A DNA stretch of 64,000 nucleotides from a virus, in IMG/VR virus record IMGVR_UViG_3300032272_000002, positions 96,001-160,000 of that record; one strand, written 5' to 3'. The translations under genes and the position numbers were made by a program. This document shows positions 1 through 64,000 of this stretch, in pieces. Each line of letters begins with the position of its first letter. The stretch's first letter is position 1. Under the pieces are notes generated by a model that ran no database searches, was not told where the DNA came from, and was given only the letters and a program-made list of their open reading frames with translations.

Positions 1-484
1 ACATGTTAGCAGGGAGTAGGTTAGTGACCTCAAGCCCGTACTGCACATGATAAGCTCTTGCCATTTCCATAATGGTTTTCTTGGCGATTCCGTATGGTGC
101 ATTGGTTTCCTCCGGGTAACCTGACCAAAGGTCAGACTCTACGAACGGAACGTTCGTGAATTTAGGATAGGCACATACTGTGCCCAGATTGACAACCTTA
201 TTGATACGTGCAAAACGAGCAATTTCAAGCACGTTGACGCCCATCTGCAAATTCTCATAGATGAATTTACCTGGATTGTCTTTATTGATGCCGATGCCGC
301 CGCAGGTTGCGGCAAGATGAACTATAGCGTCCACGTTTGAACGCAGAACAAACTCGGCTGCCCGTGAGCCATTAAGTAAATTCAGCTCTTTAGAGGTGGG
401 CGTAACCAGCTCGTGCTCATCCTGTAGTTCTGGCACTACGTGTTGACCAACAAAGCCGTGTGCTCCGGTAATTAATACTCTCAT
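1..484 (-). CDS. fcl: GDP-L-fucose synthase (NAD-dependent epimerase/reductase), 3' end outside the window
   Basis: Manual translation from ATG at 484 (ATGA overlap with the upstream gene): MRVLITGAHGFVG (Rossmann), HLAATCGGIGIN, LGTVCAYPK, GYPEETNAPYGIAKK (YxxxK). Frame is open to the window edge. Confidence 0.92.
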   Translation of the reverse strand, partial: MRVLITGAHGFVGQHVVPELQDEHELVTPTSKELNLLNGSRAAEFVLRSNVDAIVHLAATCGGIGINKDNPGKFIYENLQMGVNVLEIARFARINKVVNLGTVCAYPKFTNVPFVESDLWSGYPEETNAPYGIAKKTIMEMARAYHVQYGLEVTNLLPANM

Positions 485-936
485 TTATTATATCTATCTA
501 CATAGTCCGTGCAAATTGCTACGGCTTTAGTTAAGTCCCACTCGGGATGCAATTCCGGCAGGACGGCAATACCTCTTTGCTCGGGAATAGGCTTGCCTGG
601 ATACACCCACGCAAAACCATTGCTCGTCAAAGTCATGTCGTCCTCTTGATGCCAGAAGAATACGGTTGGTGCATCACCCAGGAACGCTTGAAGGGCACTA
701 ATTGCCTCAACGTTCTTACAGTGGATCCAGAGGCCCCTTTTACTCAGCCACCCCATATCTACGAGGTGTAATGGCTCATCATGACCCAAGAAGAACTCGC
801 CATCAATAAACCACAAATCGATTTCTACGTGACAACCCCTCTCAAGAGCCGCTTCGACGTATTTCGGGCTGTTTTCCTCATTTGGGTTGGGGCCGTAGAT
901 ATTTCCACGGTGAGAGATTAAAAGCTTATCGCTCAT
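481..936 (-). CDS. PLC-like/glycerophosphodiester phosphodiesterase-fold protein
   Basis: ISHRGN, ENS, VEIDLW, LGHD and HCKN motifs typical of the GDPD/PI-PLC-like family. Confidence 0.7.
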   Translation of the reverse strand: MSDKLLISHRGNIYGPNPNEENSPKYVEAALERGCHVEIDLWFIDGEFFLGHDEPLHLVDMGWLSKRGLWIHCKNVEAISALQAFLGDAPTVFFWHQEDDMTLTSNGFAWVYPGKPIPEQRGIAVLPELHPEWDLTKAVAICTDYVDRYNK

Positions 937-1672
937 AGCCTAGCAGTTCCGTTAGGTTGCTCGTTTTGTCATAGTAATAGTCGAGCACCGAGTCGGGCAT
1001 CTCTCGCCAGGTCCCAGTCTTGCCAGTACGGAAGTGCGAGTCTTTCTGTTCTTCGCCCTTCACTCTACCGCCAGATAGTTTCTCAAATGAAAACGTCTCC
1101 GACAGTATCTCAAAATCTTGATACGGCACGGAGACATCAATCCACTCGAAGAGATCTAGGAGATTAGTAGTCCAATCTTCAGTAAAAAAAAGTTCACTAT
1201 TGTAAAATTTGATACGCTCATCATCGCAGTCTTCCATCCAGCTACGCATCGCGTCAAATTTGCCCAGACGATCACCCAGCTCATCAATCGTCCACATCAA
1301 GCCGTCCTCAAAACTCAGTGAGGCAATCTTCTCACGGTTGGGATGACCACCGATATGGTTCTTGCCCCAGGACCAGTACGTGGAGACGATGATCTCCCTG
1401 GGGTCCTTATAGAAGTAGAATCCTTTATAGTCTTCTGTCTTCTGGTGTTGTAGAAAGCTCTTGTAATCACAATAGATATTAGATACGATGGCCGGGTGCG
1501 GCATCCGAACTAAGGTCTGCTTGGTGTAGTTCTCATATACCTGCCGCTTGAGGTCCGTCTCGTAATGGTAGACGGGGAGCGGATGGTTACGGAGGAACGC
1601 CGGGTGTCGGAAGAGATCCCGAAACCAAGTGCTCGCCGCCTTGTGAACCGTGCAGTGATAAATACTATGCAT
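926..1672 (-). CDS. Sulfotransferase (PAPS-dependent)
   Basis: 5'-PSB-like HKAASTW, 3'-PB-like KDPREIIVSTY, C-terminal HFRTGKTGTW (RKGxxGxW-like). Confidence 0.8.
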   Translation of the reverse strand: MHSIYHCTVHKAASTWFRDLFRHPAFLRNHPLPVYHYETDLKRQVYENYTKQTLVRMPHPAIVSNIYCDYKSFLQHQKTEDYKGFYFYKDPREIIVSTYWSWGKNHIGGHPNREKIASLSFEDGLMWTIDELGDRLGKFDAMRSWMEDCDDERIKFYNSELFFTEDWTTNLLDLFEWIDVSVPYQDFEILSETFSFEKLSGGRVKGEEQKDSHFRTGKTGTWREMPDSVLDYYYDKTSNLTELLGYER

Positions 1673-2369
1673 TGTAGATGTAGCCGAGATTATAGCCGCC
1701 GCGTTGGCTGCCAGGAATATAGCGGCACTGCGGAGGTACCGTCCATGATTTACCGAAAGTTTCTACCAGGAAATTCTCTACATTCTCGGAGAAGCAGTGA
1801 ACGTCATGGAAGAAGACGGCATATCTGTCGTCGAGGAAAGGAAGAATGGAATTGACATCTGCGATGATCGCCTCGTCATAGTGGAGGGCGTCGATAAAAA
1901 CAAAGTCCAATTTCTCTTGTCCAAAGACTCCAGTAATCGCACCAGCAGTGTCGTCTGGACTCCAGCCGACCACTGGTATAATAATGTCATCCAAATCAAA
2001 TGCGTCAATCAAAAACTGCATAGATTTGTACCCATCTGCGTCTTTATAGGTAGCTTTTTTAGATCGGTAGGCAGCACAGTCGTTGTATTGCTCTTCGATA
2101 TAAGCATCCATCGTGACCATCTTGCCGCCCGTCTCTTTCAAGCCTAAGCCGAAAGCTGTAGCGGAGATTCCGAACGCCGTAGCGATCTCATACCCTCTCT
2201 TTAAATTATGTTCAATGACAAAATTCTTGATGAAGGTGAACTCGTCGTTCTTAATCGACAAGGGCATATTGTGGTTAGACATACGCAGGCTACCGTTTTC
2301 TGGCAGATATTTAATCTCTGCATCATCAGCGATAGCACGAGCATGAATGTCTCGCAAGTAATTATCCAT
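1665..2369 (-). CDS. Class I SAM-dependent methyltransferase (Methyltransf_24-like)
   Basis: EIATAFGISA motif I, DFVFIDALH, FHD. Confidence 0.8.
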   Translation of the reverse strand: MDNYLRDIHARAIADDAEIKYLPENGSLRMSNHNMPLSIKNDEFTFIKNFVIEHNLKRGYEIATAFGISATAFGLGLKETGGKMVTMDAYIEEQYNDCAAYRSKKATYKDADGYKSMQFLIDAFDLDDIIIPVVGWSPDDTAGAITGVFGQEKLDFVFIDALHYDEAIIADVNSILPFLDDRYAVFFHDVHCFSENVENFLVETFGKSWTVPPQCRYIPGSQRGGYNLGYIYNA

Positions 2370-3072
2370 GGGTCAAAAATACCTCTAGATCTTCTGGGGT
2401 TCCTAGTCCCAACATACGATCAACAAAGAAAGGCAACACGATGTCACCTTGTTCAATCATTTCATTAAAGACGGGAGCAATATAGAACTCACCGTTCGTA
2501 CGAATGTCTTTCGCAATCATCGCTTCCGCCGCTCTGACAAAACGTAGCCCACTACGAAAATAATACAGGCCACATGTAGCAACATTAGAAATAGGCCGTT
2601 TCTCAGCCACTTCAACAACTTCAAGCTTCTCGTCCAGCCGAGCAAAACTCCACTTAGGATGACAAGCATTGAAAGAAAAAATAATACCGTCAACGTCTCC
2701 ATGGCGTCTCATCACCTCGAAGTTGCGTTTGTCATACTGCACAAACTGGTCAGAATTAGCAATAATCAATGGCTGATGGTCGCCAATGATGTCCTTGGCA
2801 AGCAATGCTGTACACGCCGCCCCTTCGGTCAGCTCTTCTACCGGCACAACTGTTGCACGACCGTTGGTCATGTGTTGTAGCGTATCTAATAGCTCATACT
2901 TTTGTAGGTGCTCTGTTCGACACAGAAACACATACTCATCACACTCGGGCAGCGTATCAATCACCACCTGAATCATAGGCTTTCCTTTAACGTCAATAAG
3001 AGGCTTAGGGAAGGTGTATCCCTTCTCCGCAAACCTACTACCTTCACCGGCCATCGGAATCAATGCTCGCAT
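2362..3072 (-). CDS. Sugar/polyol-phosphate nucleotidyltransferase
   Basis: IPMAGEGSRF..PKPLI, NSDQ, EKRPIS, GEFY, LGTPEDL. Confidence 0.85.
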   Translation of the reverse strand: MRALIPMAGEGSRFAEKGYTFPKPLIDVKGKPMIQVVIDTLPECDEYVFLCRTEHLQKYELLDTLQHMTNGRATVVPVEELTEGAACTALLAKDIIGDHQPLIIANSDQFVQYDKRNFEVMRRHGDVDGIIFSFNACHPKWSFARLDEKLEVVEVAEKRPISNVATCGLYYFRSGLRFVRAAEAMIAKDIRTNGEFYIAPVFNEMIEQGDIVLPFFVDRMLGLGTPEDLEVFLTHG

Positions 3073-3682
3073 GTTTCAATACCTCCGCAATATTTTTCCA
3101 CGTCACTTCGTGTGGCCCTTGAACGTGCCAGATGTGGGCTCCGGTAGCTTGTGCCGCCTCTAGCCCCTTGCTTGAATCTTCTACAATTACTGTGTGCTCT
3201 GGCAAGAGGCCGAACTCACTCATTCCCTTCCAATACCCCTCAGGGTGAGGCTTGGGACAATGTACGTCCTCATTACTGATTACACACTCCATGGCTCCCC
3301 ATAAGTCAGTGGCGGTTAAGAGCTGCTCAGCATTAGATCTAGTTGAATTAGTAACGCAACCAATGCGATAGCCGTCAGCCCTCAATACGTCTAGCATGAG
3401 ACGCTTCTTGCGGTCTCTTTTAATCGTATCTTCAATGAGTACCCTAGTAAGCATTTGCTTTTTATCAGAGATAGCATCAACATCTGCCTCGCTGATGTCG
3501 CCCCTGCTGACTAGCATCGATAACTTCTTGCGTGTTGGTAGTCCGTTCAGTTGAATATCATGAAAGTCGTCCGTGATAGTAAAGCCGCCAATTTCTTTGA
3601 CCGCCTGAAGGAATGCCTGTTTGTGTAGTTCAACAGCGTCCACCAAAACGCCATCAAGATCGAAAAGAATAAGCTTAATCAT
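3044..3682 (-). CDS. HAD-superfamily phosphatase
   Basis: FDLDGVL, VTNS, KPHP, VEDS. Start reassigned to ATG 3682 (ATGA overlap). Confidence 0.88.
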   Translation of the reverse strand: MIKLILFDLDGVLVDAVELHKQAFLQAVKEIGGFTITDDFHDIQLNGLPTRKKLSMLVSRGDISEADVDAISDKKQMLTRVLIEDTIKRDRKKRLMLDVLRADGYRIGCVTNSTRSNAEQLLTATDLWGAMECVISNEDVHCPKPHPEGYWKGMSEFGLLPEHTVIVEDSSKGLEAAQATGAHIWHVQGPHEVTWKNIAEVLKHASIDSDGR

Positions 3683-4392
3683 AACTGCGGCAACCTCTCC
3701 CAAGGTGCGGGGTCTTTCTGCTTGAGGAATTTCACAGACGAATTGGCATTCATCTTGAAGACCTCTGGTCCATACTTGGCATAGGCGAGGCGAGACCACT
3801 GTACGTCTTCTCCCTGTCCCCATACTCTGTTTTCATCCAGCGGAATCTCAAGCATGACTGACTTTTTGGCACAGAAATATGCACCAGAATAGTACTGCCA
3901 ACGTTCGTGTCCCGTTGTGCCATAACGCATCAACATGCCGGGTGGGTGTTCCTTAGGTGGCTCCTCTTTGTCAATCGGCGGCTTCATCCAGGCGTCATTA
4001 TAGATAACGCACCAATCACGGAACCTGCTGCCGTTCGCATTCTGAACGCACGTCATACAGGTCAGCCACTCTTCTCCAAACTCTTCGAATCCAGCCAGCC
4101 ACCCAGGCTGTAGAGCCACATAGTCATGCAGATAACAAATATTGTCATGGTCTGCATACCCAGTGATTAGATTCTTCTTGCGTGTAATCCACCCATCTTT
4201 TTTCTTTTCATCAAAAGGAACATGGAATACATTACCTACGACGTTGACTAATGCTTCGTGGTCTTCGCCCTCTTTTTCGCCGCCAACTACGATAATTTGG
4301 TGTTCGGGCACTTCCTCAACAATAGAGCGAATCACTTCGAGCAAGCGAGCCTGTTCTGTCCCTGTAGTGATAATACCGAACGTCCACTTCAT
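3679..4392 (-). CDS. GT-A fold (GT2-like) glycosyltransferase
   Basis: WTFGIIT N-terminus, KKNL..HDYV (DxD-like), GEDVQWS. Confidence 0.65.
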   Translation of the reverse strand: MKWTFGIITTGTEQARLLEVIRSIVEEVPEHQIIVVGGEKEGEDHEALVNVVGNVFHVPFDEKKKDGWITRKKNLITGYADHDNICYLHDYVALQPGWLAGFEEFGEEWLTCMTCVQNANGSRFRDWCVIYNDAWMKPPIDKEEPPKEHPPGMLMRYGTTGHERWQYYSGAYFCAKKSVMLEIPLDENRVWGQGEDVQWSRLAYAKYGPEVFKMNANSSVKFLKQKDPAPWERLPQL

Positions 4393-4664
4393 AATGCACC
4401 GTCTAAATTAAACGACTCGATGCCGCTATTATTTGGTTCTTGATAGAACTTGGCATGCCACTCGCCAATGATGTCAAATTGATATCTGTCCAAGAATCTA
4501 AGCATAGAGGTTGTGTCTTTGCGGCCAGAGATTTCCCCGAAGTCCATATGGAACCTCATCCATAGGTTGCCAACCTTCCAAAGACTAAACTGCCTGTGCA
4601 TATTACCCCTGGGTCGTCTAGCTCTTACAATGATTCCATTCTTCAGATCTTTATCAGTAATCAT
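4389..4664 (-). CDS. Hypothetical protein with C-terminal FNLDGAL tag
   Basis: ATGA-coupled on both sides. Confidence 0.7.
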   Translation of the reverse strand: MITDKDLKNGIIVRARRPRGNMHRQFSLWKVGNLWMRFHMDFGEISGRKDTTSMLRFLDRYQFDIIGEWHAKFYQEPNNSGIESFNLDGAL

Positions 4665-5311
4665 TTTTGTAGGCGTACGATCAAGTCGTGATGTGCCGCT
4701 CCTGGTGTGGGAATAATCTCACTTGTCATGCGAACACCAAGCTCTGCGAAGAAAACCTGTAGCTTTTGCCAACTGTAAGAATTCCAGAAGTGTGTAACCT
4801 CGGGATGTCCTTCAACGTTCGAGCTTCGCTCTTCGATGATGTCTTCTGCTCCGTTGTGGGGGTGTAGAAAGAACACAATAATCAGCTCGGTCTTGGCAAC
4901 CTCAAGTGCCTGTCTGATAGTCTCCTGGTATTCTCCAGCGTGAATGTGCTCTAGTAGGTGGCGTATCAACACCACGTCAAAAGAGTCGCTCTCGAACTTC
5001 TCAGTCAATTCCTGACAGAAGCCTTGCTCCATTCGTGCTTCGGGATATTTCTCGGCAGCAATATCCACGAACTGCTGGGTAAGATCAAAGCCGGTGTACT
5101 GATGCTCAACGTTCATGGCCTTCCAGCACTCGTGGTTGACAGCGGTGCCACAGGCCACATCAAGTACCCTGGGATTCTCATAGGAGGCTAAAATTTGCCC
5201 CAAACGCTGGCGACCAAAGTTGTCAATGCCCGTGCGGTGATTACGTAGGAAATTCGCCGCATGTTCTGCGGTGAAAAAGTCATGGTCGTTGCTGTGTGTC
5301 TTATAGCTCAT
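4661..5311 (-). CDS. Class I SAM-dependent methyltransferase
   Basis: VLDVACGTA, GFDLT, FDVVLIRHLLEH. Start set at ATG 5311 (ATGA overlap). Confidence 0.85.
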   Translation of the reverse strand: MSYKTHSNDHDFFTAEHAANFLRNHRTGIDNFGRQRLGQILASYENPRVLDVACGTAVNHECWKAMNVEHQYTGFDLTQQFVDIAAEKYPEARMEQGFCQELTEKFESDSFDVVLIRHLLEHIHAGEYQETIRQALEVAKTELIIVFFLHPHNGAEDIIEERSSNVEGHPEVTHFWNSYSWQKLQVFFAELGVRMTSEIIPTPGAAHHDLIVRLQK

Positions 5312-6294
5312 AGTAGCCCAAGCTCTCCAAAAATATGTTGGAAACGATGTTCCCATTGGTGCTCTTTGAGCATGCGTTCGCGGCCCGCCTTCGCAATAGC
5401 CTCACGCTCATCTTCGTGTTCAAGATAGTATCTACTCTTCTCAATAATCTCTTCCGCACTTCTGACAACGACGATCTCTTTGTCTGGTACAAAGTAGGAC
5501 TCTAGGTCGTCAGCAGGAGTTGTCAGTTGAAACTGCCCAGTCTGTGGGATTTCAAAGTGACGCCCCTTGATCTGAGGCATGGTGCCATAGTGCCAGGGGT
5601 TAGCAATGTTCAGGCAAATCTTAGAGCTATTAAAAACATCTACCACACGCTGGAAGTGCGTCAAGTAACCTTGCCAGTTGTCGTAGCCATCCCAGTAATT
5701 ACCAAAGAGGTCAATGTCTAGACCGGCTGCCATAATGGCATCAATAACTTCAGCACGCACAAACTTCATGCCTTCGGCTGTTTGGTGTTGGCCGTGTTTT
5801 TGACCAATAAAGCTGAGATCGTGTACCTTCTCTGTGCCAGGCACATGCTGGTAGAACGGCGACCCCGCCCATTGAGACTTGATAGCATTCATGCCGCATT
5901 TTTCATACCATGGTAGCGTAGCCGAGTGCGTAGTCACAAAATGAGAGACGCGATCCTTGCGTTGCTTGATCCAGTTCCCAAAACGCCAGCTCGTATCACA
6001 GTCCCACTGAATGACAGGTATGTCTTTCTTAAGTGCAAACTTAGCCACTGGCTCGGGAAGGTCTAATGACTCATTAAATGCAACATGAAAGACTGCATCG
6101 ATATTTCCATCGATAATAAACTCTAGACCAGACTGATGAGTATTCTGACAGGCATCAGGATATAGGAAGCTAGCTTCGAAAAGTCCTTTATCCACACAGT
6201 TATGAAAACCAGCCTCTAGGTTGTGATGCTCGTAAGAGAACCCTTCCTCTTCTTTGCCGTAATTATACAGTAATCCTACGTATAGTACTCTCAT
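5308..6294 (-). CDS. GT-B glycosyltransferase, CgeB/YkvP-like
   Basis: DLSFIG, SKICLN, KGRHFE, and EREAIAKAG..EHQWEHR C-terminus. Confidence 0.85.
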   Translation of the reverse strand: MRVLYVGLLYNYGKEEEGFSYEHHNLEAGFHNCVDKGLFEASFLYPDACQNTHQSGLEFIIDGNIDAVFHVAFNESLDLPEPVAKFALKKDIPVIQWDCDTSWRFGNWIKQRKDRVSHFVTTHSATLPWYEKCGMNAIKSQWAGSPFYQHVPGTEKVHDLSFIGQKHGQHQTAEGMKFVRAEVIDAIMAAGLDIDLFGNYWDGYDNWQGYLTHFQRVVDVFNSSKICLNIANPWHYGTMPQIKGRHFEIPQTGQFQLTTPADDLESYFVPDKEIVVVRSAEEIIEKSRYYLEHEDEREAIAKAGRERMLKEHQWEHRFQHIFGELGLL

Positions 6295-6956
6295 CGTGGT
6301 ACGCTCGTGTTAGCTGTCCAGACATATAATCTCTCTGGAATATTATGGAAAGTAAAACCACCCTGCATGAGCTTCATCCAGGTTGCCCAATCTTCTTTGC
6401 CCAGCATGTCCTGGCTGGTTACGTAACCGCCAACGTGAGTTAATGCAGAGCGACGAATCATAAGGCTGCCGTGACACATGATGTTCTCATGCGAAAGACG
6501 CTCTTGAATTTGTGCGTGCCTCTCATACTGGCCAGGCTTGAAGCAAGACGGCTCCATATGTGTGCCGATTCGATCCCACGCCAGCGTGCCACACACGTCC
6601 ACGTCAGGATTGTTCATTAAAAACTGACGCTGAAACTCCATCTTACACGGCATGTATTCGTCATCAGCGTCTAGGAATGCTACCCAGTCCCCCGTGCAAT
6701 GTTGCAGCCCGAAGTTCTTAGCCTTAGCCAAGCCCTCTTTTTTAGGCCGCTCCCAGTATGTAATAGACAAGCTCTCCAGAAAATCAGTTATCACTAACTC
6801 GGTATGCTCCCAGCACTCGTCTAGCACAATGATGGTTTCAAAGTCGCCAAACGATTGATTGGCCAGAGACGCCAAGGCACCGTGTAGGAGATCGTCATGT
6901 AGTTCATCTTGACTGTGAACACAGATCAAGACACTAATCTTATCATTACGCTTCAT
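6291..6956 (-). CDS. GT2 glycosyltransferase
   Basis: ISVLI, GLAKAKNFG, FLDADD, HGS, EDW. Confidence 0.88.
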   Translation of the reverse strand: MKRNDKISVLICVHSQDELHDDLLHGALASLANQSFGDFETIIVLDECWEHTELVITDFLESLSITYWERPKKEGLAKAKNFGLQHCTGDWVAFLDADDEYMPCKMEFQRQFLMNNPDVDVCGTLAWDRIGTHMEPSCFKPGQYERHAQIQERLSHENIMCHGSLMIRRSALTHVGGYVTSQDMLGKEDWATWMKLMQGGFTFHNIPERLYVWTANTSVPR

Positions 6957-7830
6957 GAGGAAATAATGTTTGGAGGATCGTCTCGCAACGACTCTCATAA
7001 GTATGATGACCTAAAATCAGATTTTGTCCAAGTGCTCTTTGACTTTCTTCTAATGTTTTAATATCTTCACTACCTTGAATGATATCATCTATCGTGCGAT
7101 AAGGAATATGATTACAGACATGCATCAGGCCCGCCTGCATATTAATCTCTAAGTCTCTCGCCTCGGTCATCACAATAGCACCAGCAGCCTGAGCCTCCCA
7201 GTAACGCATGTTCAATAGGCCAGCACCCTGATCGGGATTTTGATTAATCACAACCTTAGCCTTAGCTAACGCATCGATATACTGTTCGCGGAATAAACCA
7301 CTAATAAGTTCTAATCTAATTCCTTTCTTAGAAAGAGATTTGGAAAGGGATACGCGATCTGGGCGAGAGGTTCCTGGTAGAACAAAGTCATACTCTTTTT
7401 CCACGCCGTGACGTACGTGAAGCTCGGCATCTACAGCATAAGGTAGATAGGTGCTATTGGGAAACTTGTCTAGGTCCAGTGGGTTGGCGATGAATTGGTG
7501 CTCGAACTGGAAGAAGTTGTTAAAGCCCGTTAAATGATCCTGGTAATAAGATGTATCAAATAACCAGCACGCAGTTTTGCGAGCCTTCACCACCTTGAAG
7601 CCGCCGTATGCCGGATCGGCATCGTTGCACTCCATGTAGAGAGCCAGGTCATACTCGTGCTCACGCACAGAAGCCGTGGGATCTACCTGTTCCATCCAGG
7701 TATCCGTCTGGTAGTAATTACCATAAGGAGTCACGTCGTGGCCCAAGTTGCGAAACGCTTTGACTACGAGGTCCCCCGTGGCCCACTCGGGGCTTTGGGG
7801 GATACCTCTATATGCTACTAGTATTTTCAT
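6946..7830 (-). CDS. GT-B glycosyltransferase, CgeB-like
   Basis: LPYAVD, KVVINQ, NMRYWE, HHTYESR. Confidence 0.75.
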   Translation of the reverse strand: MKILVAYRGIPQSPEWATGDLVVKAFRNLGHDVTPYGNYYQTDTWMEQVDPTASVREHEYDLALYMECNDADPAYGGFKVVKARKTACWLFDTSYYQDHLTGFNNFFQFEHQFIANPLDLDKFPNSTYLPYAVDAELHVRHGVEKEYDFVLPGTSRPDRVSLSKSLSKKGIRLELISGLFREQYIDALAKAKVVINQNPDQGAGLLNMRYWEAQAAGAIVMTEARDLEINMQAGLMHVCNHIPYRTIDDIIQGSEDIKTLEESQRALGQNLILGHHTYESRCETILQTLFPHEA

Positions 7831-9305
7831 TTTCTGCGTCTAAATCTAATGCTACGCACAACACGCTTGATGCGAGTAGCAACCCAGGTTACGATAGTGG
7901 GCTTGTCGCCTGGAATCATAGCCAGCAAGGCTTGCATCTTGATGCCGTCCTCGTCTTGATATTCAGATGCTCCCCACGAACCGAAGTTATTGCGTTGGTC
8001 GCTGATATCATTAAAGTGATGGAAGATAGCAACACCACGATTGGATAGCTCTTGCAGATATGTATCGTACAAATCACGCATGCGAGAATCAAACTGTGCA
8101 TTCCACGCGGCCACATTCCAGGTTTGCTTAGGAATAATGCCTTGCCCGCCCTCGTAAGTTACTAGGGTCATGCCGTTCTCGGTCGCGAGCGTCTTCTGGG
8201 CAGACACGTTGCCTAAGATGAAAGGCAGTGCATCTTCGGTGTCGTCTAGAATTTGACTAGTTGTAGTGGTAGAGTCATAATTCCTAGAGACAGGGCGGCG
8301 AGGAGCGAAGTAGGGGGCAATAGCCAGCTCTTCACCCTCTAGACCAGTCGCCAAAAGCTTCTCGGTATAGCCGGGGTTATTGCTGTGAGTACCAATCACT
8401 TTGATAAGACGATCAGTCTGTCCTTCGAATACTTCATCCCAAATAGCCCAGTTACGTTCGTGTTCTTCTTTGGCTACTTGATATGTGCTGATACCACGAT
8501 TTACGGCCTCTTGCTGTACCCAATTGTAAACAATAAACTGACTATTCCAAAACTCATTAGACCACTCTAGGCGAATCTTACGCTCAGGGTCTAGCGTGTC
8601 TCGGACGATGGTGGCGAACAGTCTCACGTATTCTTCATCGAATAGATGGTACATAGAAAACCAGGGATCTACCTTGGCTCTATTACTAAGCTGAACCATA
8701 AATTCAATAGCCACACCGTCGCTGCCCTGCGGTAACGCCTTGCCCGTGCCTGTGCCATATTGCCTAATGCTTTGAGGAGTGTGTCGCCCCTCCACGGTAG
8801 GAGTTGACGTGCTATTGTTTACGCCCTGCCAGTCCATGAAACGCACATGTCCAAAACGCTTAACGTGATCTATGAACGGCTGTTGAAACGAGCCGCGAAA
8901 TAGTTCACTCAGGGGTGAGATATGAATGTTACCAATAGGATTAGAGACATCAGAGTTTTCAATAACAACTCCTAAGGAGCCCATAGTGGGATCTACCTCT
9001 AGTAGAATCAAGCCAGGGTTGCTAGAGACAACGGTGGCCGCTCGCGAGAAGCTCAAGTCACCCTGTCCAGTATAGGATACAAAATATGACCCGCCAGGAT
9101 AATGGCCGTTAGAGTTTACGAACATGCTCGTTGTTACCGCATCGTCCGTGATCTGTGAGAAGTCTGGGTAGCCATCGGGGAGCAACGGTACTGGGGCGTT
9201 GCGATCACCTACAAATTGCCAATCGCGAGACATCTGAAATACGTTTGAAAAGGCCCAAGCACGCGAAAAATATACGGGTGCAGCCAGATTGATTCCGATC
9301 TTCAT
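7827..9305 (-). CDS. Putative glycoside hydrolase (clan GH-A-like TIM barrel, 'cellulose-binding protein' type)
   Basis: IGINL, RFMDW, DPWF, EWSNEFWN (acid/base-like NE), YEGGQ (nucleophile-like), GSWG. Confidence 0.6.
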   Translation of the reverse strand: MKIGINLAAPVYFSRAWAFSNVFQMSRDWQFVGDRNAPVPLLPDGYPDFSQITDDAVTTSMFVNSNGHYPGGSYFVSYTGQGDLSFSRAATVVSSNPGLILLEVDPTMGSLGVVIENSDVSNPIGNIHISPLSELFRGSFQQPFIDHVKRFGHVRFMDWQGVNNSTSTPTVEGRHTPQSIRQYGTGTGKALPQGSDGVAIEFMVQLSNRAKVDPWFSMYHLFDEEYVRLFATIVRDTLDPERKIRLEWSNEFWNSQFIVYNWVQQEAVNRGISTYQVAKEEHERNWAIWDEVFEGQTDRLIKVIGTHSNNPGYTEKLLATGLEGEELAIAPYFAPRRPVSRNYDSTTTTSQILDDTEDALPFILGNVSAQKTLATENGMTLVTYEGGQGIIPKQTWNVAAWNAQFDSRMRDLYDTYLQELSNRGVAIFHHFNDISDQRNNFGSWGASEYQDEDGIKMQALLAMIPGDKPTIVTWVATRIKRVVRSIRFRRRK

Positions 9306-9312
9306 TAATAGT

Positions 9313-10374
9313 TTACTTTCCTGCACCGTGCGGGGTGCCTTCGTAACGACCAGCAGCCGTTACCTCAACCCACTCGGCCCGCTGACGAATCTGCTCGATG
9401 CTATTGGCACCACAGTATGTCATACCAGACCGAATGCCGCCCATGATGTCGCTCAATACGTTGGCGACTGGGCCTTTACATTTGATTTTAATTTCTACAC
9501 CTTCAGCGGTCTTCCAATCTGTCAGACCGCCCAAGAAATCATCAGCAGCTTCTTTGCTGGCCATACCACGGAACACTTTATAATTAGTGCGGATTGCATT
9601 AGCGGGCCACGGATCCGTATTCACCTCTTCAATCACTTCTCCCGGCGTCTCGTTTGTTCCAGCCAACATGCCGCCCAACATGATCGCATCTGCCCCAGCG
9701 GCAAACGCTTTAACCGCATCACCAGGAGTTTTGATACCACCATCTGCAATCAAGAACACGTTCGCCTTACGACACTCGCGAATCGCAGTGAATTGCGGTA
9801 CACCAAAGCCAGTCTTAATACGTGTGGAGCACACGCTACCAGGACCCACGCCAACCTTGATAGCATCAGCTCCCTTATCGGCGAGGTATTCAGCACCAGT
9901 AGCATGACACACGTTACCGCCGATGATGAATACCGAGCTGTCAAACTCTTTCATCGCCGTAATCATATGCCCCACCGGCTTACTGTGGCCGTGAGCCACA
10001 TCCACGCAGAAATACCTGGCACCCACTTCGTAAAGTGCATGAAAACGATCAAGCCCTTCATTGACACCAAGTGATACCACGGCTTCTTGACGCATCGGAC
10101 GCTCGTTAGGAATAACGCGGTGAGGAGCCACGGCCTCCTCATACATAGTTACATTATCTTCAATAGAACAAAAGCGATGCAGAAAGCCCAGGCCACCCCT
10201 TGCTCGCATCGTGCGGGACATGATGGAGCCTGTCACCGTGTCCATATTAGCTGAAAAAATTGGAGCAGCCAACGTAAGGTCTCCAAACTGAACACTAGTG
10301 TTCACGTCTTTGCGGCTCGCAATATTATTGTATCGCGGGACTAGCTGGATATCGTCGAAGGATAGGGCTTTCAT
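9313..10374 (-). CDS. IMP dehydrogenase / GMP reductase family protein (no CBS domains)
   Basis: SANMDTV, DVAHGH, GVGPGSVCSTR (catalytic Cys), ADGGI, RGMAS, AEG. Confidence 0.92.
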   Translation of the reverse strand: MKALSFDDIQLVPRYNNIASRKDVNTSVQFGDLTLAAPIFSANMDTVTGSIMSRTMRARGGLGFLHRFCSIEDNVTMYEEAVAPHRVIPNERPMRQEAVVSLGVNEGLDRFHALYEVGARYFCVDVAHGHSKPVGHMITAMKEFDSSVFIIGGNVCHATGAEYLADKGADAIKVGVGPGSVCSTRIKTGFGVPQFTAIRECRKANVFLIADGGIKTPGDAVKAFAAGADAIMLGGMLAGTNETPGEVIEEVNTDPWPANAIRTNYKVFRGMASKEAADDFLGGLTDWKTAEGVEIKIKCKGPVANVLSDIMGGIRSGMTYCGANSIEQIRQRAEWVEVTAAGRYEGTPHGAGK

Positions 10375-11069
10375 TTGCGTCTCATCAAATACTCAGCCAA
10401 CGGCTGAATGTGGTCTTGCGGCGTACTGCCGTCTGCTTCGAATACTTGGCCAACAAAATTGCAGCCATCCCGCTCGGTAGGGAACGGAAGCCTGTGTGAT
10501 TCAAGTGCAAAAAACTCATCGTGGACCATCGCGTCGTCAACGACGCGAGGATATACTACTGCTTTGAGAAAATCTTGATCTGTCTGCCAACGATCTTCCT
10601 GATTCCAAGCAGACATAAGGTCTCTAAAAATAGGCAGACAATCTTTCTTCATGCCCCACATACCACCAAGGATCTGAGTCCCGTGATAAGGGTGGTCACG
10701 CATAATATGAAAGCCTTTATCGCTATCGAGCCATTCTTGAACGGCTAGTGCTTCCCGCTCACTAAGGCGTGAATCGGTATCACGCAGAATCACGGCATCA
10801 AACTTGTTCTGACACACTGGCAAGAAACGCCAAAACATTCCACGCCAATCTCCGCGAGCTTCCATTGAGATAATACGAGACAACTCATTTACCTCTCGGA
10901 TCTGTTGCAAGTACGGCTCTAGTACGGGAGTTTCTTCACAGTGACCAGAGACGTGAAACCAACACTCCCAGTCAGGATAAAACTCTTTAGCAAGACGAGC
11001 GTTCTCAACCGCCCCCTGCAAGTATTTGGGATCATCGCCCCAGAAGCTAAAGCTAATTATCTTCTTCAT
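10371..11069 (-). CDS. Putative GT-A fold glycosyltransferase
   Basis: ISFSFWG, WRFLP, RDTDSR (DxD), MRDHPYH, GGMWG, DQDFL. Confidence 0.6.
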   Translation of the reverse strand: MKKIISFSFWGDDPKYLQGAVENARLAKEFYPDWECWFHVSGHCEETPVLEPYLQQIREVNELSRIISMEARGDWRGMFWRFLPVCQNKFDAVILRDTDSRLSEREALAVQEWLDSDKGFHIMRDHPYHGTQILGGMWGMKKDCLPIFRDLMSAWNQEDRWQTDQDFLKAVVYPRVVDDAMVHDEFFALESHRLPFPTERDGCNFVGQVFEADGSTPQDHIQPLAEYLMRRK

Positions 11070-12171
11070 CTAAAATCCACTGATACATACTGCCTAATTT
11101 ACTAGCAATACAAGAAGCTTCAAAATCACGCATGGCACGGCGGCGGGCCTCGCGGCCAAAGTGCTCTCGTACATTGGCGTGTTCTACTAACTGACCTAGC
11201 ACCTTAGCGTAACCATCAGTATCGCCCACGGGGACACAGAAGCCGCCCGACTCGATGATCTCTGCTTGACCATTGTAGGTGCCAGAGTAATGTGAGACAA
11301 TAGGAAGGCCGTGCATCATGGCCTCTTGAATATTACAGGGACAACACTCGCCATCGCTACGGGCGTGAGCATAGATGTCCAGGCCCATGTAGAATTCGGA
11401 CAGCTCGTCGTCCTCAATGATGGGGCCCAGGAAGTGGACATTATCTAATCTCAAATTCTTGGCCATCTGACGCCAGTTGTCACAAGGGTTAACTACAAGG
11501 TAAAATGCCTTGTCCGAATCAACCTTCTTGAGAGCCTGGAGGGCGATAGGATCAAAGTTGTCAGCTCTACCTACGCGGCCCATAATCACAGCATCATTAG
11601 GCATACCGAAACGACGCAATAGCTTCTCTCTACATGCTAAACGATTCTCTGGTGTCATATCTAGCACTGGTAATTCAATAGGATTAAAGAGGACGGGGCC
11701 TTCTTGGTTGCCAGCCTTGAGTGCTGAGTTCTTGATAAATTCAGAAATATAGATATTCAAATCAATCTGGCTGGGATTGGTTGCGTCGTTAAAGCCAAAG
11801 ATGTTGGTCTCTACCCACTTCGCTCGCGGACAGATACTACGTACCGCTGGCCATTCCGCAAACCCGCTACGATGAACGTGAATGATGTCTGGATCAATAT
11901 CTTCTAATACTTGATCTAGGTTGTGGGCTTCAGGCAGATAGGGTGCGACCTTACCTGAGCGACCTGGCACCCACTTGTAAGGAATAACGTGATCCTCTCC
12001 TAGCCAACCCTGGACAATCTCTAGACGCTCGTTCTTGTCGCATTCTCTATAAACGATATATACGTCAAACCTATCGTCTTGGGCGAGGTACTTACACATG
12101 AGCTGGGCCGTTCTGTCTGTGCCAGCAAAGCCCACGCTTTTACTATGATGTACAATTTTGATCTTATCCAC
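11053..12171 (-). CDS. GT4 (GT-B) glycosyltransferase
   Basis: GRVGR, DIYAHARSDGE..NIQEAM (Ex7E). Paralog of the next gene. Confidence 0.88.
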   Translation of the reverse strand: MDKIKIVHHSKSVGFAGTDRTAQLMCKYLAQDDRFDVYIVYRECDKNERLEIVQGWLGEDHVIPYKWVPGRSGKVAPYLPEAHNLDQVLEDIDPDIIHVHRSGFAEWPAVRSICPRAKWVETNIFGFNDATNPSQIDLNIYISEFIKNSALKAGNQEGPVLFNPIELPVLDMTPENRLACREKLLRRFGMPNDAVIMGRVGRADNFDPIALQALKKVDSDKAFYLVVNPCDNWRQMAKNLRLDNVHFLGPIIEDDELSEFYMGLDIYAHARSDGECCPCNIQEAMMHGLPIVSHYSGTYNGQAEIIESGGFCVPVGDTDGYAKVLGQLVEHANVREHFGREARRRAMRDFEASCIASKLGSMYQWILDEEDN

Positions 12172-13246
12172 TTACTACCTCTCGATAAATGCTCTCTAAT
12201 TTTTTAACGCAAGCAGAGACGTGGTATTGCTCTTTGGCCTTACGCACACCCTCTACCCCCATACTGACACGGAGAGCTGGGTCGTCAATGAGTTTCTTGA
12301 GTGCTTCTGCGTATTCGCTTACGTCGTTCTCGACAATAAAACCTGTCTTGTCATGGTCTACTAATTGAGTCTGTGACTGAAAAACTCCCATGCCGGGAAA
12401 GCTCGGCGTAGCCCAATGTGTCACGACTGGTTTAGCATGAATCATGGCCTCAGCAATGTTAACCCCAAACGTCTCTCCGTCCGCTCGTGCGTGTGCATAG
12501 ATATCTACCGTATTGTAGAATTGACTAAGTACTGACGCAGTAGTGGTCGGGGAAATAGTGTGAAAAGGGATATCATACTTAGCAAGGTCATCGATCATGT
12601 TGGACGGCGGGGCCACCACTAAGAAATGAATCGGGTACCCCTGCATTCTGAGTAGATGAGCAGCACGCACGCTGACCGAATTATAGATACCATTGTCGGG
12701 GCGGCCACAACGACCAAGAACAATGGCGTCATCAGGAATGTCTAGTCCAAGCATCACTTGAGATGCGGGATCCTCCACGGGGTTATTCACAAAGTCAAAG
12801 CGTCTGGCGGGCATGTTATGTCCGACACCGTTTAATTGAGATAGAGAATAATTCATTAGCCACTCGCTCATATATAGCGTGCGGTCAATCCTGGGGTTAG
12901 GGTCGATGTGCCCGAACACATTTGTCTCTACAAAGTGCGGGACCTGAACGTGGAGACCGGGCTCGGGAAACTGCTCGAAGCCGCTGCGGTAGACATGCAG
13001 AATATCAAATCCATTCTGGTAAATAACGTCCTGTAGATCGGCACTGCTCTGTAGGGGGAACAGGCTGCCGCGACACACTTTGGACGCCATAACGAACTCG
13101 TCGAGCCGCGTCATGTCTGCGTCGGCCTTATACGCTACGCCAACCTCGAACTGGGTAGAGGAAGAGTGCTCAAAGAATAGCTGAGCAGTCTTAGTCGTAC
13201 CGCCAAGATCTAGGTTGTCTAGGTAGTGTAGTACCTTGATTTTCAT
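12164..13246 (-). CDS. GT4 (GT-B) glycosyltransferase
   Basis: GGT N-terminal motif, DIYAHARADGETFGVNIAEAM (Ex7E). Start set at ATG 13246. Confidence 0.88.
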   Translation of the reverse strand: MKIKVLHYLDNLDLGGTTKTAQLFFEHSSSTQFEVGVAYKADADMTRLDEFVMASKVCRGSLFPLQSSADLQDVIYQNGFDILHVYRSGFEQFPEPGLHVQVPHFVETNVFGHIDPNPRIDRTLYMSEWLMNYSLSQLNGVGHNMPARRFDFVNNPVEDPASQVMLGLDIPDDAIVLGRCGRPDNGIYNSVSVRAAHLLRMQGYPIHFLVVAPPSNMIDDLAKYDIPFHTISPTTTASVLSQFYNTVDIYAHARADGETFGVNIAEAMIHAKPVVTHWATPSFPGMGVFQSQTQLVDHDKTGFIVENDVSEYAEALKKLIDDPALRVSMGVEGVRKAKEQYHVSACVKKLESIYREVVSG

Positions 13247-14076
13247 TTCCATTTCTTTCCTGTGTGCATATGTGCTACCCACTCATCCTTAGATGGCCTC
13301 TCATCAAACTCTTTGAACTCTTTAGCATGCTTAAGATGATTCAGGAAATTGTGAGGATAAAACTCTGAGATGGACGAGTAGGTCTCCCAGTTGTTGGCCC
13401 ACTTATTGCTGTTCTCGATGGAATCAGGACGCTGCACATAGATCGTTAAGATCTCCTGCACTGATAAGCCCTCGTACCCCTGGTTCATAAAGTAAAGCCA
13501 GAGCCAGTAGTCAAATGCGGAACGATACTCGGCTGCACGCACATGCATCAGCTCCCAGTTGAGTGAGTCGCGGAACTCTTGGTCGTTACGCCACACCACC
13601 TGTGGGCCGCCCCAGCACTCACGAGTCATTACCTCGTAATCCCAGGCGGGCTTGATGCCACCGGCCACGGTCTTACCGGACTCGTCCACAACGTGGATGC
13701 CACCGTAGGCAAAACCCAGCTTACCGAGAAGCTCAACATTCCGCTGCTCGAACTGTTCGCTCATAACCTCTGTGAAGCGAGGATAGTGTAAGTCGTCTGT
13801 ATTGCTATTACATACTAAGGGTGCGGACGCCGCCTTCCACGCACGCAGCCAAGATTCACCATACCACTCACGTTCGTTGTGATATATGTACTTGACACGC
13901 TCGTCGGCTGCTTCCCACTTACGGGCGATCATGTCGTCCGTGCCTGGTGAGTTAGGGTTAACGATTATGATCTCAAAATTGGGATCAGTCTGACCCTCTA
14001 GTAAATTGGTCATATGACGATCAAGGAAATGACCGGAATCATATGTAGAAACTAGGTAAGAAATTTTAGGGTTCAT
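13243..14076 (-). CDS. GT2 glycosyltransferase
   Basis: ISYLVSTYD, FEIIIVN, NSNTDD, DYWLWL. Confidence 0.82.
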   Translation of the reverse strand: MNPKISYLVSTYDSGHFLDRHMTNLLEGQTDPNFEIIIVNPNSPGTDDMIARKWEAADERVKYIYHNEREWYGESWLRAWKAASAPLVCNSNTDDLHYPRFTEVMSEQFEQRNVELLGKLGFAYGGIHVVDESGKTVAGGIKPAWDYEVMTRECWGGPQVVWRNDQEFRDSLNWELMHVRAAEYRSAFDYWLWLYFMNQGYEGLSVQEILTIYVQRPDSIENSNKWANNWETYSSISEFYPHNFLNHLKHAKEFKEFDERPSKDEWVAHMHTGKKWK

Positions 14077-15092
14077 ACTTCTACGCCGTTATGATAAGTA
14101 TTCATAAACGGCTGTGACTGCTTCGTCATGCAGAGATAGATATTGCCATAGTCCTGCTCTGCTAGCACTTGCTTGTAGAACGGATCTTCTGACCATAGCT
14201 CCTCATTGGGATAGTGGGTTGACGGCACATTTGCAATCGGGTGACCACTCATGATTTCAGGATGCTCTCCATCAAAGAATAGCAGCGGCTCAGTCTTGGC
14301 GAACCAGTCCTTGATCTTCTGATCGAACTTGGCATTAGCCCCACCGTGAGCTGCTAGCTCTTTGGTGTAGTATTCCTGCTTACGCTTCATGACTTCATCC
14401 ATATTCATACGGGCATAGCCATAGTGGTAGATGAACATGGGGACACGCATCATGCCACGACGTGATTGATAGTGTGGCGAGAAGTAAGTACAGTGACCTG
14501 TCTCGTCGGTTACGACGGGGTGACTATTATACTTCATATTGCGACCACGCTTGAAGATGCGTTGATGCTGCGGCTGCCACTCAGGGCCAGGCACGGCAAC
14601 GTGCTTGAAGTCGCGATAGAAGTGCAGGAACGTCGGCACGAACTCGCAGATATGCGGGTGCAACTCAATAGCTTCCCTCAGCCTGCGAATATCAGCAGGC
14701 TGATAGAATTCGTCCGCATCATTGATGATTAGCCAGTCACCGGGGAATGACATATCAATGAACGTTTGCTTGATCTCTTCCAAGTTCTTCCAGGGCTTCT
14801 TGATCTGGAGAAAGACAACCTTCTTGTCGGGGTCGTGGTTCTCTTTGAAGTCCTTGATAATATCCACGGTCTTATCTGTCGAGTGGCCATCCTCTGTCGA
14901 GTTCGGTCGGTTCTCCACGGCACCCTCGATTACGATGATACGATCTACCTCGTCATAGATGGAGCGTAGCACAAGCGGGGCGAACTCCTCCTCGTTGTGC
15001 ATCTGAATACACTGGACAAGACGGGCGGGATTATTGACACGCTCAGCGATGGAGGCCATCTGCGGTACATAGATAGGCTGTTGTTGGTTCAT
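14073..15092 (-). CDS. GT2 glycosyltransferase
   Basis: HNEE, STDKT, WLIINDADEF, HYGY. Confidence 0.85.
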   Translation of the reverse strand: MNQQQPIYVPQMASIAERVNNPARLVQCIQMHNEEEFAPLVLRSIYDEVDRIIVIEGAVENRPNSTEDGHSTDKTVDIIKDFKENHDPDKKVVFLQIKKPWKNLEEIKQTFIDMSFPGDWLIINDADEFYQPADIRRLREAIELHPHICEFVPTFLHFYRDFKHVAVPGPEWQPQHQRIFKRGRNMKYNSHPVVTDETGHCTYFSPHYQSRRGMMRVPMFIYHYGYARMNMDEVMKRKQEYYTKELAAHGGANAKFDQKIKDWFAKTEPLLFFDGEHPEIMSGHPIANVPSTHYPNEELWSEDPFYKQVLAEQDYGNIYLCMTKQSQPFMNTYHNGVEV

Positions 15093-15499
15093 AGTGCTCC
15101 TCCTAAATCGAAGCTATTTGTTACGGGTTCTGGCTCAGGAATTTCTGGCTTAATATATGTACTAAGGGTCTTAACATCATCGGGAACGGTGTCGGTATAA
15201 CACGTAATGTCAAGACTAATATCATGGTCTACCGAAATGAGAACAGGTTGCATCTGACCAATAACTTGTTGCGTAACGTGATTCATAGAACAATGAATAT
15301 CTAGCTTGGTGATCTGCATTCCATTGTTTGATAAGTACTCAATGATTCGATCCTTATCTAGCTCGGCGTTATCAAGACCGTGAGCTTGAATGTCTGAAGT
15401 CGGACATTGGTCTACTGCCATACTAACGCTCTCGCTAGTTATGGCATAACCAAGATTGTTTAGTAACACGTCAACAGTCTCCGGTAAAAGATTACTCAC
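15089..15499 (-). CDS. Hypothetical protein with C-terminal FDLGGAL tag
   Basis: GTGA/ATGA-coupled, GGAG RBS upstream. Confidence 0.7.
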   Translation of the reverse strand: MSNLLPETVDVLLNNLGYAITSESVSMAVDQCPTSDIQAHGLDNAELDKDRIIEYLSNNGMQITKLDIHCSMNHVTQQVIGQMQPVLISVDHDISLDITCYTDTVPDDVKTLSTYIKPEIPEPEPVTNSFDLGGAL

Positions 15500-15882
15500 A
15501 GTGCTCCACCGATTTCAAAGTCGTCATCCTCTTCTTCTACTTCGATAGAAGGCAGATCAATTCCGTGTCCGATTAACTTCCAGACACCGCCCTCAAACCG
15601 TTCAATCGTATTGGCTTCTTCATTGAATCGAAGAGCACCCTCGAATTCAAGACCATCAATCTGAATAATACCAGGAGTATTGATAGTGATACCAGTAGAT
15701 GCTGGAAAAACAAATGGCGGCTGATTCAAAGGGTCAGGCGGGGGCCACTGAAAGCTATTAGGATCACCGCCAGTATTGTCTACGTATCTCCACTCAGGAT
15801 TAACTCCCGTGCCGTCATGAAACGGCACGTCTTGCGGGTCTCCCGCTGAAAAACTCACGCTATTAGAATAGCTTACACTCAT
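15496..15882 (-). CDS. Hypothetical acidic protein with C-terminal FEIGGAL tag
   Basis: ATGA-coupled. Contains GALRFN..IERFEGGVW, resembling the GxxRFN..ExYxGxxW motif of phage fibre proteins. Confidence 0.7.
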   Translation of the reverse strand: MSVSYSNSVSFSAGDPQDVPFHDGTGVNPEWRYVDNTGGDPNSFQWPPPDPLNQPPFVFPASTGITINTPGIIQIDGLEFEGALRFNEEANTIERFEGGVWKLIGHGIDLPSIEVEEEDDDFEIGGAL

Positions 15883-16097
15883 AATGCTCCCCTTAAAGTA
15901 AAGACTTCTTCTTCTTCTGGAAGTTCCTCCATCAAGTCTTCAAAGCAACACTTGTTAAGTAACTTAGAAAACTCTAGCATAGATTCAGACGCCTGCTCCA
16001 TCGTCAAACCCAGTTTGCGTAGATTCTGGCTCAGCTCCAATATGTACTGGTGTGTCTGCTGCTGGCTGTTCTTGGGTGAAGATAATTGGTTCTCCAT
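15879..16097 (-). CDS. Small hypothetical protein with C-terminal FTLRGAL tag (start uncertain)
   Basis: Fills the gap between a GT and the next gene and is ATGA-coupled at its 3' end. The longest start overlaps the upstream GT by about 110 nt; internal Met starts are possible. Confidence 0.55.
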   Translation of the reverse strand: MENQLSSPKNSQQQTHQYILELSQNLRKLGLTMEQASESMLEFSKLLNKCCFEDLMEELPEEEEVFTLRGAL

Positions 16098-17280
16098 TAC
16101 TATACTGCTCCAAAATTTTCTCTAACTGAGGGGTAATCTTATCATGAGTATCCTCATAATGGAAAGATGCTACCGCCTTGCGGCCATTCTCCTGCCGTTG
16201 CAGGACAGCATTCCACTCCTCTTGTTCCTCTGCCGTCAGAGTATTCTGCATGGCTTTCCTGCGAAGCGTGTGGTATTTACGCATCAAGAAGGCCATCTGA
16301 ACGGGGGACGGTTCGAAGCACTGCTCAACGCCAGTGAACAAACCGGGGTCAGGATGATGCATGTCGAAGAAGAACGACTCAGAGCCACCATAGACCAAGG
16401 CGTGCTCGGGTCTCACAAAACCCTCAAGTCCGCTGCTCATATTCGAGATCAAAACGTTGCCGTGACCTAGTGCGTCGAAAGGAGGAATACCCCAGCCCTC
16501 AGCACGAGACGAGCAAACGTATGCATGGCCACGATTATGTAGTCCATGAATCTCATCATCCGTCATGATGTCAACAATCGGCAGAACAGGCGGCAGCTTA
16601 GGTGCGGGGATACGACAGCCCTGCTTAATCTGTGCGATATAATTCTTGATCGTTGCCATGTCCTGAGAACGATCTTGCATATTGATGTAAGTCTTAAGCA
16701 CAAGCAAGACATCATCAGGAGCATCAGCAAAGGCAGCAAAGTAAGCTTTCAATAAAGCGTCTACTCCCTTCTTCGCTGACAATTGACAGATAGAATAGAA
16801 AACAGTGCGGTCTCCAGCGTTCTCTAATTTGAAGGGCGGGTACTGCTTATCATACACTGCGAAATCGCAGGGCGGTGGAATCACTAGGATCGGCTTGGTG
16901 ACACCCGAACGCATTAGGGCTTCGGCGTTGTGGCGACAGGGCACAAGTAGGAAGTCAAACTCATTGGCCTTCTGTGCCCAGGTCATTTGTAGGCGATCAC
17001 TCTCAAAGAACGTATAAAGTCCATTACAAATACCCGGAATAGGTACAGCTTCGACATTACACGTAGTCATCTGGATTGCCATGTCAACATCTTGCAAATC
17101 CTTTTTTAGTAAAGTGTCCAGCCACGGTTCGGGTACGAATGCGGTGTCTGCCCTGTCGTACTTGATGGGGCGAGCAGTCAATTCTATAGACTTTGAGGCG
17201 TGGAGGGCTCTTAAAAAGTTGCGTGAAGCGTGTGCAAAGCCGCTAAAGTCCAATAAAGGACCCGTAAATAGTAATTTCAT
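15985..17280 (-). CDS. GT4 (GT-B) glycosyltransferase
   Basis: SGFAHASR, KKGVDALL, SRAEGWGIPPFDAL. TAATG overlap with the upstream gene. Confidence 0.88.
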   Translation of the reverse strand: MKLLFTGPLLDFSGFAHASRNFLRALHASKSIELTARPIKYDRADTAFVPEPWLDTLLKKDLQDVDMAIQMTTCNVEAVPIPGICNGLYTFFESDRLQMTWAQKANEFDFLLVPCRHNAEALMRSGVTKPILVIPPPCDFAVYDKQYPPFKLENAGDRTVFYSICQLSAKKGVDALLKAYFAAFADAPDDVLLVLKTYINMQDRSQDMATIKNYIAQIKQGCRIPAPKLPPVLPIVDIMTDDEIHGLHNRGHAYVCSSRAEGWGIPPFDALGHGNVLISNMSSGLEGFVRPEHALVYGGSESFFFDMHHPDPGLFTGVEQCFEPSPVQMAFLMRKYHTLRRKAMQNTLTAEEQEEWNAVLQRQENGRKAVASFHYEDTHDKITPQLEKILEQYSNGEPIIFTQEQPAADTPVHIGAEPESTQTGFDDGAGV

Positions 17281-19103
17281 TATACCCACTCCTGATTTGT
17301 TGCTGCCTGCGGGGCGGAAGGCTGTTGTCCAGCGATTGCCGCACGAACATCTTGGCGGCGACGATCCGAATCGGCTTGCTGATTACCGATAGCAATAAAC
17401 TGTTGTAATAGATTGTCGCGAGAGGTGCCACCGGCCAAGTGTTGTAACCACATCTTGGCACCAGCGGGATCAATCGCCGGATACTCTAGAACGTCTGTGT
17501 ACAACCAGTCAACAAACTGTTCGTCAGTAAGACCATCGGGGACGGGCTTAGAGTCAACGGTGGGGGCCGTCACAATGGGGCTATCCCATGTGTTTTCACG
17601 ATCCAGCGGCTTAATTTGATCTAGGACAAACTCCCACTGTTTCCATAGCTCGTTCCAGTCGTAATTATCCTCCACACACTTACGGGCTTCGCCACTAAGC
17701 TTTTGACGTAGGGCTGTATCGGTCACCCATTCGTGCAGCTTGTCAGCAAGCTGATCGATGTTGGGCAACGCTCTCTTGCACGAGGTCTCGGGCTCGTAGT
17801 AATAACGGTCCACCTCAATCGAGCCGCCGCCCTTGTGGCAGCCATACTCCTCTGCTGAAATACCGCTCTCCTTTAAGTGAGAGTATTCTGCGGGGAACCT
17901 GCCCTTCTCTGCCATGGCCGTGTAATCCACAACAAGCGTGGGAACACCACAAGCCTTGGCTTCTTGGATGGGCATGCCATCACCTTCGCAGATGGAGCAC
18001 TGCACGTAGATGTCCATAGCATTATACAGGCTGGCCAGTTCTTCTCGGGTATATCCCAAAGAGGTGTTCGGAGGCGAGCACTCTTGAGCACCACAATGAG
18101 GGCAGGGAAGCTTGATGCGACCGCCCTCTAGGGGACGATTCCAAAGATGGATAGCAAATGTGATAGACGTTTCGCCACAGGCTCCACACTTCATGGACTG
18201 TAAAACATCTCCACGAATACCCTTGCGTGCATTCTCCATCCACTCATAAGAATCCAGACGCATGACGTGTCGCGGATAATCAAACGAATGTGCGTTGTCG
18301 GGCCACGACGAATGAATCATCAACACAGCCTTGTCCACCGCATCATCACCCTTATACTTAATCTTCATGCGAGAGAACGCATCAATTAGATCAGGATAAA
18401 GTTTACGACTCTGGTTACGCATAACCGTACCGATCACCACATTCTCAGACGTGAGATTGAAGTGTGCCTTGGCGTCTGCCTTGACGATAGGCTTGAACGT
18501 CGCAAGGTCTACACCAGGCCGCATCGGCTTGGGTAGAATCTTCATCTTGGGACGCACGCCTTGCTGGGTAGGGATTTGACTGGTCTGACGACGCAGCGTA
18601 TGAATGCCATAATCAGAATAACAGAGAACTACGTTCGCGTTTTCATAGGTTTGAACCCACTCCTCTTGCTGAGGCTCAGCGTCCACAGTGGGCATGACTA
18701 CCCACTTAAACCAATCGCGGAACACGCTTCTCTCCTGAAACTCAAGCATCCACCAGTCGCGAATATCTACCACGATATCAGGCTGGAAGTCAGCACAGGC
18801 TCCCTCGAATTTCCACTCACCAAACTGGTTGGTGTTCTGACCCCGCGTACGAGGATGAGGATTGGGCTGAGAAAAAACCTGTTGTTCTTCTGGGGTAGTC
18901 GGCATAGTGCCATAGAACTTCCAGCGACCATCAATAAACTCCGCTACGCGGGGATCATCTTGGCGAGCATATGAACCAAGCTCTGCAATTTCATACTTGC
19001 CAGTCTCTACTAGACGTGGTAATAGTTCTCGGTAGTAAGTAGAAAAACCAGTATGTAAAAAACTGGCTTCTCCTACGAATAGGATTCTCTTTTTTCTTTC
19101 CAT
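17280..19103 (-). CDS. GT4 glycosyltransferase with zinc-ribbon insertion and C-terminal DUF4214-like domain
   Basis: TGFSTY, RNQSRK, EGDGMPIQEAKACGVP; insert CGAC...CPHC; C-terminal EQFVDWLYTDVL..DPAGAKMW..L..GTSR. Confidence 0.85.
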   Translation of the reverse strand: MERKKRILFVGEASFLHTGFSTYYRELLPRLVETGKYEIAELGSYARQDDPRVAEFIDGRWKFYGTMPTTPEEQQVFSQPNPHPRTRGQNTNQFGEWKFEGACADFQPDIVVDIRDWWMLEFQERSVFRDWFKWVVMPTVDAEPQQEEWVQTYENANVVLCYSDYGIHTLRRQTSQIPTQQGVRPKMKILPKPMRPGVDLATFKPIVKADAKAHFNLTSENVVIGTVMRNQSRKLYPDLIDAFSRMKIKYKGDDAVDKAVLMIHSSWPDNAHSFDYPRHVMRLDSYEWMENARKGIRGDVLQSMKCGACGETSITFAIHLWNRPLEGGRIKLPCPHCGAQECSPPNTSLGYTREELASLYNAMDIYVQCSICEGDGMPIQEAKACGVPTLVVDYTAMAEKGRFPAEYSHLKESGISAEEYGCHKGGGSIEVDRYYYEPETSCKRALPNIDQLADKLHEWVTDTALRQKLSGEARKCVEDNYDWNELWKQWEFVLDQIKPLDRENTWDSPIVTAPTVDSKPVPDGLTDEQFVDWLYTDVLEYPAIDPAGAKMWLQHLAGGTSRDNLLQQFIAIGNQQADSDRRRQDVRAAIAGQQPSAPQAATNQEWV

Positions 19104-19105
19104 GG

Positions 19106-19762
19106 TCAGACGATATTCTGGATAGCAATTCTAATACGCGATTTCAAACTAGACTCTAAATTATAGAACTTCTTAACCGAAATATCCATTTCGTCAGCCA
19201 TCTCTTTGGCCGACTTATCGCCCAAAATACGTTCACGTAAAATCCGGCTGTCAGTGTCATTTTGCACAACGGATTCTAGGAACTGTTCGATGTATAGCGA
19301 CTCCGGAATTTCTTCTGGTTCAACTTCCATAGACACAGCATGACGGCGAGTGTACGCAAGCCTCAAATCATATACCTTGTTCTCCGTCCAGGCACGCCCA
19401 GGGTATCTTTCATTGAGGATGGCAGCAATCTCGACATCCGTCTTACCAGCCTCTACAAACTTATTAATTTTAGCTCCCATTTCTGTCACACGATGGTCAA
19501 CCGTGAACACGCCTAGGAAGCGGGCGGCTTCATTATAGATGTCTTGTCTTACACAACTACAAACATAAGATTTGATATTACGTCCACAGGTGGGGTCATA
19601 GGTACGGAGTGCTCGAAGCACTGCGAGTTGCCCGACTTGGAATAAATCATCTACACAGATCGATGGCGAAGAGGTTACGGCAGTGTATGCGACCTTGCGA
19701 ATAAAGCCAGCGTAACCTTCTAGTGCCCGTAATAGTTCCTCGTCATTCAGTGTCATAGTCAT
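19106..19762 (-). CDS. RNA polymerase sigma-70 family factor
   Basis: Region 2 DDLFQVGQLAVLRALRTYDP..IKSY and a region 4 HTH (SAKEMADEMDISVKK). Confidence 0.85.
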   Translation of the reverse strand: MTMTLNDEELLRALEGYAGFIRKVAYTAVTSSPSICVDDLFQVGQLAVLRALRTYDPTCGRNIKSYVCSCVRQDIYNEAARFLGVFTVDHRVTEMGAKINKFVEAGKTDVEIAAILNERYPGRAWTENKVYDLRLAYTRRHAVSMEVEPEEIPESLYIEQFLESVVQNDTDSRILRERILGDKSAKEMADEMDISVKKFYNLESSLKSRIRIAIQNIV

Positions 19763-20126
19763 GGGGTCGATCCATAATCTTAATGAACCCATCTGCTGAT
19801 TGGGTCACTAGAATAATCTCACGTTGTTCACTTTCGTCAACCCCTGCTTCTCTATTTATTTCATTATCTAGAGATCCCAAGACATTAATTAAGCGGCCAC
19901 GTAGGCCACCCTCATCTTGACAGCGGGCAATGTAGTGAGCAAAGGAGCCTAGAGCAACTACCTTACGAAAGATGGATCGTACTTCGATGTCTTTCGATTT
20001 GCGATAGCCGATGTTGCAGGCGATAGTAAAGATAGCACGAGATGTGCGGTCAGCGTCTTCTAGGTTATAAAACTTAGCATCGCCAGTGGCACGGCCCATG
20101 AGTTGCACACGGGCGTAATCATACAT
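19743..20126 (-). CDS. ssb: Single-stranded DNA-binding protein (OB fold)
   Basis: VQLMGRATGD, FTIACN, GRLINVLGSL; acidic end. Confidence 0.65.
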   Translation of the reverse strand: MYDYARVQLMGRATGDAKFYNLEDADRTSRAIFTIACNIGYRKSKDIEVRSIFRKVVALGSFAHYIARCQDEGGLRGRLINVLGSLDNEINREAGVDESEQREIILVTQSADGFIKIMDRPHDYDTE

Positions 20127-20316
20127 CGGTCTTTTCTCTCCGAAACCACATCGAAGGCAATTGAATGGGCATCATGGCTTCCCAGCCATCCTCGCCACGC
20201 TTGTTCATTTTCTCTTTGATAACTTCTTCGACCTTAAATTGTTCGGTCAGCCCCATCTCTAGGGCGGCGACCTGTTCTTCGTTAAAAATTGACTCGTAAT
20301 CGTATTCGTATTTCAT
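20119..20316 (-). CDS. Small hypothetical protein (DUF4177-like)
   Basis: KYEY..MNKRGEDGWE..FRR pattern. Confidence 0.55.
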   Translation of the reverse strand: MKYEYDYESIFNEEQVAALEMGLTEQFKVEEVIKEKMNKRGEDGWEAMMPIQLPSMWFRREKTDV

Positions 20317-23300
20317 GATAAACGTTCTACCTTGTCAGCGATGTAAGACCCACGATTGTTGATCTTGCCATACACCTTTATCACATTCCCCTCTTCTAAC
20401 AGAGCTTCACAACGCTTGAAAGTCTGGGGGAATACTACAATACCATCTAAGGAATAAGTCTTGTCTCTGCCGGTCACAAAGGCCATTGGTTCGCCCTTAG
20501 TCTTGGTGAGGATGACTCGTACGCTGTCTAGACAGACTGCAATTTCGAATGCTGTATCGGGCTCGCCACTCTTGATGAGATCCACGCACTTGTCGGGGGC
20601 ACGGAACACGTCGGCCTCAGAGCCGCTCAGAGAAACTCCCAGATAGAACTTCTCCCACACAATGTTCTGCATGGCACTATCGAACAGGTTCACCCCGTCG
20701 TGCTCCTGGAGAGCATCACGCAATTTCCTGCGTCGGGCGATATCGGGCGGCCTCTTCAGTTCGTAGTGCTCTTTGATGGCCTCGCACTTCTTTTCATCAG
20801 AAAGACCACGCACAACCCGAATCCATTCAGAGCTAGTCAGCCCCTCTTTCTCAGCCAGTTCAAAGACTGTTACTTTTTCTTTTGGAGTGAGGAAGCTGAA
20901 CAGCCTATAGCGGGCGAGCATTCTCACGCGGTGTTCCCCGAGATCGCCAAACGCACCAGACTTAATTAAGGCATCTACTACTGTTGTGCTGACACCAGGC
21001 TTCACGTCGATACTGGCAGCCAGGAAGCCGTCAAAGTCAGTCACGTTCTTGGCGAGCGAGATAGCTCTACGTGCTGCGGCATCTCCCACACCCTTGAGGG
21101 CTGTAAGCCCGAACGCGATATGGGTATCATCAGTAATAGCAAAGTCAATAATATCTGCTGCGGAATTACCCGGCTGTTGTACTAACGGCGGTGTCACTTC
21201 GATACCGAAGAGCTTAGCGTCGTACATCAATGCACTCATACGCTCGAATTTGTCGGGCGAGTCTTTCGCGTGGCGAAGTTTGGCACAGATGAACTCCAGT
21301 GTGTAGTTGGCCTTGAGGTAAGCGGTTTCGTAGGCAAGTAGGGCGTAGCCCACGCCGTGCGATTTGTTGAAACCGTAGCCCGCGAACTTGTCAACGTAGC
21401 CCCAGATCTTGGCCGCTGTCGATGCGGCGATGCCATTCTTGACACAGCCATCAGAAAAGACGGCTTTCCACTTAGCCATTTCTTCGGGCTTCTTCTTGCC
21501 CATAGCCTTACGAACCTTGTCCGCATCGACGAGCGAAAGACCGGCGAGCTGCTTACAGATCTCAATAACCTGCTCTTGATACAAGAGGGCCGACTTGGTT
21601 TTGCTCATGATAGGCTTAAGAGCAGAGTGAATGTAGACCGGCTTGTCTTCTCCAAACTTCACACCTTTGTACTTGGTGTGCATATCCGACTCCATGGGGC
21701 CAGGACGAATAATGGACACAAGGTCAGATAGCTCCTCGATACTTTCGGGTTCGATGTTCTTCGACCAGATTCTACCGAGTTGCTTTTCGATTTGAAATAC
21801 ACCAATAGTAAAACCCTGGCCGAGCATGGCAAATGTCGCACCGTCAGTCAGTGGCATAGTGTCACGGGAGATATCTAAGCCTCTACGCTTGTTGACCAAC
21901 TTACGGGTCACGTCGATGTCGTCGAGTGTGCTGAGGCCGAGGATGTCAAGCTTTAGTAGGTGAAGAGTGTCAACCGTATCCATATCCCAACCGAAGATTA
22001 GGGCACCATCTTTTGAGCGTGCGAGTGGATACGGACTAGATTCAAACGGAGTATCAGAGATGACAACCGCAGCGGCGTGAATACCCGTGGTCTTGTAGCA
22101 GCCCTCAAGGTCGCTAGCAATCTTGAACCATGCGGGGTACTTCTGCTCATACTTACGCAGCTCTGGCGACAGGGCCAATGCCTCTTCTAGAGTCGGATCT
22201 GTGTGATCGTCATTCTTGCCGGGCACACATGCCGTGATCTTGTTTGCCTCTTCGAAGTCCATATCATATGTACGGAACACTTCCTTGAGGACAGCCTTAG
22301 CTTTGAGACTATTGTAGTTGACAATCTGTGCAACATTACTGCGACCGAAACGATCACGAATATACTCAAGCACTTCCTGGCGACGTGATCGCGGAACGTC
22401 AGTATCAATGTCGGGCAGACCGCCACGCCCCTTGTTTAAGAATCGTTCCCAAATCAAGCCATACTCTAGCGGATCAATATTAGTAATGCCAAGAACATAA
22501 CTTACCAGACTGCCGCCAACACTACCTCGGCCATAGCCCATCAAGATGTCATTCTTATGGCAATAGTTGATAACGTCATGGACGATCAAAAAGTAATCAG
22601 CAAACCCCATGTCCTCAATATCAGCCAACTCGCGGTCAAGACGGTCTCTGTATTCTTTTGCCACGGAGGCCGCTTCGGCAACATTGAACTTGCTAAAAAG
22701 ACCACCATATGCAAGCTCACGAAGATGCCCCATAGAAGTCTTACCGTCTGGTACAAATGCATACTTAGGAAGCCTATGCTTCTTAAGATCAATATTAACG
22801 TTACAGCGGGAAGCTACCTCAAGAGCCGCATCAAGTTCAGTGGAAAGGAGGTTTTCTGATTCTAGGAGGTCTTCGCGGCTCTTGAGGTAGTACTCTTCTT
22901 CGTCAAAGCTGGTCTTCGTTAGTCTGTTATACCTATTATTTTCCATTGAAAGCAAGGTACGATGAGACTCTGCGTCAGGAGCATTAACGTAGTGAACATT
23001 GTTGGTGGCCACAGTAGTTAGGTCATACTTAGTGGCGATAGCACGTAGCTTATTGTTTACATCTTCCTGCACAGGATCGTCTGTGTCCTGCACCTCTAGG
23101 AAGAAGTGGTCCTTGTCAAAGATTTTAAGGAAGCGACGAATTAACGCCTCGGCACGGAACGGTGCCGCCTTGCCCATGACTTCCCCATGTTCATCGGTAC
23201 GGTCAAACAAAAGAGACGGAATAATACCATCGCGAGTATTGCCCGTTAGCACAATCACGCCCTCGTTATACTTCTCTAATAGTTCGAAGTCAATACGTGG

Positions 23301-23648
23301 GTTGTAGAAGAAGTGCTCTGGATCATTCGATAGCGAGATCAGTCTAGTAATATTCTGCCAGCCAATATCATTCTCAGCCAGTAACACGATATGATTGAAC
23401 TGACGTGCCTTCTGTACACGCAGCTCAGCAGCATCTTCACAGAAGAATAAAGTCGCACCAAGAATTGGCTTAACGCCCTCGTCCATCGCTGTACGATAGA
23501 AACTAATGGCGTCATAAACGTTGCCATAGTCTGTCAGAGCGACTGCGGGTTGTCCTAGTTCTTTGGCACGTTTGACCAAAGCTTTCGTGTCAGCCGAGGC
23601 GTATAGCATCGACGCCTTCGAGTGAACGTTAAGATGTGCGAATGTCAT
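20313..23648 (-). CDS. dnaE: DNA polymerase III alpha subunit
   Basis: PHP domain (HLNVHS, ALTD), GRGS, PDIDTD, KLDILGL, YQEQ, YGFNKSH, C-terminal OB fold. Confidence 0.97.
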   Translation of the reverse strand: MTFAHLNVHSKASMLYASADTKALVKRAKELGQPAVALTDYGNVYDAISFYRTAMDEGVKPILGATLFFCEDAAELRVQKARQFNHIVLLAENDIGWQNITRLISLSNDPEHFFYNPRIDFELLEKYNEGVIVLTGNTRDGIIPSLLFDRTDEHGEVMGKAAPFRAEALIRRFLKIFDKDHFFLEVQDTDDPVQEDVNNKLRAIATKYDLTTVATNNVHYVNAPDAESHRTLLSMENNRYNRLTKTSFDEEEYYLKSREDLLESENLLSTELDAALEVASRCNVNIDLKKHRLPKYAFVPDGKTSMGHLRELAYGGLFSKFNVAEAASVAKEYRDRLDRELADIEDMGFADYFLIVHDVINYCHKNDILMGYGRGSVGGSLVSYVLGITNIDPLEYGLIWERFLNKGRGGLPDIDTDVPRSRRQEVLEYIRDRFGRSNVAQIVNYNSLKAKAVLKEVFRTYDMDFEEANKITACVPGKNDDHTDPTLEEALALSPELRKYEQKYPAWFKIASDLEGCYKTTGIHAAAVVISDTPFESSPYPLARSKDGALIFGWDMDTVDTLHLLKLDILGLSTLDDIDVTRKLVNKRRGLDISRDTMPLTDGATFAMLGQGFTIGVFQIEKQLGRIWSKNIEPESIEELSDLVSIIRPGPMESDMHTKYKGVKFGEDKPVYIHSALKPIMSKTKSALLYQEQVIEICKQLAGLSLVDADKVRKAMGKKKPEEMAKWKAVFSDGCVKNGIAASTAAKIWGYVDKFAGYGFNKSHGVGYALLAYETAYLKANYTLEFICAKLRHAKDSPDKFERMSALMYDAKLFGIEVTPPLVQQPGNSAADIIDFAITDDTHIAFGLTALKGVGDAAARRAISLAKNVTDFDGFLAASIDVKPGVSTTVVDALIKSGAFGDLGEHRVRMLARYRLFSFLTPKEKVTVFELAEKEGLTSSEWIRVVRGLSDEKKCEAIKEHYELKRPPDIARRRKLRDALQEHDGVNLFDSAMQNIVWEKFYLGVSLSGSEADVFRAPDKCVDLIKSGEPDTAFEIAVCLDSVRVILTKTKGEPMAFVTGRDKTYSLDGIVVFPQTFKRCEALLEEGNVIKVYGKINNRGSYIADKVERLS

Positions 23649-24301
23649 TATTCTTTTGGCTTGCCGGGAAGACGATCTTTGGAGATATTGCGTGTGCGTT
23701 GCATTTTCTTGAGACGTGCCTTGTTGCGTTTCTCGAACTCAGTAGCCTTGTATTCGCCGGGAGCATTGGCATCGCCAGTCACAGGATCGGCCACGCCATA
23801 CTTACGCCAAACATCCTCTACACGAACCTTCGTTTTAAAGTTCGAGAACTCTGCATAAGATAGAGAGGCATCATCACAAGCTTTTAGTTTGCAGCCACAA
23901 CGCTTCCCGTTCTCCTTAGTATGTTGACACGAGATGACCTTCTGGTCAATCAATTCCGGCAATTCGTCGATGCTGCCCTCAACATTCTCACGATCATCGT
24001 AAGAAGGCCCCCATGAAACACCTAGGCGTCGAGCAGATCTACCAAACGTACCCACCATAGTTAAATGACCATGGCGACACTGATAAGACTTCTGATCGAA
24101 AATTTTATCCGCTTCGTTATAAACTGTCGTGAGCTGCTTATTCTCTGGACTACAGTCTGGACAAACCTTTTTGAGTTTACTACATTGCTCAATGAACTTA
24201 CTAACTTTACTGGGAGGGATATTCAGTTCTACCGTATGTCCGTGATCCCAGCATCTCATAACTAATTTACTCATCGTCTTCGTATGCTCCTGAGCGTTCA
24301 A
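23648..24301 (-). CDS. Cys/His-rich hypothetical protein (possibly zinc-binding)
   Basis: CxxGH-type motif twice (CWDHGH, CRHGH), CPDC, CQH..CGC. Confidence 0.7.
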   Translation of the reverse strand: MNAQEHTKTMSKLVMRCWDHGHTVELNIPPSKVSKFIEQCSKLKKVCPDCSPENKQLTTVYNEADKIFDQKSYQCRHGHLTMVGTFGRSARRLGVSWGPSYDDRENVEGSIDELPELIDQKVISCQHTKENGKRCGCKLKACDDASLSYAEFSNFKTKVRVEDVWRKYGVADPVTGDANAPGEYKATEFEKRNKARLKKMQRTRNISKDRLPGKPKE

Positions 24302-24884
24302 CCCAAAGATAATCTACAACACCGAACTCAATAGCCTGTTCGGCGGTGTAATAAATGTTACCTTCTTTTTTAGCCTGGCCTCTCCAGAAAGCAACAGTTT
24401 TGCTAGAGTGTTTTGCTAGCAGTCTATACCAACGTTCCTCGATCTCGCGATGATGAGCGATCTCAGTTTCCAGATGCCCAAGGCGATTCGGCCCCTCGCC
24501 CTCTGCGTAGTCACTAGATTGGTGAAACATAAATGCAGTATTGGGACAAGCATAACGCTTCCCCGCCGTGCCTACTGCCACTAGAAGCGGGGCAGCACTC
24601 TGACATTTACCTACAGCTACAGTAACAATAGGACAAGTGACCGTGTTGATAACGTCATATAGACCAAACATTTCATACATCTCACCGCCATATGAGCTGA
24701 TGAATAGTTCAATGGGCTTCTTATGATCGTCAGATTGGAAATAGTAAATACCCTTAATAACGTTGGCGATATTGATTTCGTTAATTTCATTCAGGAACAG
24801 GCGGCGATTCACGCGGTCAATACCATATTCCATCATGACCTCAAGGTCATCGTGGGTCATCTTTTCTTCTGGTTCATCACTCAT
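24267..24884 (-). CDS. clpP: ClpP-family protease subunit
   Basis: IELFISSYGG, GKCQSAA (Ser), FMFHQ (His), TAEQAIEFGVVD. Confidence 0.9.
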   Translation of the reverse strand: MSDEPEEKMTHDDLEVMMEYGIDRVNRRLFLNEINEINIANVIKGIYYFQSDDHKKPIELFISSYGGEMYEMFGLYDVINTVTCPIVTVAVGKCQSAAPLLVAVGTAGKRYACPNTAFMFHQSSDYAEGEGPNRLGHLETEIAHHREIEERWYRLLAKHSSKTVAFWRGQAKKEGNIYYTAEQAIEFGVVDYLWVERSGAYEDDE

Positions 24885-25849
24885 GGGTTAGGCTTAAAGG
24901 CTTTTTGCCACTTAGATGCACAGACTCCGGTGTCACATAGCGAGCGGCATTTCCATGCCCACCGTTTCTCGAAATCACTATTGTCCTGGACAATTCGAGT
25001 GATCCAATCTGTGCTCTCGATCTCATTAATCTTATCACAAACGTACGCCTCGGTCTCAGCGTCCTCTTCTGCCGTGAAGGCTAGGGTGATGGGACTCTTG
25101 GTAAAGTAGTCGAACGTCAATAGAACGTTCTTGTACTTATATCCTTTGTTATTGATATCTTCGATGAATTCCTTACGGGCGGCGAGCGAGTACATCTTAA
25201 TCTGAATGTCTTCTCGACACTCTTCGTATGTCTGTGTCCACTTGCCAGTCTTGTAATCATAAATCCTAATGGTGTCCTCATCCTCTTCGATGACGAGATC
25301 CATAATGCCAATCATGGGCACGTCCGTACCGACGACAGGTAGTCGATACGCATACTCAGCTCCAGCGATTCTGCCCTGGTCATCGCGTAAAATCTTATCC
25401 CAGGCGTCTGCATAATTGTCAATGACGGTTTCCAACATAGTGATAGAACTGTCAAATAACATTCTCGCACAACCAGACAGGTTGTCAAGCGGCTCCTTGG
25501 AAATAATACAATCATTTTCACCCTTGTAGCAACACGAGTCGCATTGGGGCTTCTGATTGTGGAATTCCTGTGGCTTAGCCCATCTAAGTGGTGACTCCAT
25601 GATGGTTGGTTTGCCGTAACGATCAAACGTCTCCAGCGTGCCAGCATAGCCGCGATACAAACGATCCATCCAGTCTGGATCTGCACCGTTAGACTTAAAC
25701 TCTAAGATGTCATGGAGGAGAGAACCGTGTGCCGCACCCCAGTTGGACTTAAGCTCTACCTCTGGCGAATGATATGTAAGCCAGTACTTGAACTTACACA
25801 TGTCAAAGGTCTTAATGCGACTAGGTGAAATTGATTTTAATTTTAGCAT
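24881..25849 (-). CDS. PD-(D/E)XK exonuclease, Cas4/RecB/AddB-like with Fe-S cysteines
   Basis: SPSRI..C, HGSLLH, GIMDL, DYKTG, QIKMY, C-terminal CxxxCxxxxC. Confidence 0.85.
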   Translation of the reverse strand: MLKLKSISPSRIKTFDMCKFKYWLTYHSPEVELKSNWGAAHGSLLHDILEFKSNGADPDWMDRLYRGYAGTLETFDRYGKPTIMESPLRWAKPQEFHNQKPQCDSCCYKGENDCIISKEPLDNLSGCARMLFDSSITMLETVIDNYADAWDKILRDDQGRIAGAEYAYRLPVVGTDVPMIGIMDLVIEEDEDTIRIYDYKTGKWTQTYEECREDIQIKMYSLAARKEFIEDINNKGYKYKNVLLTFDYFTKSPITLAFTAEEDAETEAYVCDKINEIESTDWITRIVQDNSDFEKRWAWKCRSLCDTGVCASKWQKAFKPNP

Positions 25850-26907
25850 GACTGAGAAAGGGGATGAAAAGTATCCCTGATCTCTTCTCCTTCCATGTCA
25901 CCTGGGTCAACCCCAAGGGGAAGCTCAACACGATGCAGTCGGAATAGATCACCAACTACTTTGTGAATTCGCTCCCAGGCGACTTCGCTTGATGTGGGTT
26001 TGTTAGGTTGTTTTCTAGGGTCATTGTCGTAAGCAACGTACAGGTCCGATACACCATGCTGAATCAGCAGGGATCGATGAGCGGGACCAAACGCAGTGCT
26101 TAGGGATGCAACCCAATTATAAATGCCATACATATCCAGCTTGAAGCCGTCAAGCGGACCTTCAACCAGAATCATGCGACCATGAGGACGCAAGAACGTC
26201 TTGGCATTATTGAGATTAAATAAGATAGAGCCCGTAAATAACGAGTCATCTTCCTTTGGCAGTCTGTCGAAGTAACGACCATGCAGCCATTTGTTATAGT
26301 CTAAGTCACGCTCCGCAAACCACTCCGGATCCCTGACAGTTCTCCCAGTAAAGCCCACGAGAAAGTTGTCTTGGTCTCTTACTGGAATAACTACTCTATC
26401 GTGCATATAGCTACCAACGCGGTTCCAAGACCCAACATTGAATTTGTCCAATACTTCTGGGCTGTATCCACGGTTCAATAGGTACTGTGGGTGCTTCTTC
26501 AAGAAGCGTAAACGGGTTTCATCAAGGGGCTCATGAACATGAATGGCACCAGGCTTGCGGCGAACCGGGGACGGAAGATTGTCCACGTCAATATCGTCGC
26601 CTAAGACTTTTGCAAGCCAGCGAACAGCACTTGGAAAATCACACTCAAGAACACTGCGAACCAGACCAAAGATGTCGTTACCAAATTGATCTTGACAGTG
26701 GTGAGTCCAGCACATCCAATAACCAATGTCCATACGCCAGCTAAAAGCCGTGGCGTTATCACCGTCGCCACCGTGCTGCTTACACGGACATAGTGCCTGA
26801 ATAAGATTGCCTCGATCATTATATGTAACGCCCAACTTGTCTAACACCAGAGTAATCTGGCGATTTGCATTGAGGCGTAACTGATCTTTATTAGTCGTCG
26901 TCGTCAT
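25843..26907 (-). CDS. dnaG: DNA primase
   Basis: Zinc finger CPCKQH..CWTHHC, GFTGR, TOPRIM VEGPLD and YDND. Confidence 0.9.
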   Translation of the reverse strand: MTTTTNKDQLRLNANRQITLVLDKLGVTYNDRGNLIQALCPCKQHGGDGDNATAFSWRMDIGYWMCWTHHCQDQFGNDIFGLVRSVLECDFPSAVRWLAKVLGDDIDVDNLPSPVRRKPGAIHVHEPLDETRLRFLKKHPQYLLNRGYSPEVLDKFNVGSWNRVGSYMHDRVVIPVRDQDNFLVGFTGRTVRDPEWFAERDLDYNKWLHGRYFDRLPKEDDSLFTGSILFNLNNAKTFLRPHGRMILVEGPLDGFKLDMYGIYNWVASLSTAFGPAHRSLLIQHGVSDLYVAYDNDPRKQPNKPTSSEVAWERIHKVVGDLFRLHRVELPLGVDPGDMEGEEIRDTFHPLSQSC

Positions 26908-28372
26908 TCTTTTTATACTTTGCTTTACGCTGTTGTTCTTGGCGACGATTACGCTCTTCATCAAAGTCTACCGCACCAATACCTAGTTCAGTAAACTTAC
27001 CGCACGATAGGTCGGCGTTGAAGTTGATGTATCCATTCGTAGTGCCCTTGCCATATCGAGCAGCAAATACATTCACGAGGTGTGTGCCATTGGCATCCAT
27101 GGAACGCTCCTCTTCACTCTTGCACTTTAGATATGTGATAGAGGTAACGTTCTCGCTGATTCTCTTGCCCCCAGCAACACAACCGATGCCGCTATCGATC
27201 TGCTGGTTGGTTTGTCCGAATGCGATGATGGGGATGTTATACTTGGTAGCAAGGTCGTGCAACGCCGCCACGTTCAGGCCGTGGGCCTGCCATTCAGCCA
27301 CGCCACCCTTGATCTCATCTCTACTTGCCAGCTTCAGATAATCATAAACAACTAAGCACTGAGGCATCTTGCTGTTGCGATCAGGCTTAACTCTCGTAAG
27401 AAGCCAGCGACGGACGTGAGGGATAACCTCTTGAACCGACATGCCAGAGATAGACACGTACTCGATAGGTAGATTTTCTACTACCTGCCAAAAGTGATCG
27501 TCCCTCATGCGATTACTATAAAGAGTAATTCGATCCAGTTCATCTTGATCTGTGATCCCCTCTTTGCGTAGCTGGTCATTGGTCATCTTCCAATAGCCAG
27601 TTTCAATGATATCATAAGGAACTTCGGCAAGCTGTGCTACGGCTCGAATCATTTGATCCTGCTTATTCAGCTCGCTATCTAGAATGAGCACGGGTAGGTT
27701 GAGCTTATGTGCGGCGATCAAGCCAGCCCTCAGGCCGAACTGACTCTTGCCAGACTTGGTAGTACCCACGAAGAAGGAGACAGAGCCATTACGGAATTGA
27801 CCAATGCGACTCTGTAATACAGGGAAGCCCAGGTCCAATCCAACGTGTCCAGGGTCATCAGCAATTGACTCCACCTTAGCACGGGCATCCTCCAGCAAGT
27901 ACTTGATAGAGTGCTCACCCTTGTCGAGCATACTGACGCGACCAACAACAAGGTCTTCTACCTTGCCAATCATCTTCGATAGCGGATCAGATGTGTTTCT
28001 AAGATATTGTCTTACATCTTCTGTAGCCTGGATGTAGTCAGACATGAGCGACTGGCGTTTGACTTCAATGAAGTGTTCTGCAAGCTCGTGCTCGTTGACT
28101 TGTTCCTGGAAAAGCTCATCTAGCCAATCACCGTTACGTACTTGGGCAAGGTAGTTAGGATAGCCTAGGCTCTTGGCGGAAGACACCAGCTTAGCTTTAC
28201 TGATATTCTGAGCACCCTGGTTAATCATCAAATGATGAAGTGCCAACCATGTCATCTGAGCACCGTCAGACGAAAAGTGATCCTCATCTAAATACTGACA
28301 GTATTCAAAAAAGGAATCGGGATGTCGCAACATCCCTGCCAGCAGAAGTTTTTCAGCAGCATTATTCGACAT
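26891..28372 (-). CDS. dnaB: Replicative DNA helicase (SF4)
   Basis: Walker A GTTKSGKS, DSEL, VYDYLK, FGQTN, ARYG. Confidence 0.88.
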   Translation of the reverse strand: MSNNAAEKLLLAGMLRHPDSFFEYCQYLDEDHFSSDGAQMTWLALHHLMINQGAQNISKAKLVSSAKSLGYPNYLAQVRNGDWLDELFQEQVNEHELAEHFIEVKRQSLMSDYIQATEDVRQYLRNTSDPLSKMIGKVEDLVVGRVSMLDKGEHSIKYLLEDARAKVESIADDPGHVGLDLGFPVLQSRIGQFRNGSVSFFVGTTKSGKSQFGLRAGLIAAHKLNLPVLILDSELNKQDQMIRAVAQLAEVPYDIIETGYWKMTNDQLRKEGITDQDELDRITLYSNRMRDDHFWQVVENLPIEYVSISGMSVQEVIPHVRRWLLTRVKPDRNSKMPQCLVVYDYLKLASRDEIKGGVAEWQAHGLNVAALHDLATKYNIPIIAFGQTNQQIDSGIGCVAGGKRISENVTSITYLKCKSEEERSMDANGTHLVNVFAARYGKGTTNGYINFNADLSCGKFTELGIGAVDFDEERNRRQEQQRKAKYKKNDDDD

Positions 28373-28781
28373 CGCGAGTCTCCTGAATAAGCTCCATAAG
28401 TTCAGTCGATGATAAGTTACTGTCTCGTACTTCGATTAATGTAATGTCGTTCAATTCGCACCATTCGCGTTTTTTGCTGTCTCGAATAAGTTGACGCTCA
28501 AAGCCGTCTTTGTCGCCATGAAAATGTTCAACGTACTTGTCGTGCTGTATGCCCTGAAACTCAAAAGCTAATCCATGCTGTGGCATATAAAAGTCTAAAG
28601 ACAACCTGCTATCTGGGATGGGAAATTCTTCCAAGAGGGTTGCGGGGCCATACAGTTGTTTGATTTGTCTACCAAGATTGAACTGACCAAACGACCTAGA
28701 CTTGTCTCTAGATCTCACAGGATACCGTGAAGGCACAATATCCATACGCACCTCGCGGTTACTCAGGGTCAGAAATTTCAT
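28362..28781 (-). CDS. Vsr/DUF559-like PD-(D/E)XK endonuclease
   Basis: LDFY, AFEFQGIQH, RDSKKREWC..ITLIEV. Confidence 0.75.
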   Translation of the reverse strand: MKFLTLSNREVRMDIVPSRYPVRSRDKSRSFGQFNLGRQIKQLYGPATLLEEFPIPDSRLSLDFYMPQHGLAFEFQGIQHDKYVEHFHGDKDGFERQLIRDSKKREWCELNDITLIEVRDSNLSSTELMELIQETRDVE

Positions 28782-29937
28782 CTAAGAAGTTGTCCACGGC
28801 ATGGTGGCCGGGATTTAGTGTTTTTTCGTACATGTCTGCCAGCTTAAGTAATAGTCGCTGATCTAAGATCAGCCTCCTGGCTGCATCGTACTGCTTCATA
28901 GCAATGGTGACAGGTTCGCCTTTCTCGTCAACCGCAAACTCGCCAGTATCGATATCGACAGTCGGCAGTAAAACTTGCTTACCGCCCCGGCCACCAAATC
29001 TTAAGACGCCAAGACCAAGACAGCGAGATACTAGTTCACGCTCACGGAAAATTCCATTCTTGAGAAGAATATGGAACTCACCTTCGTTACCGTCAGGAGC
29101 CAGCTTGTTTTTGACAATCTTATATCTGATAATGACACCAACCTTTTCGCCATCAGTGTCTTTGATTACATCATCTTTACGCGGCTTGTTGAGCTGAATA
29201 CGTTGTGAAGCATAGTACTTCATTGCCAGTCCACCAGGCGTATCATTCGGGTCGCCGTACATCGTAATCTTCTGACGAATTTGATTGACAAAAATGAGAG
29301 CCACCTTGTTGTCCTCGGCGTCTGCCACGAGCTTACGCATGGCATCAGACATGAGCTTCGCCAGGTTACCAACCTTTGCCGTGCCAATCTCTCCAGACAA
29401 TACGGCCTCGGGTTGGGCGGCATCAATCGAGTCAAGAGCTGCTACACCATTCGGAACCATCTGTGCAAACCGACGCATAGCCTCAAGCCCTTGTTCGCCA
29501 GTGCGAGCATTCACAATCCAGAGAGGACATGCGGAATGAGGCTCAGGCTTACCCGCTGCTTTGGCTTTCATATTCTCAACCGCCTCTTCCAAGAATGGAC
29601 GAAGAGGGCGGACAGTACGCATCAAAGAAAGGTTAAGGTTCTTTTCCATATTAACATATAGACAAGTCTTGCCTCTGATTAATGCTTGACCAATAATCTC
29701 CAGAATCAAAGTGGTCTTGCAGGTTCCTTCTGCTCCAAATACTTCTGTGATACGCCCCTCCGCAAAGGGAGTGACGAGATCATAGTCGAGATTATAGGAA
29801 CCGCAGTAATTAGGTAGGGGATCTTCGATGTCACCCGCCGACATCACCCGCACTCCATCCTGTTCCATCTCCTGCTTGAAGAACTTAAAATCTGCCACTA
29901 CCGGCTCATCATCTGTCTTTTTCTTACGCTTGGCCAT
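28759..29937 (-). CDS. recA: RecA recombinase
   Basis: GRITEVFGAEGTCKTT, LDSI, FVNQIR, TPGG.AMKYYASQR, KNKLAP. Confidence 0.93.
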   Translation of the reverse strand: MAKRKKKTDDEPVVADFKFFKQEMEQDGVRVMSAGDIEDPLPNYCGSYNLDYDLVTPFAEGRITEVFGAEGTCKTTLILEIIGQALIRGKTCLYVNMEKNLNLSLMRTVRPLRPFLEEAVENMKAKAAGKPEPHSACPLWIVNARTGEQGLEAMRRFAQMVPNGVAALDSIDAAQPEAVLSGEIGTAKVGNLAKLMSDAMRKLVADAEDNKVALIFVNQIRQKITMYGDPNDTPGGLAMKYYASQRIQLNKPRKDDVIKDTDGEKVGVIIRYKIVKNKLAPDGNEGEFHILLKNGIFRERELVSRCLGLGVLRFGGRGGKQVLLPTVDIDTGEFAVDEKGEPVTIAMKQYDAARRLILDQRLLLKLADMYEKTLNPGHHAVDNFLDEISDPE

Positions 29938-30364
29938 TTTCTAACTCCTTCAAAAAATCTACTAGGCTCTTGGGTTTCTGTGTCTTGTACCCAGCTACAT
30001 CGACACCAGTGGTTTGCAATGATTTACGACGCTCGTCATACATCCTGACCAAATCATCAAGGTCGTGGCGACGTAGGAGCTTCTTCGCCACGACCGCCAT
30101 CTTCCCGAACTCCATCCCTCGGATGGTCACGGGGCGGCATTTATAAATATAAAATGCCAATTGGTCGGCATCAATCTCAAAGTCCCGCATCAGCTTCTTG
30201 ATACACGCCACCATCTGGCCCCACTCTCGCCCCGTAGCTTTTCCCTTCCAGGGATGATCTCCTAGCTGTAGGTTCTTATTTAGCCAGATGAGTTCAGTGA
30301 GCATATTTGCAGCGTCATGCAGAACTCCCGAGGAAGTGATAGAAGGATATAACATCTCATCCAT
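29924..30364 (-). CDS. Hypothetical protein
   Basis: AAGGGAG RBS upstream of ATG 30364; packed between neighbours. Confidence 0.7.
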   Translation of the reverse strand: MDEMLYPSITSSGVLHDAANMLTELIWLNKNLQLGDHPWKGKATGREWGQMVACIKKLMRDFEIDADQLAFYIYKCRPVTIRGMEFGKMAVVAKKLLRRHDLDDLVRMYDERRKSLQTTGVDVAGYKTQKPKSLVDFLKELENGQA

Positions 30365-30803
30365 TGTGTTCGTCTCCCTTGTTAATGATGGCGGCCTGGT
30401 CCTCAGGATCGAACTCGCGGACTTCCTGGTTGATGTTCCCATTGTCGTCAACCCAGATGATGGTTACTTCTTCGTCTTTAATAAAACCAATGCCTCGCCA
30501 AAAGGTTTCACCTATTGCACCGCCGAACCACGCTCCCATCTTAGAACTCTGCCAGTAACCATCGATCTGTACTCGGCCATCGTCTGCCTTATAAGCGAGG
30601 AGCTTGACGAACTTGCCGTAGGCTTCTAATCGTAGATTGGTGATCTGTAAATTATGAATCTCTACATAATCCTGCAATCTTCGCCAGGCTGGCTTGAGCT
30701 TGGGGGTCTTGTCTTCGAATACTGTGCTGCCATCGGACAAAGAGGCGATCCAGCGGTTGCCCTTAAGGACGTGTGGGTGTCTTGAATTAAATGCTAAAGT
30801 CAT
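30357..30803 (-). CDS. Hypothetical protein (first gene of the replication block)
   Basis: 148-aa ORF directly after a terminator. Confidence 0.75.
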   Translation of the reverse strand: MTLAFNSRHPHVLKGNRWIASLSDGSTVFEDKTPKLKPAWRRLQDYVEIHNLQITNLRLEAYGKFVKLLAYKADDGRVQIDGYWQSSKMGAWFGGAIGETFWRGIGFIKDEEVTIIWVDDNGNINQEVREFDPEDQAAIINKGDEHNG

Positions 30804-30853
30804 GGCGTTCTACAGTGTGACGGTAGAATGGTGTCATGACAGGGCCTCGTGTC

Positions 30854-30894
30854 AAACAAAAAGGGCGACATTCTTTGACAGAACATCGCCCCTT
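30854..30894 (-). terminator. Rho-independent terminator ending the structural operon
   Basis: Minus strand GGGCGATGTTCT-GTCAA-AGAATGTCGCCC followed by TTTTTGTTT. The G-U pairs only form on the minus strand. Confidence 0.85.
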
Positions 30895-30912
30895 ATTTTC
30901 TAATAAATCGGC

Positions 30913-31587
30913 TTACAGGAACTCAAGCTGGAGATAGTAGGCAAAGTTAATCTTACGCCCCGCCGCACCAGGAGTAGCACTGAGGATTAAGTGATAATCG
31001 TGTACGTGTGCTTCGGCAGCTTGGTCATCCAGTGCTAACTCGGCACCGCCGCTTGAAATTTCTGACCACGCAGTATTGCCAGTAAAGTTTTCAGTGTCCG
31101 CAAGCTGAGCGGCCTGTACTGTAATGCCTGTCGCAAGATCCGACACATCGAGCACGTTGTTGTTGGCGTCCAGATTAATAGCACGTAATACAGCCTGCTG
31201 GGTAATAACCGCAGTGCCATTGGGCTCTGTGAATCGTGCAAGTAGTGTGCCAGACTCAGAAGGAATGTTTTCTAGACCAGCAGAAAACGCAACGCCAGAT
31301 ACCTCTGCTAGAGCGGCACCCGTGAACTTTACGTTAATAAACGTCCCTAGGTCAGTGCCAAGCTCATCGGTACGGTGACTACGGTCTTGATATTGACCAA
31401 CAATTACTGGACTACTGGGAGCACCATTTGCACCGAAGAACCCAAGGCGGTTCGGCGTACCAGCGGCGGCGGCACTGTGAAGGTTTACGATCTCAAGAAC
31501 CGGAGTAGCACGGCCTCGGCCATATAGGGAGGCAATCGTGTCACCAACGGCTCCAGAGCCCGAGAAGAATCTAATTCCACTAACCAT
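30913..31587 (-). CDS. Putative virion structural protein
   Basis: Ala/Gly-rich, beta-type sequence with an AAGGA RBS and upstream promoter motif. Confidence 0.65.
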   Translation of the reverse strand: MVSGIRFFSGSGAVGDTIASLYGRGRATPVLEIVNLHSAAAAGTPNRLGFFGANGAPSSPVIVGQYQDRSHRTDELGTDLGTFINVKFTGAALAEVSGVAFSAGLENIPSESGTLLARFTEPNGTAVITQQAVLRAINLDANNNVLDVSDLATGITVQAAQLADTENFTGNTAWSEISSGGAELALDDQAAEAHVHDYHLILSATPGAAGRKINFAYYLQLEFL

Positions 31588-31668
31588 TATATTTTATTCC
31601 TTTTGAAGGAGGAGCTATCCGAGGAATACTACTCAATTCTAGCTATGGCTGAAATACCAACGCTCTAA

Positions 31669-31680
31669 AAAGTACACTAA
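31669..31680 (-). promoter_or_regulatory. Putative late promoter motif TTAGTG-TACTTT
   Basis: One of five intergenic TTAGTGTA copies. Confidence 0.6.
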
Positions 31681-33917
31681 TCAATATCGTGGAGGATACC
31701 CTCCCATGGGAATTCCTCAGGGACACCACCGAATGGAATAGAGGGGGCAGAATGATTTCTGAATCTAGTGCCCTCTACAGCCTCCCAGAAGCTACCTCTC
31801 TCGATAATGCGGAAGAGCCACATGTCATCATCGGCTTGAAAGAACATCCATACACCATCTCTAACATGAGTCGAACCAGTCACTTCAAAGATTTGATGAA
31901 TAATAACCCTGGACGGTGCGATCTGTAGGAACTTTTCTAGACGTGTTGGTTTCGCAGAGTCATGGGTGAATTCACCAGCTTCGTCAGCAGGAGCAGATGG
32001 TTCAACACTGATGCTCCATACGCCGATACCGCTTGATGATCCAGCCCCACCAGTCAATGATAGTAACGGATCTCCCGTTTGAATATTTCCACCGATAGTA
32101 TACAAAAGCTGTGAACCGTCCCAGTGGCGGCGACGAGCAATAGCCGGGCCGCTTCCTAAGAAGGTGCCCGTATGAGTATAGCTGCTATTGAATCTATCGA
32201 TAGTACCATTTTCATTCCATACGTAAATACTACTGCCGTCGTATACGCACCCATCAATCCGTGAATAGGCGACCAGATCAGCGTCTTCGCCAATCATGAC
32301 AAAATTAGCTTCCGTCTCGGCGGCATGGTCTAGTGTTGTTTTATTATATCTCTGAAAAAAGACAGAACGATCAAATTCGTCTAACGCATCGTCTGCATCA
32401 GGCGTCAATACGGCTCGGAAAATTTGACTGACACGCACAAACTGTCCACCAATATCCATAAGTCCCAAATGATAACCGAACGCACCTGGCTGTGGCGGAA
32501 TCGGACGATACCCAGTGGCCGATGGGCCAGTAGAAGCAATAGTTAATTCAGCAGGACGATACCATACTGGAGTTCCTGTGTATGGAGAGATCGGATATAA
32601 GCCACGCGATAAGACTGTGCCTGGCGGGCTAGATTCACCACTGCCATGAGGGCCCGTAGTCCAAATGGCGTCGTTCATAACATGAATACCCAACGCAGAG
32701 TTTTGATCTAACTCGAAAGCATCTCCACCTGAGTTGCCCCTATCAACAAGCTGTTGCCCATCAATTAAATTTGAATTAATGGCGGGAGACAAGTCCGGAG
32801 TACCAGACAGCTTACGCACCTGTCCTTGTGGGAACAGGCTAACGAAACCAGACGGGATCGCAGTAGTCGGCACGTTAGCTTTTGTGTTATGAACTAATAG
32901 GCGGTATAGACCACTTGATTGGACGGTCGGAGTACGGTAGCATCTGGCTGAACTGTCATTCCTGCCAACACCATCACGAACAGCTCGTAAGCCTTGGACG
33001 TGATTTGTATAATCATTAGTAAACGTTACGGTCTGCTCAAAGTTACTATCATTGCCTTTGACTAGCTCCATAGTAGTTTCGGGAAGTAGGCAATAACCAT
33101 CAATCTGTACTACGCCAGATTCTAGGGCGGCAAAATTTGTTTGTAATCTAAACGAACCCGTCACGGTATCTGACTCGTAACGTGAAGCTAATACGCTTGG
33201 GATTGCACCGAGAGTAGTTTGTACAACTGGATACACGGGGCCAAATCTAAACCTAAGGCCATCAGTTGTGCCAGTGAAATTATTTCCAAAGCGAGGGAAT
33301 GGAAAAGGATTGAACACTACTTCGCCACAGTCGATATCATAAATTACGCCAGAGCCACCCAACCAATGGTCATCTGTTGTGGTGATAAAGTCCCCACCAG
33401 TCACATCTTCTAGGGGCGGATGTAAAAAATTGGCCGCGATCAGGCTAAAGATCTGTAGCGGGAAAAAGGGTTGAGCAATAACGTATCCGCCACTAGGGCT
33501 TTCGGGGTATGCCGTTTGTAACCAGGCGATCTTAAAGTCAATTTCTCCATATTGGGAGTCGTCCGCATAGAGATCAAACAGGAAGGTGTCAAACTGGAAA
33601 CGTAACTGTTCAATATTATCGATTGACTCTAACGAATGAACATTACCAACATGCCCTTCAAGCGTATCTCCATTAGCCTTGGGCTCAAAGCCAGACGATG
33701 GAATATCAGGATGAGTATAAAGCTGATACGTAAGAAAATCTAGTTGTTCAAAATTCCACTTACGTAACTCGGCATTGTAGACGAACATAGCCTGCTCAAT
33801 AGTGACACCGGACATACCGATGTTAGGCGTATTAACACCAGGCCATGCACCCTTGGGAGCACGGATGGGTAACGGGGCGTCAAATTCGTAGGGCATTTGC
33901 CCCGATGCAACTACCAT
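31677..33917 (-). CDS. Putative tail/baseplate protein (possible C-terminal beta-propeller)
   Basis: 746 aa, beta-rich, distal tail position. Confidence 0.6.
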   Translation of the reverse strand: MVVASGQMPYEFDAPLPIRAPKGAWPGVNTPNIGMSGVTIEQAMFVYNAELRKWNFEQLDFLTYQLYTHPDIPSSGFEPKANGDTLEGHVGNVHSLESIDNIEQLRFQFDTFLFDLYADDSQYGEIDFKIAWLQTAYPESPSGGYVIAQPFFPLQIFSLIAANFLHPPLEDVTGGDFITTTDDHWLGGSGVIYDIDCGEVVFNPFPFPRFGNNFTGTTDGLRFRFGPVYPVVQTTLGAIPSVLASRYESDTVTGSFRLQTNFAALESGVVQIDGYCLLPETTMELVKGNDSNFEQTVTFTNDYTNHVQGLRAVRDGVGRNDSSARCYRTPTVQSSGLYRLLVHNTKANVPTTAIPSGFVSLFPQGQVRKLSGTPDLSPAINSNLIDGQQLVDRGNSGGDAFELDQNSALGIHVMNDAIWTTGPHGSGESSPPGTVLSRGLYPISPYTGTPVWYRPAELTIASTGPSATGYRPIPPQPGAFGYHLGLMDIGGQFVRVSQIFRAVLTPDADDALDEFDRSVFFQRYNKTTLDHAAETEANFVMIGEDADLVAYSRIDGCVYDGSSIYVWNENGTIDRFNSSYTHTGTFLGSGPAIARRRHWDGSQLLYTIGGNIQTGDPLLSLTGGAGSSSGIGVWSISVEPSAPADEAGEFTHDSAKPTRLEKFLQIAPSRVIIHQIFEVTGSTHVRDGVWMFFQADDDMWLFRIIERGSFWEAVEGTRFRNHSAPSIPFGGVPEEFPWEGILHDID

Positions 33918-36900
33918 TATCCGAATCTCCGCTTAGCAGGTCTTACGATCTCGACAAAGCTTACAACATTTGTCTTTCCAAAACCACCACTCGGCGTAGT
34001 AGTAGACGTTGATAGGTAACCTCGATCACCCGAAGCGGCTAGTTCTGGGAATGGAATAGGAACAACATTTGAGAACGTCTGGCCTGATGCAATTGAAAAC
34101 GAGCCATCTGCATTCAGGCCCAATTCTTTGCAAAATGCTCTGGCGGTGGCTTCACCAACATTGGACGAGATGGAAACAATCTCTACAGCAGTTACGCCAG
34201 CGGCATCTTGAATAGTACCATTCATAAAAATAGTACCATTAGATGCACCGGGAGACACGGGAGCATCTCCCTGTGACACAATAGTAGTCTTATCGCCAAT
34301 TTGAACACTGCCATTCAATACTTCAATGCCGAAGATAGCACGCTCTGTACCGGCGGCGAGAGCAGACGGATCAACAATCGTCACGTCGTACAGGTTGGAG
34401 TCAGCCACGTTAGTACGCTGCACTTCGACAATCGTGCCATTGGCAAACGCTCGTCCTTGTGTGAAGTAACGCTGAATAGAGTTGCCGCCGGGTAGCTCAA
34501 AGTCATCGGTATGATATAAGGCTTCATCTGCTAAGTTTAGGAAGCCATCAATACAGATAGCACCATCTTGGAAGTCTTGCTGTCCACCGCCAAACCCAAA
34601 TGATTTAGACGGCTTCAGGTATTGGTGTTGATCTCTACCGCGATAACGCTCATCTTCTTCTGTGCCAGGAGTACTAGCGAGAGAAAAGACATTGTTTACT
34701 TCAACAATCGTAACGCGAACGGCTCGCTCTTCAGAGTCAAAGAAGGGCGGCGGTACAAACGAATCACCCGGTACGCTTGGGCTCGACGCAGGCGGCGGAT
34801 TCTGATTCAAGAGCTGAAGATCAGTAAAGTCAATTGGGTTAATAATGCCATTCAGAATAGCACGGACACGCTCTCCGAGCGGTGCTTCTTTTCCAAATTG
34901 CGGAAAGTAGCTTTGAATCTTGTAACGGGTAGAGAATCCTGTCTGACCGAAGCTAATGTTAAGCTCACTGACGCCATGGCTAATCTCGCCGTATTCACCT
35001 GAAGTGCCAATACCCTGATCGGCAAACGCATCAAACGACAAGAGTGGCAAGCCTACTTGCTGAAAGTCGCCATAGCGAGAGAAGCTCTTCGGTACAATCT
35101 TGCCTTCGATACGACGCACCGCACGATCAGTCATGATTTGAAGAGACGTTTGGTTACCATCGGGAGAGAACGCCCACGGCACAAATTGGTCATCAAGCTG
35201 TACGTCTTCATCTCGCTCGTAATGGAAGTCTCCCAAGACCCACTGACTTGGATACGTCTGACCATAACGCGAACGAGCCTGAACAGGAATAGCCACGCCA
35301 GAAAGAGAATCGTAAACATTCAGGATCTTGGCCGGGTCTAAAATATCAATCAGACCGGAGCTGCTCAGTTTTGAATTCGTCGTAAGCAGAGTGGCCAAGC
35401 TAGAAATCGTATTGTCTCGAACCAGCCCACCAGACGGACCAGCATTAATTGGCAACTGACACCATAGGGTGCCCTCTGGAAATGCCTCAAAACTGTACAG
35501 GTCATCACTACGTGGGTTAATGACTCGCTGACCGACAATCGTCAAACTGATAGGAATGTAATGCTTACCATCACCAGTCGGGTTGAATGCTGGTGCGTCC
35601 TCAGTCCAATTGCCAAAGCTGGCTGGAACATCGTCGCCCTGCGGGCCATAAATAGTATCTGCTGGTAATACGCAGTGTGCTGCCACGCGGAAGTCATCCG
35701 TCACAAAGGGGCTGATAGGACCAAGCCCTCTATTGATCTCATAATCTTCTACAAATACGCCACTAGACGCCAACGTGCCAGACGCACTGAGCGTGTAACC
35801 CTGAACCTGATTCTCAACGTTGCCCCAGGCCCCTCCTACAAGACGATAAAAGCCAGACGCCTCGTTGAAGAGAATCCCCTCAGCGACATAAGATCTGCCA
35901 TAATGACGAGAAGCATGATTTCTAATACGATTGTAGAATGATAAGGTCCAGTTGTTATTCTCATCTCTTCGATTGCTAATAACACGAAGACCAGAACCTT
36001 CGTTACCTGTCGCCAAACCGGCCAACGGCATGATGGGATCGAGACGACTCTGGAACGTTGGGTGCTGAGCGGCTGTCGCTCCTGGGTCGCCCGTCAATCC
36101 AAATCCGGGAGGATCATCAGTCGTAGCAGTAGTCTGATATCTTTTAAAGTAACTCCACGTCTCAATGCCAGCAAGAGCAAACTGTAGCTCCTTCTCAGAC
36201 GGGATGTACGTACGATAGAAACCATCGGCATCATAGAAGCCAATTGAAAGCTGATCCCAGATCTTAGTAAAGACTACGTTGTTATCAAGGCTTGAGGTGT
36301 CTAGTCCATCGATTGGACTGATAATATCAGAGTTGATAAAACCCTCTTGGTGCCCGCCCAGCACTCTAAAGCGAGTGGGGTCCGACACAACGTCCTGGCC
36401 AAAGCCAATCTGCTTCGTCTCGTTCAGGCCGCTCGCACTGCCAAACTGAGAGACCAAATCTAGGATGTCCGATTCCTCTAGCTCGAACGGCACCTTCTTG
36501 TTGATGATGTTGACACGCTGGTTGTCCATGCCCCAGTACCAATCATAGCCGGTGTCCTGCAATACCCTGGTCAGGGTTTCATCTAGCTGGCTTAGGTTAA
36601 ACTGGAAGCGAATCGCATCTACTGTACCATTGATATTCTGTTCGATCTGAGCAACAGAAGGTAGGATAGAAATCGGCACCGCACAACGACCCTCGTTAAA
36701 AGCAAGGTCGATGGCCGAGAGAACCTGGGCATACGTGCAGCCGAACTGCAAGATTCGCTCGTACTCTTTGATGAGTGGATCAGACGGGTCACCATTGATG
36801 TCGGTCAATCCATTTACCTTGCGATAGGCTCGGGCTACAGAGATCACGCCGCTTGGCACGTCCTCTCCTAAGTCTTCGGTGTGGACCTTAACACGACGAA

Positions 36901-37264
36901 GGCTCTTTCTCTCGTCCTCGACGGTGACTTTAACTACTGTGCCATTAATACTTGACGTATAGTCTGCATGGGTAATGACGCCACGAACTAGGAAGTCGCC
37001 AATAAATACCTCTAACGAATGGCCGATACGTGGTAGTTGTCCAGAGGCACCGTGGAATTCGCACGCCTCTCCGCATGGTACCCATTCTGTGTTGAAGGAG
37101 TGGGGAGTTAGATTAAAACCAAATGTAGAGTTGACAGACGACAAGAACGCACAGAGTTGCGATGCGGGTTGCCCTGGGGCAAACTGTCCGGAAGGCCACT
37201 CGATACCATTCAGCGGGGCTCCAACGCCGCTAACAACAATGCCGTCGCTTACTACAATATTCAT
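33917..37264 (-). CDS. Putative baseplate hub / tail tip protein
   Basis: 1115 aa downstream of the tape measure, with hub-like N-terminus (VTVEDER, GYDWYW). Confidence 0.6.
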   Translation of the reverse strand: MNIVVSDGIVVSGVGAPLNGIEWPSGQFAPGQPASQLCAFLSSVNSTFGFNLTPHSFNTEWVPCGEACEFHGASGQLPRIGHSLEVFIGDFLVRGVITHADYTSSINGTVVKVTVEDERKSLRRVKVHTEDLGEDVPSGVISVARAYRKVNGLTDINGDPSDPLIKEYERILQFGCTYAQVLSAIDLAFNEGRCAVPISILPSVAQIEQNINGTVDAIRFQFNLSQLDETLTRVLQDTGYDWYWGMDNQRVNIINKKVPFELEESDILDLVSQFGSASGLNETKQIGFGQDVVSDPTRFRVLGGHQEGFINSDIISPIDGLDTSSLDNNVVFTKIWDQLSIGFYDADGFYRTYIPSEKELQFALAGIETWSYFKRYQTTATTDDPPGFGLTGDPGATAAQHPTFQSRLDPIMPLAGLATGNEGSGLRVISNRRDENNNWTLSFYNRIRNHASRHYGRSYVAEGILFNEASGFYRLVGGAWGNVENQVQGYTLSASGTLASSGVFVEDYEINRGLGPISPFVTDDFRVAAHCVLPADTIYGPQGDDVPASFGNWTEDAPAFNPTGDGKHYIPISLTIVGQRVINPRSDDLYSFEAFPEGTLWCQLPINAGPSGGLVRDNTISSLATLLTTNSKLSSSGLIDILDPAKILNVYDSLSGVAIPVQARSRYGQTYPSQWVLGDFHYERDEDVQLDDQFVPWAFSPDGNQTSLQIMTDRAVRRIEGKIVPKSFSRYGDFQQVGLPLLSFDAFADQGIGTSGEYGEISHGVSELNISFGQTGFSTRYKIQSYFPQFGKEAPLGERVRAILNGIINPIDFTDLQLLNQNPPPASSPSVPGDSFVPPPFFDSEERAVRVTIVEVNNVFSLASTPGTEEDERYRGRDQHQYLKPSKSFGFGGGQQDFQDGAICIDGFLNLADEALYHTDDFELPGGNSIQRYFTQGRAFANGTIVEVQRTNVADSNLYDVTIVDPSALAAGTERAIFGIEVLNGSVQIGDKTTIVSQGDAPVSPGASNGTIFMNGTIQDAAGVTAVEIVSISSNVGEATARAFCKELGLNADGSFSIASGQTFSNVVPIPFPELAASGDRGYLSTSTTTPSGGFGKTNVVSFVEIVRPAKRRFG

Positions 37265-40200
37265 TGGTCGTGCCCCGACTCTAGTGTGTCACACCATAAG
37301 AAGCCTCGCGTATCACGCACGCACCAGACTGGCTTGTAAATACCTGGCTGAGTATATGCGTGGGTCGGATTGAAGGCTGTGGTTGTCTGCCCGTCATCAA
37401 ACAGTAGAAGCTGCGTGGAGACGCCGACGCCAGGCGGTAGTGAATCTACGTTAGTATCAAAGTCAACGATCAGTGAGGCGTTACCGGAACGAGGTACGCC
37501 AGAGATTGTCACGATGACCTCGGGGATGCCAGAGGCCACATTGATAATGCGTGTGGCTGAATTGTGAATACCGTTAGAGTCAATCGCTTCAAACTTAGCG
37601 ATGAAAATACCACTGCTGGCGTAGCGATGTTGGGTTGCATAACAGCCCGCCCCACTTTCAGCCACACTGACTGTTGGCGATAGGTCACCAAACGTCCAGC
37701 GTGTCTGCGTGATAGACTTGCCCTGTAGGCCAGACGCCTTACCGATGAAGTACTGGTTGAATGGAGGCACAAGTCCGGTAACGGTATCGCCAGGAATAAT
37801 GATCCCAACCTCAGGCGGCTGTTCCGACTGAAACACAATCAGCTTCGCATCGAAGTCAGATGTATTTTCCTGTCTTGCTTCTAAGATAGCATCGAAGTCT
37901 TGAGCGGCGATGGCCTGCACGGTATACGAGGTGTCAAATTGTAGGTTACCCTGAAGGCCACCGAGCATCCAACCACCAATCATTCCAGACGCCTGAATAC
38001 TACCTTGGATATAGCCGCCCAAGATGCCACTTCCGGGGGTAGAGCCAACAACGTATCCACCGATCATCCCAGAACCAACATCGCCACCACGCATCAGGCC
38101 GCCGAAGACGCCAGAGACAATCTCAGAGCCCGTTAGGTAACCACCAATATGGCCAGAGCCAAAATCAAGACCTTGAACATAAGCACCGATATGACCAGTA
38201 CCAAATACAACACCGGAAACAAAGCCGCCAATAATGCCGCTTACTTGAATAGATCCATCTACGAATCCACCAACAATACCTGACCCAGTGTCTTGCCCCT
38301 GTAAATAACCAGCAACAATACCAGAACCAGTATCTTGACCATGAACATAGCCACCAATAATACCGCTTGTCTCAGTGCCTACTGCGTTGTCAATACCGTT
38401 CATCGCAATGTATCTTACTTCGGGCTCTGTTAATACACGAGAGAAGTAACATACGTCTGTAAATACAGATTCCAAATCTGCCATGTTTGTTTGAAAGAAC
38501 GTCCAGGGCGTCGTTTCCGACTGTTGATGCGTTTTGAATGTAATCATCCTATGTGCTGGATTCAGTGGCACCTGAGGACGAATAGGAAGTCCATTAAATG
38601 GATTTTGTAATTGTTCTCCATCTGAAGCGTATGCATTAACTTTTTGTTGGTCAACAAGTACGCCATTTAAATACATGCGTAATCCACTGCCTTGATTTGG
38701 CTGAGGATCATAAACCCAACAATAGTGATCCCAAAAAGCTACACTTGGAGAAACTGACTGCCCCTGAGAGTATGTATTAAATGATCTTAGATCACTTGGC
38801 GAGTATGTGAATGGTACAACTTGAGCAGTAATCTGACCAGACTTAGAAGTATTATTACCAGTATCTAGGTACATATTACCACCAAGTGAAATGGTCATCT
38901 TATATGATTCGTTGTCATCGCTATAGATTGCCCATCCACGATCAGGTGAGCGGTCAGTAGCAGTAATAGTACCAGCCGTTGTGCTTGTTAGGGCACCATA
39001 GCACATAAATACATCAGCACCATTATTCGGCAAAGCAAAATTTCGTTTCGCCATTAGGAATCCAACAGAGAACCCCTCGTATGGTGTATCAAACGCTGCT
39101 CCAGACACGGCAAAAATAGGCAACTGATCCGTGGAATTAGCAGTTAGAGCAGAATCACTTTGAAAATGAAAGCCACTACACTGTACGCCCAGGTCTGAGT
39201 TGAGGTGAGGGCCGGGAATAGCACGAACAAGTTCTGCCGTTTCTACGCCCGTTTGTTCATTCTCCCAATAACGCTGAGCAATCGCGTCTAAATGATTAGC
39301 CTTAAAGCTTAGGTCCGTTGTGCCAGAGCCACCAGGGCTCTGAGTCATCTGGCCAACGTTTCCATCAAAACCATTAAATCTCCAGTAGCCTTCTAAATTA
39401 CTATCGGCAATACTAACTTGTGTTGTTGGAAGCTGTGAAACAAAACCAGGAATAGATGGATTCTGAATACCACTAACAGCTAGTGCTTCTACTTCGCTCT
39501 TTTCGAAAATACCACGCATGATAAAAATTTCACGCATGTAAATTTCACCTAAGCCAGCATCATCATCAACCGCCTCAATAATACTATCAGTACCCGCGTA
39601 GCCACCAAACTGCGGCAGCCAATTTGCCGTAGTGCCTGGTAAGGTAATATCTGACCAAAGATCTAAATCAGTAGCAGGACCACGACGAGCATTTACCTTT
39701 TCTCCATCAATCCAAAGCGTAATGTCAATAGGAGCCGAACCAATAGTATACTGATTAAATGCATATGGCTCCGGAAACTTCATGTGGAATAAAACCTTAT
39801 TAGGAATTCCATATGATAATGTTCCTGAAATCAGAGGTTCGTGTCCTGCGGCAGAATCTGTATTACGTGACGCAAAAACAATGGTAACGCCAGATGGTCC
39901 CGTCAAAGCATCAGCTCCTGCCGGATCTGGGTCAGTCGCATGAATGGATGTTAACATCGCATACAATTCACCATCCGAAGTGCCATCGCCCATGTCTCCT
40001 ATATTGAAAATACGAGAATTGAAAAATCTTTGCTGGAGGTTGTCTGTTTGATCTGACATTTCAAGTGGCTGAATATTACCACTCGGCGTCACTTCGAATG
40101 AAACTAACCACTCGTGCATACTCTGTGGTTGCAATACCGGCGACTCTGTAGCGGGACGATAACGGGCCGACAAATTAAACGGCGTATTCCGAACCGTGGC

Positions 40201-42345
40201 ATTATTAGTATTATTAAAACTAGCAAATGTCGAAAAACCCTGCGTACAGAAAACGCCAGAAGTGATGCCTAAGTTGCCAAACGTCTGTTGAAGCTCGTCT
40301 GGTGCTCGTGTTTCACCAGTAAATAAATCAGTATATGCTGTACCATCATTACGAAAAATAGTCTGGTCATTATTGTGCGGGAAAACTCTATCCCATTTAG
40401 TTTCACTATGACCTCGAACCAAATGTCCAAGCACAGGAGACATAGAGCGTGCTCTATCTTCTGATGCAAACACATCGCCTAAATCAAATGTGTCACAAGG
40501 CCAATAACCAAGCAGGCGAGGATCGTGCGGGGTTCTCCATAGCGACGATGTAGTAATACCGCTTTGAGCCATTGCACGCATTTCATCAGCACGTACTGGT
40601 CTGGATAAAACTGCGGTAGCACCAATAGTAGAGCCAACACCGCCATCTCCAAACACGCCCTTGCTAGTTGCACTGTTTTGCAGATCATCTGTGACGCCAT
40701 TCATGAACATGAGCGGATATCCACTACCGGCCAATTTATATAGCTGATCCTGTAAATCAAATTCTAATGTGCCACTTGCTGCTTCATACCCATCAACATA
40801 AAGAGCAACACCCATACTAGCTCGATCATAAATAAAACCGTAATGAACATCCACGCCACGAGTCATGTCCCTGCCCTCAGCACGCATTAGGACACTATCT
40901 TCACCAAAGCCCCTAGGCCATACTTCTGCCGTTACATGGTCACCACCATTGAAGGGGAAATAAGATAGGGCAAATCCCATTGAGGCCCCGGTAAGGCTCG
41001 TTGTCGTTCCAGAGGAATTAATGGAGGTGCCTACAGAACCCCAGCTAAACATCATGCACTCATCACGACCATTTGTTACGCCGCGAAGCTGAAAACGACC
41101 GGCAATCGTAAAGCCACCAGCGGCTTCTGCAATATCATAGCAAGCACCACTTGGCATTGCTAATTGATCGGAAGCTATAGAAGCATTAAAGTTTCTACTA
41201 GTGTTAAACGGTCCAGGGGCATTAGTCCACATGTTCTGATCGCCCGGATCTAATTGACTAGTTAAGTTGTAATGATTTGCACTAGCATCTACTGTGATAT
41301 AATTTTTACCTTCATAATAAGCCACAAGATTAGAGTCAGTAATCTCAATAGCTGTATTATGATCGTGTAAACCAATATCATATTGCAGGCCACCGCATTG
41401 GTGTAAGTCTAGTACTTCAGAGTCGCTTAAGACACGACGGAAATGATAGACACCAGATACTAAATGACCCCAGCCGCTAGCAAACTCATAAGAATCGGTA
41501 CTAGAAGCTCCATCGGTACCGGCCCCAAGGACAAGAGGATAATTACCAACAATAGAACCTAGTACTAAGTCTTGAGTAGTTGTAGCCTGTGTTACTAGAT
41601 TCCCATCTTTATAGAATTTAATAACATTGAAGTCACTATCAACATATTCAAACGAAAATGTTAAGTGAGTATATCGTCCAGCCTCAATGGGCGAACTCAT
41701 TCTAGCAACTTCGCCAAAAGCAACATCTACGTGTGCGTAACCCGCCAAAGTATGAGGGCCACCAAATTCAGAATTGTTAAATTGAGCAGCACCAGCAAGC
41801 TCACCTGATACGCCAATCCACCAACCGATATCAGCCCCAAATTGTCCCATAACAGGATGAACACGAGCATTAAGTTTCTCCCACGGGTCTGTGGCACTGG
41901 GGAGCCATCCAGCAGACCCAACAACGTCAGTCCAACCGTCGCTCTGTGGGTATACCCAAACACCAGCAGTAAAGCCACTACCAGCAATAGTTTTACTTAG
42001 CGTATCATTTCTGTGGTGTCGAGAGCCATTACCTAAGACTAAAACATTAGAAAACGGATCACTCGCACCGGAAACAATTCTATCGTTTTCACCTCGTAAC
42101 TTTAAACCACGATAAGTAACGCCTGATTCTAGATTGAAAACAATCTCTTGACCAGGCCATGGGCTACTCATGGTATCAGTGGCGGGAGTGCCTTGTGAGT
42201 CGGCAACATGAACGTGCATATCAAATGATAGTCCACTGGGATGACCGGCCCGAGCGGGAGAATAGTTCTTCCACGACGGAGCACCACTAGGCTCATGCAG
42301 AGGCCAGAAACCAACCAGGCTACCATCGTCGATTAAGTTAGACAT
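37261..42345 (-). CDS. Large virion adhesin/fibre: four LamG-like (ConA) modules, a 14-aa repeat stalk and two PKD-like domains
   Basis: Module starts DxxLxGyW, module ends RvlxxxEv; PKD WTFGD..HRYASSG and FDDG..NPTHAYTQPGIY. Confidence 0.75.
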   Translation of the reverse strand: MSNLIDDGSLVGFWPLHEPSGAPSWKNYSPARAGHPSGLSFDMHVHVADSQGTPATDTMSSPWPGQEIVFNLESGVTYRGLKLRGENDRIVSGASDPFSNVLVLGNGSRHHRNDTLSKTIAGSGFTAGVWVYPQSDGWTDVVGSAGWLPSATDPWEKLNARVHPVMGQFGADIGWWIGVSGELAGAAQFNNSEFGGPHTLAGYAHVDVAFGEVARMSSPIEAGRYTHLTFSFEYVDSDFNVIKFYKDGNLVTQATTTQDLVLGSIVGNYPLVLGAGTDGASSTDSYEFASGWGHLVSGVYHFRRVLSDSEVLDLHQCGGLQYDIGLHDHNTAIEITDSNLVAYYEGKNYITVDASANHYNLTSQLDPGDQNMWTNAPGPFNTSRNFNASIASDQLAMPSGACYDIAEAAGGFTIAGRFQLRGVTNGRDECMMFSWGSVGTSINSSGTTTSLTGASMGFALSYFPFNGGDHVTAEVWPRGFGEDSVLMRAEGRDMTRGVDVHYGFIYDRASMGVALYVDGYEAASGTLEFDLQDQLYKLAGSGYPLMFMNGVTDDLQNSATSKGVFGDGGVGSTIGATAVLSRPVRADEMRAMAQSGITTSSLWRTPHDPRLLGYWPCDTFDLGDVFASEDRARSMSPVLGHLVRGHSETKWDRVFPHNNDQTIFRNDGTAYTDLFTGETRAPDELQQTFGNLGITSGVFCTQGFSTFASFNNTNNATVRNTPFNLSARYRPATESPVLQPQSMHEWLVSFEVTPSGNIQPLEMSDQTDNLQQRFFNSRIFNIGDMGDGTSDGELYAMLTSIHATDPDPAGADALTGPSGVTIVFASRNTDSAAGHEPLISGTLSYGIPNKVLFHMKFPEPYAFNQYTIGSAPIDITLWIDGEKVNARRGPATDLDLWSDITLPGTTANWLPQFGGYAGTDSIIEAVDDDAGLGEIYMREIFIMRGIFEKSEVEALAVSGIQNPSIPGFVSQLPTTQVSIADSNLEGYWRFNGFDGNVGQMTQSPGGSGTTDLSFKANHLDAIAQRYWENEQTGVETAELVRAIPGPHLNSDLGVQCSGFHFQSDSALTANSTDQLPIFAVSGAAFDTPYEGFSVGFLMAKRNFALPNNGADVFMCYGALTSTTAGTITATDRSPDRGWAIYSDDNESYKMTISLGGNMYLDTGNNTSKSGQITAQVVPFTYSPSDLRSFNTYSQGQSVSPSVAFWDHYCWVYDPQPNQGSGLRMYLNGVLVDQQKVNAYASDGEQLQNPFNGLPIRPQVPLNPAHRMITFKTHQQSETTPWTFFQTNMADLESVFTDVCYFSRVLTEPEVRYIAMNGIDNAVGTETSGIIGGYVHGQDTGSGIVAGYLQGQDTGSGIVGGFVDGSIQVSGIIGGFVSGVVFGTGHIGAYVQGLDFGSGHIGGYLTGSEIVSGVFGGLMRGGDVGSGMIGGYVVGSTPGSGILGGYIQGSIQASGMIGGWMLGGLQGNLQFDTSYTVQAIAAQDFDAILEARQENTSDFDAKLIVFQSEQPPEVGIIIPGDTVTGLVPPFNQYFIGKASGLQGKSITQTRWTFGDLSPTVSVAESGAGCYATQHRYASSGIFIAKFEAIDSNGIHNSATRIINVASGIPEVIVTISGVPRSGNASLIVDFDTNVDSLPPGVGVSTQLLLFDDGQTTTAFNPTHAYTQPGIYKPVWCVRDTRGFLWCDTLESGHDQ
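37960..38376 (-). repeat. About 10 tandem 14-aa repeats xxx[GVA][ST]G[IHMV][IVFL][GA][GA][YFLW]xxG (degenerate at DNA level)
   Basis: QDTGSGIVAGYLQG, QDTGSGIVGGFVDG, SIQVSGIIGGFVSG, VVFGTGHIGAYVQG, LDFGSGHIGGYLTG and others. Confidence 0.9.
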
Positions 42346-42823
42346 TCACTTGCTCCATGACCTTGTGTTCTCCTGTAAACGGAGAAATACGATAACGCTT
42401 GACGACGTTGCCGCCACCATCAATCACGTCGAGGTTAACAAATAGATAGCGAGCATCTTCGATAGGATTCTTGCTCACCAACCATCCGTGACTCTTCCCT
42501 TCCATGTCTAGAGGATAGTACTCTGTAATCCAGCAATGCAAATCTGCTGGTGTCCAGTCCTCTGGCGACAATAGGGCGTCACCCTCAAAAGTGTCTTCTA
42601 GTGTACGGAACGCTTTGAAGCTACAGCGGTCGGGGTCCTCGTGAGGGCCTGGTAAATGAGTGATAAAACCCTCGTACACTACGACATCATTAGAGCCCGT
42701 GCCACCTAGGCGGAATGTCTCATCATCAGATTTTTCACATCTGATACGACGCTCCTGCCCAAAGTGGGTCTTAATATATAACGTGCCGACGTTACCGTCG
42801 TGCTCAAATTTCGCAGTTACCAT
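42338..42823 (-). CDS. Hypothetical protein
   Basis: 161-aa ORF with GGAG/AAGGT RBS and upstream promoter motif. Confidence 0.75.
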   Translation of the reverse strand: MVTAKFEHDGNVGTLYIKTHFGQERRIRCEKSDDETFRLGGTGSNDVVVYEGFITHLPGPHEDPDRCSFKAFRTLEDTFEGDALLSPEDWTPADLHCWITEYYPLDMEGKSHGWLVSKNPIEDARYLFVNLDVIDGGGNVVKRYRISPFTGEHKVMEQVNV

Positions 42824-42867
42824 TTTTACCTTACTCCCGAGACTAAACCGAAGCTATGCCTCGTAAG

Positions 42868-42879
42868 AGATTACACTAA
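42868..42879 (-). promoter_or_regulatory. Putative late promoter motif TTAGTG-TAATCT
   Basis: Intergenic copy directly after a terminator U-tract. Confidence 0.6.
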
Positions 42880-42911
42880 AAAAGCCGCCTGGTCGCAAGA
42901 CCAGACGGCTT
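42878..42911 (-). terminator. Rho-independent terminator
   Basis: AAGCCGTCTGGTC-TTGC-GACCAGGCGGCTT followed by TTTT. Confidence 0.9.
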
Positions 42912-42938
42912 AGATTATGAGCCAAAAGGCTCAGTCAC

Positions 42939-43124
42939 TTAGGTAAGCAGAGTGAACGGCTCGCCAGCAGTGACGGTCACACCAAGATTCTGAACTGACT
43001 GAACTAAGCCGTGAAGGGCAGTGCCCGTAACCGCACGGTCAGTGCGATATTCCAGCGTAGTACTCCAGCCCCAAAGAACTTGGTTGACGTTGTTAGTACT
43101 AGATGTAGCGTTAAAAGTTGCCAT
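42939..43124 (-). CDS. Small (61 aa) probable virion protein
   Basis: Perfect TAAGGAGG RBS, with its own promoter motif and terminator. Confidence 0.75.
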   Translation of the reverse strand: MATFNATSSTNNVNQVLWGWSTTLEYRTDRAVTGTALHGLVQSVQNLGVTVTAGEPFTLLT

Positions 43125-43191
43125 TTTGTCAACCTCCTTAAAATTATCTACGAACGTTCGGATATATGTGGTCGCAAAACGACCCTGAAAG

Positions 43192-43203
43192 AGAATACAC
43201 TAA
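43192..43203 (-). promoter_or_regulatory. Putative late promoter motif TTAGTG-TATTCT
   Basis: Intergenic copy. Confidence 0.6.
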
Positions 43204-43204
43204 C

Positions 43205-43849
43205 TTAAGGTGCTCCGAACTGTAAAAGGTAGTCGTTGTTATAAAAATTAAACAACAGACCTAGACGCACGATACCTGAGCCACAGATGCCATACTCGCC
43301 CAGCGGGAATCCCCACGGAACAACTAAATTTAAATACACAAACTGAGAGGCATTCTGGTCGTCATTACTGATGAGAACCTGGGCCCCATCCTGCCTGATG
43401 ACATTCGGATTAGCTGGAATACTCGTCGTGAGACGTTCACCCTCTCCCGAGCCCCACACTGGGTTGGGCTGCCAGGTGCCACTCGCACGAAACTGAAGAA
43501 AGGCGGGATCTTGACCAACGCTATTGGCTGGGATAGTAAGTCCTGTATCGTCTGCGAGATATAGCTTTAAATCAGAAATACCAGAACCAGTGCCCCCGAC
43601 ACCAATCGTAAGGGCAGTAATCTTAGATCCCTTATTATCGGGTGGTACGCCATTAACGATCTCAAATTTTAACCCTTCGAATACGATGGTTCCTGATGTG
43701 CCACCTGGGTTTGCCGACGACGCAGTAGAGCAGCCTAGGGCCACCCTCTGTTTGAACGCAAATGAGCCACCCGGAATATGCCGCGTCCCAACAGGACTGG
43801 CAACCTCCGCTGTGTCATACTCAAAGATACGTACGTCAGGCTGTGTCAT
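43205..43849 (-). CDS. Putative tail/baseplate structural protein (paralog of 44030..44590)
   Basis: Shared PDV..., SQ[FY]VxLxxxVxxxxPxGxYGxxG.G pattern. Confidence 0.65.
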   Translation of the reverse strand: MTQPDVRIFEYDTAEVASPVGTRHIPGGSFAFKQRVALGCSTASSANPGGTSGTIVFEGLKFEIVNGVPPDNKGSKITALTIGVGGTGSGISDLKLYLADDTGLTIPANSVGQDPAFLQFRASGTWQPNPVWGSGEGERLTTSIPANPNVIRQDGAQVLISNDDQNASQFVYLNLVVPWGFPLGEYGICGSGIVRLGLLFNFYNNDYLLQFGAP

Positions 43850-44043
43850 TCTTTAATTACGTGCTTTTTCTCTAGGTCTAGCTGTAGTGCTTGAGGAACA
43901 GGCATCCAACGCCCGGCGAGACGCCGCACGAAAACAACTCGATCTCCTACGACCATTGCTCGTACCCCCTTAGGAAGACAGTCTTTGGCCTTCTCTTCAC
44001 GGGTCTCTTCCACAGACTTTAAATTGATTTTATGAGAAGTCAT
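43846..44043 (-). CDS. Small hypothetical protein
   Basis: ATGA-coupled to the downstream gene. Likely start MTSHKINL at 44043. Confidence 0.55.
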   Translation of the reverse strand: MTSHKINLKSVEETREEKAKDCLPKGVRAMVVGDRVVFVRRLAGRWMPVPQALQLDLEKKHVIKE

Positions 44044-44590
44044 AGAATAACCTATATCTGAAGCTACCGGCTCCAGCTCCACCATATGTACCGACCGGAA
44101 CATTATTACTTACTTCAACTGCAAGGTGTACATACTGGCTCACATCATTGTCGAGCACACCACTCAGCCACGGCTGACCTAACGGGAACTGTGGCTCCTG
44201 AATAGTACCAGAAAGATTAGTCGTGTTGGGAACAACGGTCGGAGTATTGTCCGCAGATGGGGTAAGGGTTAAGCCTGGCTGGAAATGAATGTGCTTTTCT
44301 TCTAGGAATCGATATGTGCCAGCACCCCAGGCGGATGTACTAATAAGGAAGAACCTCATATTGAAGACGCCGCTGGCGTCACCAAAACTATTCACTCTGG
44401 CATACGTCAGCTTAGTATCTGTAATCGCACCAGATCCAGTAGTGTTGATACTGCCAAAATCTAGCTCTTCGGTTGCGGCAGTACCCAACAGCTTCAAGAA
44501 GCCAGCACCGCCACTCAGAATGTCGCGACTTCCCGAAGGGTCTGTGCTAGGGTCCTGCTGAATCCATTGTACGTCGGGAACGTTAACCAT
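44030..44590 (-). CDS. Putative tail/baseplate structural protein
   Basis: Beta-rich, paralog of 43205..43849. Confidence 0.65.
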   Translation of the reverse strand: MVNVPDVQWIQQDPSTDPSGSRDILSGGAGFLKLLGTAATEELDFGSINTTGSGAITDTKLTYARVNSFGDASGVFNMRFFLISTSAWGAGTYRFLEEKHIHFQPGLTLTPSADNTPTVVPNTTNLSGTIQEPQFPLGQPWLSGVLDNDVSQYVHLAVEVSNNVPVGTYGGAGAGSFRYRLFYDFS

Positions 44591-46104
44591 TATAGAGACC
44601 TCAGACTGATATCAGAGTTGACATCCGGCACGTTCGCCAATTCAACTGTGAAGGTAAATGATACTGTAGCATCACATGTTAGATCAGTGTCACTAAATGT
44701 CTGCTGTAATCCTCCGGGCGGAATTCGAATAGTGATGAAGTTGGCAGGGTTCGCATGAGCCGTCTTCAATCTGTTTAATTCATCTTGAACGAAGCTGATA
44801 GCACGGTTTGTATCCACGGTAGTATTGCCAGTATTTTTAGCCTGGACAGTACACTGAATAGCAATCGTGCCTTCAGATGTTGTTTTAATATCTTGAATAA
44901 TAGGGCCGAGCGAACGGAACGGAATAGCTTGGCTCGCCTGCACTCGTCCCGCCTCTGTGATCGCTACGCTACACGTTCTATTGGAAATGCCACTCGGTAG
45001 GTTAGCTGATGGGTCATCTGTATACGTTACAGAGAAACTGATTGTACCACGACACTTGTTCTGTGAAATGGAGAAAGCAGTAGGATTAACTACGTTCAGC
45101 CCGCTACCGCTTGGGTTATCCTTGTACTTAAGATATACGCCTGAAGCGTCAGATGGAAGGAGCGGCTTGATTTGATTGGTAAAGCCCGAGCAGGCTCGAT
45201 CAAATCCGAAACCACCCTCAAGACCAAAGCCTGGAGTAATCGTTCTACCAAGTCCTTGAACTGTTCCCTGCACTGTTACTGTGGCTACACCATCCTGGTC
45301 TTCATCGAATGACTCCGTACGAGCTGTGAAGTAAAATGGAACACCACTGACAATAGTAAATACCTCAGTGACAGAGTACGTGCCGTTGGCGATATCCGCC
45401 ACTTCTTCTCTCTGGACAGATACCTCAAAGACTGGGCCGCCTGCCGGATTAGATGGGTGGACGAGGCCGAAGAGTCCAGACGCATTAGGCTGCACAAAGC
45501 ATGGAAGCTGAATGGGCAGATTCTCGATGCCCAGCAGAGGCTTGACCGCAGCAAGGGCCTGCTCAAATTTGTCAGGCTCACCATCCGGCCCCTCGGCAGA
45601 TACTTGATGACTAACCTCTACAGTGCAGCTTTCACCGTCTTCTCTGAATGACCACTGATTGCTGAGGCTAGACGTAATTCCGCTGACACCGGACGCGGCA
45701 GTCAAATCCTCTAGTTCCACACTATAGTCAATACGGTTGACCTGGATGTCAGGGGCGATATTGAGTGAGCGAACCTTGGGCGTCAGGCCAGAGCAGATAA
45801 TCGTATCCTCTGCCAGAGTCTTGTTGCCAGGACCAGCAAGGATCAGGAAGTCTTGATCGTCAACTGAGAAAGCCGTGCGAAGCTGTTCTTGCTTCACGTA
45901 CATCTGCTCATAACTACCGGACGGTACAACTAGAATGCTACCAGTTAATGAAATAGATGTAACTACGCTAGTTCTAGTGCCAGCATCATTGAACTGAGGC
46001 TCCTCGGTAAAATCGACCAGCGGTGCAGGCGTAAGCTGACATCCGTTATAGATAACCTTAACGGCAGCTAGATTCGGAGTGTTAGCTTCTGAGAATACGT
46101 TCAT
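44590..46104 (-). CDS. Putative distal tail / baseplate protein
   Basis: Immediately downstream of the tape measure; repeated beta-strand pattern. Confidence 0.6.
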   Translation of the reverse strand: MNVFSEANTPNLAAVKVIYNGCQLTPAPLVDFTEEPQFNDAGTRTSVVTSISLTGSILVVPSGSYEQMYVKQEQLRTAFSVDDQDFLILAGPGNKTLAEDTIICSGLTPKVRSLNIAPDIQVNRIDYSVELEDLTAASGVSGITSSLSNQWSFREDGESCTVEVSHQVSAEGPDGEPDKFEQALAAVKPLLGIENLPIQLPCFVQPNASGLFGLVHPSNPAGGPVFEVSVQREEVADIANGTYSVTEVFTIVSGVPFYFTARTESFDEDQDGVATVTVQGTVQGLGRTITPGFGLEGGFGFDRACSGFTNQIKPLLPSDASGVYLKYKDNPSGSGLNVVNPTAFSISQNKCRGTISFSVTYTDDPSANLPSGISNRTCSVAITEAGRVQASQAIPFRSLGPIIQDIKTTSEGTIAIQCTVQAKNTGNTTVDTNRAISFVQDELNRLKTAHANPANFITIRIPPGGLQQTFSDTDLTCDATVSFTFTVELANVPDVNSDISLRSL

Positions 46105-46107
46105 TTG

Positions 46108-49100
46108 TTATCCCGCCTGTCCTAGTGATGATAGTAGACCACGCTCCTGCAATACCTGCAAGATAGAGTCAAGTTGTTCAAGCAATACATCAAGCTGTTC
46201 GTCCACCTGTTCGGCAGCCGCCTCTTGAACAGCCGCACGGATCTCGGTAGTAAGATTCTCCAGTCCAGTAACCGATAGAGAGGTCTGGCCGTTAGTTTGC
46301 AGAGTAATATTAACGTCCTGGGCAGCACCAGCGGTCGCTGTCGTCCCAGTGTCCGTATCGCCACCAGTCGTGTTAGATTGAATAGCCGCGTTGCTATCGT
46401 TGATGTCGTCCAATCGTGACGAGATGTCTTGCAGCGTACTGACCGTTGCCTCTAGTAGATCCTCATTGTTGCCGCCGCCAGAACCAATGTCTGTCAGTGC
46501 TTGAGTTACAGAGCGTGCAATAGCAGCCACAACGGTCTCGTTGATAGCCTTGATAGCTTCAATGCCAGCGGAGATAGGGCTTACATTGCCGTCCTGGAAG
46601 TTCGGAATGAAGCCACGGTTCCGCATCGGAATGATAGCTTCACTTGTGTTAGCAACCGCAAGACCAGCACCACCCGGCATAGCACGCTTTTCACGACTAG
46701 CCGCACGGAGCAGTCCAGCAGCTTCCCCCGGAGTCAAATTGCCTCCAGCGAAATTCGGGATGTGTCCTGTCACAGCACTAACGGCGTTAGCTGCACCAAT
46801 AACGGCAAGCTTGGCCGCAATGATATTGCCTACGCCCGCTACGATTGTATCGCCCACTTCGCGGAACGTATTGTTCTGCTCGGCAAACAACTGAGCTTCC
46901 TTCTCAATCTGCTTCAGGGTATTGCGATCATTAGCAGCAATCACGGCGGCAGTCAATTCCTGACGCTCTGCGTTAGCCGCGTTCAATACTGCTACCTCTT
47001 CCTGAATACCCTCACGGATCAGACCAAGCTCTTCACGAGCACGCTCTTCGGCAATCTTGGCGACCTCAAGCTGTTCTTCGGCTGCCTCCACTGCACGCTG
47101 AGCCTCAGCGACCTGAGCGAACTGAAGTTGAGCATCCTTGAGTGCAAGATCCTGCAACATCTGAAGCTGTTCTACCTGCTGGTTCGTCAACTCTTCAAGA
47201 GATGGCAAGCCAACTTCAGGATCAATACCCGCACCAACTTGCCCAAGGGCTTCACGCAACTGCTCTACGCTGAAGCCACCAATGCTGGCAGTGTCAGGTA
47301 GTGCAGACAGGGCGTCTAGAATACTCTGACGAAGTGATAGCGGCAGGTTCAGAAGTGTGTCGGAGATCGCGGCGAAGTCACCTGAGCCCATGTTCAGGAA
47401 ATTCTCAAACGATCCACCAAGCTGCTCAGCGACAAAGTTCAGTGCCTGAATGCCCTGAGCTAAGTCAGCATTTTCAGCACCGCTTTGGCCGAAGATGTTT
47501 AGACCAGCATTGACAATCTCATCTCTCGCCTGCTGCAAGAACGATAGCGTTTCTTCTGAAAGTTGACGCTCAAGTTGAATACGTTGTTCAAGCGTAATGT
47601 TAGCCTCGTCCAGTACGTTACGGAACGATGAGTCTAAGCTATTTAGACGCTCTTCAAATGTAGAGATACCACCAGTTAAGATGTCGATCTCACGTTGTAA
47701 GCTGTTAGATCTAATTTGTGCTTCTGCTACTGCACCATTAGCCGCAAGAATAGCACCGACTAAATCCTTATACGCAGAGTCTAGATCAGCCGTAGCACTT
47801 AGAACATCCTGCTGTGCAGACTTCAAGTTACCTAGGGCGTCAGCTTCTTGGTTTGCAAGATCTGCCAAACGATCTAATTCAAATTCCTCGAAGCTACGGC
47901 CCGCATCACGCAAAGCATTTTCAAATTCTTCTGTAGATTCGGCAAATTTCTCAAGTGCTTTAATACGCTCTTCTTCAGCCTTAGCTGCTTCGGTAGCGGC
48001 CTTGCTTTCCGCTTTAGCTAACGCAACTCGCGACTTAATTGTTTCAATAACTTCTTTACGACCAAGATCTTCTTTGTTAAGAAGTAGGACGTTACGTTCT
48101 TGTGCAAGCTCAGCACGCTTCAGGGCACCTTCGCTGTTTTCAGTAGAACCAGCAAGACTATCAATCTCAGCATCGAGACTACTAATCTGTGCATTCAAAG
48201 ACTCAACTCGAATCGCTGCGGCTGCCGACACATTGTCTAGTGCAAGCTGAGCCTTCTCAACGTCTGAGATGTTTGCAATACCGCCAATATTGTTCATGGC
48301 CGCCTGTGCATCACCACCAAACTCCAACATTGAAATGCGGAAATCATCCATTGATCGCTGTGCAGATTCGGCGGCTTGCTTCTGAGCTTCTGTCAACGCC
48401 TGATTTCGATTGAAGATCTCAACCTGAACAGCTTGCCCAGCTTCAGCAGCCTCAATCTGAGCCTGCATTCTGGTACGCTCAGCGGAAATGAACTTCTTAA
48501 CAAAAGCAGCCTCTTCGTCGGGTAACTTCTTCAGGAACTTAACGATAGCATCTGTAGACTCAGCACCAGCGGGCAATTGAGCCAGCTTAATAGCGGCATC
48601 AAACGTCTCCTTGGCCTTGCCTAAATCACCAAAGGCTGCACCACCCTCTAGTGTACGCAAGCCCTCTCTGAATTGCTCAAAGTTCTTTTGTGCAATAGCG
48701 AACGCAGTAGCAGAACGATCAGCTTCAATACGCAACTTGTCTACCCCCTTAGCAACATCTTGCGGTGCCTTGCTGGCGTCCTCAAGTGCAATGGATAGAG
48801 TTTGTAATTCTTGGAAGATCTTTTGAGTCGCAAAACGACGTTGGAATTCTTCAAACGTAAAGATTAAGCTTTCGAGCTTGCCGGTCACGGGATCTACGGC
48901 ACGCTCTACCTTACCCATAGCTTTGAATAAGAGTTCAAGCTGTTCGTCAAATCGTAAGGAACTTTCGCCAGTCTCGCCATACGAATCACGAAGCATGGCA
49001 AGAGCCTCTGCATTTACAAAGTACTCACTCTCTAGAGAGGTCAGGTTTTTGATAGTCTCTCTGCCCAGGCTCGGATCAAACAAAACACCCTTCAAAGATT

Positions 49101-51222
49101 CAATATCTTTAATGAATGCTTTTGACGTACTGTCTAGTCCTTTGAATGCTTGCTGGAATACTTTGTCAAAACTAATTTGATCTGATGTGCGACCACGAAT
49201 ACTCTTAGCAATATCTTCAATTAAAGTCTTGCCAACTAATTCAGCATCAGTAATCTCTACGAACGCTTCCTGACCAAGACGGGTCTGCTTTCTCTCAGCC
49301 GCACCTTCGAATGCTACCCTGTTCTTTTCAGCCTCTTCAGCAAAGCGGCTGATTGAGCTAGAAGCAACACTAAGTAATGCGGCAAACCCACCAAGTAGAG
49401 GATTGATGAGAGCAAACTGCAAGCCCATCTGCGTGGCACTACCACCAATGTCTAGTAGGTTATTAACGGCACTACGACTACCTTCTTCGGCAGTTCCTAG
49501 GGCACCCTTTAGTTTCTCAGCAGCACCAGCCGCAGCAATAGAGGCGGCGGTGAAGAATGCAATACGACCAACAGCATTATTAAGTACAGGGTTCAGGCCA
49601 CGCGATACGGTAGCTTGTCCTCTACTGAGTGCTCCAGTAAACCGCTGCAACATAGTGGTAGACTGTACAGTCGCTCCAAGATTACGACTCTTAGCATCAA
49701 CTAGCTGTCGAACCTTGCCGATCTCAACGTTAACCACACGCTGATTACGAATAGCCTGCAAGCGTAGATTAGCCAGCTCATTGGCTGCGGACTTAGCCTC
49801 AAGCTCCAACGGGCCTAGTCCAGCACCGCCGCCAGGCCGAGCACCGCCACCGCCAGCAGCACCGCCGCCGAGAACGTTACGGAGACCACCACCAATACCC
49901 AATACAGACGCAGTAGCCGTTCCTGCAAACAATGCAAGGATAGGAGCAAATGACGCACCCATCTCATCAATAAGGCTAACGCCCTTACCAAAGATTTCAA
50001 TTAGCTTTGTTGCACCGACAACAGCTTGATTAAGAGCATCGCCAACGCCTGCTTCACTAATTGTACGGGCCAGTTCCTGACCACTAACCTTTAGCTGCTC
50101 CAGCTTCTCACTCAACGATGTAGCAATAACTTCGTTCTTACCTTGAGCCGTACCAAGAGCGTCAGACGCCTGAGCCGACAATTCGAGACCACGGTCCAAG
50201 GACTTAACAACAGCCAAGAAGGATTCAAACTGACGAACGCCAGCAATAGACTTGGCAATATTAGCCTGTTGCGATTCAGTCAGTCCATTGAACTTACCCT
50301 GAATATCAACAAGCACTTCCGCCAGTGGTCGAAGAGTACCATCAAGGTTAACTACTTCAACTCCAAGTCCACGCACGGCATTCTGGGCTTCGCCAGCAGC
50401 CGTAATACGTGTCGATAGGGTCTTGAAGAAGGTACCAACCTCACGGCCTGACTTTCGAGTCTGTTCCCTCAGACCGGCGATCAAACCAATTGTATCTTCG
50501 AAGCTCTTAGTAGCGAAGGCAAGAGCGTTACCACCTGTACGGAAGGCTTGAGCAATATCTTGAGCACCAACGGCAGCAAGGTCTTCAACTCGAATAACCT
50601 TATCAAAGGCTTCGCTCAGATCACCTAGCTCATCACCGAAAATCTTGGTTGCGGCAATAGCAAATTCCTGAGCTTCCGCAACCTCTAGCGTACTAACCTT
50701 AGCGGCGAGAGCAGCGGTAGCCGCCAGCTCTTCAGCCTGCTGAAGACTGAAACCAGCCTGTACGAACAATCGAATACCCTTGGCTGCTTCCAGAGCACTA
50801 ACTCGGAATTCTGTACCAATACGGAATGCGGCATCAGCGATGTCATTAAAGCGATTCCCTAGACCATCAATATCAAGAGAGATAATACGCTTGATCTCAG
50901 CTTCCAAATCAACCAAAAAGCTCACACTGCCCTGAAGGGCCTTGTTCATCGTGGCGAAGGCGGGCAGAAGAATAGCGAACTGAGTCATTCTCTGCAAGAA
51001 GAGGCGAGCCGCACGAGCATTGCCCTCAAGAGCTGGACGCACAGACTGAGTGCTTGAGGCTAATTGACGCATGCCGCGATCAGCCTGCTTCAATCTCGTG
51101 TTGGTCTGACCCAACGAAACAGGAACACCCGCAATGGCACGACTGATCTTCTGAAAGATACGCGGATCAATATCCACGTCTGTCAGCTTCAGAATGCTTT
51201 CAATTTGAATTCTCTTAGCCAT
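46108..51222 (-). CDS. Tail tape measure protein
   Basis: 1704 aa, Ala/Leu-rich helical. TP901-like core (SGREVGTFFKTL, GTLRPLAEVL, IAGVRQ) and GFIPNF motifs. Confidence 0.92.
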   Translation of the reverse strand: MAKRIQIESILKLTDVDIDPRIFQKISRAIAGVPVSLGQTNTRLKQADRGMRQLASSTQSVRPALEGNARAARLFLQRMTQFAILLPAFATMNKALQGSVSFLVDLEAEIKRIISLDIDGLGNRFNDIADAAFRIGTEFRVSALEAAKGIRLFVQAGFSLQQAEELAATAALAAKVSTLEVAEAQEFAIAATKIFGDELGDLSEAFDKVIRVEDLAAVGAQDIAQAFRTGGNALAFATKSFEDTIGLIAGLREQTRKSGREVGTFFKTLSTRITAAGEAQNAVRGLGVEVVNLDGTLRPLAEVLVDIQGKFNGLTESQQANIAKSIAGVRQFESFLAVVKSLDRGLELSAQASDALGTAQGKNEVIATSLSEKLEQLKVSGQELARTISEAGVGDALNQAVVGATKLIEIFGKGVSLIDEMGASFAPILALFAGTATASVLGIGGGLRNVLGGGAAGGGGARPGGGAGLGPLELEAKSAANELANLRLQAIRNQRVVNVEIGKVRQLVDAKSRNLGATVQSTTMLQRFTGALSRGQATVSRGLNPVLNNAVGRIAFFTAASIAAAGAAEKLKGALGTAEEGSRSAVNNLLDIGGSATQMGLQFALINPLLGGFAALLSVASSSISRFAEEAEKNRVAFEGAAERKQTRLGQEAFVEITDAELVGKTLIEDIAKSIRGRTSDQISFDKVFQQAFKGLDSTSKAFIKDIESLKGVLFDPSLGRETIKNLTSLESEYFVNAEALAMLRDSYGETGESSLRFDEQLELLFKAMGKVERAVDPVTGKLESLIFTFEEFQRRFATQKIFQELQTLSIALEDASKAPQDVAKGVDKLRIEADRSATAFAIAQKNFEQFREGLRTLEGGAAFGDLGKAKETFDAAIKLAQLPAGAESTDAIVKFLKKLPDEEAAFVKKFISAERTRMQAQIEAAEAGQAVQVEIFNRNQALTEAQKQAAESAQRSMDDFRISMLEFGGDAQAAMNNIGGIANISDVEKAQLALDNVSAAAAIRVESLNAQISSLDAEIDSLAGSTENSEGALKRAELAQERNVLLLNKEDLGRKEVIETIKSRVALAKAESKAATEAAKAEEERIKALEKFAESTEEFENALRDAGRSFEEFELDRLADLANQEADALGNLKSAQQDVLSATADLDSAYKDLVGAILAANGAVAEAQIRSNSLQREIDILTGGISTFEERLNSLDSSFRNVLDEANITLEQRIQLERQLSEETLSFLQQARDEIVNAGLNIFGQSGAENADLAQGIQALNFVAEQLGGSFENFLNMGSGDFAAISDTLLNLPLSLRQSILDALSALPDTASIGGFSVEQLREALGQVGAGIDPEVGLPSLEELTNQQVEQLQMLQDLALKDAQLQFAQVAEAQRAVEAAEEQLEVAKIAEERAREELGLIREGIQEEVAVLNAANAERQELTAAVIAANDRNTLKQIEKEAQLFAEQNNTFREVGDTIVAGVGNIIAAKLAVIGAANAVSAVTGHIPNFAGGNLTPGEAAGLLRAASREKRAMPGGAGLAVANTSEAIIPMRNRGFIPNFQDGNVSPISAGIEAIKAINETVVAAIARSVTQALTDIGSGGGNNEDLLEATVSTLQDISSRLDDINDSNAAIQSNTTGGDTDTGTTATAGAAQDVNITLQTNGQTSLSVTGLENLTTEIRAAVQEAAAEQVDEQLDVLLEQLDSILQVLQERGLLSSLGQAG

Positions 51223-51865
51223 TGATATTCTTATTCATTAATTCGACAACTTTCTTGTCGATTGCTTCTTGAATCTTGCTAGTGTTCTCACTCACCCATT
51301 TGTCTTCATAGTTAAGTAATGCCTCAGGAAAACGCCAGAGACCCGAGCTACCCAGGGCACCTCGCGGCAACATCAAACCGCCGAGCGGCGAACCAAGACG
51401 AATAGACCTTTGTCCGCCCAAGACCTTCCGACGAGGAACGAACCCACTATTAACCTGCTTCTTATCAAAAACCCACTCCATCCAAGATGAAATGGTCAAA
51501 TGACCAGTGCCAGCGGCGGGATGTTTGGTGGCCGCCTTTAGGGCAGCTACGTTTCCAAATTCTAACTTAAGAGTATCTCCTTTTCTTTTTACTCTAAATG
51601 CAGAAGACTCATAAGCCTTTAGTAGTTTGGGTGGCTCAGTTGATGGGATACCAAGCTGGCTCAGCCCATCAGGGCTGCTGATAAACCTGAAGAACTCAGT
51701 GTCCTTGATGCCCTGGATGCCCATGCCACCACGAACCATAGCTCTTACTAGGTCCTTAGACATCCAACGTTCCAGATCGTCCAGCGTCTTCTTCCACGCT
51801 TGCTTCAGGTTCAGCTTGATCTGTTTCGTCGGATTGCCCAGTATCTTGGCGTGCCACCGTGCCAT
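51215..51865 (-). CDS. Hypothetical basic protein (possible neck/tail completion protein)
   Basis: AGGAG/GAGG RBS, directly upstream of the tape measure. Confidence 0.65.
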   Translation of the reverse strand: MARWHAKILGNPTKQIKLNLKQAWKKTLDDLERWMSKDLVRAMVRGGMGIQGIKDTEFFRFISSPDGLSQLGIPSTEPPKLLKAYESSAFRVKRKGDTLKLEFGNVAALKAATKHPAAGTGHLTISSWMEWVFDKKQVNSGFVPRRKVLGGQRSIRLGSPLGGLMLPRGALGSSGLWRFPEALLNYEDKWVSENTSKIQEAIDKKVVELMNKNING

Positions 51866-52577
51866 CCTCTTCTTCTCCTAAGTTTTCTAATGCGTCTTCT
51901 CTGCGTCGGGCGATCTCTTTTTCTACATCTTCTTCAATCGCACGATCCATAATGCTCTCACGAACATCCTTTAAATACTTGGACTCTGGATACTTGCCTT
52001 CGATATCGTCGCGGACTGCTTTTAGAATCTCGCTCTGTACCTCAACGACTTCGAGATATACCGTGGATTTCATATTCTCTTCTTTCTCACGGACAAAATC
52101 TTCGTACGTCTTCCAGTATCGCTGGTCAGTAGCCGCCAGCCGCGTGCAGGCAGCCATCATGGCCTCTGTCTTAATCAGTTCAGCCAGTGCCTCGGCTGAA
52201 TGCATGAAGACCGTTTGCTGAATAAGGAACAGCTCCCACATCTTGTCTCGCTGCTCATTCATATCCTGAGCAAGCTTTTCACACTCGTCATCATCACCAG
52301 ACTGCTCTGCTTTCAAGAGTCGAGCATGTAGTAGTGCGATAGTGGCGACAATCTTCTTATATTTTACTTCGTCTTCCTCAGTCCACATGCCATGATCTCT
52401 CATCACGGAACGTAGCTTTTCTCTGGGGAAAATGCCTTGTGATAGTGCCTTGGAATATGCTACCTTATAATAGCGTTCACCCTCGGTCTCAATCGGTAGA
52501 GTTGGTGCCGCAAGCTTAAATTGCATGTCAGCCCCGAACTTGTCCTTCGCGTTGAATTCTCTTTTAATTTCTTCCAT
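51756..52577 (-). CDS. Putative tail assembly chaperone
   Basis: Helical and acidic, between tail tube and tape measure; WTEED motif shared with 53122..54309. Confidence 0.6.
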   Translation of the reverse strand: MEEIKREFNAKDKFGADMQFKLAAPTLPIETEGERYYKVAYSKALSQGIFPREKLRSVMRDHGMWTEEDEVKYKKIVATIALLHARLLKAEQSGDDDECEKLAQDMNEQRDKMWELFLIQQTVFMHSAEALAELIKTEAMMAACTRLAATDQRYWKTYEDFVREKEENMKSTVYLEVVEVQSEILKAVRDDIEGKYPESKYLKDVRESIMDRAIEEDVEKEIARRREDALENLGEEEDGTVARQDTGQSDETDQAEPEASVEEDAGRSGTLDV

Positions 52578-52579
52578 AC

Positions 52580-53125
52580 CTAGCTCCTGTATAATTTAAT
52601 CAGTTCCTCCCGCCACTGATGATATTCTTCCCTAACCCCCGCGTGTAAACGGTACCTATCCATAATAGGTAATACACAATTTACGCACGAATCGATACCA
52701 ACAATTTCGAGAACAAGACTTCCGTCCTGCTCGTACACTACGCCACTACCGAATTCTGCCCTAATGGCCTGCAAAACCTTACTGCGGTCTTTAGCACCAT
52801 AGATCTTGAAAAAAGGAGATACGACTACTCCAAACTCCATTCGCTGAACGGTCTCAAGGAAGGTCTTGGTCACAGCTAATGGCCGATCATCGTCCGCTCG
52901 CATGGGGCGAAACTCTACATCATAATCGTATAGCTCGTCGCGTTGGGCTCGCATAACATCATTAAATGCCGTGCGTAATCCTGCCTTAAATTTCTGACCA
53001 TCCGTAGTGTCTTCCAGCTCAGAGAAACGACCCTCGAAGCCTTCTAGGGTCTGAATCATTAAGTGCCTTGTTCGCCTTTCTGTACTGCGAATGAGCTGGT
53101 CGCGGGAGTAATTTTGCTTTCTCAT
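52580..53125 (-). CDS. Hypothetical protein
   Basis: ATGA-coupled 181-aa ORF. Confidence 0.7.
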   Translation of the reverse strand: MRKQNYSRDQLIRSTERRTRHLMIQTLEGFEGRFSELEDTTDGQKFKAGLRTAFNDVMRAQRDELYDYDVEFRPMRADDDRPLAVTKTFLETVQRMEFGVVVSPFFKIYGAKDRSKVLQAIRAEFGSGVVYEQDGSLVLEIVGIDSCVNCVLPIMDRYRLHAGVREEYHQWREELIKLYRS

Positions 53126-54309
53126 TTTTTAAATACTTTGCTGTCTGAGCCAAGCAGAATGCGTGACCTCTTCTTGCGTAAATCCTGTTCTTCGATAGTG
53201 CCGTGCTTTCCTACTGCATCGTGCTCTTGATTGATATGTGACCTTACCTGTGCTGAATTACGGTTATAAACCTCTTTACTAATCCTTGACTTCTCTTCCG
53301 CAGTATAGTAGCGGAAGGTACCAAACGGACAGTCGGCGGCGTGAGGCTTCTTAAGGCCCAAACCAACCGTCTTTTGCGGACCTATTCCACAGACACAAGC
53401 TTCACTGAATTCACCATCCAGGATAGCTCCTTGTTCGTGGTGATGACCACCCGCCTTAGTACCCTCCATCTTGCCCTCTTTTCTTTCAAGGTCTCGATTT
53501 GCTAGCCACTCATCATATTTGTCGTCATCTTGAAAGGTGTCCTCGCTGGGGCGATCCGGATCCTCATAACCGATATCGTAGACCCTGCTCCAATAAACCA
53601 GCATCTTCTGGTTCATGTTCAGATCACCAATAGGACGATCAAACAGTCCACTGAGATTCTCTTTATTTAACGTCCAAACCAATCGCCATTCAGCGTTACG
53701 AGCAATCTCACGTAGTTCCGGTTCATCCCACAAACTCTCTGTTAACAGATGGTGGGATAGATATGCGATAAGGTCGGGGTGCTTTCTTGTGGCTTGCAAG
53801 AATGCCTCATCGTCTGGCCAGAACAGCGTGCCGTCCACATTGAGTGCGACACGCATTAAAAGATGAAAGACCGCAACCTCATGAGCTTGATACTCAGAAG
53901 TTTGGGTCTTCAAATAATTAGACTTGGCTAAAACTCGGCTGCGTAATTTTTCAGTTTCTTTTAGCTGTCTTTCTAATAGCTTCTTGCGAGAAGCAAATTT
54001 CTGACCAGAGATTTCAGACTCCAAGAACTTAATGTGGTCGTCTGCTTCCTTTTGAACGCGATCATCTTCTTCGGTCCAATAGTCAGATTCACGGGCAGTT
54101 TTAAACACTTCCCGCTCGGTAGGTACTTTAACTTCAATACTCTTCTGCTCTTCCAGGCGACGGATATATAAGAAGTAATTCCAGTCTTCTACAACTGGAT
54201 CACGCATAATGACCGTACGCACACCTTCTGGTGCTGGAATCTCTGCGGGAATCGTGACGTATCTACGATCCCACATTAATAGTCGAAGTTTATCCTGAAC
54301 CGTTAACAT
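53122..54309 (-). CDS. Putative tail assembly chaperone (paralog of 51756..52577)
   Basis: Follows the tail tube gene; WTEED motif. Confidence 0.6.
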   Translation of the reverse strand: MLTVQDKLRLLMWDRRYVTIPAEIPAPEGVRTVIMRDPVVEDWNYFLYIRRLEEQKSIEVKVPTEREVFKTARESDYWTEEDDRVQKEADDHIKFLESEISGQKFASRKKLLERQLKETEKLRSRVLAKSNYLKTQTSEYQAHEVAVFHLLMRVALNVDGTLFWPDDEAFLQATRKHPDLIAYLSHHLLTESLWDEPELREIARNAEWRLVWTLNKENLSGLFDRPIGDLNMNQKMLVYWSRVYDIGYEDPDRPSEDTFQDDDKYDEWLANRDLERKEGKMEGTKAGGHHHEQGAILDGEFSEACVCGIGPQKTVGLGLKKPHAADCPFGTFRYYTAEEKSRISKEVYNRNSAQVRSHINQEHDAVGKHGTIEEQDLRKKRSRILLGSDSKVFKK

Positions 54310-54327
54310 ACCTATACCTAGGGGGAA

Positions 54328-54375
54328 GAGTGACCCGGCAGAGGCTTACCCCCTGTCCCCTGCCGGGTTCAGCTC
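54328..54375 (-). terminator. GC-rich stem-loop after the major tail gene (weak terminator or mRNA stabiliser)
   Basis: ACCCGGCAG...CTGCCGGGT inverted repeat with no strong U-tract. Confidence 0.5.
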
Positions 54376-54386
54376 ACCAAGGTATT

Positions 54387-55799
54387 TTAGAAGATACCTA
54401 GGTCACTCCGTCTGAAGGACGGAGCACCGACGTTGAATCGACTGTTACCAGTTTCGAACACCAAAACTCGGTGGTTCGGCTGGAACAAGTCGTGCGAAAC
54501 GTTGAAGACGTTGAAGGAACTGTAGTTATACGTGATGGTCATGTTATCACCACCAGCGTCACCACCGCCCATTTCAACACTCGTCAGACGGTTCGCGTCC
54601 CCAAGGTCAACTTGGAGACCGTCACAAGTACGGAGAATGATTGTGTTAGATTCGGACGTGTTGTCCGGACCACAGTCAATATCCGATGTAGCGTCGATCA
54701 GGTCACCTTGAGAGGTGATAACTTCAACCGAGGCAGTAGCTTCCAGCGGGAAGGCAGGAACCTTCACGAATGGACGCTTGGAGCCAAGCTCGAAGATGTC
54801 GTCACGGGCCACAGAGAACGAAACCGTAATCGTCTGAATGTGCTCTAGGATGTTGTCCGTGTTGGCATCGCCAATTAGCTGGCTAGTGCCAGCAAGCGTA
54901 CCAGGACCCTGAGCACCGAAGCCGCCATTTACAAAGGCGGAATCAATACCAGACGCGGCGAATTCAATCATACCGGGAATGTCTGCCGGTAGAACCGAAC
55001 GTCGAATGTCGATTTCTTCACGACGCTGGATACCAGAGCCAACGATGATAACACCGAAGCGGTCAGTACCACCAGCAAGCTCAGCAGCACCACCTTCGAC
55101 AAGAGCCGAAGTCAGTCCGTCGTGACCGAAGACACCAGAAGGCGTACCTTCAGGGGCGTTCGGGTTGTTACCGAGTGCGTCATCAGGCCAGATAACCAGC
55201 GGCTCGCCACCGTTACCAGCATTATGACCAGCAGTAACACCAGATACCGCCTCAATAGCACCCCAAATCTTGTCGTTACCAACCAGGGTGATGTCTTCAC
55301 TTACGAAGCCATCAATAGGGAAGGTATACGAAATATTCGAGACGTACATGCCAGACGCCGTTACAATAGATAACGGTCGGCCAGTAGCACGGAATTGAGT
55401 ATCCGGATAAATTTGCATAGTGACATCGACCCGATAATTCGCAGTACGAGCAACGATATCATTCGCCGCAGTCGGATCAGTCACCATAAAGAATAGGGCT
55501 TTCGTACCATCGATAGCCTTAGAGAGAGTCATCTCAATATCGGGCTGACGCTCAGAGTACTCATAGATTTCTACCTGACCAAGCTGGAACGTTTGCTCCA
55601 GATTGAAAGTAGTGCTCATACCAGCACTTTGAAGGCCGCGAGGTACCTCCCACAGTCCACCCACTTGGTCCACACCGGACGCCAGAGTGCCTGTTGAATA
55701 TTCGAGGGCTCCGAGCGAGGCAACCGTACTCGTTGCCGCAGCAGCATTATCTTTAATCGCTACCTGCTCAATCGCCCAAAATACACGATTGTTAACCAT
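54387..55799 (-). CDS. Major tail (tube) protein
   Basis: Two tube-like halves (TTFNLEQTFQLGQ / ARDDIFELGSKRP), strong AAGGAGG RBS, position before chaperones and tape measure. Confidence 0.75.
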   Translation of the reverse strand: MVNNRVFWAIEQVAIKDNAAAATSTVASLGALEYSTGTLASGVDQVGGLWEVPRGLQSAGMSTTFNLEQTFQLGQVEIYEYSERQPDIEMTLSKAIDGTKALFFMVTDPTAANDIVARTANYRVDVTMQIYPDTQFRATGRPLSIVTASGMYVSNISYTFPIDGFVSEDITLVGNDKIWGAIEAVSGVTAGHNAGNGGEPLVIWPDDALGNNPNAPEGTPSGVFGHDGLTSALVEGGAAELAGGTDRFGVIIVGSGIQRREEIDIRRSVLPADIPGMIEFAASGIDSAFVNGGFGAQGPGTLAGTSQLIGDANTDNILEHIQTITVSFSVARDDIFELGSKRPFVKVPAFPLEATASVEVITSQGDLIDATSDIDCGPDNTSESNTIILRTCDGLQVDLGDANRLTSVEMGGGDAGGDNMTITYNYSSFNVFNVSHDLFQPNHRVLVFETGNSRFNVGAPSFRRSDLGIF

Positions 55800-55875
55800 T
55801 TTTTTCCTCCTTGAAAGAAGCTAGCTTAATGAGGATTAAACTTTGCAAAGAAGAGCCACACTTATAGCTCATGAA

Positions 55876-55887
55876 ATATTACACTAA
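55876..55887 (-). promoter_or_regulatory. Putative late promoter motif TTAGTG-TAATAT
   Basis: Intergenic copy upstream of the major tail gene. Confidence 0.6.
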
Positions 55888-55889
55888 AC

Positions 55890-56915
55890 TTAGAACCCCG
55901 TATCACCAATGGTTGGGATAGTAGAAATAGGTCCAAAAACATGCCCAAGCGGTGTCGTCGGGGCGTTAAGATAAACAGAAATATTAAAATCTACTACAGC
56001 ACGTTCGTATTCCTCATCGGGTGGAACATTTTCCGCCGTAACTTCATCAATATAAGCTGTATATCGAACTGGAGCACCAGATCCCACGGTCGTAACCAGG
56101 ACATTATTTCTAAGCATGTCTTGGTACGGCACGTACTCAGGAGATAAGGTGTTGAAGATCCCAGATAACGGCAGTGGTGCTCGATTAAAATCAAGCATAG
56201 GCACAGCCTTTCGCATTTGGGATGTAAGGATATCTACAATATTATCTCGCTCCATGTCATCTACTGCCCAGACATGCAAGCGAAGAGTATCCTTAATGAT
56301 AAGACTTCGGTTACCCAGTTCGAATGCATCAAACGATCTGTCAGTAACCTCTAGGAATACCGCTGGGAATGGATACAATAATCCAGACGGGTAGACCAAG
56401 TTATTTGAAGTAAGCGGGTTGCTCTTGTATTTGTTCTCGATGACACTGGTTTGATACTGCTGATTAAACTGGTGTTCGAAAGTAGTTCTTACTTCTCGTG
56501 CTCCGAAGTCCGCATTGACCTGGAGAGTGAGCGGTTGTGGAGAGTTGAAGATGATTCTACCGTTAGTAAAATCGCGAGTGTGCCCAAACTCAGCATCATC
56601 AGGAGTGCGAAAAGCACCCTCAATATATAGGCCAGAGGCAACAATAGGAGGGTCAATAACCCGCGTACCATCGATTGGTACATCCGCTTCATAAATCCAT
56701 TCTCTAAATGGTGACTGCCACACTTGGCCATTGCTAATTCCCCCGAGGATATCATCAGCGTCAGTGTCTGGTAATAGAACACTCATATCGCTGCCGTCGT
56801 AAAACTGAGTGCCACTAGTAATGTTTATAAAGGCACCCTCTCGGAGCATATGCATGTCCAAGAAGAACTTAAAATTCAGCTTCAGTAGTGCTTTGAGCTT
56901 GAAGTCTAGTGCCAT
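55890..56915 (-). CDS. Putative tail terminator / neck protein
   Basis: PAVFLE..FELG..LHVWA..ERDNIVD pattern; position before the tail tube gene. Confidence 0.55.
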   Translation of the reverse strand: MALDFKLKALLKLNFKFFLDMHMLREGAFINITSGTQFYDGSDMSVLLPDTDADDILGGISNGQVWQSPFREWIYEADVPIDGTRVIDPPIVASGLYIEGAFRTPDDAEFGHTRDFTNGRIIFNSPQPLTLQVNADFGAREVRTTFEHQFNQQYQTSVIENKYKSNPLTSNNLVYPSGLLYPFPAVFLEVTDRSFDAFELGNRSLIIKDTLRLHVWAVDDMERDNIVDILTSQMRKAVPMLDFNRAPLPLSGIFNTLSPEYVPYQDMLRNNVLVTTVGSGAPVRYTAYIDEVTAENVPPDEEYERAVVDFNISVYLNAPTTPLGHVFGPISTIPTIGDTGF

Positions 56916-56919
56916 GGTA

Positions 56920-57459
56920 TTATCCTATCGTTCTATCTGTAGTAGGCTGTCCGGTAGACTTATTGATTTCTGTACCAAATACCATAAGATAACGACGAGT
57001 ACTAAAGCCAATTGGTCGTGTTTCATCAACACTATATCGTCTACCCTCAACTGAAAAGTTTAAGCAAGACTGCACATCGGGGAGTGCTTCAATAACTACA
57101 GTGAGTTGAATCTCATTGTCTTTCAGGTCACCAATGCCCTGATCGTCGTCAGCACCCTTTGGGCCAACACGAACATGTGCATCATAGTTCACGTCGCGAG
57201 GCACGTTACGAGTACCTTTATTCCGTGTATTAGTATTGGGTGCGGCTACGCCGCCAAAGAATGGATTGTATTGACTAGCCTGAGGCTGACCCTGGGTTGG
57301 GGTGTCCTGGACAACCTCAGGCTGTAAGTGAAATGTGACACTACGCCCTAGGTCAAGCTGAGCCTCATCCATAAATGAATGATAGATTCCTTCTAGAAAG
57401 CCGACATTAATAATGCCGCTCGCTGCACTTAGATCTTGACTGTTGGGCAGTTGTACCAT
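56920..57459 (-). CDS. Putative head closure / head-tail joining protein
   Basis: LGRSVTFH..VEGRRYSV pattern; synteny. Confidence 0.55.
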   Translation of the reverse strand: MVQLPNSQDLSAASGIINVGFLEGIYHSFMDEAQLDLGRSVTFHLQPEVVQDTPTQGQPQASQYNPFFGGVAAPNTNTRNKGTRNVPRDVNYDAHVRVGPKGADDDQGIGDLKDNEIQLTVVIEALPDVQSCLNFSVEGRRYSVDETRPIGFSTRRYLMVFGTEINKSTGQPTTDRTIG

Positions 57460-57460
57460 A

Positions 57461-59797
57461 TTATCCTCCTAGCTCTTGTAGAACAGCCAACAGGTGTGCC
57501 CTGCTAGTAAGTCTATCCAAGCCATCGCTTTCTAATTCATTCAGTAAGTTAGGAGTACCAAGATGTGTTTCCACAACTTTACGCATTGTAGGCTCTATAG
57601 GCGTGCCTGCGTATTGCTCCATGCCATACCCTAGTACATTGGCAACGTGATACGAGTCTTCCGGCACAACGTATTGCTCCGGAGGATGCTGGAAGTGACG
57701 ATTCCACATTGGCGTTGCAGGAGCAAGCGACCCAAGGGCCACGGTGTCCCACCAACCACCACCAGCAGGACCGCTGCCGTCTGGCTGCCATTTCCACAAG
57801 AAGATCCAAACACCGATCAAGCCAGTAATGCCCGCTACGCGGACGGCACTAGCCCTAACGATATCACGATTTTTAAACACCGAGCCATGCAGGCCACGAA
57901 TAGCATGCAGCATGAGTTGATGCTCATTAGGACGCTGAGTAGAATACATACCATTGAACTGGAAAGCTGTAATAGCCTTGCCAGAGAAATGACGGTCCCA
58001 TACTCCATTATCACCCTGGAGCGTCACAACAAGGTCCGCTACCGTATTGAACCAGTCTGTCCAGCGAGAACGCCAGTCGTCATCGGCAATGGCGAATCCG
58101 GCACAACATGCATCCACAACGTGTGCTTCTGCACGACCCCAGCCACCACCAGTATGTGGTCTGCTCAATGCCGTACCCAGCTTAGAATGAAAACGACCAC
58201 CAGGATTCTCGCCATAAGTCATACGCAACGTTTCACAGTGCATAAGAAGGTGACGCTTTGAGGCGTAGTCATTATCGAGCCAGATCATAGTACGCAAATC
58301 TTTTGCACGACGAACAAAGTGCTGGTCGTCAATAGGATCATGAGCACGGGTTCTATTCTCATACGATGGAGTCAAGCTATTACTTTGAACATAATTAACC
58401 TGAGTCTGGTCAGACATATCGAAGTCAAATGGCTCATCGTCATCTAGATGTTGATTGGGCCAGTTTTGGGCCTGGAACGTAGAATTAAACATACGCCACG
58501 GAGGAGTACCGTCTGGATTCAGATAGTCGTCCAACTCAATTGGCTTGCCACTCAATTCATAGATGTAGCCGCCGCGTTGACGATCACCATAGCGACGAGA
58601 CAAGGCTCTGTGGAAAAGCAGACCTTCCGGAATACCTGCCGAGAGAGCCTTGACACCTTCGAACTCATTAATCTCGACGCCGCCTGTCATGCCACCATAT
58701 GGGACACCAGCAGGGTTACGATAACCAAGTTGACCTTCGCCGCCACCACCAGATGAATAAGCCTGGCCATTGGCCAGCTCGCTATAGATGGTATTCTTAT
58801 CACCACGCACTTTCGATTCTAGATTGCTGACATGAGCTAGGCTGGGCATAACTGCCCGCTGAGCTTGATAGTTAGCTGTGGCTGGATTCTGCCAAGTCCA
58901 ATATCGCTCACCATTCTCTTCGCCATCACGAGTCACGCCCCAGCTCTTGTGCTCAGCCAGCTCTTGTGCCTCTTGACTTTTTCCGTCCTTATGAATGTAA
59001 AGACGCCAATCACGATTGTCCTTTTGAATCATAAGATGCATAGTGCCATCGGCATTGGGCTTTACTAGCGGAATGACTTTTTCGCTACCCTCTTCATAAG
59101 CAGATCCCATGAGTGGCTCTGGCCATTCGCTGATAGCATTCCAATTAGCTGGAACTACCAACTCTAATTCCTGAAAATAAATATCAGAAACAGGGCTGGG
59201 GACAAGGCCGTTGTGATAACTTAAAGTCAGCTCAAGAACATCTGTCTCGTCATCACGACCAATAATCACACATTGGAAAGCACCCAAATGCACCATGGCG
59301 TTTGTGGGACTACCTTTAGGGATCAGTGGGCGACAAACCTCAACAACGTTGCGAACACTTCCAATTCCAAGAATACGAACATCGCCAACCCCAGGGCCGA
59401 TATGAATACTTTCCTCGTACACGTTTCCGAAAACATCACGGGCACGCAGTCTCATTTTGTTCTCTGTAAAGATGAGATCCTTTACATCTTGAGAAGGAGA
59501 TTTCCAAGAACTTACTTGAGACTTTTCAATTACCTTAAACTGTTGGCGGGAGCCTACGGGCAGTCCATTACGGTCACAGCGGGCCATTAGCTGTGCTACT
59601 GCTACAAAACCATCGGGTGTGCGGGTTACAAGATTCCATTGAGTCGAAAGCTCTGTACCATCTGGGGCTACCAGAGTAAAGGGACATTCGCGACTCTTAG
59701 AATCAAACGTATAACCATCAGGCAGGGGAACATTTCCCCTGACTTCAAAGACATTAAGGTTAGGAACCTCGCATTCTATAATTGCCTTAGTATTCAT
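57461..59797 (-). CDS. Large protein with N-terminal beta domains and a probable alpha/alpha-toroid (polysaccharide lyase/hydrolase-like)
   Basis: Trp/His/Tyr-rich helical C-terminal half (GRAEAH, LQGDNGVW, HQLMLHAI); low SG content compared with neighbours. Confidence 0.4.
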   Translation of the reverse strand: MNTKAIIECEVPNLNVFEVRGNVPLPDGYTFDSKSRECPFTLVAPDGTELSTQWNLVTRTPDGFVAVAQLMARCDRNGLPVGSRQQFKVIEKSQVSSWKSPSQDVKDLIFTENKMRLRARDVFGNVYEESIHIGPGVGDVRILGIGSVRNVVEVCRPLIPKGSPTNAMVHLGAFQCVIIGRDDETDVLELTLSYHNGLVPSPVSDIYFQELELVVPANWNAISEWPEPLMGSAYEEGSEKVIPLVKPNADGTMHLMIQKDNRDWRLYIHKDGKSQEAQELAEHKSWGVTRDGEENGERYWTWQNPATANYQAQRAVMPSLAHVSNLESKVRGDKNTIYSELANGQAYSSGGGGEGQLGYRNPAGVPYGGMTGGVEINEFEGVKALSAGIPEGLLFHRALSRRYGDRQRGGYIYELSGKPIELDDYLNPDGTPPWRMFNSTFQAQNWPNQHLDDDEPFDFDMSDQTQVNYVQSNSLTPSYENRTRAHDPIDDQHFVRRAKDLRTMIWLDNDYASKRHLLMHCETLRMTYGENPGGRFHSKLGTALSRPHTGGGWGRAEAHVVDACCAGFAIADDDWRSRWTDWFNTVADLVVTLQGDNGVWDRHFSGKAITAFQFNGMYSTQRPNEHQLMLHAIRGLHGSVFKNRDIVRASAVRVAGITGLIGVWIFLWKWQPDGSGPAGGGWWDTVALGSLAPATPMWNRHFQHPPEQYVVPEDSYHVANVLGYGMEQYAGTPIEPTMRKVVETHLGTPNLLNELESDGLDRLTSRAHLLAVLQELGG

Positions 59798-60378
59798 TAG
59801 TTACTACTCTGAGATTGCATGATGCTCCGCTGATTGATATGCACCCTAATAAAACCTGGGGTAGCGATAAGAACTCGATCAGCGGGATTATTCTCCCAAA
59901 CAATTAGTTTGGAGACCGGATGTACAAACTGACGTGAAAAACCTAGCCCGCGATACGTCACCGTATGTGGATCGTTTTTTAATGAGCTAGTAAAATGTCC
60001 CACACGGACACCTCCGAATGACGCACTATTTGTAAAGGTGCCACTCGGTCCTGCGTATGCAGCATCTCCTGGAGAAGCCGAACCAATCAGATGTACCCAG
60101 TCGGTCTCGAAGTCGCCCTCAGTGGCGGCTCCAGCAGTACCAAATGGAATGTCAGTATTACGAATGCGTTGAGGATGATATTCCCTAGAGAAATTAACAT
60201 GCTCAATGTCATTCATCTGAACACCTAGGGGTCTACGCCCACTAGGGTTTGCTGCATATTCTACAATGGTAATGCCTGAAGCCGAACCAAAAGACAAAAT
60301 ACCGCCTCGCTCCTGAGTCCAGGGGCAGACGTTATCAATATTCATCTCAAGTTGTTCTCTAATTGGCCGGAGAGACAT
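59797..60378 (-). CDS. Head decoration protein paralog
   Basis: Shares ERGGILS, NF.R, RN and ATEG[DE]FxTDxV with 62707..63174. Confidence 0.7.
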   Translation of the reverse strand: MSLRPIREQLEMNIDNVCPWTQERGGILSFGSASGITIVEYAANPSGRRPLGVQMNDIEHVNFSREYHPQRIRNTDIPFGTAGAATEGDFETDWVHLIGSASPGDAAYAGPSGTFTNSASFGGVRVGHFTSSLKNDPHTVTYRGLGFSRQFVHPVSKLIVWENNPADRVLIATPGFIRVHINQRSIMQSQSSN

Positions 60379-60703
60379 TTCGCAATACCATTTTAATGTT
60401 TTCAACCTTCCGTTTAGATGGCCACTTACTCTCATAAGTAATATCTAGTGCGGACAGGATCTTATCTAATTTTTCACTTGGAAGATAACGAAGCTCACTG
60501 TATCGAAATGCCAACTCGGGGAACGGTCTATTAAACAGCTTAGTTAAATAACCTTCTCTATAAGTGGCATCTACCAAGACATCTTTATGTGCCTCATATA
60601 CTTCATACGGTAGATCGATTGGAGCACGATTCCAGTACATGCCAGGGATACGATATCTGCCTGCATGAATGATGCCGTTGGGGTTTTTGGCGTAGACTAG
60701 CAT
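60359..60703 (-). CDS. Hypothetical protein
   Basis: 114-aa ORF packed in the head-tail region. Confidence 0.65.
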   Translation of the reverse strand: MLVYAKNPNGIIHAGRYRIPGMYWNRAPIDLPYEVYEAHKDVLVDATYREGYLTKLFNRPFPELAFRYSELRYLPSEKLDKILSALDITYESKWPSKRKVENIKMVLRNVSPAN

Positions 60704-60704
60704 T

Positions 60705-61568
60705 TTACCAGATAAATTTTCCGTAATTGCCAGTCTGACGATTGAGGAACGCCTTGATGGCCGCTTCCAGTTCTTTCTCGCGAGTCTGTACGTCCAGGCG
60801 ATGCAGCGTGGTACGACTCTGTAGACGGCCAGCCGAGATGTCGATGGTCACACCATCAGCATTCTTAACCATAATACCGTCGTTCGCCAAAGATGAAGCA
60901 CCAGCAGCGAATGGACCAGATGCAGCAAAGCGTTTCCACGCTGAAGTCTCTGACGTGATAATGACATATTCCATCATGAGAATAATCAGATCACAAAGCT
61001 CGTCGTTGTTGGGAGTAATAGTACCCGCTTCTACATCTAGGGTCAGCTCTCCAACTTGAATACGAGGTCCACCGAAGTTACCCGGAATGCCCAGTGGGCG
61101 AGAGGTACGAGACAGTCCTAATCTCTGGTTCAGTCTACGAACAGATTTAATAAGTACCCTCTTCAGGAAGTCGTCGTCGAATGTGTTGCCATCGGGGTCT
61201 CCGATGTCGATTCGCACGGCTTCATAGATTGTACCCGTTTTGTCAGCGGCAGGAACGAAGCCAATAGAGATGGTGGCATCGTTGACGCAGAATGGCTCTG
61301 ACGCATTAACTAGGCTGCCACCAGCAGTGATAACGTCCCAGTCTACCCGCCACGTACCAAGCTGGAAACCAGCCGGGATCACGCCACTCGCTGTGTACGT
61401 ACCAAGAGCAGGATTAATAGCAATCCCACTAACGGCAGAGGCTCCAGCGGCGTCGAATAACTCAAACCCCACATACTGTCCACTGACGGCTACACCACCA
61501 GCCGATAGAAAAATATCAAGGCTAGTAGCGTCTGCACCTACAGTTAAAATTTTTGTCTCACCGGCCAT
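60705..61568 (-). CDS. Putative head-tail adaptor with N-terminal Ig-like (BppU-like) domain
   Basis: Beta-sandwich N-terminus (GTY..GTWRVDW), then VRIDIGD..FDDDFL, typical of connector proteins; follows the capsid gene. Confidence 0.6.
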   Translation of the reverse strand: MAGETKILTVGADATSLDIFLSAGGVAVSGQYVGFELFDAAGASAVSGIAINPALGTYTASGVIPAGFQLGTWRVDWDVITAGGSLVNASEPFCVNDATISIGFVPAADKTGTIYEAVRIDIGDPDGNTFDDDFLKRVLIKSVRRLNQRLGLSRTSRPLGIPGNFGGPRIQVGELTLDVEAGTITPNNDELCDLIILMMEYVIITSETSAWKRFAASGPFAAGASSLANDGIMVKNADGVTIDISAGRLQSRTTLHRLDVQTREKELEAAIKAFLNRQTGNYGKFIW

Positions 61569-61588
61569 AGCGGAACCTCCTGTCCTAA

Positions 61589-61600
61589 AGAGTACACTAA
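61589..61600 (-). promoter_or_regulatory. Putative late promoter motif TTAGTG-TACTCT
   Basis: Intergenic copy after the capsid terminator and before an AGGAGG RBS. Confidence 0.6.
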
Positions 61601-61601
61601 T

Positions 61602-61638
61602 AAAAAAGGCGGCAGGCCACCAAAGGTGACCTACCGCC
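61602..61638 (-). terminator. Rho-independent terminator after the major capsid gene
   Basis: GGCGGTAGGTCACC-TTT-GGTGGCCTGCCGCC followed by TTTTTT. Confidence 0.92.
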
Positions 61639-61660
61639 AGTACTAGGTTACTGACAAATT

Positions 61661-62692
61661 TTAGAATTCGCCAATAAGGACGCGACGAGGATCAAGGACG
61701 GCAAAGCCGTGCTCCATCCAGCCGTAGATACCAGCACGTTGCTGGCGGTACAGAGCCGGGTCTTCGTAAGTCTCAAGTTCCTTACGGATCGGCATCACGA
61801 AGCTGTCCATTGTGGACAGGTCGAGACCGATGCAGAACTCTTTGAGAGCCACAGACGAAACCGTCTGGTGACTACGACCAAGAGTAGTTTCGAGGAATTC
61901 CTCGTACTCTTGACCCTCACCGAACTCAGTCATTTCGTGGAGAACCACGCCATAGATCTGAGCCAGACCATACTCACGCGACACGAAGATTTCACGACGA
62001 GTGAACTCGTCAATTTCGTCTACGTCCCACGCACGGATGTCTTCCATCGCCTCAAGCGATAGATAAACGTCCGTCAATTTACCAGCGTTGCCGTTACCAC
62101 CCGCACCACGAGTCATGGCCGTCTTCATGCGAGAGATCAGTTCTTTGGTGAACTGTCCGCCCGCAGGAGTCGGAGCCAACGAAGACCCGGTGAAGGGAGC
62201 ACCGCCAAGTGCAGTCACGACAAGACCACGACCGTCAGCGGCACCGATGAGGGTACGCCAGCCGTCGCTGTTGATCTTGCGGACAAAGCCAGCTTCATAG
62301 ACTCGGATCGCACGCATAATAACGTCGAAACGAGCTTCTTCAGCGTACTTGATCGACCAGTCGATGGAGTTGGCGATGTTGAAGGTCGGAACCCACAACT
62401 CGTCACCTTCGACATGACGCTCAGGAACTCTACCCTGCTTGGGCATTGTGAAAGCGATGAAGTTATCTTCTTCGCCTGGCTTCACAAAGTCTAGCGGGTA
62501 GTTGGCTTGGGCTCCAGGTGCAAGCACCTGACGCTCATAAATACCACCAAGGTTATCACGATCAAAAACACCCTCACGCAGTGGCGACTGTAGCTCAGCG
62601 GCAAATGCACGCTGGGCGGCCAAACGAGTTCCCTCGTGCGGAGATGCCGTAGCACGGAGGGCTTCTCTTGCAGCTTCATTATAATGCTTCAT
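61661..62692 (-). CDS. Major capsid protein (HK97 fold)
   Basis: 343 aa, AAGGAGG RBS, followed by a terminator; E-loop-like PKQGRVPE and C-terminal GIYGWMEHGFAVLDP. Confidence 0.8.
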   Translation of the reverse strand: MKHYNEAAREALRATASPHEGTRLAAQRAFAAELQSPLREGVFDRDNLGGIYERQVLAPGAQANYPLDFVKPGEEDNFIAFTMPKQGRVPERHVEGDELWVPTFNIANSIDWSIKYAEEARFDVIMRAIRVYEAGFVRKINSDGWRTLIGAADGRGLVVTALGGAPFTGSSLAPTPAGGQFTKELISRMKTAMTRGAGGNGNAGKLTDVYLSLEAMEDIRAWDVDEIDEFTRREIFVSREYGLAQIYGVVLHEMTEFGEGQEYEEFLETTLGRSHQTVSSVALKEFCIGLDLSTMDSFVMPIRKELETYEDPALYRQQRAGIYGWMEHGFAVLDPRRVLIGEF

Positions 62693-62706
62693 TAGAATAC
62701 CTCCTT

Positions 62707-63174
62707 TTAAACGTCTACGCGGATTTTCAAGAATCCGTCGCTAGACACCGAACTTAAAACACGACCAATAAGTGGGCGGATGCCGAGAATATTGAGGCGA
62801 CTAACTTGACCGAGGTCGCCCAGATATAGAAGGTCACCGGGAGCATAAGTACCAACAGAAACGCCGTCTGCCGAAGCAGTTTCAACGAAGTCCGTCCAGA
62901 ACTCACCTTCCGTAGCAATGCCTACAACGCTGCCCTGAGGACTAACGTTACGCTGACGATACTCAGGGTGACGCATGAAGTTTAACGCTTCAACGTCGTC
63001 CAAAAGTAGACCAGCGGGCAACGCGATTTGACCAGAGGTCGCAGTCGCGTCAGCATATGCACATTCACCTTCTACGCCGGGGACGTAGGACAAGATACCG
63101 CCACGCTCAGCAACACCCGAAACAGTGCAATCGACGATTGTGTCGAATACCTGACGTTGTTGTAGTAGACCCAT
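62707..63174 (-). CDS. Head decoration / cement protein
   Basis: 155 aa immediately upstream of the capsid gene, strong RBS, PGDLLYL..G motif. Confidence 0.7.
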   Translation of the reverse strand: MGLLQQRQVFDTIVDCTVSGVAERGGILSYVPGVEGECAYADATATSGQIALPAGLLLDDVEALNFMRHPEYRQRNVSPQGSVVGIATEGEFWTDFVETASADGVSVGTYAPGDLLYLGDLGQVSRLNILGIRPLIGRVLSSVSSDGFLKIRVDV

Positions 63175-63188
63175 ATTAGATCCTCCTT

Positions 63189-64000
63189 TTACTGAACTTC
63201 AGAGCCTTCGCTCTGGGTTTCATCTTTTTCCGTATCCGTAACAATCGATGCAAGAGATGCAAAGGCTGCACGAACGTCATCAACTTCTTCATCACCAACC
63301 TGAGAAGCACCGGCAAGATTAACGTCATTACCTTCAGGCTGTGCATTATTCAGCTCATCGGTAAGGTCGTCCCCGGCAGCACTTCCGGCCACTTTGTGGC
63401 GAAGCAGTACACTTTTTAGACTCGTTGAGCTAAGACCGCTCGAAACGTCTGCACCACCTGGATGGTTCATCAACATTTCTTCGCCTTCTGCACCCATGCG
63501 GGCCTCTAGAAGATTACGGAAGCCTTCACCGGCCTCTGCGTCCTTCTTATCTTCTTTCTTATCCTTGTCTTTACCTTTCTTCAGGAAGTCAGGCTTCCCA
63601 GCGGCTTGGACAAGATCAATTGCTAGAAGTTCTTTCTCTGCCATCCAATCTGCAAAGGTTTCGTCGTCATACGACTTGGCCTTCGAGACCAGAGCATCAA
63701 CGTGATCTTCCGGCAGCACACCGTCAAACAGGGCACGGACCTGAGCTTCGCGAGCAGCTTCCGCTGCCACGGCCAGTTCGGCTTCCAGTTCATCGGCACG
63801 AGATGCCTTGATACGTAGTTCAGCAACGCTAGTACCAATCCAAGCCAGCTTTGCAGCGAACTTGTCTTCAGCACCATCGATAGCAGAAATTTCAGACGGG
63901 GTACTCGAAGTAGCACCGGCTTCAACATTCTCTGCAACGAGTTCAGTAAGAGCCACATCAAGTGCCTCGAACGACTCATTAAGAGAAGTCAATTCCGCGT
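63189..64000 (-). CDS. Capsid scaffold (C-terminal part; may be fused to a prohead protease), 5' end outside the window
   Basis: Very acidic, Ala-rich coiled coil with KPDFLKKGKDKDKKED; frame is open to the window edge. Confidence 0.6.
   Translation of the reverse strand, partial: AELTSLNESFEALDVALTELVAENVEAGATSSTPSEISAIDGAEDKFAAKLAWIGTSVAELRIKASRADELEAELAVAAEAAREAQVRALFDGVLPEDHVDALVSKAKSYDDETFADWMAEKELLAIDLVQAAGKPDFLKKGKDKDKKEDKKDAEAGEGFRNLLEARMGAEGEEMLMNHPGGADVSSGLSSTSLKSVLLRHKVAGSAAGDDLTDELNNAQPEGNDVNLAGASQVGDEEVDDVRAAFASLASIVTDTEKDETQSEGSEVQ

Follow-up and report, generated by a model that had tools for sequence, protein, structure and literature searches.

A conserved Ser-Gly motif in the tail proteins of an uncultured phage as a possible acceptor site for virion O-glycosylation

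The window analyzed here is a 64,000-nucleotide stretch from the 170-kb genome of an uncultured phage. It carries a glycan island and a long series of virion genes (Table 1). Earlier work had placed such an island at 1-19 kb, and domain assignments bear it out, with at least nine soluble glycosyltransferases (GTs) among its products. Predicted membrane segments were sought in the island proteins, and none were found other than a single marginal stretch of hydrophobic residues in the HAD hydrolase. The island core has syntenic orthologues in G001, G002, G004 and G005 (40-70% identity) and is conserved to the same degree as the structural genes; orthologues of the variable end are patchy or absent in the relatives.

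Table 1. Island and virion features in the window. SG, Ser-Gly dipeptides observed/expected; GS, Gly-Ser dipeptides observed; Conservation, SG serines vs other serines.
Feature	Position	Strand	SG	GS	Conservation	Remarks
Variable island end	1..4660	-				Pfam: epimerase/dehydratase-type, sulfotransferase, methyltransferase, nucleotidyltransferase, HAD phosphatase
Conserved island core	4661..17289	-				Pfam: methyltransferase, seven further GTs, GMP-reductase/IMPDH-like gene, small tagged ORFs
339-aa GT2-like transferase	14073..15092	-				among best-conserved island genes (close relatives 63-70%)
607-aa GT4-like glycosyltransferase with DUF4214 domain	17280..19103	-				Pfam; adjoins sigma factor and DnaE
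224-aa tail protein	30913..31587	-	6/1.8	1	0.79 vs 0.36	
746-aa tail or fibre protein	31677..33917	-	13/5.8 (z 3.3)	9		no Pfam or PHROG match
1115-aa conserved tail-tip protein	33917..37264	-	16/9.9	4	16/16 invariant in four relatives vs 0.46	no family match; called hub in the earlier note
1694-aa adhesin-like tail protein	37261..42345	-	40/18.5 (z 5.5)	20	0.83 vs 0.28 (mean identity 43%)	Pfam Laminin_G_3 (ConA-like lectin) and PKD
14-aa tandem repeat in adhesin	37948..38367	-	10 observed			residues 1327-1453, ~10 copies; unit ~S-G-I-I-G-G-Y-V-x-G-x-x-x-x, period 14
214-aa tail protein	43205..43849	-	5/2.2	5		
186-aa tail protein	44030..44590	-	6/1.9	4		
504-aa distal-tail-protein-like (Dit-like)	44590..46104	-	11/3.8	3	0.91 vs 0.53	immediately after tape measure
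1704-aa tape measure, internal	46108..51222	-	5/9.6			SG-poor contrast
470-aa major tail protein (tube or sheath-like)	54387..55799	-	6/4.1	2	all invariant	
341-aa neck or tail-proximal protein	55890..56915	-	5/1.2	2	all invariant	
287-aa head-associated protein	60705..61568	-	4/2.1		0.88	adjoins capsid gene
Major capsid protein	61661..62692	-	0/1.4			weak match to phage G major head protein

The earlier note had counted SG and GS dipeptides by hand, and on recount its figures proved exact. We compared these counts with within-protein shuffles that keep composition. The tail-tip block (eight ORFs at 30913-46104, 4844 aa pooled) contains 97 SG against 44.1 expected (observed/expected, O/E, 2.2; z 9.1), making SG the first outlier among all 400 dipeptides, with a runner-up at a z of only 4.1. 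The excess is one-directional, with GS at an O/E of 1.05, and turn-type pairs sit at expectation (NG 1.04, DG 1.06, TG 0.93, PG 1.00). The motif also has preferred flanks, a small residue at -1 and a hydrophobic one at +2. V, I, L or F follows the glycine in 53% of cases (51 SG[VILF] vs 11.6 expected, z 12), and the longer form [AGPV]SG[VILFT] is enriched 8-fold (37 vs 4.5 expected, z 14.6). Outside the tail tip, SG has an O/E of 1.19 in the head, neck and tape-measure block and 0.88 in the non-structural block (2-30803); DnaE holds 3 SG. The tape measure is SG-poor and has no SG[VILF], as in the relatives, whose capsid proteins likewise have 0-2 SG. In control phages, the T4 baseplate shows no excess (1.03), and the lambda tail proteins, which have no GT, show 1.58 alongside raised NG (1.39) and DG (1.59). 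Serine precedes 0.19 of glycines in the tail block vs 0.08-0.13 in T4 and lambda, but Asn and Asp precede glycine as often as they do in those phages (0.05 and 0.06-0.08), indicating that SG sites were added rather than swapped. We conclude, in support of the earlier note, that the SG excess is real, extends beyond composition and is confined to virion proteins; generic turn content does not account for it either.

The same pattern recurs in the diverged lineages G006, G009 and G411 (SG 102/48, ~96/47 and 96/49), all of which encode an orthologue of the 1115-aa tail-tip protein. Orthologues of the 186-aa protein are SG-rich too (7/1.5 in G006, 6/1.6 in G009), as are those of the 341-aa neck protein across all lineages (6/1.4 to 6/2.1). 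The excess is weak in G419 and G420, though both carry the 607-aa GT.

Beyond the earlier note, we found that the serines of these sites are conserved, and only in virion proteins. In the tail-tip proteins, 81% of SG serines (84 sites) are invariant across four relatives vs 21% of other serines (271; p 5e-19). The non-structural proteins of the same genomes show no such difference, whether as invariant serines (28% vs 25%) or as conservation at 60 SG sites (0.45 vs 0.40, p 0.19). SG serines of the fibre cluster (0.54 vs 0.19) and of the neck and tube proteins likewise exceed other serines in conservation. A profile computed without the adhesin tandem repeat has a two-residue spike at Ser (0.81) and Gly (0.88) between flanks of ~0.5. 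Asp, Asn, Thr and Pro preceding Gly are less conserved (0.42-0.66), and the SG serine outdoes even Trp, Gly or Pro, with Thr taking its place in just 6 of ~500 cases. Several serine codons occur at 58 of 65 SG sites, and the TCN and AGY families both occur at 14; because codons vary freely at conserved sites, selection acts at the protein level. The sites are fixed in position with little turnover, apart from 2-3 independent local shifts. The lambda J family, which is about as diverged, lacks the spike (0.37 vs 0.41). We conclude that the Ser and Gly of SG are under strong, site-specific and virion-specific purifying selection, as expected from a sequon and not from a compositional habit.

To place the sites in a fold, we used an AlphaFold model of the 504-aa Dit-like protein (pLDDT 87), whose N-domain matches Dit of 80alpha, TP901-1 and SPP1 (Z 9.9, 9.3 and 8.8). 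The earlier note had expected SG in exposed loops. Judged by secondary structure in this one model, 8 of the 11 sites are coil, one is a strand end and two lie in helix. Such mixed contexts, which take in hairpin loops, one long disordered loop, a loop ahead of a helix, the end of a strand and the interior of a helix, speak against one shared structural motif. Sites 62, 209, 253 and 371 are ancient, and distant homologues show these four interchanging with Asp, Asn, Thr or Pro, residues that commonly form turns. Across the family of this protein, very distant phages included, the median SG O/E is 1.8.

GTs are present in every complete relative. The 607-aa protein, which matches GT4 enzymes in a PDB profile search, occurs in 7 of 7 complete relatives, even where capsid identity falls to 46%, and adjoins DnaE in all four lineages read (the window, G006, G008 and G009). 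It has more than 1200 homologues, six of which carry intein or LAGLIDADG domains. Judged by gene content, it belongs to the core genes of the entire phage family, and we regard it as a candidate initiating transferase. The 339-aa GT2, with matches in G411, G412 and G006, is a second candidate; we did not find it in G420 or G419, whose SG excess is the weakest. Because all relatives carry both the island and the SG sites, no evidence ties one to the other, and the co-occurrence of motif and transferases may reflect shared ancestry. The earlier note had also proposed a fucosylated, methylated and sulfated glycan on SG sites, which is not supported as integral to the motif: within 1-4600, the sulfotransferase gene, the nucleotidyltransferase/HAD genes and one of the methyltransferase genes are absent or not conserved in relatives whose SG sites persist.

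Several known systems invite comparison. The animal proteoglycan site, recognized by xylosyltransferase, has a minimal Ser-Gly core with a strict serine, a required adjacent glycine and acidic flanks. The phage motif shares the core and the strict serine, but its flanks are small and hydrophobic, and no xylosyltransferase-type domain is among the island's Pfam matches. The motif resembles the animal sequon without being a member. Chloroviruses and other giant viruses encode a large set of their own soluble GTs and of enzymes that modify sugars, with no genes for membrane export among them, and the island here similarly has soluble GTs without membrane proteins. Those are eukaryotic viruses, however, that glycosylate mainly the capsid protein, partly on Asn, and the weak match of a GT profile to PBCV-1 B736L (E 5e-3) shows homology no further than the generic GT-B fold.

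Among bacterial systems, TibC/AAH enzymes O-glycosylate many serines, and not threonines, of the beta-rich adhesins TibA and AIDA-I in the cytoplasm (PMC4358343). The system predicted here from sequence would share the multiple sites, the preference for Ser over Thr, the cytoplasmic location and a surface adhesin as substrate. TibC is described as iron-containing, and the 607-aa GT has four invariant cysteines (C306, C309, C334 and C337). In contrast, the candidates here are GT4-like and GT2-like, and a search of this genome and its close relatives for a GT9/heptosyltransferase domain found none; the distant G006 alone has two. The putative substrates also differ, being phage tail proteins of several folds rather than a beta-helix passenger domain. 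Of the mapped TibA sites, one is in N-S-G-G and a second in T-S-A-A (PMC4358343), so SG is not the rule of that family. Mycobacteriophages provide another parallel, as they O-glycosylate virion proteins with phage-encoded GTs (PMC12619734, citing Freeman et al. 2023). There, too, the phage brings its own GTs and the target, proposed in our case, is the virion itself. The phage virion glycans described in that paper are carried by the C-terminal ends of capsid and tail-tube subunits (PMC12619734), whereas the capsid here lacks SG and the motif of this predicted system is internal, with ~100 sites per genome, mostly in tail tip, fibres and neck.

What, then, maintains the motif? That the pattern is an artefact, whether of composition, of repeats within the proteins or of a signal in the DNA, was tested and not supported, and we give it practically no weight. 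The tail proteins are rich in Ser (8.5%) and Gly (10.8%), and ten of the adhesin's 40 SG lie in its tandem repeat; however, the excess survives composition-preserving shuffles that leave GS unenriched, both the excess and the conservation spike persist without the repeat, and SG is written with 21 different codon pairs from both serine families. It is also very unlikely that SG stands in for Asn-Gly and Asp-Gly in the turns of particles that last long outside the cell, where it would avoid deamidation and isoaspartate. NG and DG are at expectation in the tail block and raised in lambda, as this would predict, but the unchanged share of Gly after Asn or Asp speaks for addition, and Ala, Thr or Pro would serve as well as the invariant Ser. 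It is improbable that the motif guides a serine modification other than glycosylation (phosphorylation, acylation or the work of an enzyme of the host) or lets an assembly chaperone dock. Nothing in the evidence for selection is specific to sugars, and most tail genes, like many others, have no family assignment. Yet we identified no candidate kinase, acyltransferase or chaperone in the genome, ~100 sites would be many for docking, and the GT island is the only large conserved enzyme set in the genome that lacks a known target.

A clade-specific structural role deserves more attention, although we consider it rather doubtful. In beta-rich tail proteins of this family, Ser-Gly-hydrophobic would be the preferred transition from a loop into a beta-strand; its Ser, unmodified, would cap the turn through a hydrogen bond from the side chain and be kept for folding or assembly. 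Like the beta-turn dipeptides Asn-Gly, Asp-Gly, Pro-Gly and Ser-Gly, the motif has a small polar residue before its Gly and lies mostly in loops that lead into strands. The fixed positions of the sites, the frequent hydrophobic residue after Gly and the coil sites of the Dit-like model, often right ahead of a strand, fit this role. Three further observations favor it and weigh against a glycan: the four ancient sites swap with turn formers, the Dit-like excess reaches phages far outside the clade, and lambda tails are enriched without a GT. On the other hand, SG alone is raised and conserved here while the canonical pairs are not, and the effect is missing from the same phages' enzymes, the T4 baseplate and, as a conservation spike, lambda J. 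Two sites lie within confident helix, and Thr rarely replaces a Ser that is conserved beyond Trp, Gly and Pro. A turn also gives no reason why only the virion proteins of this family should need it.

Our tentative preference is that SG is an acceptor motif for O-glycosylation or another Ser-directed modification, most plausibly O-glycosylation by the phage's GTs. We hold this reading with reserve, since SG is missing from the capsid shell, which is more exposed than any other protein, the sites hardly move, and the island could instead serve modification of the host surface or of DNA. We infer the serine modification, its glycan nature and the identity of the starting enzyme. The short linear motif small-Ser-Gly-hydrophobic is selected in outward-facing virion proteins, from the distal tail and tail tip to the fibres, the neck and the tail tube, and not in tape measure, capsid shell or enzymes. 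The serines would be modified inside the infected cell, ahead of assembly. One conserved transferase, either the 607-aa or the GT2 candidate, may add the first sugar to the serine hydroxyl, with the following Gly giving space in the active site; the remaining conserved GTs would lengthen the chain, and the variable 1-4600 genes might decorate it differently in each strain. Thus, the SG pattern fits the attachment sites of a sugar coat that the phage would make with its own enzymes.

The hand counts of Ser-Gly (SG) dipeptides in the earlier note were each reproduced exactly, and its proposal that the dipeptide exceeds composition was borne out. Pooled over the eight tail-tip ORFs, SG was counted 97 times, and shuffles that preserve composition gave 44.1 (z 9.1), while the second-ranked dipeptide reached only z 4.1. 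GS stands at expectation in the same ORFs; the note had set the surplus of SG over GS against simple composition. Observed/expected (O/E) ratios were 1.19 in the head, neck and tape-measure block and 0.88 in the non-structural genes. The tail-tip sites share the context [G/A/P/V]-S-G-[V/I/L/T/F]. Within the tail tip, SG[VILF] occurs 51 times (11.6 expected) and the full four-residue motif 37 times (4.5 expected); the motif is found 14 times in head, neck and tube proteins (3.3 expected), 17 times in the 34,195 residues of non-structural protein (13.1 expected) and never in the tape measure. A tandem repeat with a 14-residue period contains ten of the adhesin sites, and the result does not depend on it. 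Additionally, a second SG-rich cluster lies outside the window, at 74-84 kb of the genome (59 SG, 29.7 expected). It corresponds to locus L064 3332-10312, on the minus strand, with fast-evolving ORFs of 976, 216, 265, 244, 232 and 382 aa; these ORFs have no family match and probably encode fibres.

The source IMG/VR record is 169.7 kb long (the window is bases 96001-160000), and every gene of the window is on the minus strand. The weak match of the capsid gene to the phage G head protein was its only one in 50,697 phage records, among which no cultured phage resembled the structural block and none carried the Dit-like gene or the 607-aa glycosyltransferase (GT). The lineage is thus uncultured. 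No structural protein matched PHROGs, and nearly all structural genes lack a family in Pfam and PHROGs; the adhesin contains a ConA-like lectin domain and PKD domains. The sigma-70 region-2 gene directly adjoins the 607-aa GT, and both it and the ClpP-family protease, which sits among the replication genes, are kept in close relatives. Two ORFs overlapping by about 110 bases lie just upstream of the tape measure, the usual place of tail-assembly chaperones made by programmed frameshift.

Features of the window, in window coordinates
Feature	Position	Strand
Glycan island	1-19.1 kb	-
499-aa ORF	7827-9326	-
GMP-reductase/IMPDH-family gene	9313-10374	-
GT2 glycosyltransferase	14073-15092	-
Small island ORFs	15089-15499; 15496-15882	-
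607-aa GT4-like glycosyltransferase	17280-19103	-
Sigma-factor-like gene, DnaE, ClpP-like protease, replication genes	19.1-30.8 kb	-
Sigma-70 region-2 protein	19106-19792	-
ClpP-family protease	24267-24884	-
Eight tail-tip genes	30.9-46.1 kb	-
1694-aa adhesin	37261-42345	-
504-aa Dit-like protein	44590-46104	-
1704-aa tape measure	46.1-51.2 kb	-
Overlapping ORF pair	51215-51865; 51756-52577	-
Tail, neck and head genes, up to the capsid gene	beyond 51.2 kb	-
Capsid gene	61661-62692	-

Contigs of this phage family are abundant in freshwater or wastewater samples, and some also appear in metagenome-assembled genomes (MAGs) of GTDB (L069-L072). Contigs of 155-158 kb, filed under Hydrogenophaga and Omnitrophota, carry the family's transferase and Dit-like gene, and shorter ones are assigned to Balneolaceae and Phycisphaerales. 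Mis-binning of phage contigs with bacterial genomes is the most likely reason, and the host hints from all four labels were therefore dropped as giving no evidence of a host. We found no prophage copies in 400 genomes sampled from one MAG's phylum.

The same SG excess is present in nine IMG/VR relatives whose Dit-like proteins show 62-71% identity. We aligned all 87 orthologue sets from four whole relatives and compared serines inside and outside SG.

Mean conservation of serines in four whole relatives, with the invariant share in brackets
Gene group	SG sites	SG serines	Other serines	p
Tail tip	84	0.86 (81%)	0.39 (21%)	5e-19
Fibre cluster, genome 74-84 kb	39	0.54	0.19	2e-6
Head, neck, tube and tape measure	46	0.66	0.40	4e-5
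Non-structural	60	0.45 (28%)	0.40 (25%)	0.19

The contrast holds in the fibre cluster at a mean identity of 31% among the relatives compared, and no SG varies in the 470-aa tube-like protein or the 341-aa neck protein. In tail proteins, serine before glycine (0.89) is more conserved than aspartate (0.51), asparagine (0.66), threonine (0.42) or proline (0.62) in that position, and outranks even tryptophan, glycine and proline at large. The conservation profile is a spike two residues wide with flat flanks. Serine changes to threonine in only 6 of about 500 comparisons, while its codon varies among relatives at 58 of 65 conserved sites, with both codon families in use at 14. The lambda J family, at similar divergence, has no such spike (0.37 for SG serines, 0.41 for others). 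The SG sites are fixed in position, not mobile; an apparent local compensation for lost sites (13, with 3.6 expected) reduced to two or three independent events that may be alignment shifts, and was set aside. Virion-specific, serine-specific purifying selection over two residues is what one would expect of a modification acceptor. Neither composition nor generic turns would lead one to expect it, and the internal controls came out clean.

The pattern extends deep into the phage family, of which the capsid protein picked out roughly 280 relatives in IMG/VR. The Dit-like protein, run through a full HMMER search, returned 276 cluster representatives; their SG O/E holds at 2.5-2.7 until identity falls to 28%, and is about 1.7 in the remotest matches (median 1.8). 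At four of its 11 SG sites (62, 209, 253 and 371), 30-50% of distant homologues have SG and the rest have Asp, Asn, Thr or Pro before glycine's place; the remaining seven sites are lineage-specific. Among diverged relatives, G006 (36% GC, capsid 45% identical) has 102 SG with 48 expected, G009 about 96 with 47 and G411 96 with 49. All three share the window's genome architecture, and in none of them do the tape measures or enzymes exceed expectation. The excess is present but weaker in G419 and G420. One 20-kb stretch had made G412 and G419 appear SG-poor, a reading that whole-genome tables overturned: G412 is SG-rich elsewhere, notably in its adhesin (30, with 13.5 expected), and G419 is a weaker case. 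The tail genes of one locus, L016, are SG-poor (8, with 12.4 expected) over a known stretch of 28 kb. We found no SG-poor relative with a long contig reaching the GT region, the available contigs being short or ending before it, and no IMG/VR counterpart of the homologues P0021, P0035, P0094 and P0123.

The Dit-like protein allowed the sites to be placed on a predicted structure. An AlphaFold model built from 67 sequences reached pLDDT 87, compared to 48 from eight sequences. The gene directly follows the tape measure and its N-terminal domain is tail-tube-like, both as in Dit proteins; by VIA-align this domain matches the Dit of 80alpha (Z 9.9, rmsd 3.1, 117 aligned), TP901-1 (Z 9.3) and SPP1 (Z 8.8). 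Foldseek gave no match to the model at E <= 0.001, Pfam and PHROGs gave no sequence family, and a PDB sequence search with the family returned nothing useful. The earlier note expected exposed loops. In the secondary structure of this model eight sites are in coil: 62 in a loop ahead of a helix, 138, 141 and 253 in hairpin loops, 209 in a disordered loop, 332 and 334 in a long loop, and 371 in a loop right ahead of a strand. Of the other three, 105 is at a strand end at a hairpin and 306 and 321 are within a helix. Because these contexts are mixed while all 11 sites are equally conserved in close relatives, the model, a single prediction, suggests that the SG sites may not be one structural device.

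The glycan island is, as proposed, rich in phage-encoded glycosyltransferases, with at least nine GT domains in 4661-19103. Pfam also identifies three methyltransferases, a sulfotransferase, a nucleotidyltransferase and a HAD phosphatase, and an epimerase/dehydratase-type gene at the island's end is truncated by the window edge. All four close relatives keep genes 4661-19103 in synteny, at 40-70% identity, whereas genes 1-4600, including the sulfotransferase, are patchy there. The 607-aa GT, which has more than 1200 homologues, a profile match to GT4 enzymes and four invariant cysteines (C306, C309, C334 and C337), alone among the island genes has firm orthologues in G006, G008, G009, G411, G412, G419 and G420; it adjoins DnaE in the window and in G006, G008 and G009. 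As a single sequence it retrieved nothing useful from the PDB. Intein-splicing or LAGLIDADG domains occur in six of its top 120 homologues (P0197, P0203, P0204, P0206, P0260 and P0261; 946-981 aa), and the copies in G009 and G413 are about 1020 aa. Inteins are unusual in a glycosyltransferase and suggest an essential, highly conserved gene. The GT2 enzyme is 63-70% identical in close relatives and has matches in G411, G412 and G006. No copy was found in G420 and G419, where the SG excess is weakest, which is a hint drawn from only about one evolutionary contrast.

Several other island genes deserve mention. The GMP-reductase/IMPDH-family gene (E 2e-92) sits amid the GT run and is kept in all close relatives, G006, G412 and G420. 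The 499-aa ORF in the island core has no Pfam or PDB match and no orthologue in the relatives examined, and looks like a strain-specific insertion. The two small ORFs end in F-D-L-G-G-A-L and F-E-I-G-G-A-L and have no blastp orthologue in the four close relatives. A smaller island in G006 (92-104 kb; L067 4012-5091) has a TnpB/IS605-type gene, an MT-A70 methyltransferase and two GT9 domains, none of which occurs in the clade of the window.

How does this arrangement compare with known systems? The nearest working analogy is TibC/AAH, GT9-type heptosyltransferases with a four-cysteine metal finger that form a ring-shaped dodecamer. They act in the cytoplasm, on serine only, and one of the many sites that they modify on a beta-rich adhesin is in N-S-G-G (PMC4358343). 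The SG pattern, known here from sequence alone, agrees with such an acceptor (97 sites in eight proteins, threonine rare). The defining GT9 domain, PF01075, was not found in the window's genome (G000) or its close relatives G001, G002 and G005; it occurs only in the distant G006, and the GT9 link to TibC was dropped. Like mycobacteriophages that glycosylate their virions, this phage encodes its own glycosyltransferases. Mycobacteriophage glycans are reported to lie on the C-terminal ends of capsid and tail-tube subunits (PMC12619734); unlike those sites, the motif here is internal and chiefly in tail-tip proteins, and the capsid protein has no SG. The likeness to the animal proteoglycan sequon drawn in the earlier note extends to the Ser-Gly core but not to its acidic flanks, since the window motif has A/P/G/V at -1 and V/I/L/T at +2. 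Membrane steps characterize the undecaprenyl-linked Wzx/Wzy pathway, and none is encoded in the island: no Pfam family for a flippase, polymerase or initiating phosphotransferase of that type was found, and none of the 24 ORFs has membrane-protein character, with one marginal hydrophobic stretch over threshold in the HAD hydrolase. Host enzymes could supply such steps instead.

Several explanations for the SG excess do not rely on modification. Composition and repeats are ruled out by the shuffles and a repeat-free conservation profile, and a DNA-level motif by the 21 codon pairs that encode SG and the drift of codons at conserved sites; the chance of an artefact is negligible. Generic beta-turn composition should raise NG, DG and PG together with SG. 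In the tail-tip proteins serine alone is raised before glycine (SG 2.18; NG 1.04, DG 1.06, TG 0.93, PG 1.00), whereas lambda tail proteins show SG at 1.58 along with NG at 1.39 and DG at 1.59, a generic turn signature, and T4 baseplate and fibre proteins show SG at 1.03 and SG[VILF] at 0.73. These ratios, with residue-Gly conservation, rule out turn content. Chemical durability, in which Ser-Gly would stand in for Asn-Gly or Asp-Gly, is very improbable: the Asn/Asp share before glycine in the window and the distant G006 equals that in T4 and lambda, while the serine share is higher (0.18-0.19 vs 0.08-0.13), and the SG sites are therefore additions, not substitutes.

A structural motif peculiar to this family would account for sites that are fixed in position and, in some cases, are ancient turn positions; it fits less well with the mixed contexts predicted for the Dit sites, and we consider it unlikely, though a serious rival. 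Some other recognition function is improbable. That SG is a serine-directed acceptor motif, most likely for O-glycosylation, is a reading we adopt tentatively, at slightly less than an even chance. Virion-specific selection on serine argues for it. Against it, nothing ties sugars to the serines, the core GT is also present where the excess is weak, the sites are fixed, some are ancient turn positions and the capsid shell is motif-free; weighing these against the selection led us to that estimate. Transferases are present in 7/7 complete relatives, so none of these could serve as a negative control.

Big clusters of sugar genes are common in large aquatic phages, and the host surface, DNA and the virion have been proposed as their targets. 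It is possible, though we hold this more doubtful than the acceptor motif itself, that these large, uncultured aquatic phages form a widespread family whose own system O-glycosylates tail, neck and fibre proteins in the cytoplasm, directed by a sequon. A core transferase, either the 607-aa GT4-like enzyme with its putative four-cysteine finger or the GT2 enzyme, would recognize the small-Ser-Gly-hydrophobic motif on about a dozen such proteins, and the glycan coat, with decoration that varies by strain, would be completed by about eight more GTs of the phage. The four-residue motif marks about 100 near-invariant serines of the outer tail, while neighboring residues and the serines of enzymes drift freely. 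Should glycosylation fail as the explanation, the pattern would be an unexplained but strongly selected structural rule. If it is true, it would be a first for bacteriophages: a protein glycosylation system defined by a sequon, with a new type of signal and a new family of transferases that act on proteins. Such a system would explain the purpose of large phage glycan islands and mean that phage tails can be sugar-coated, with bearing on host recognition, stability and adsorption in nature.
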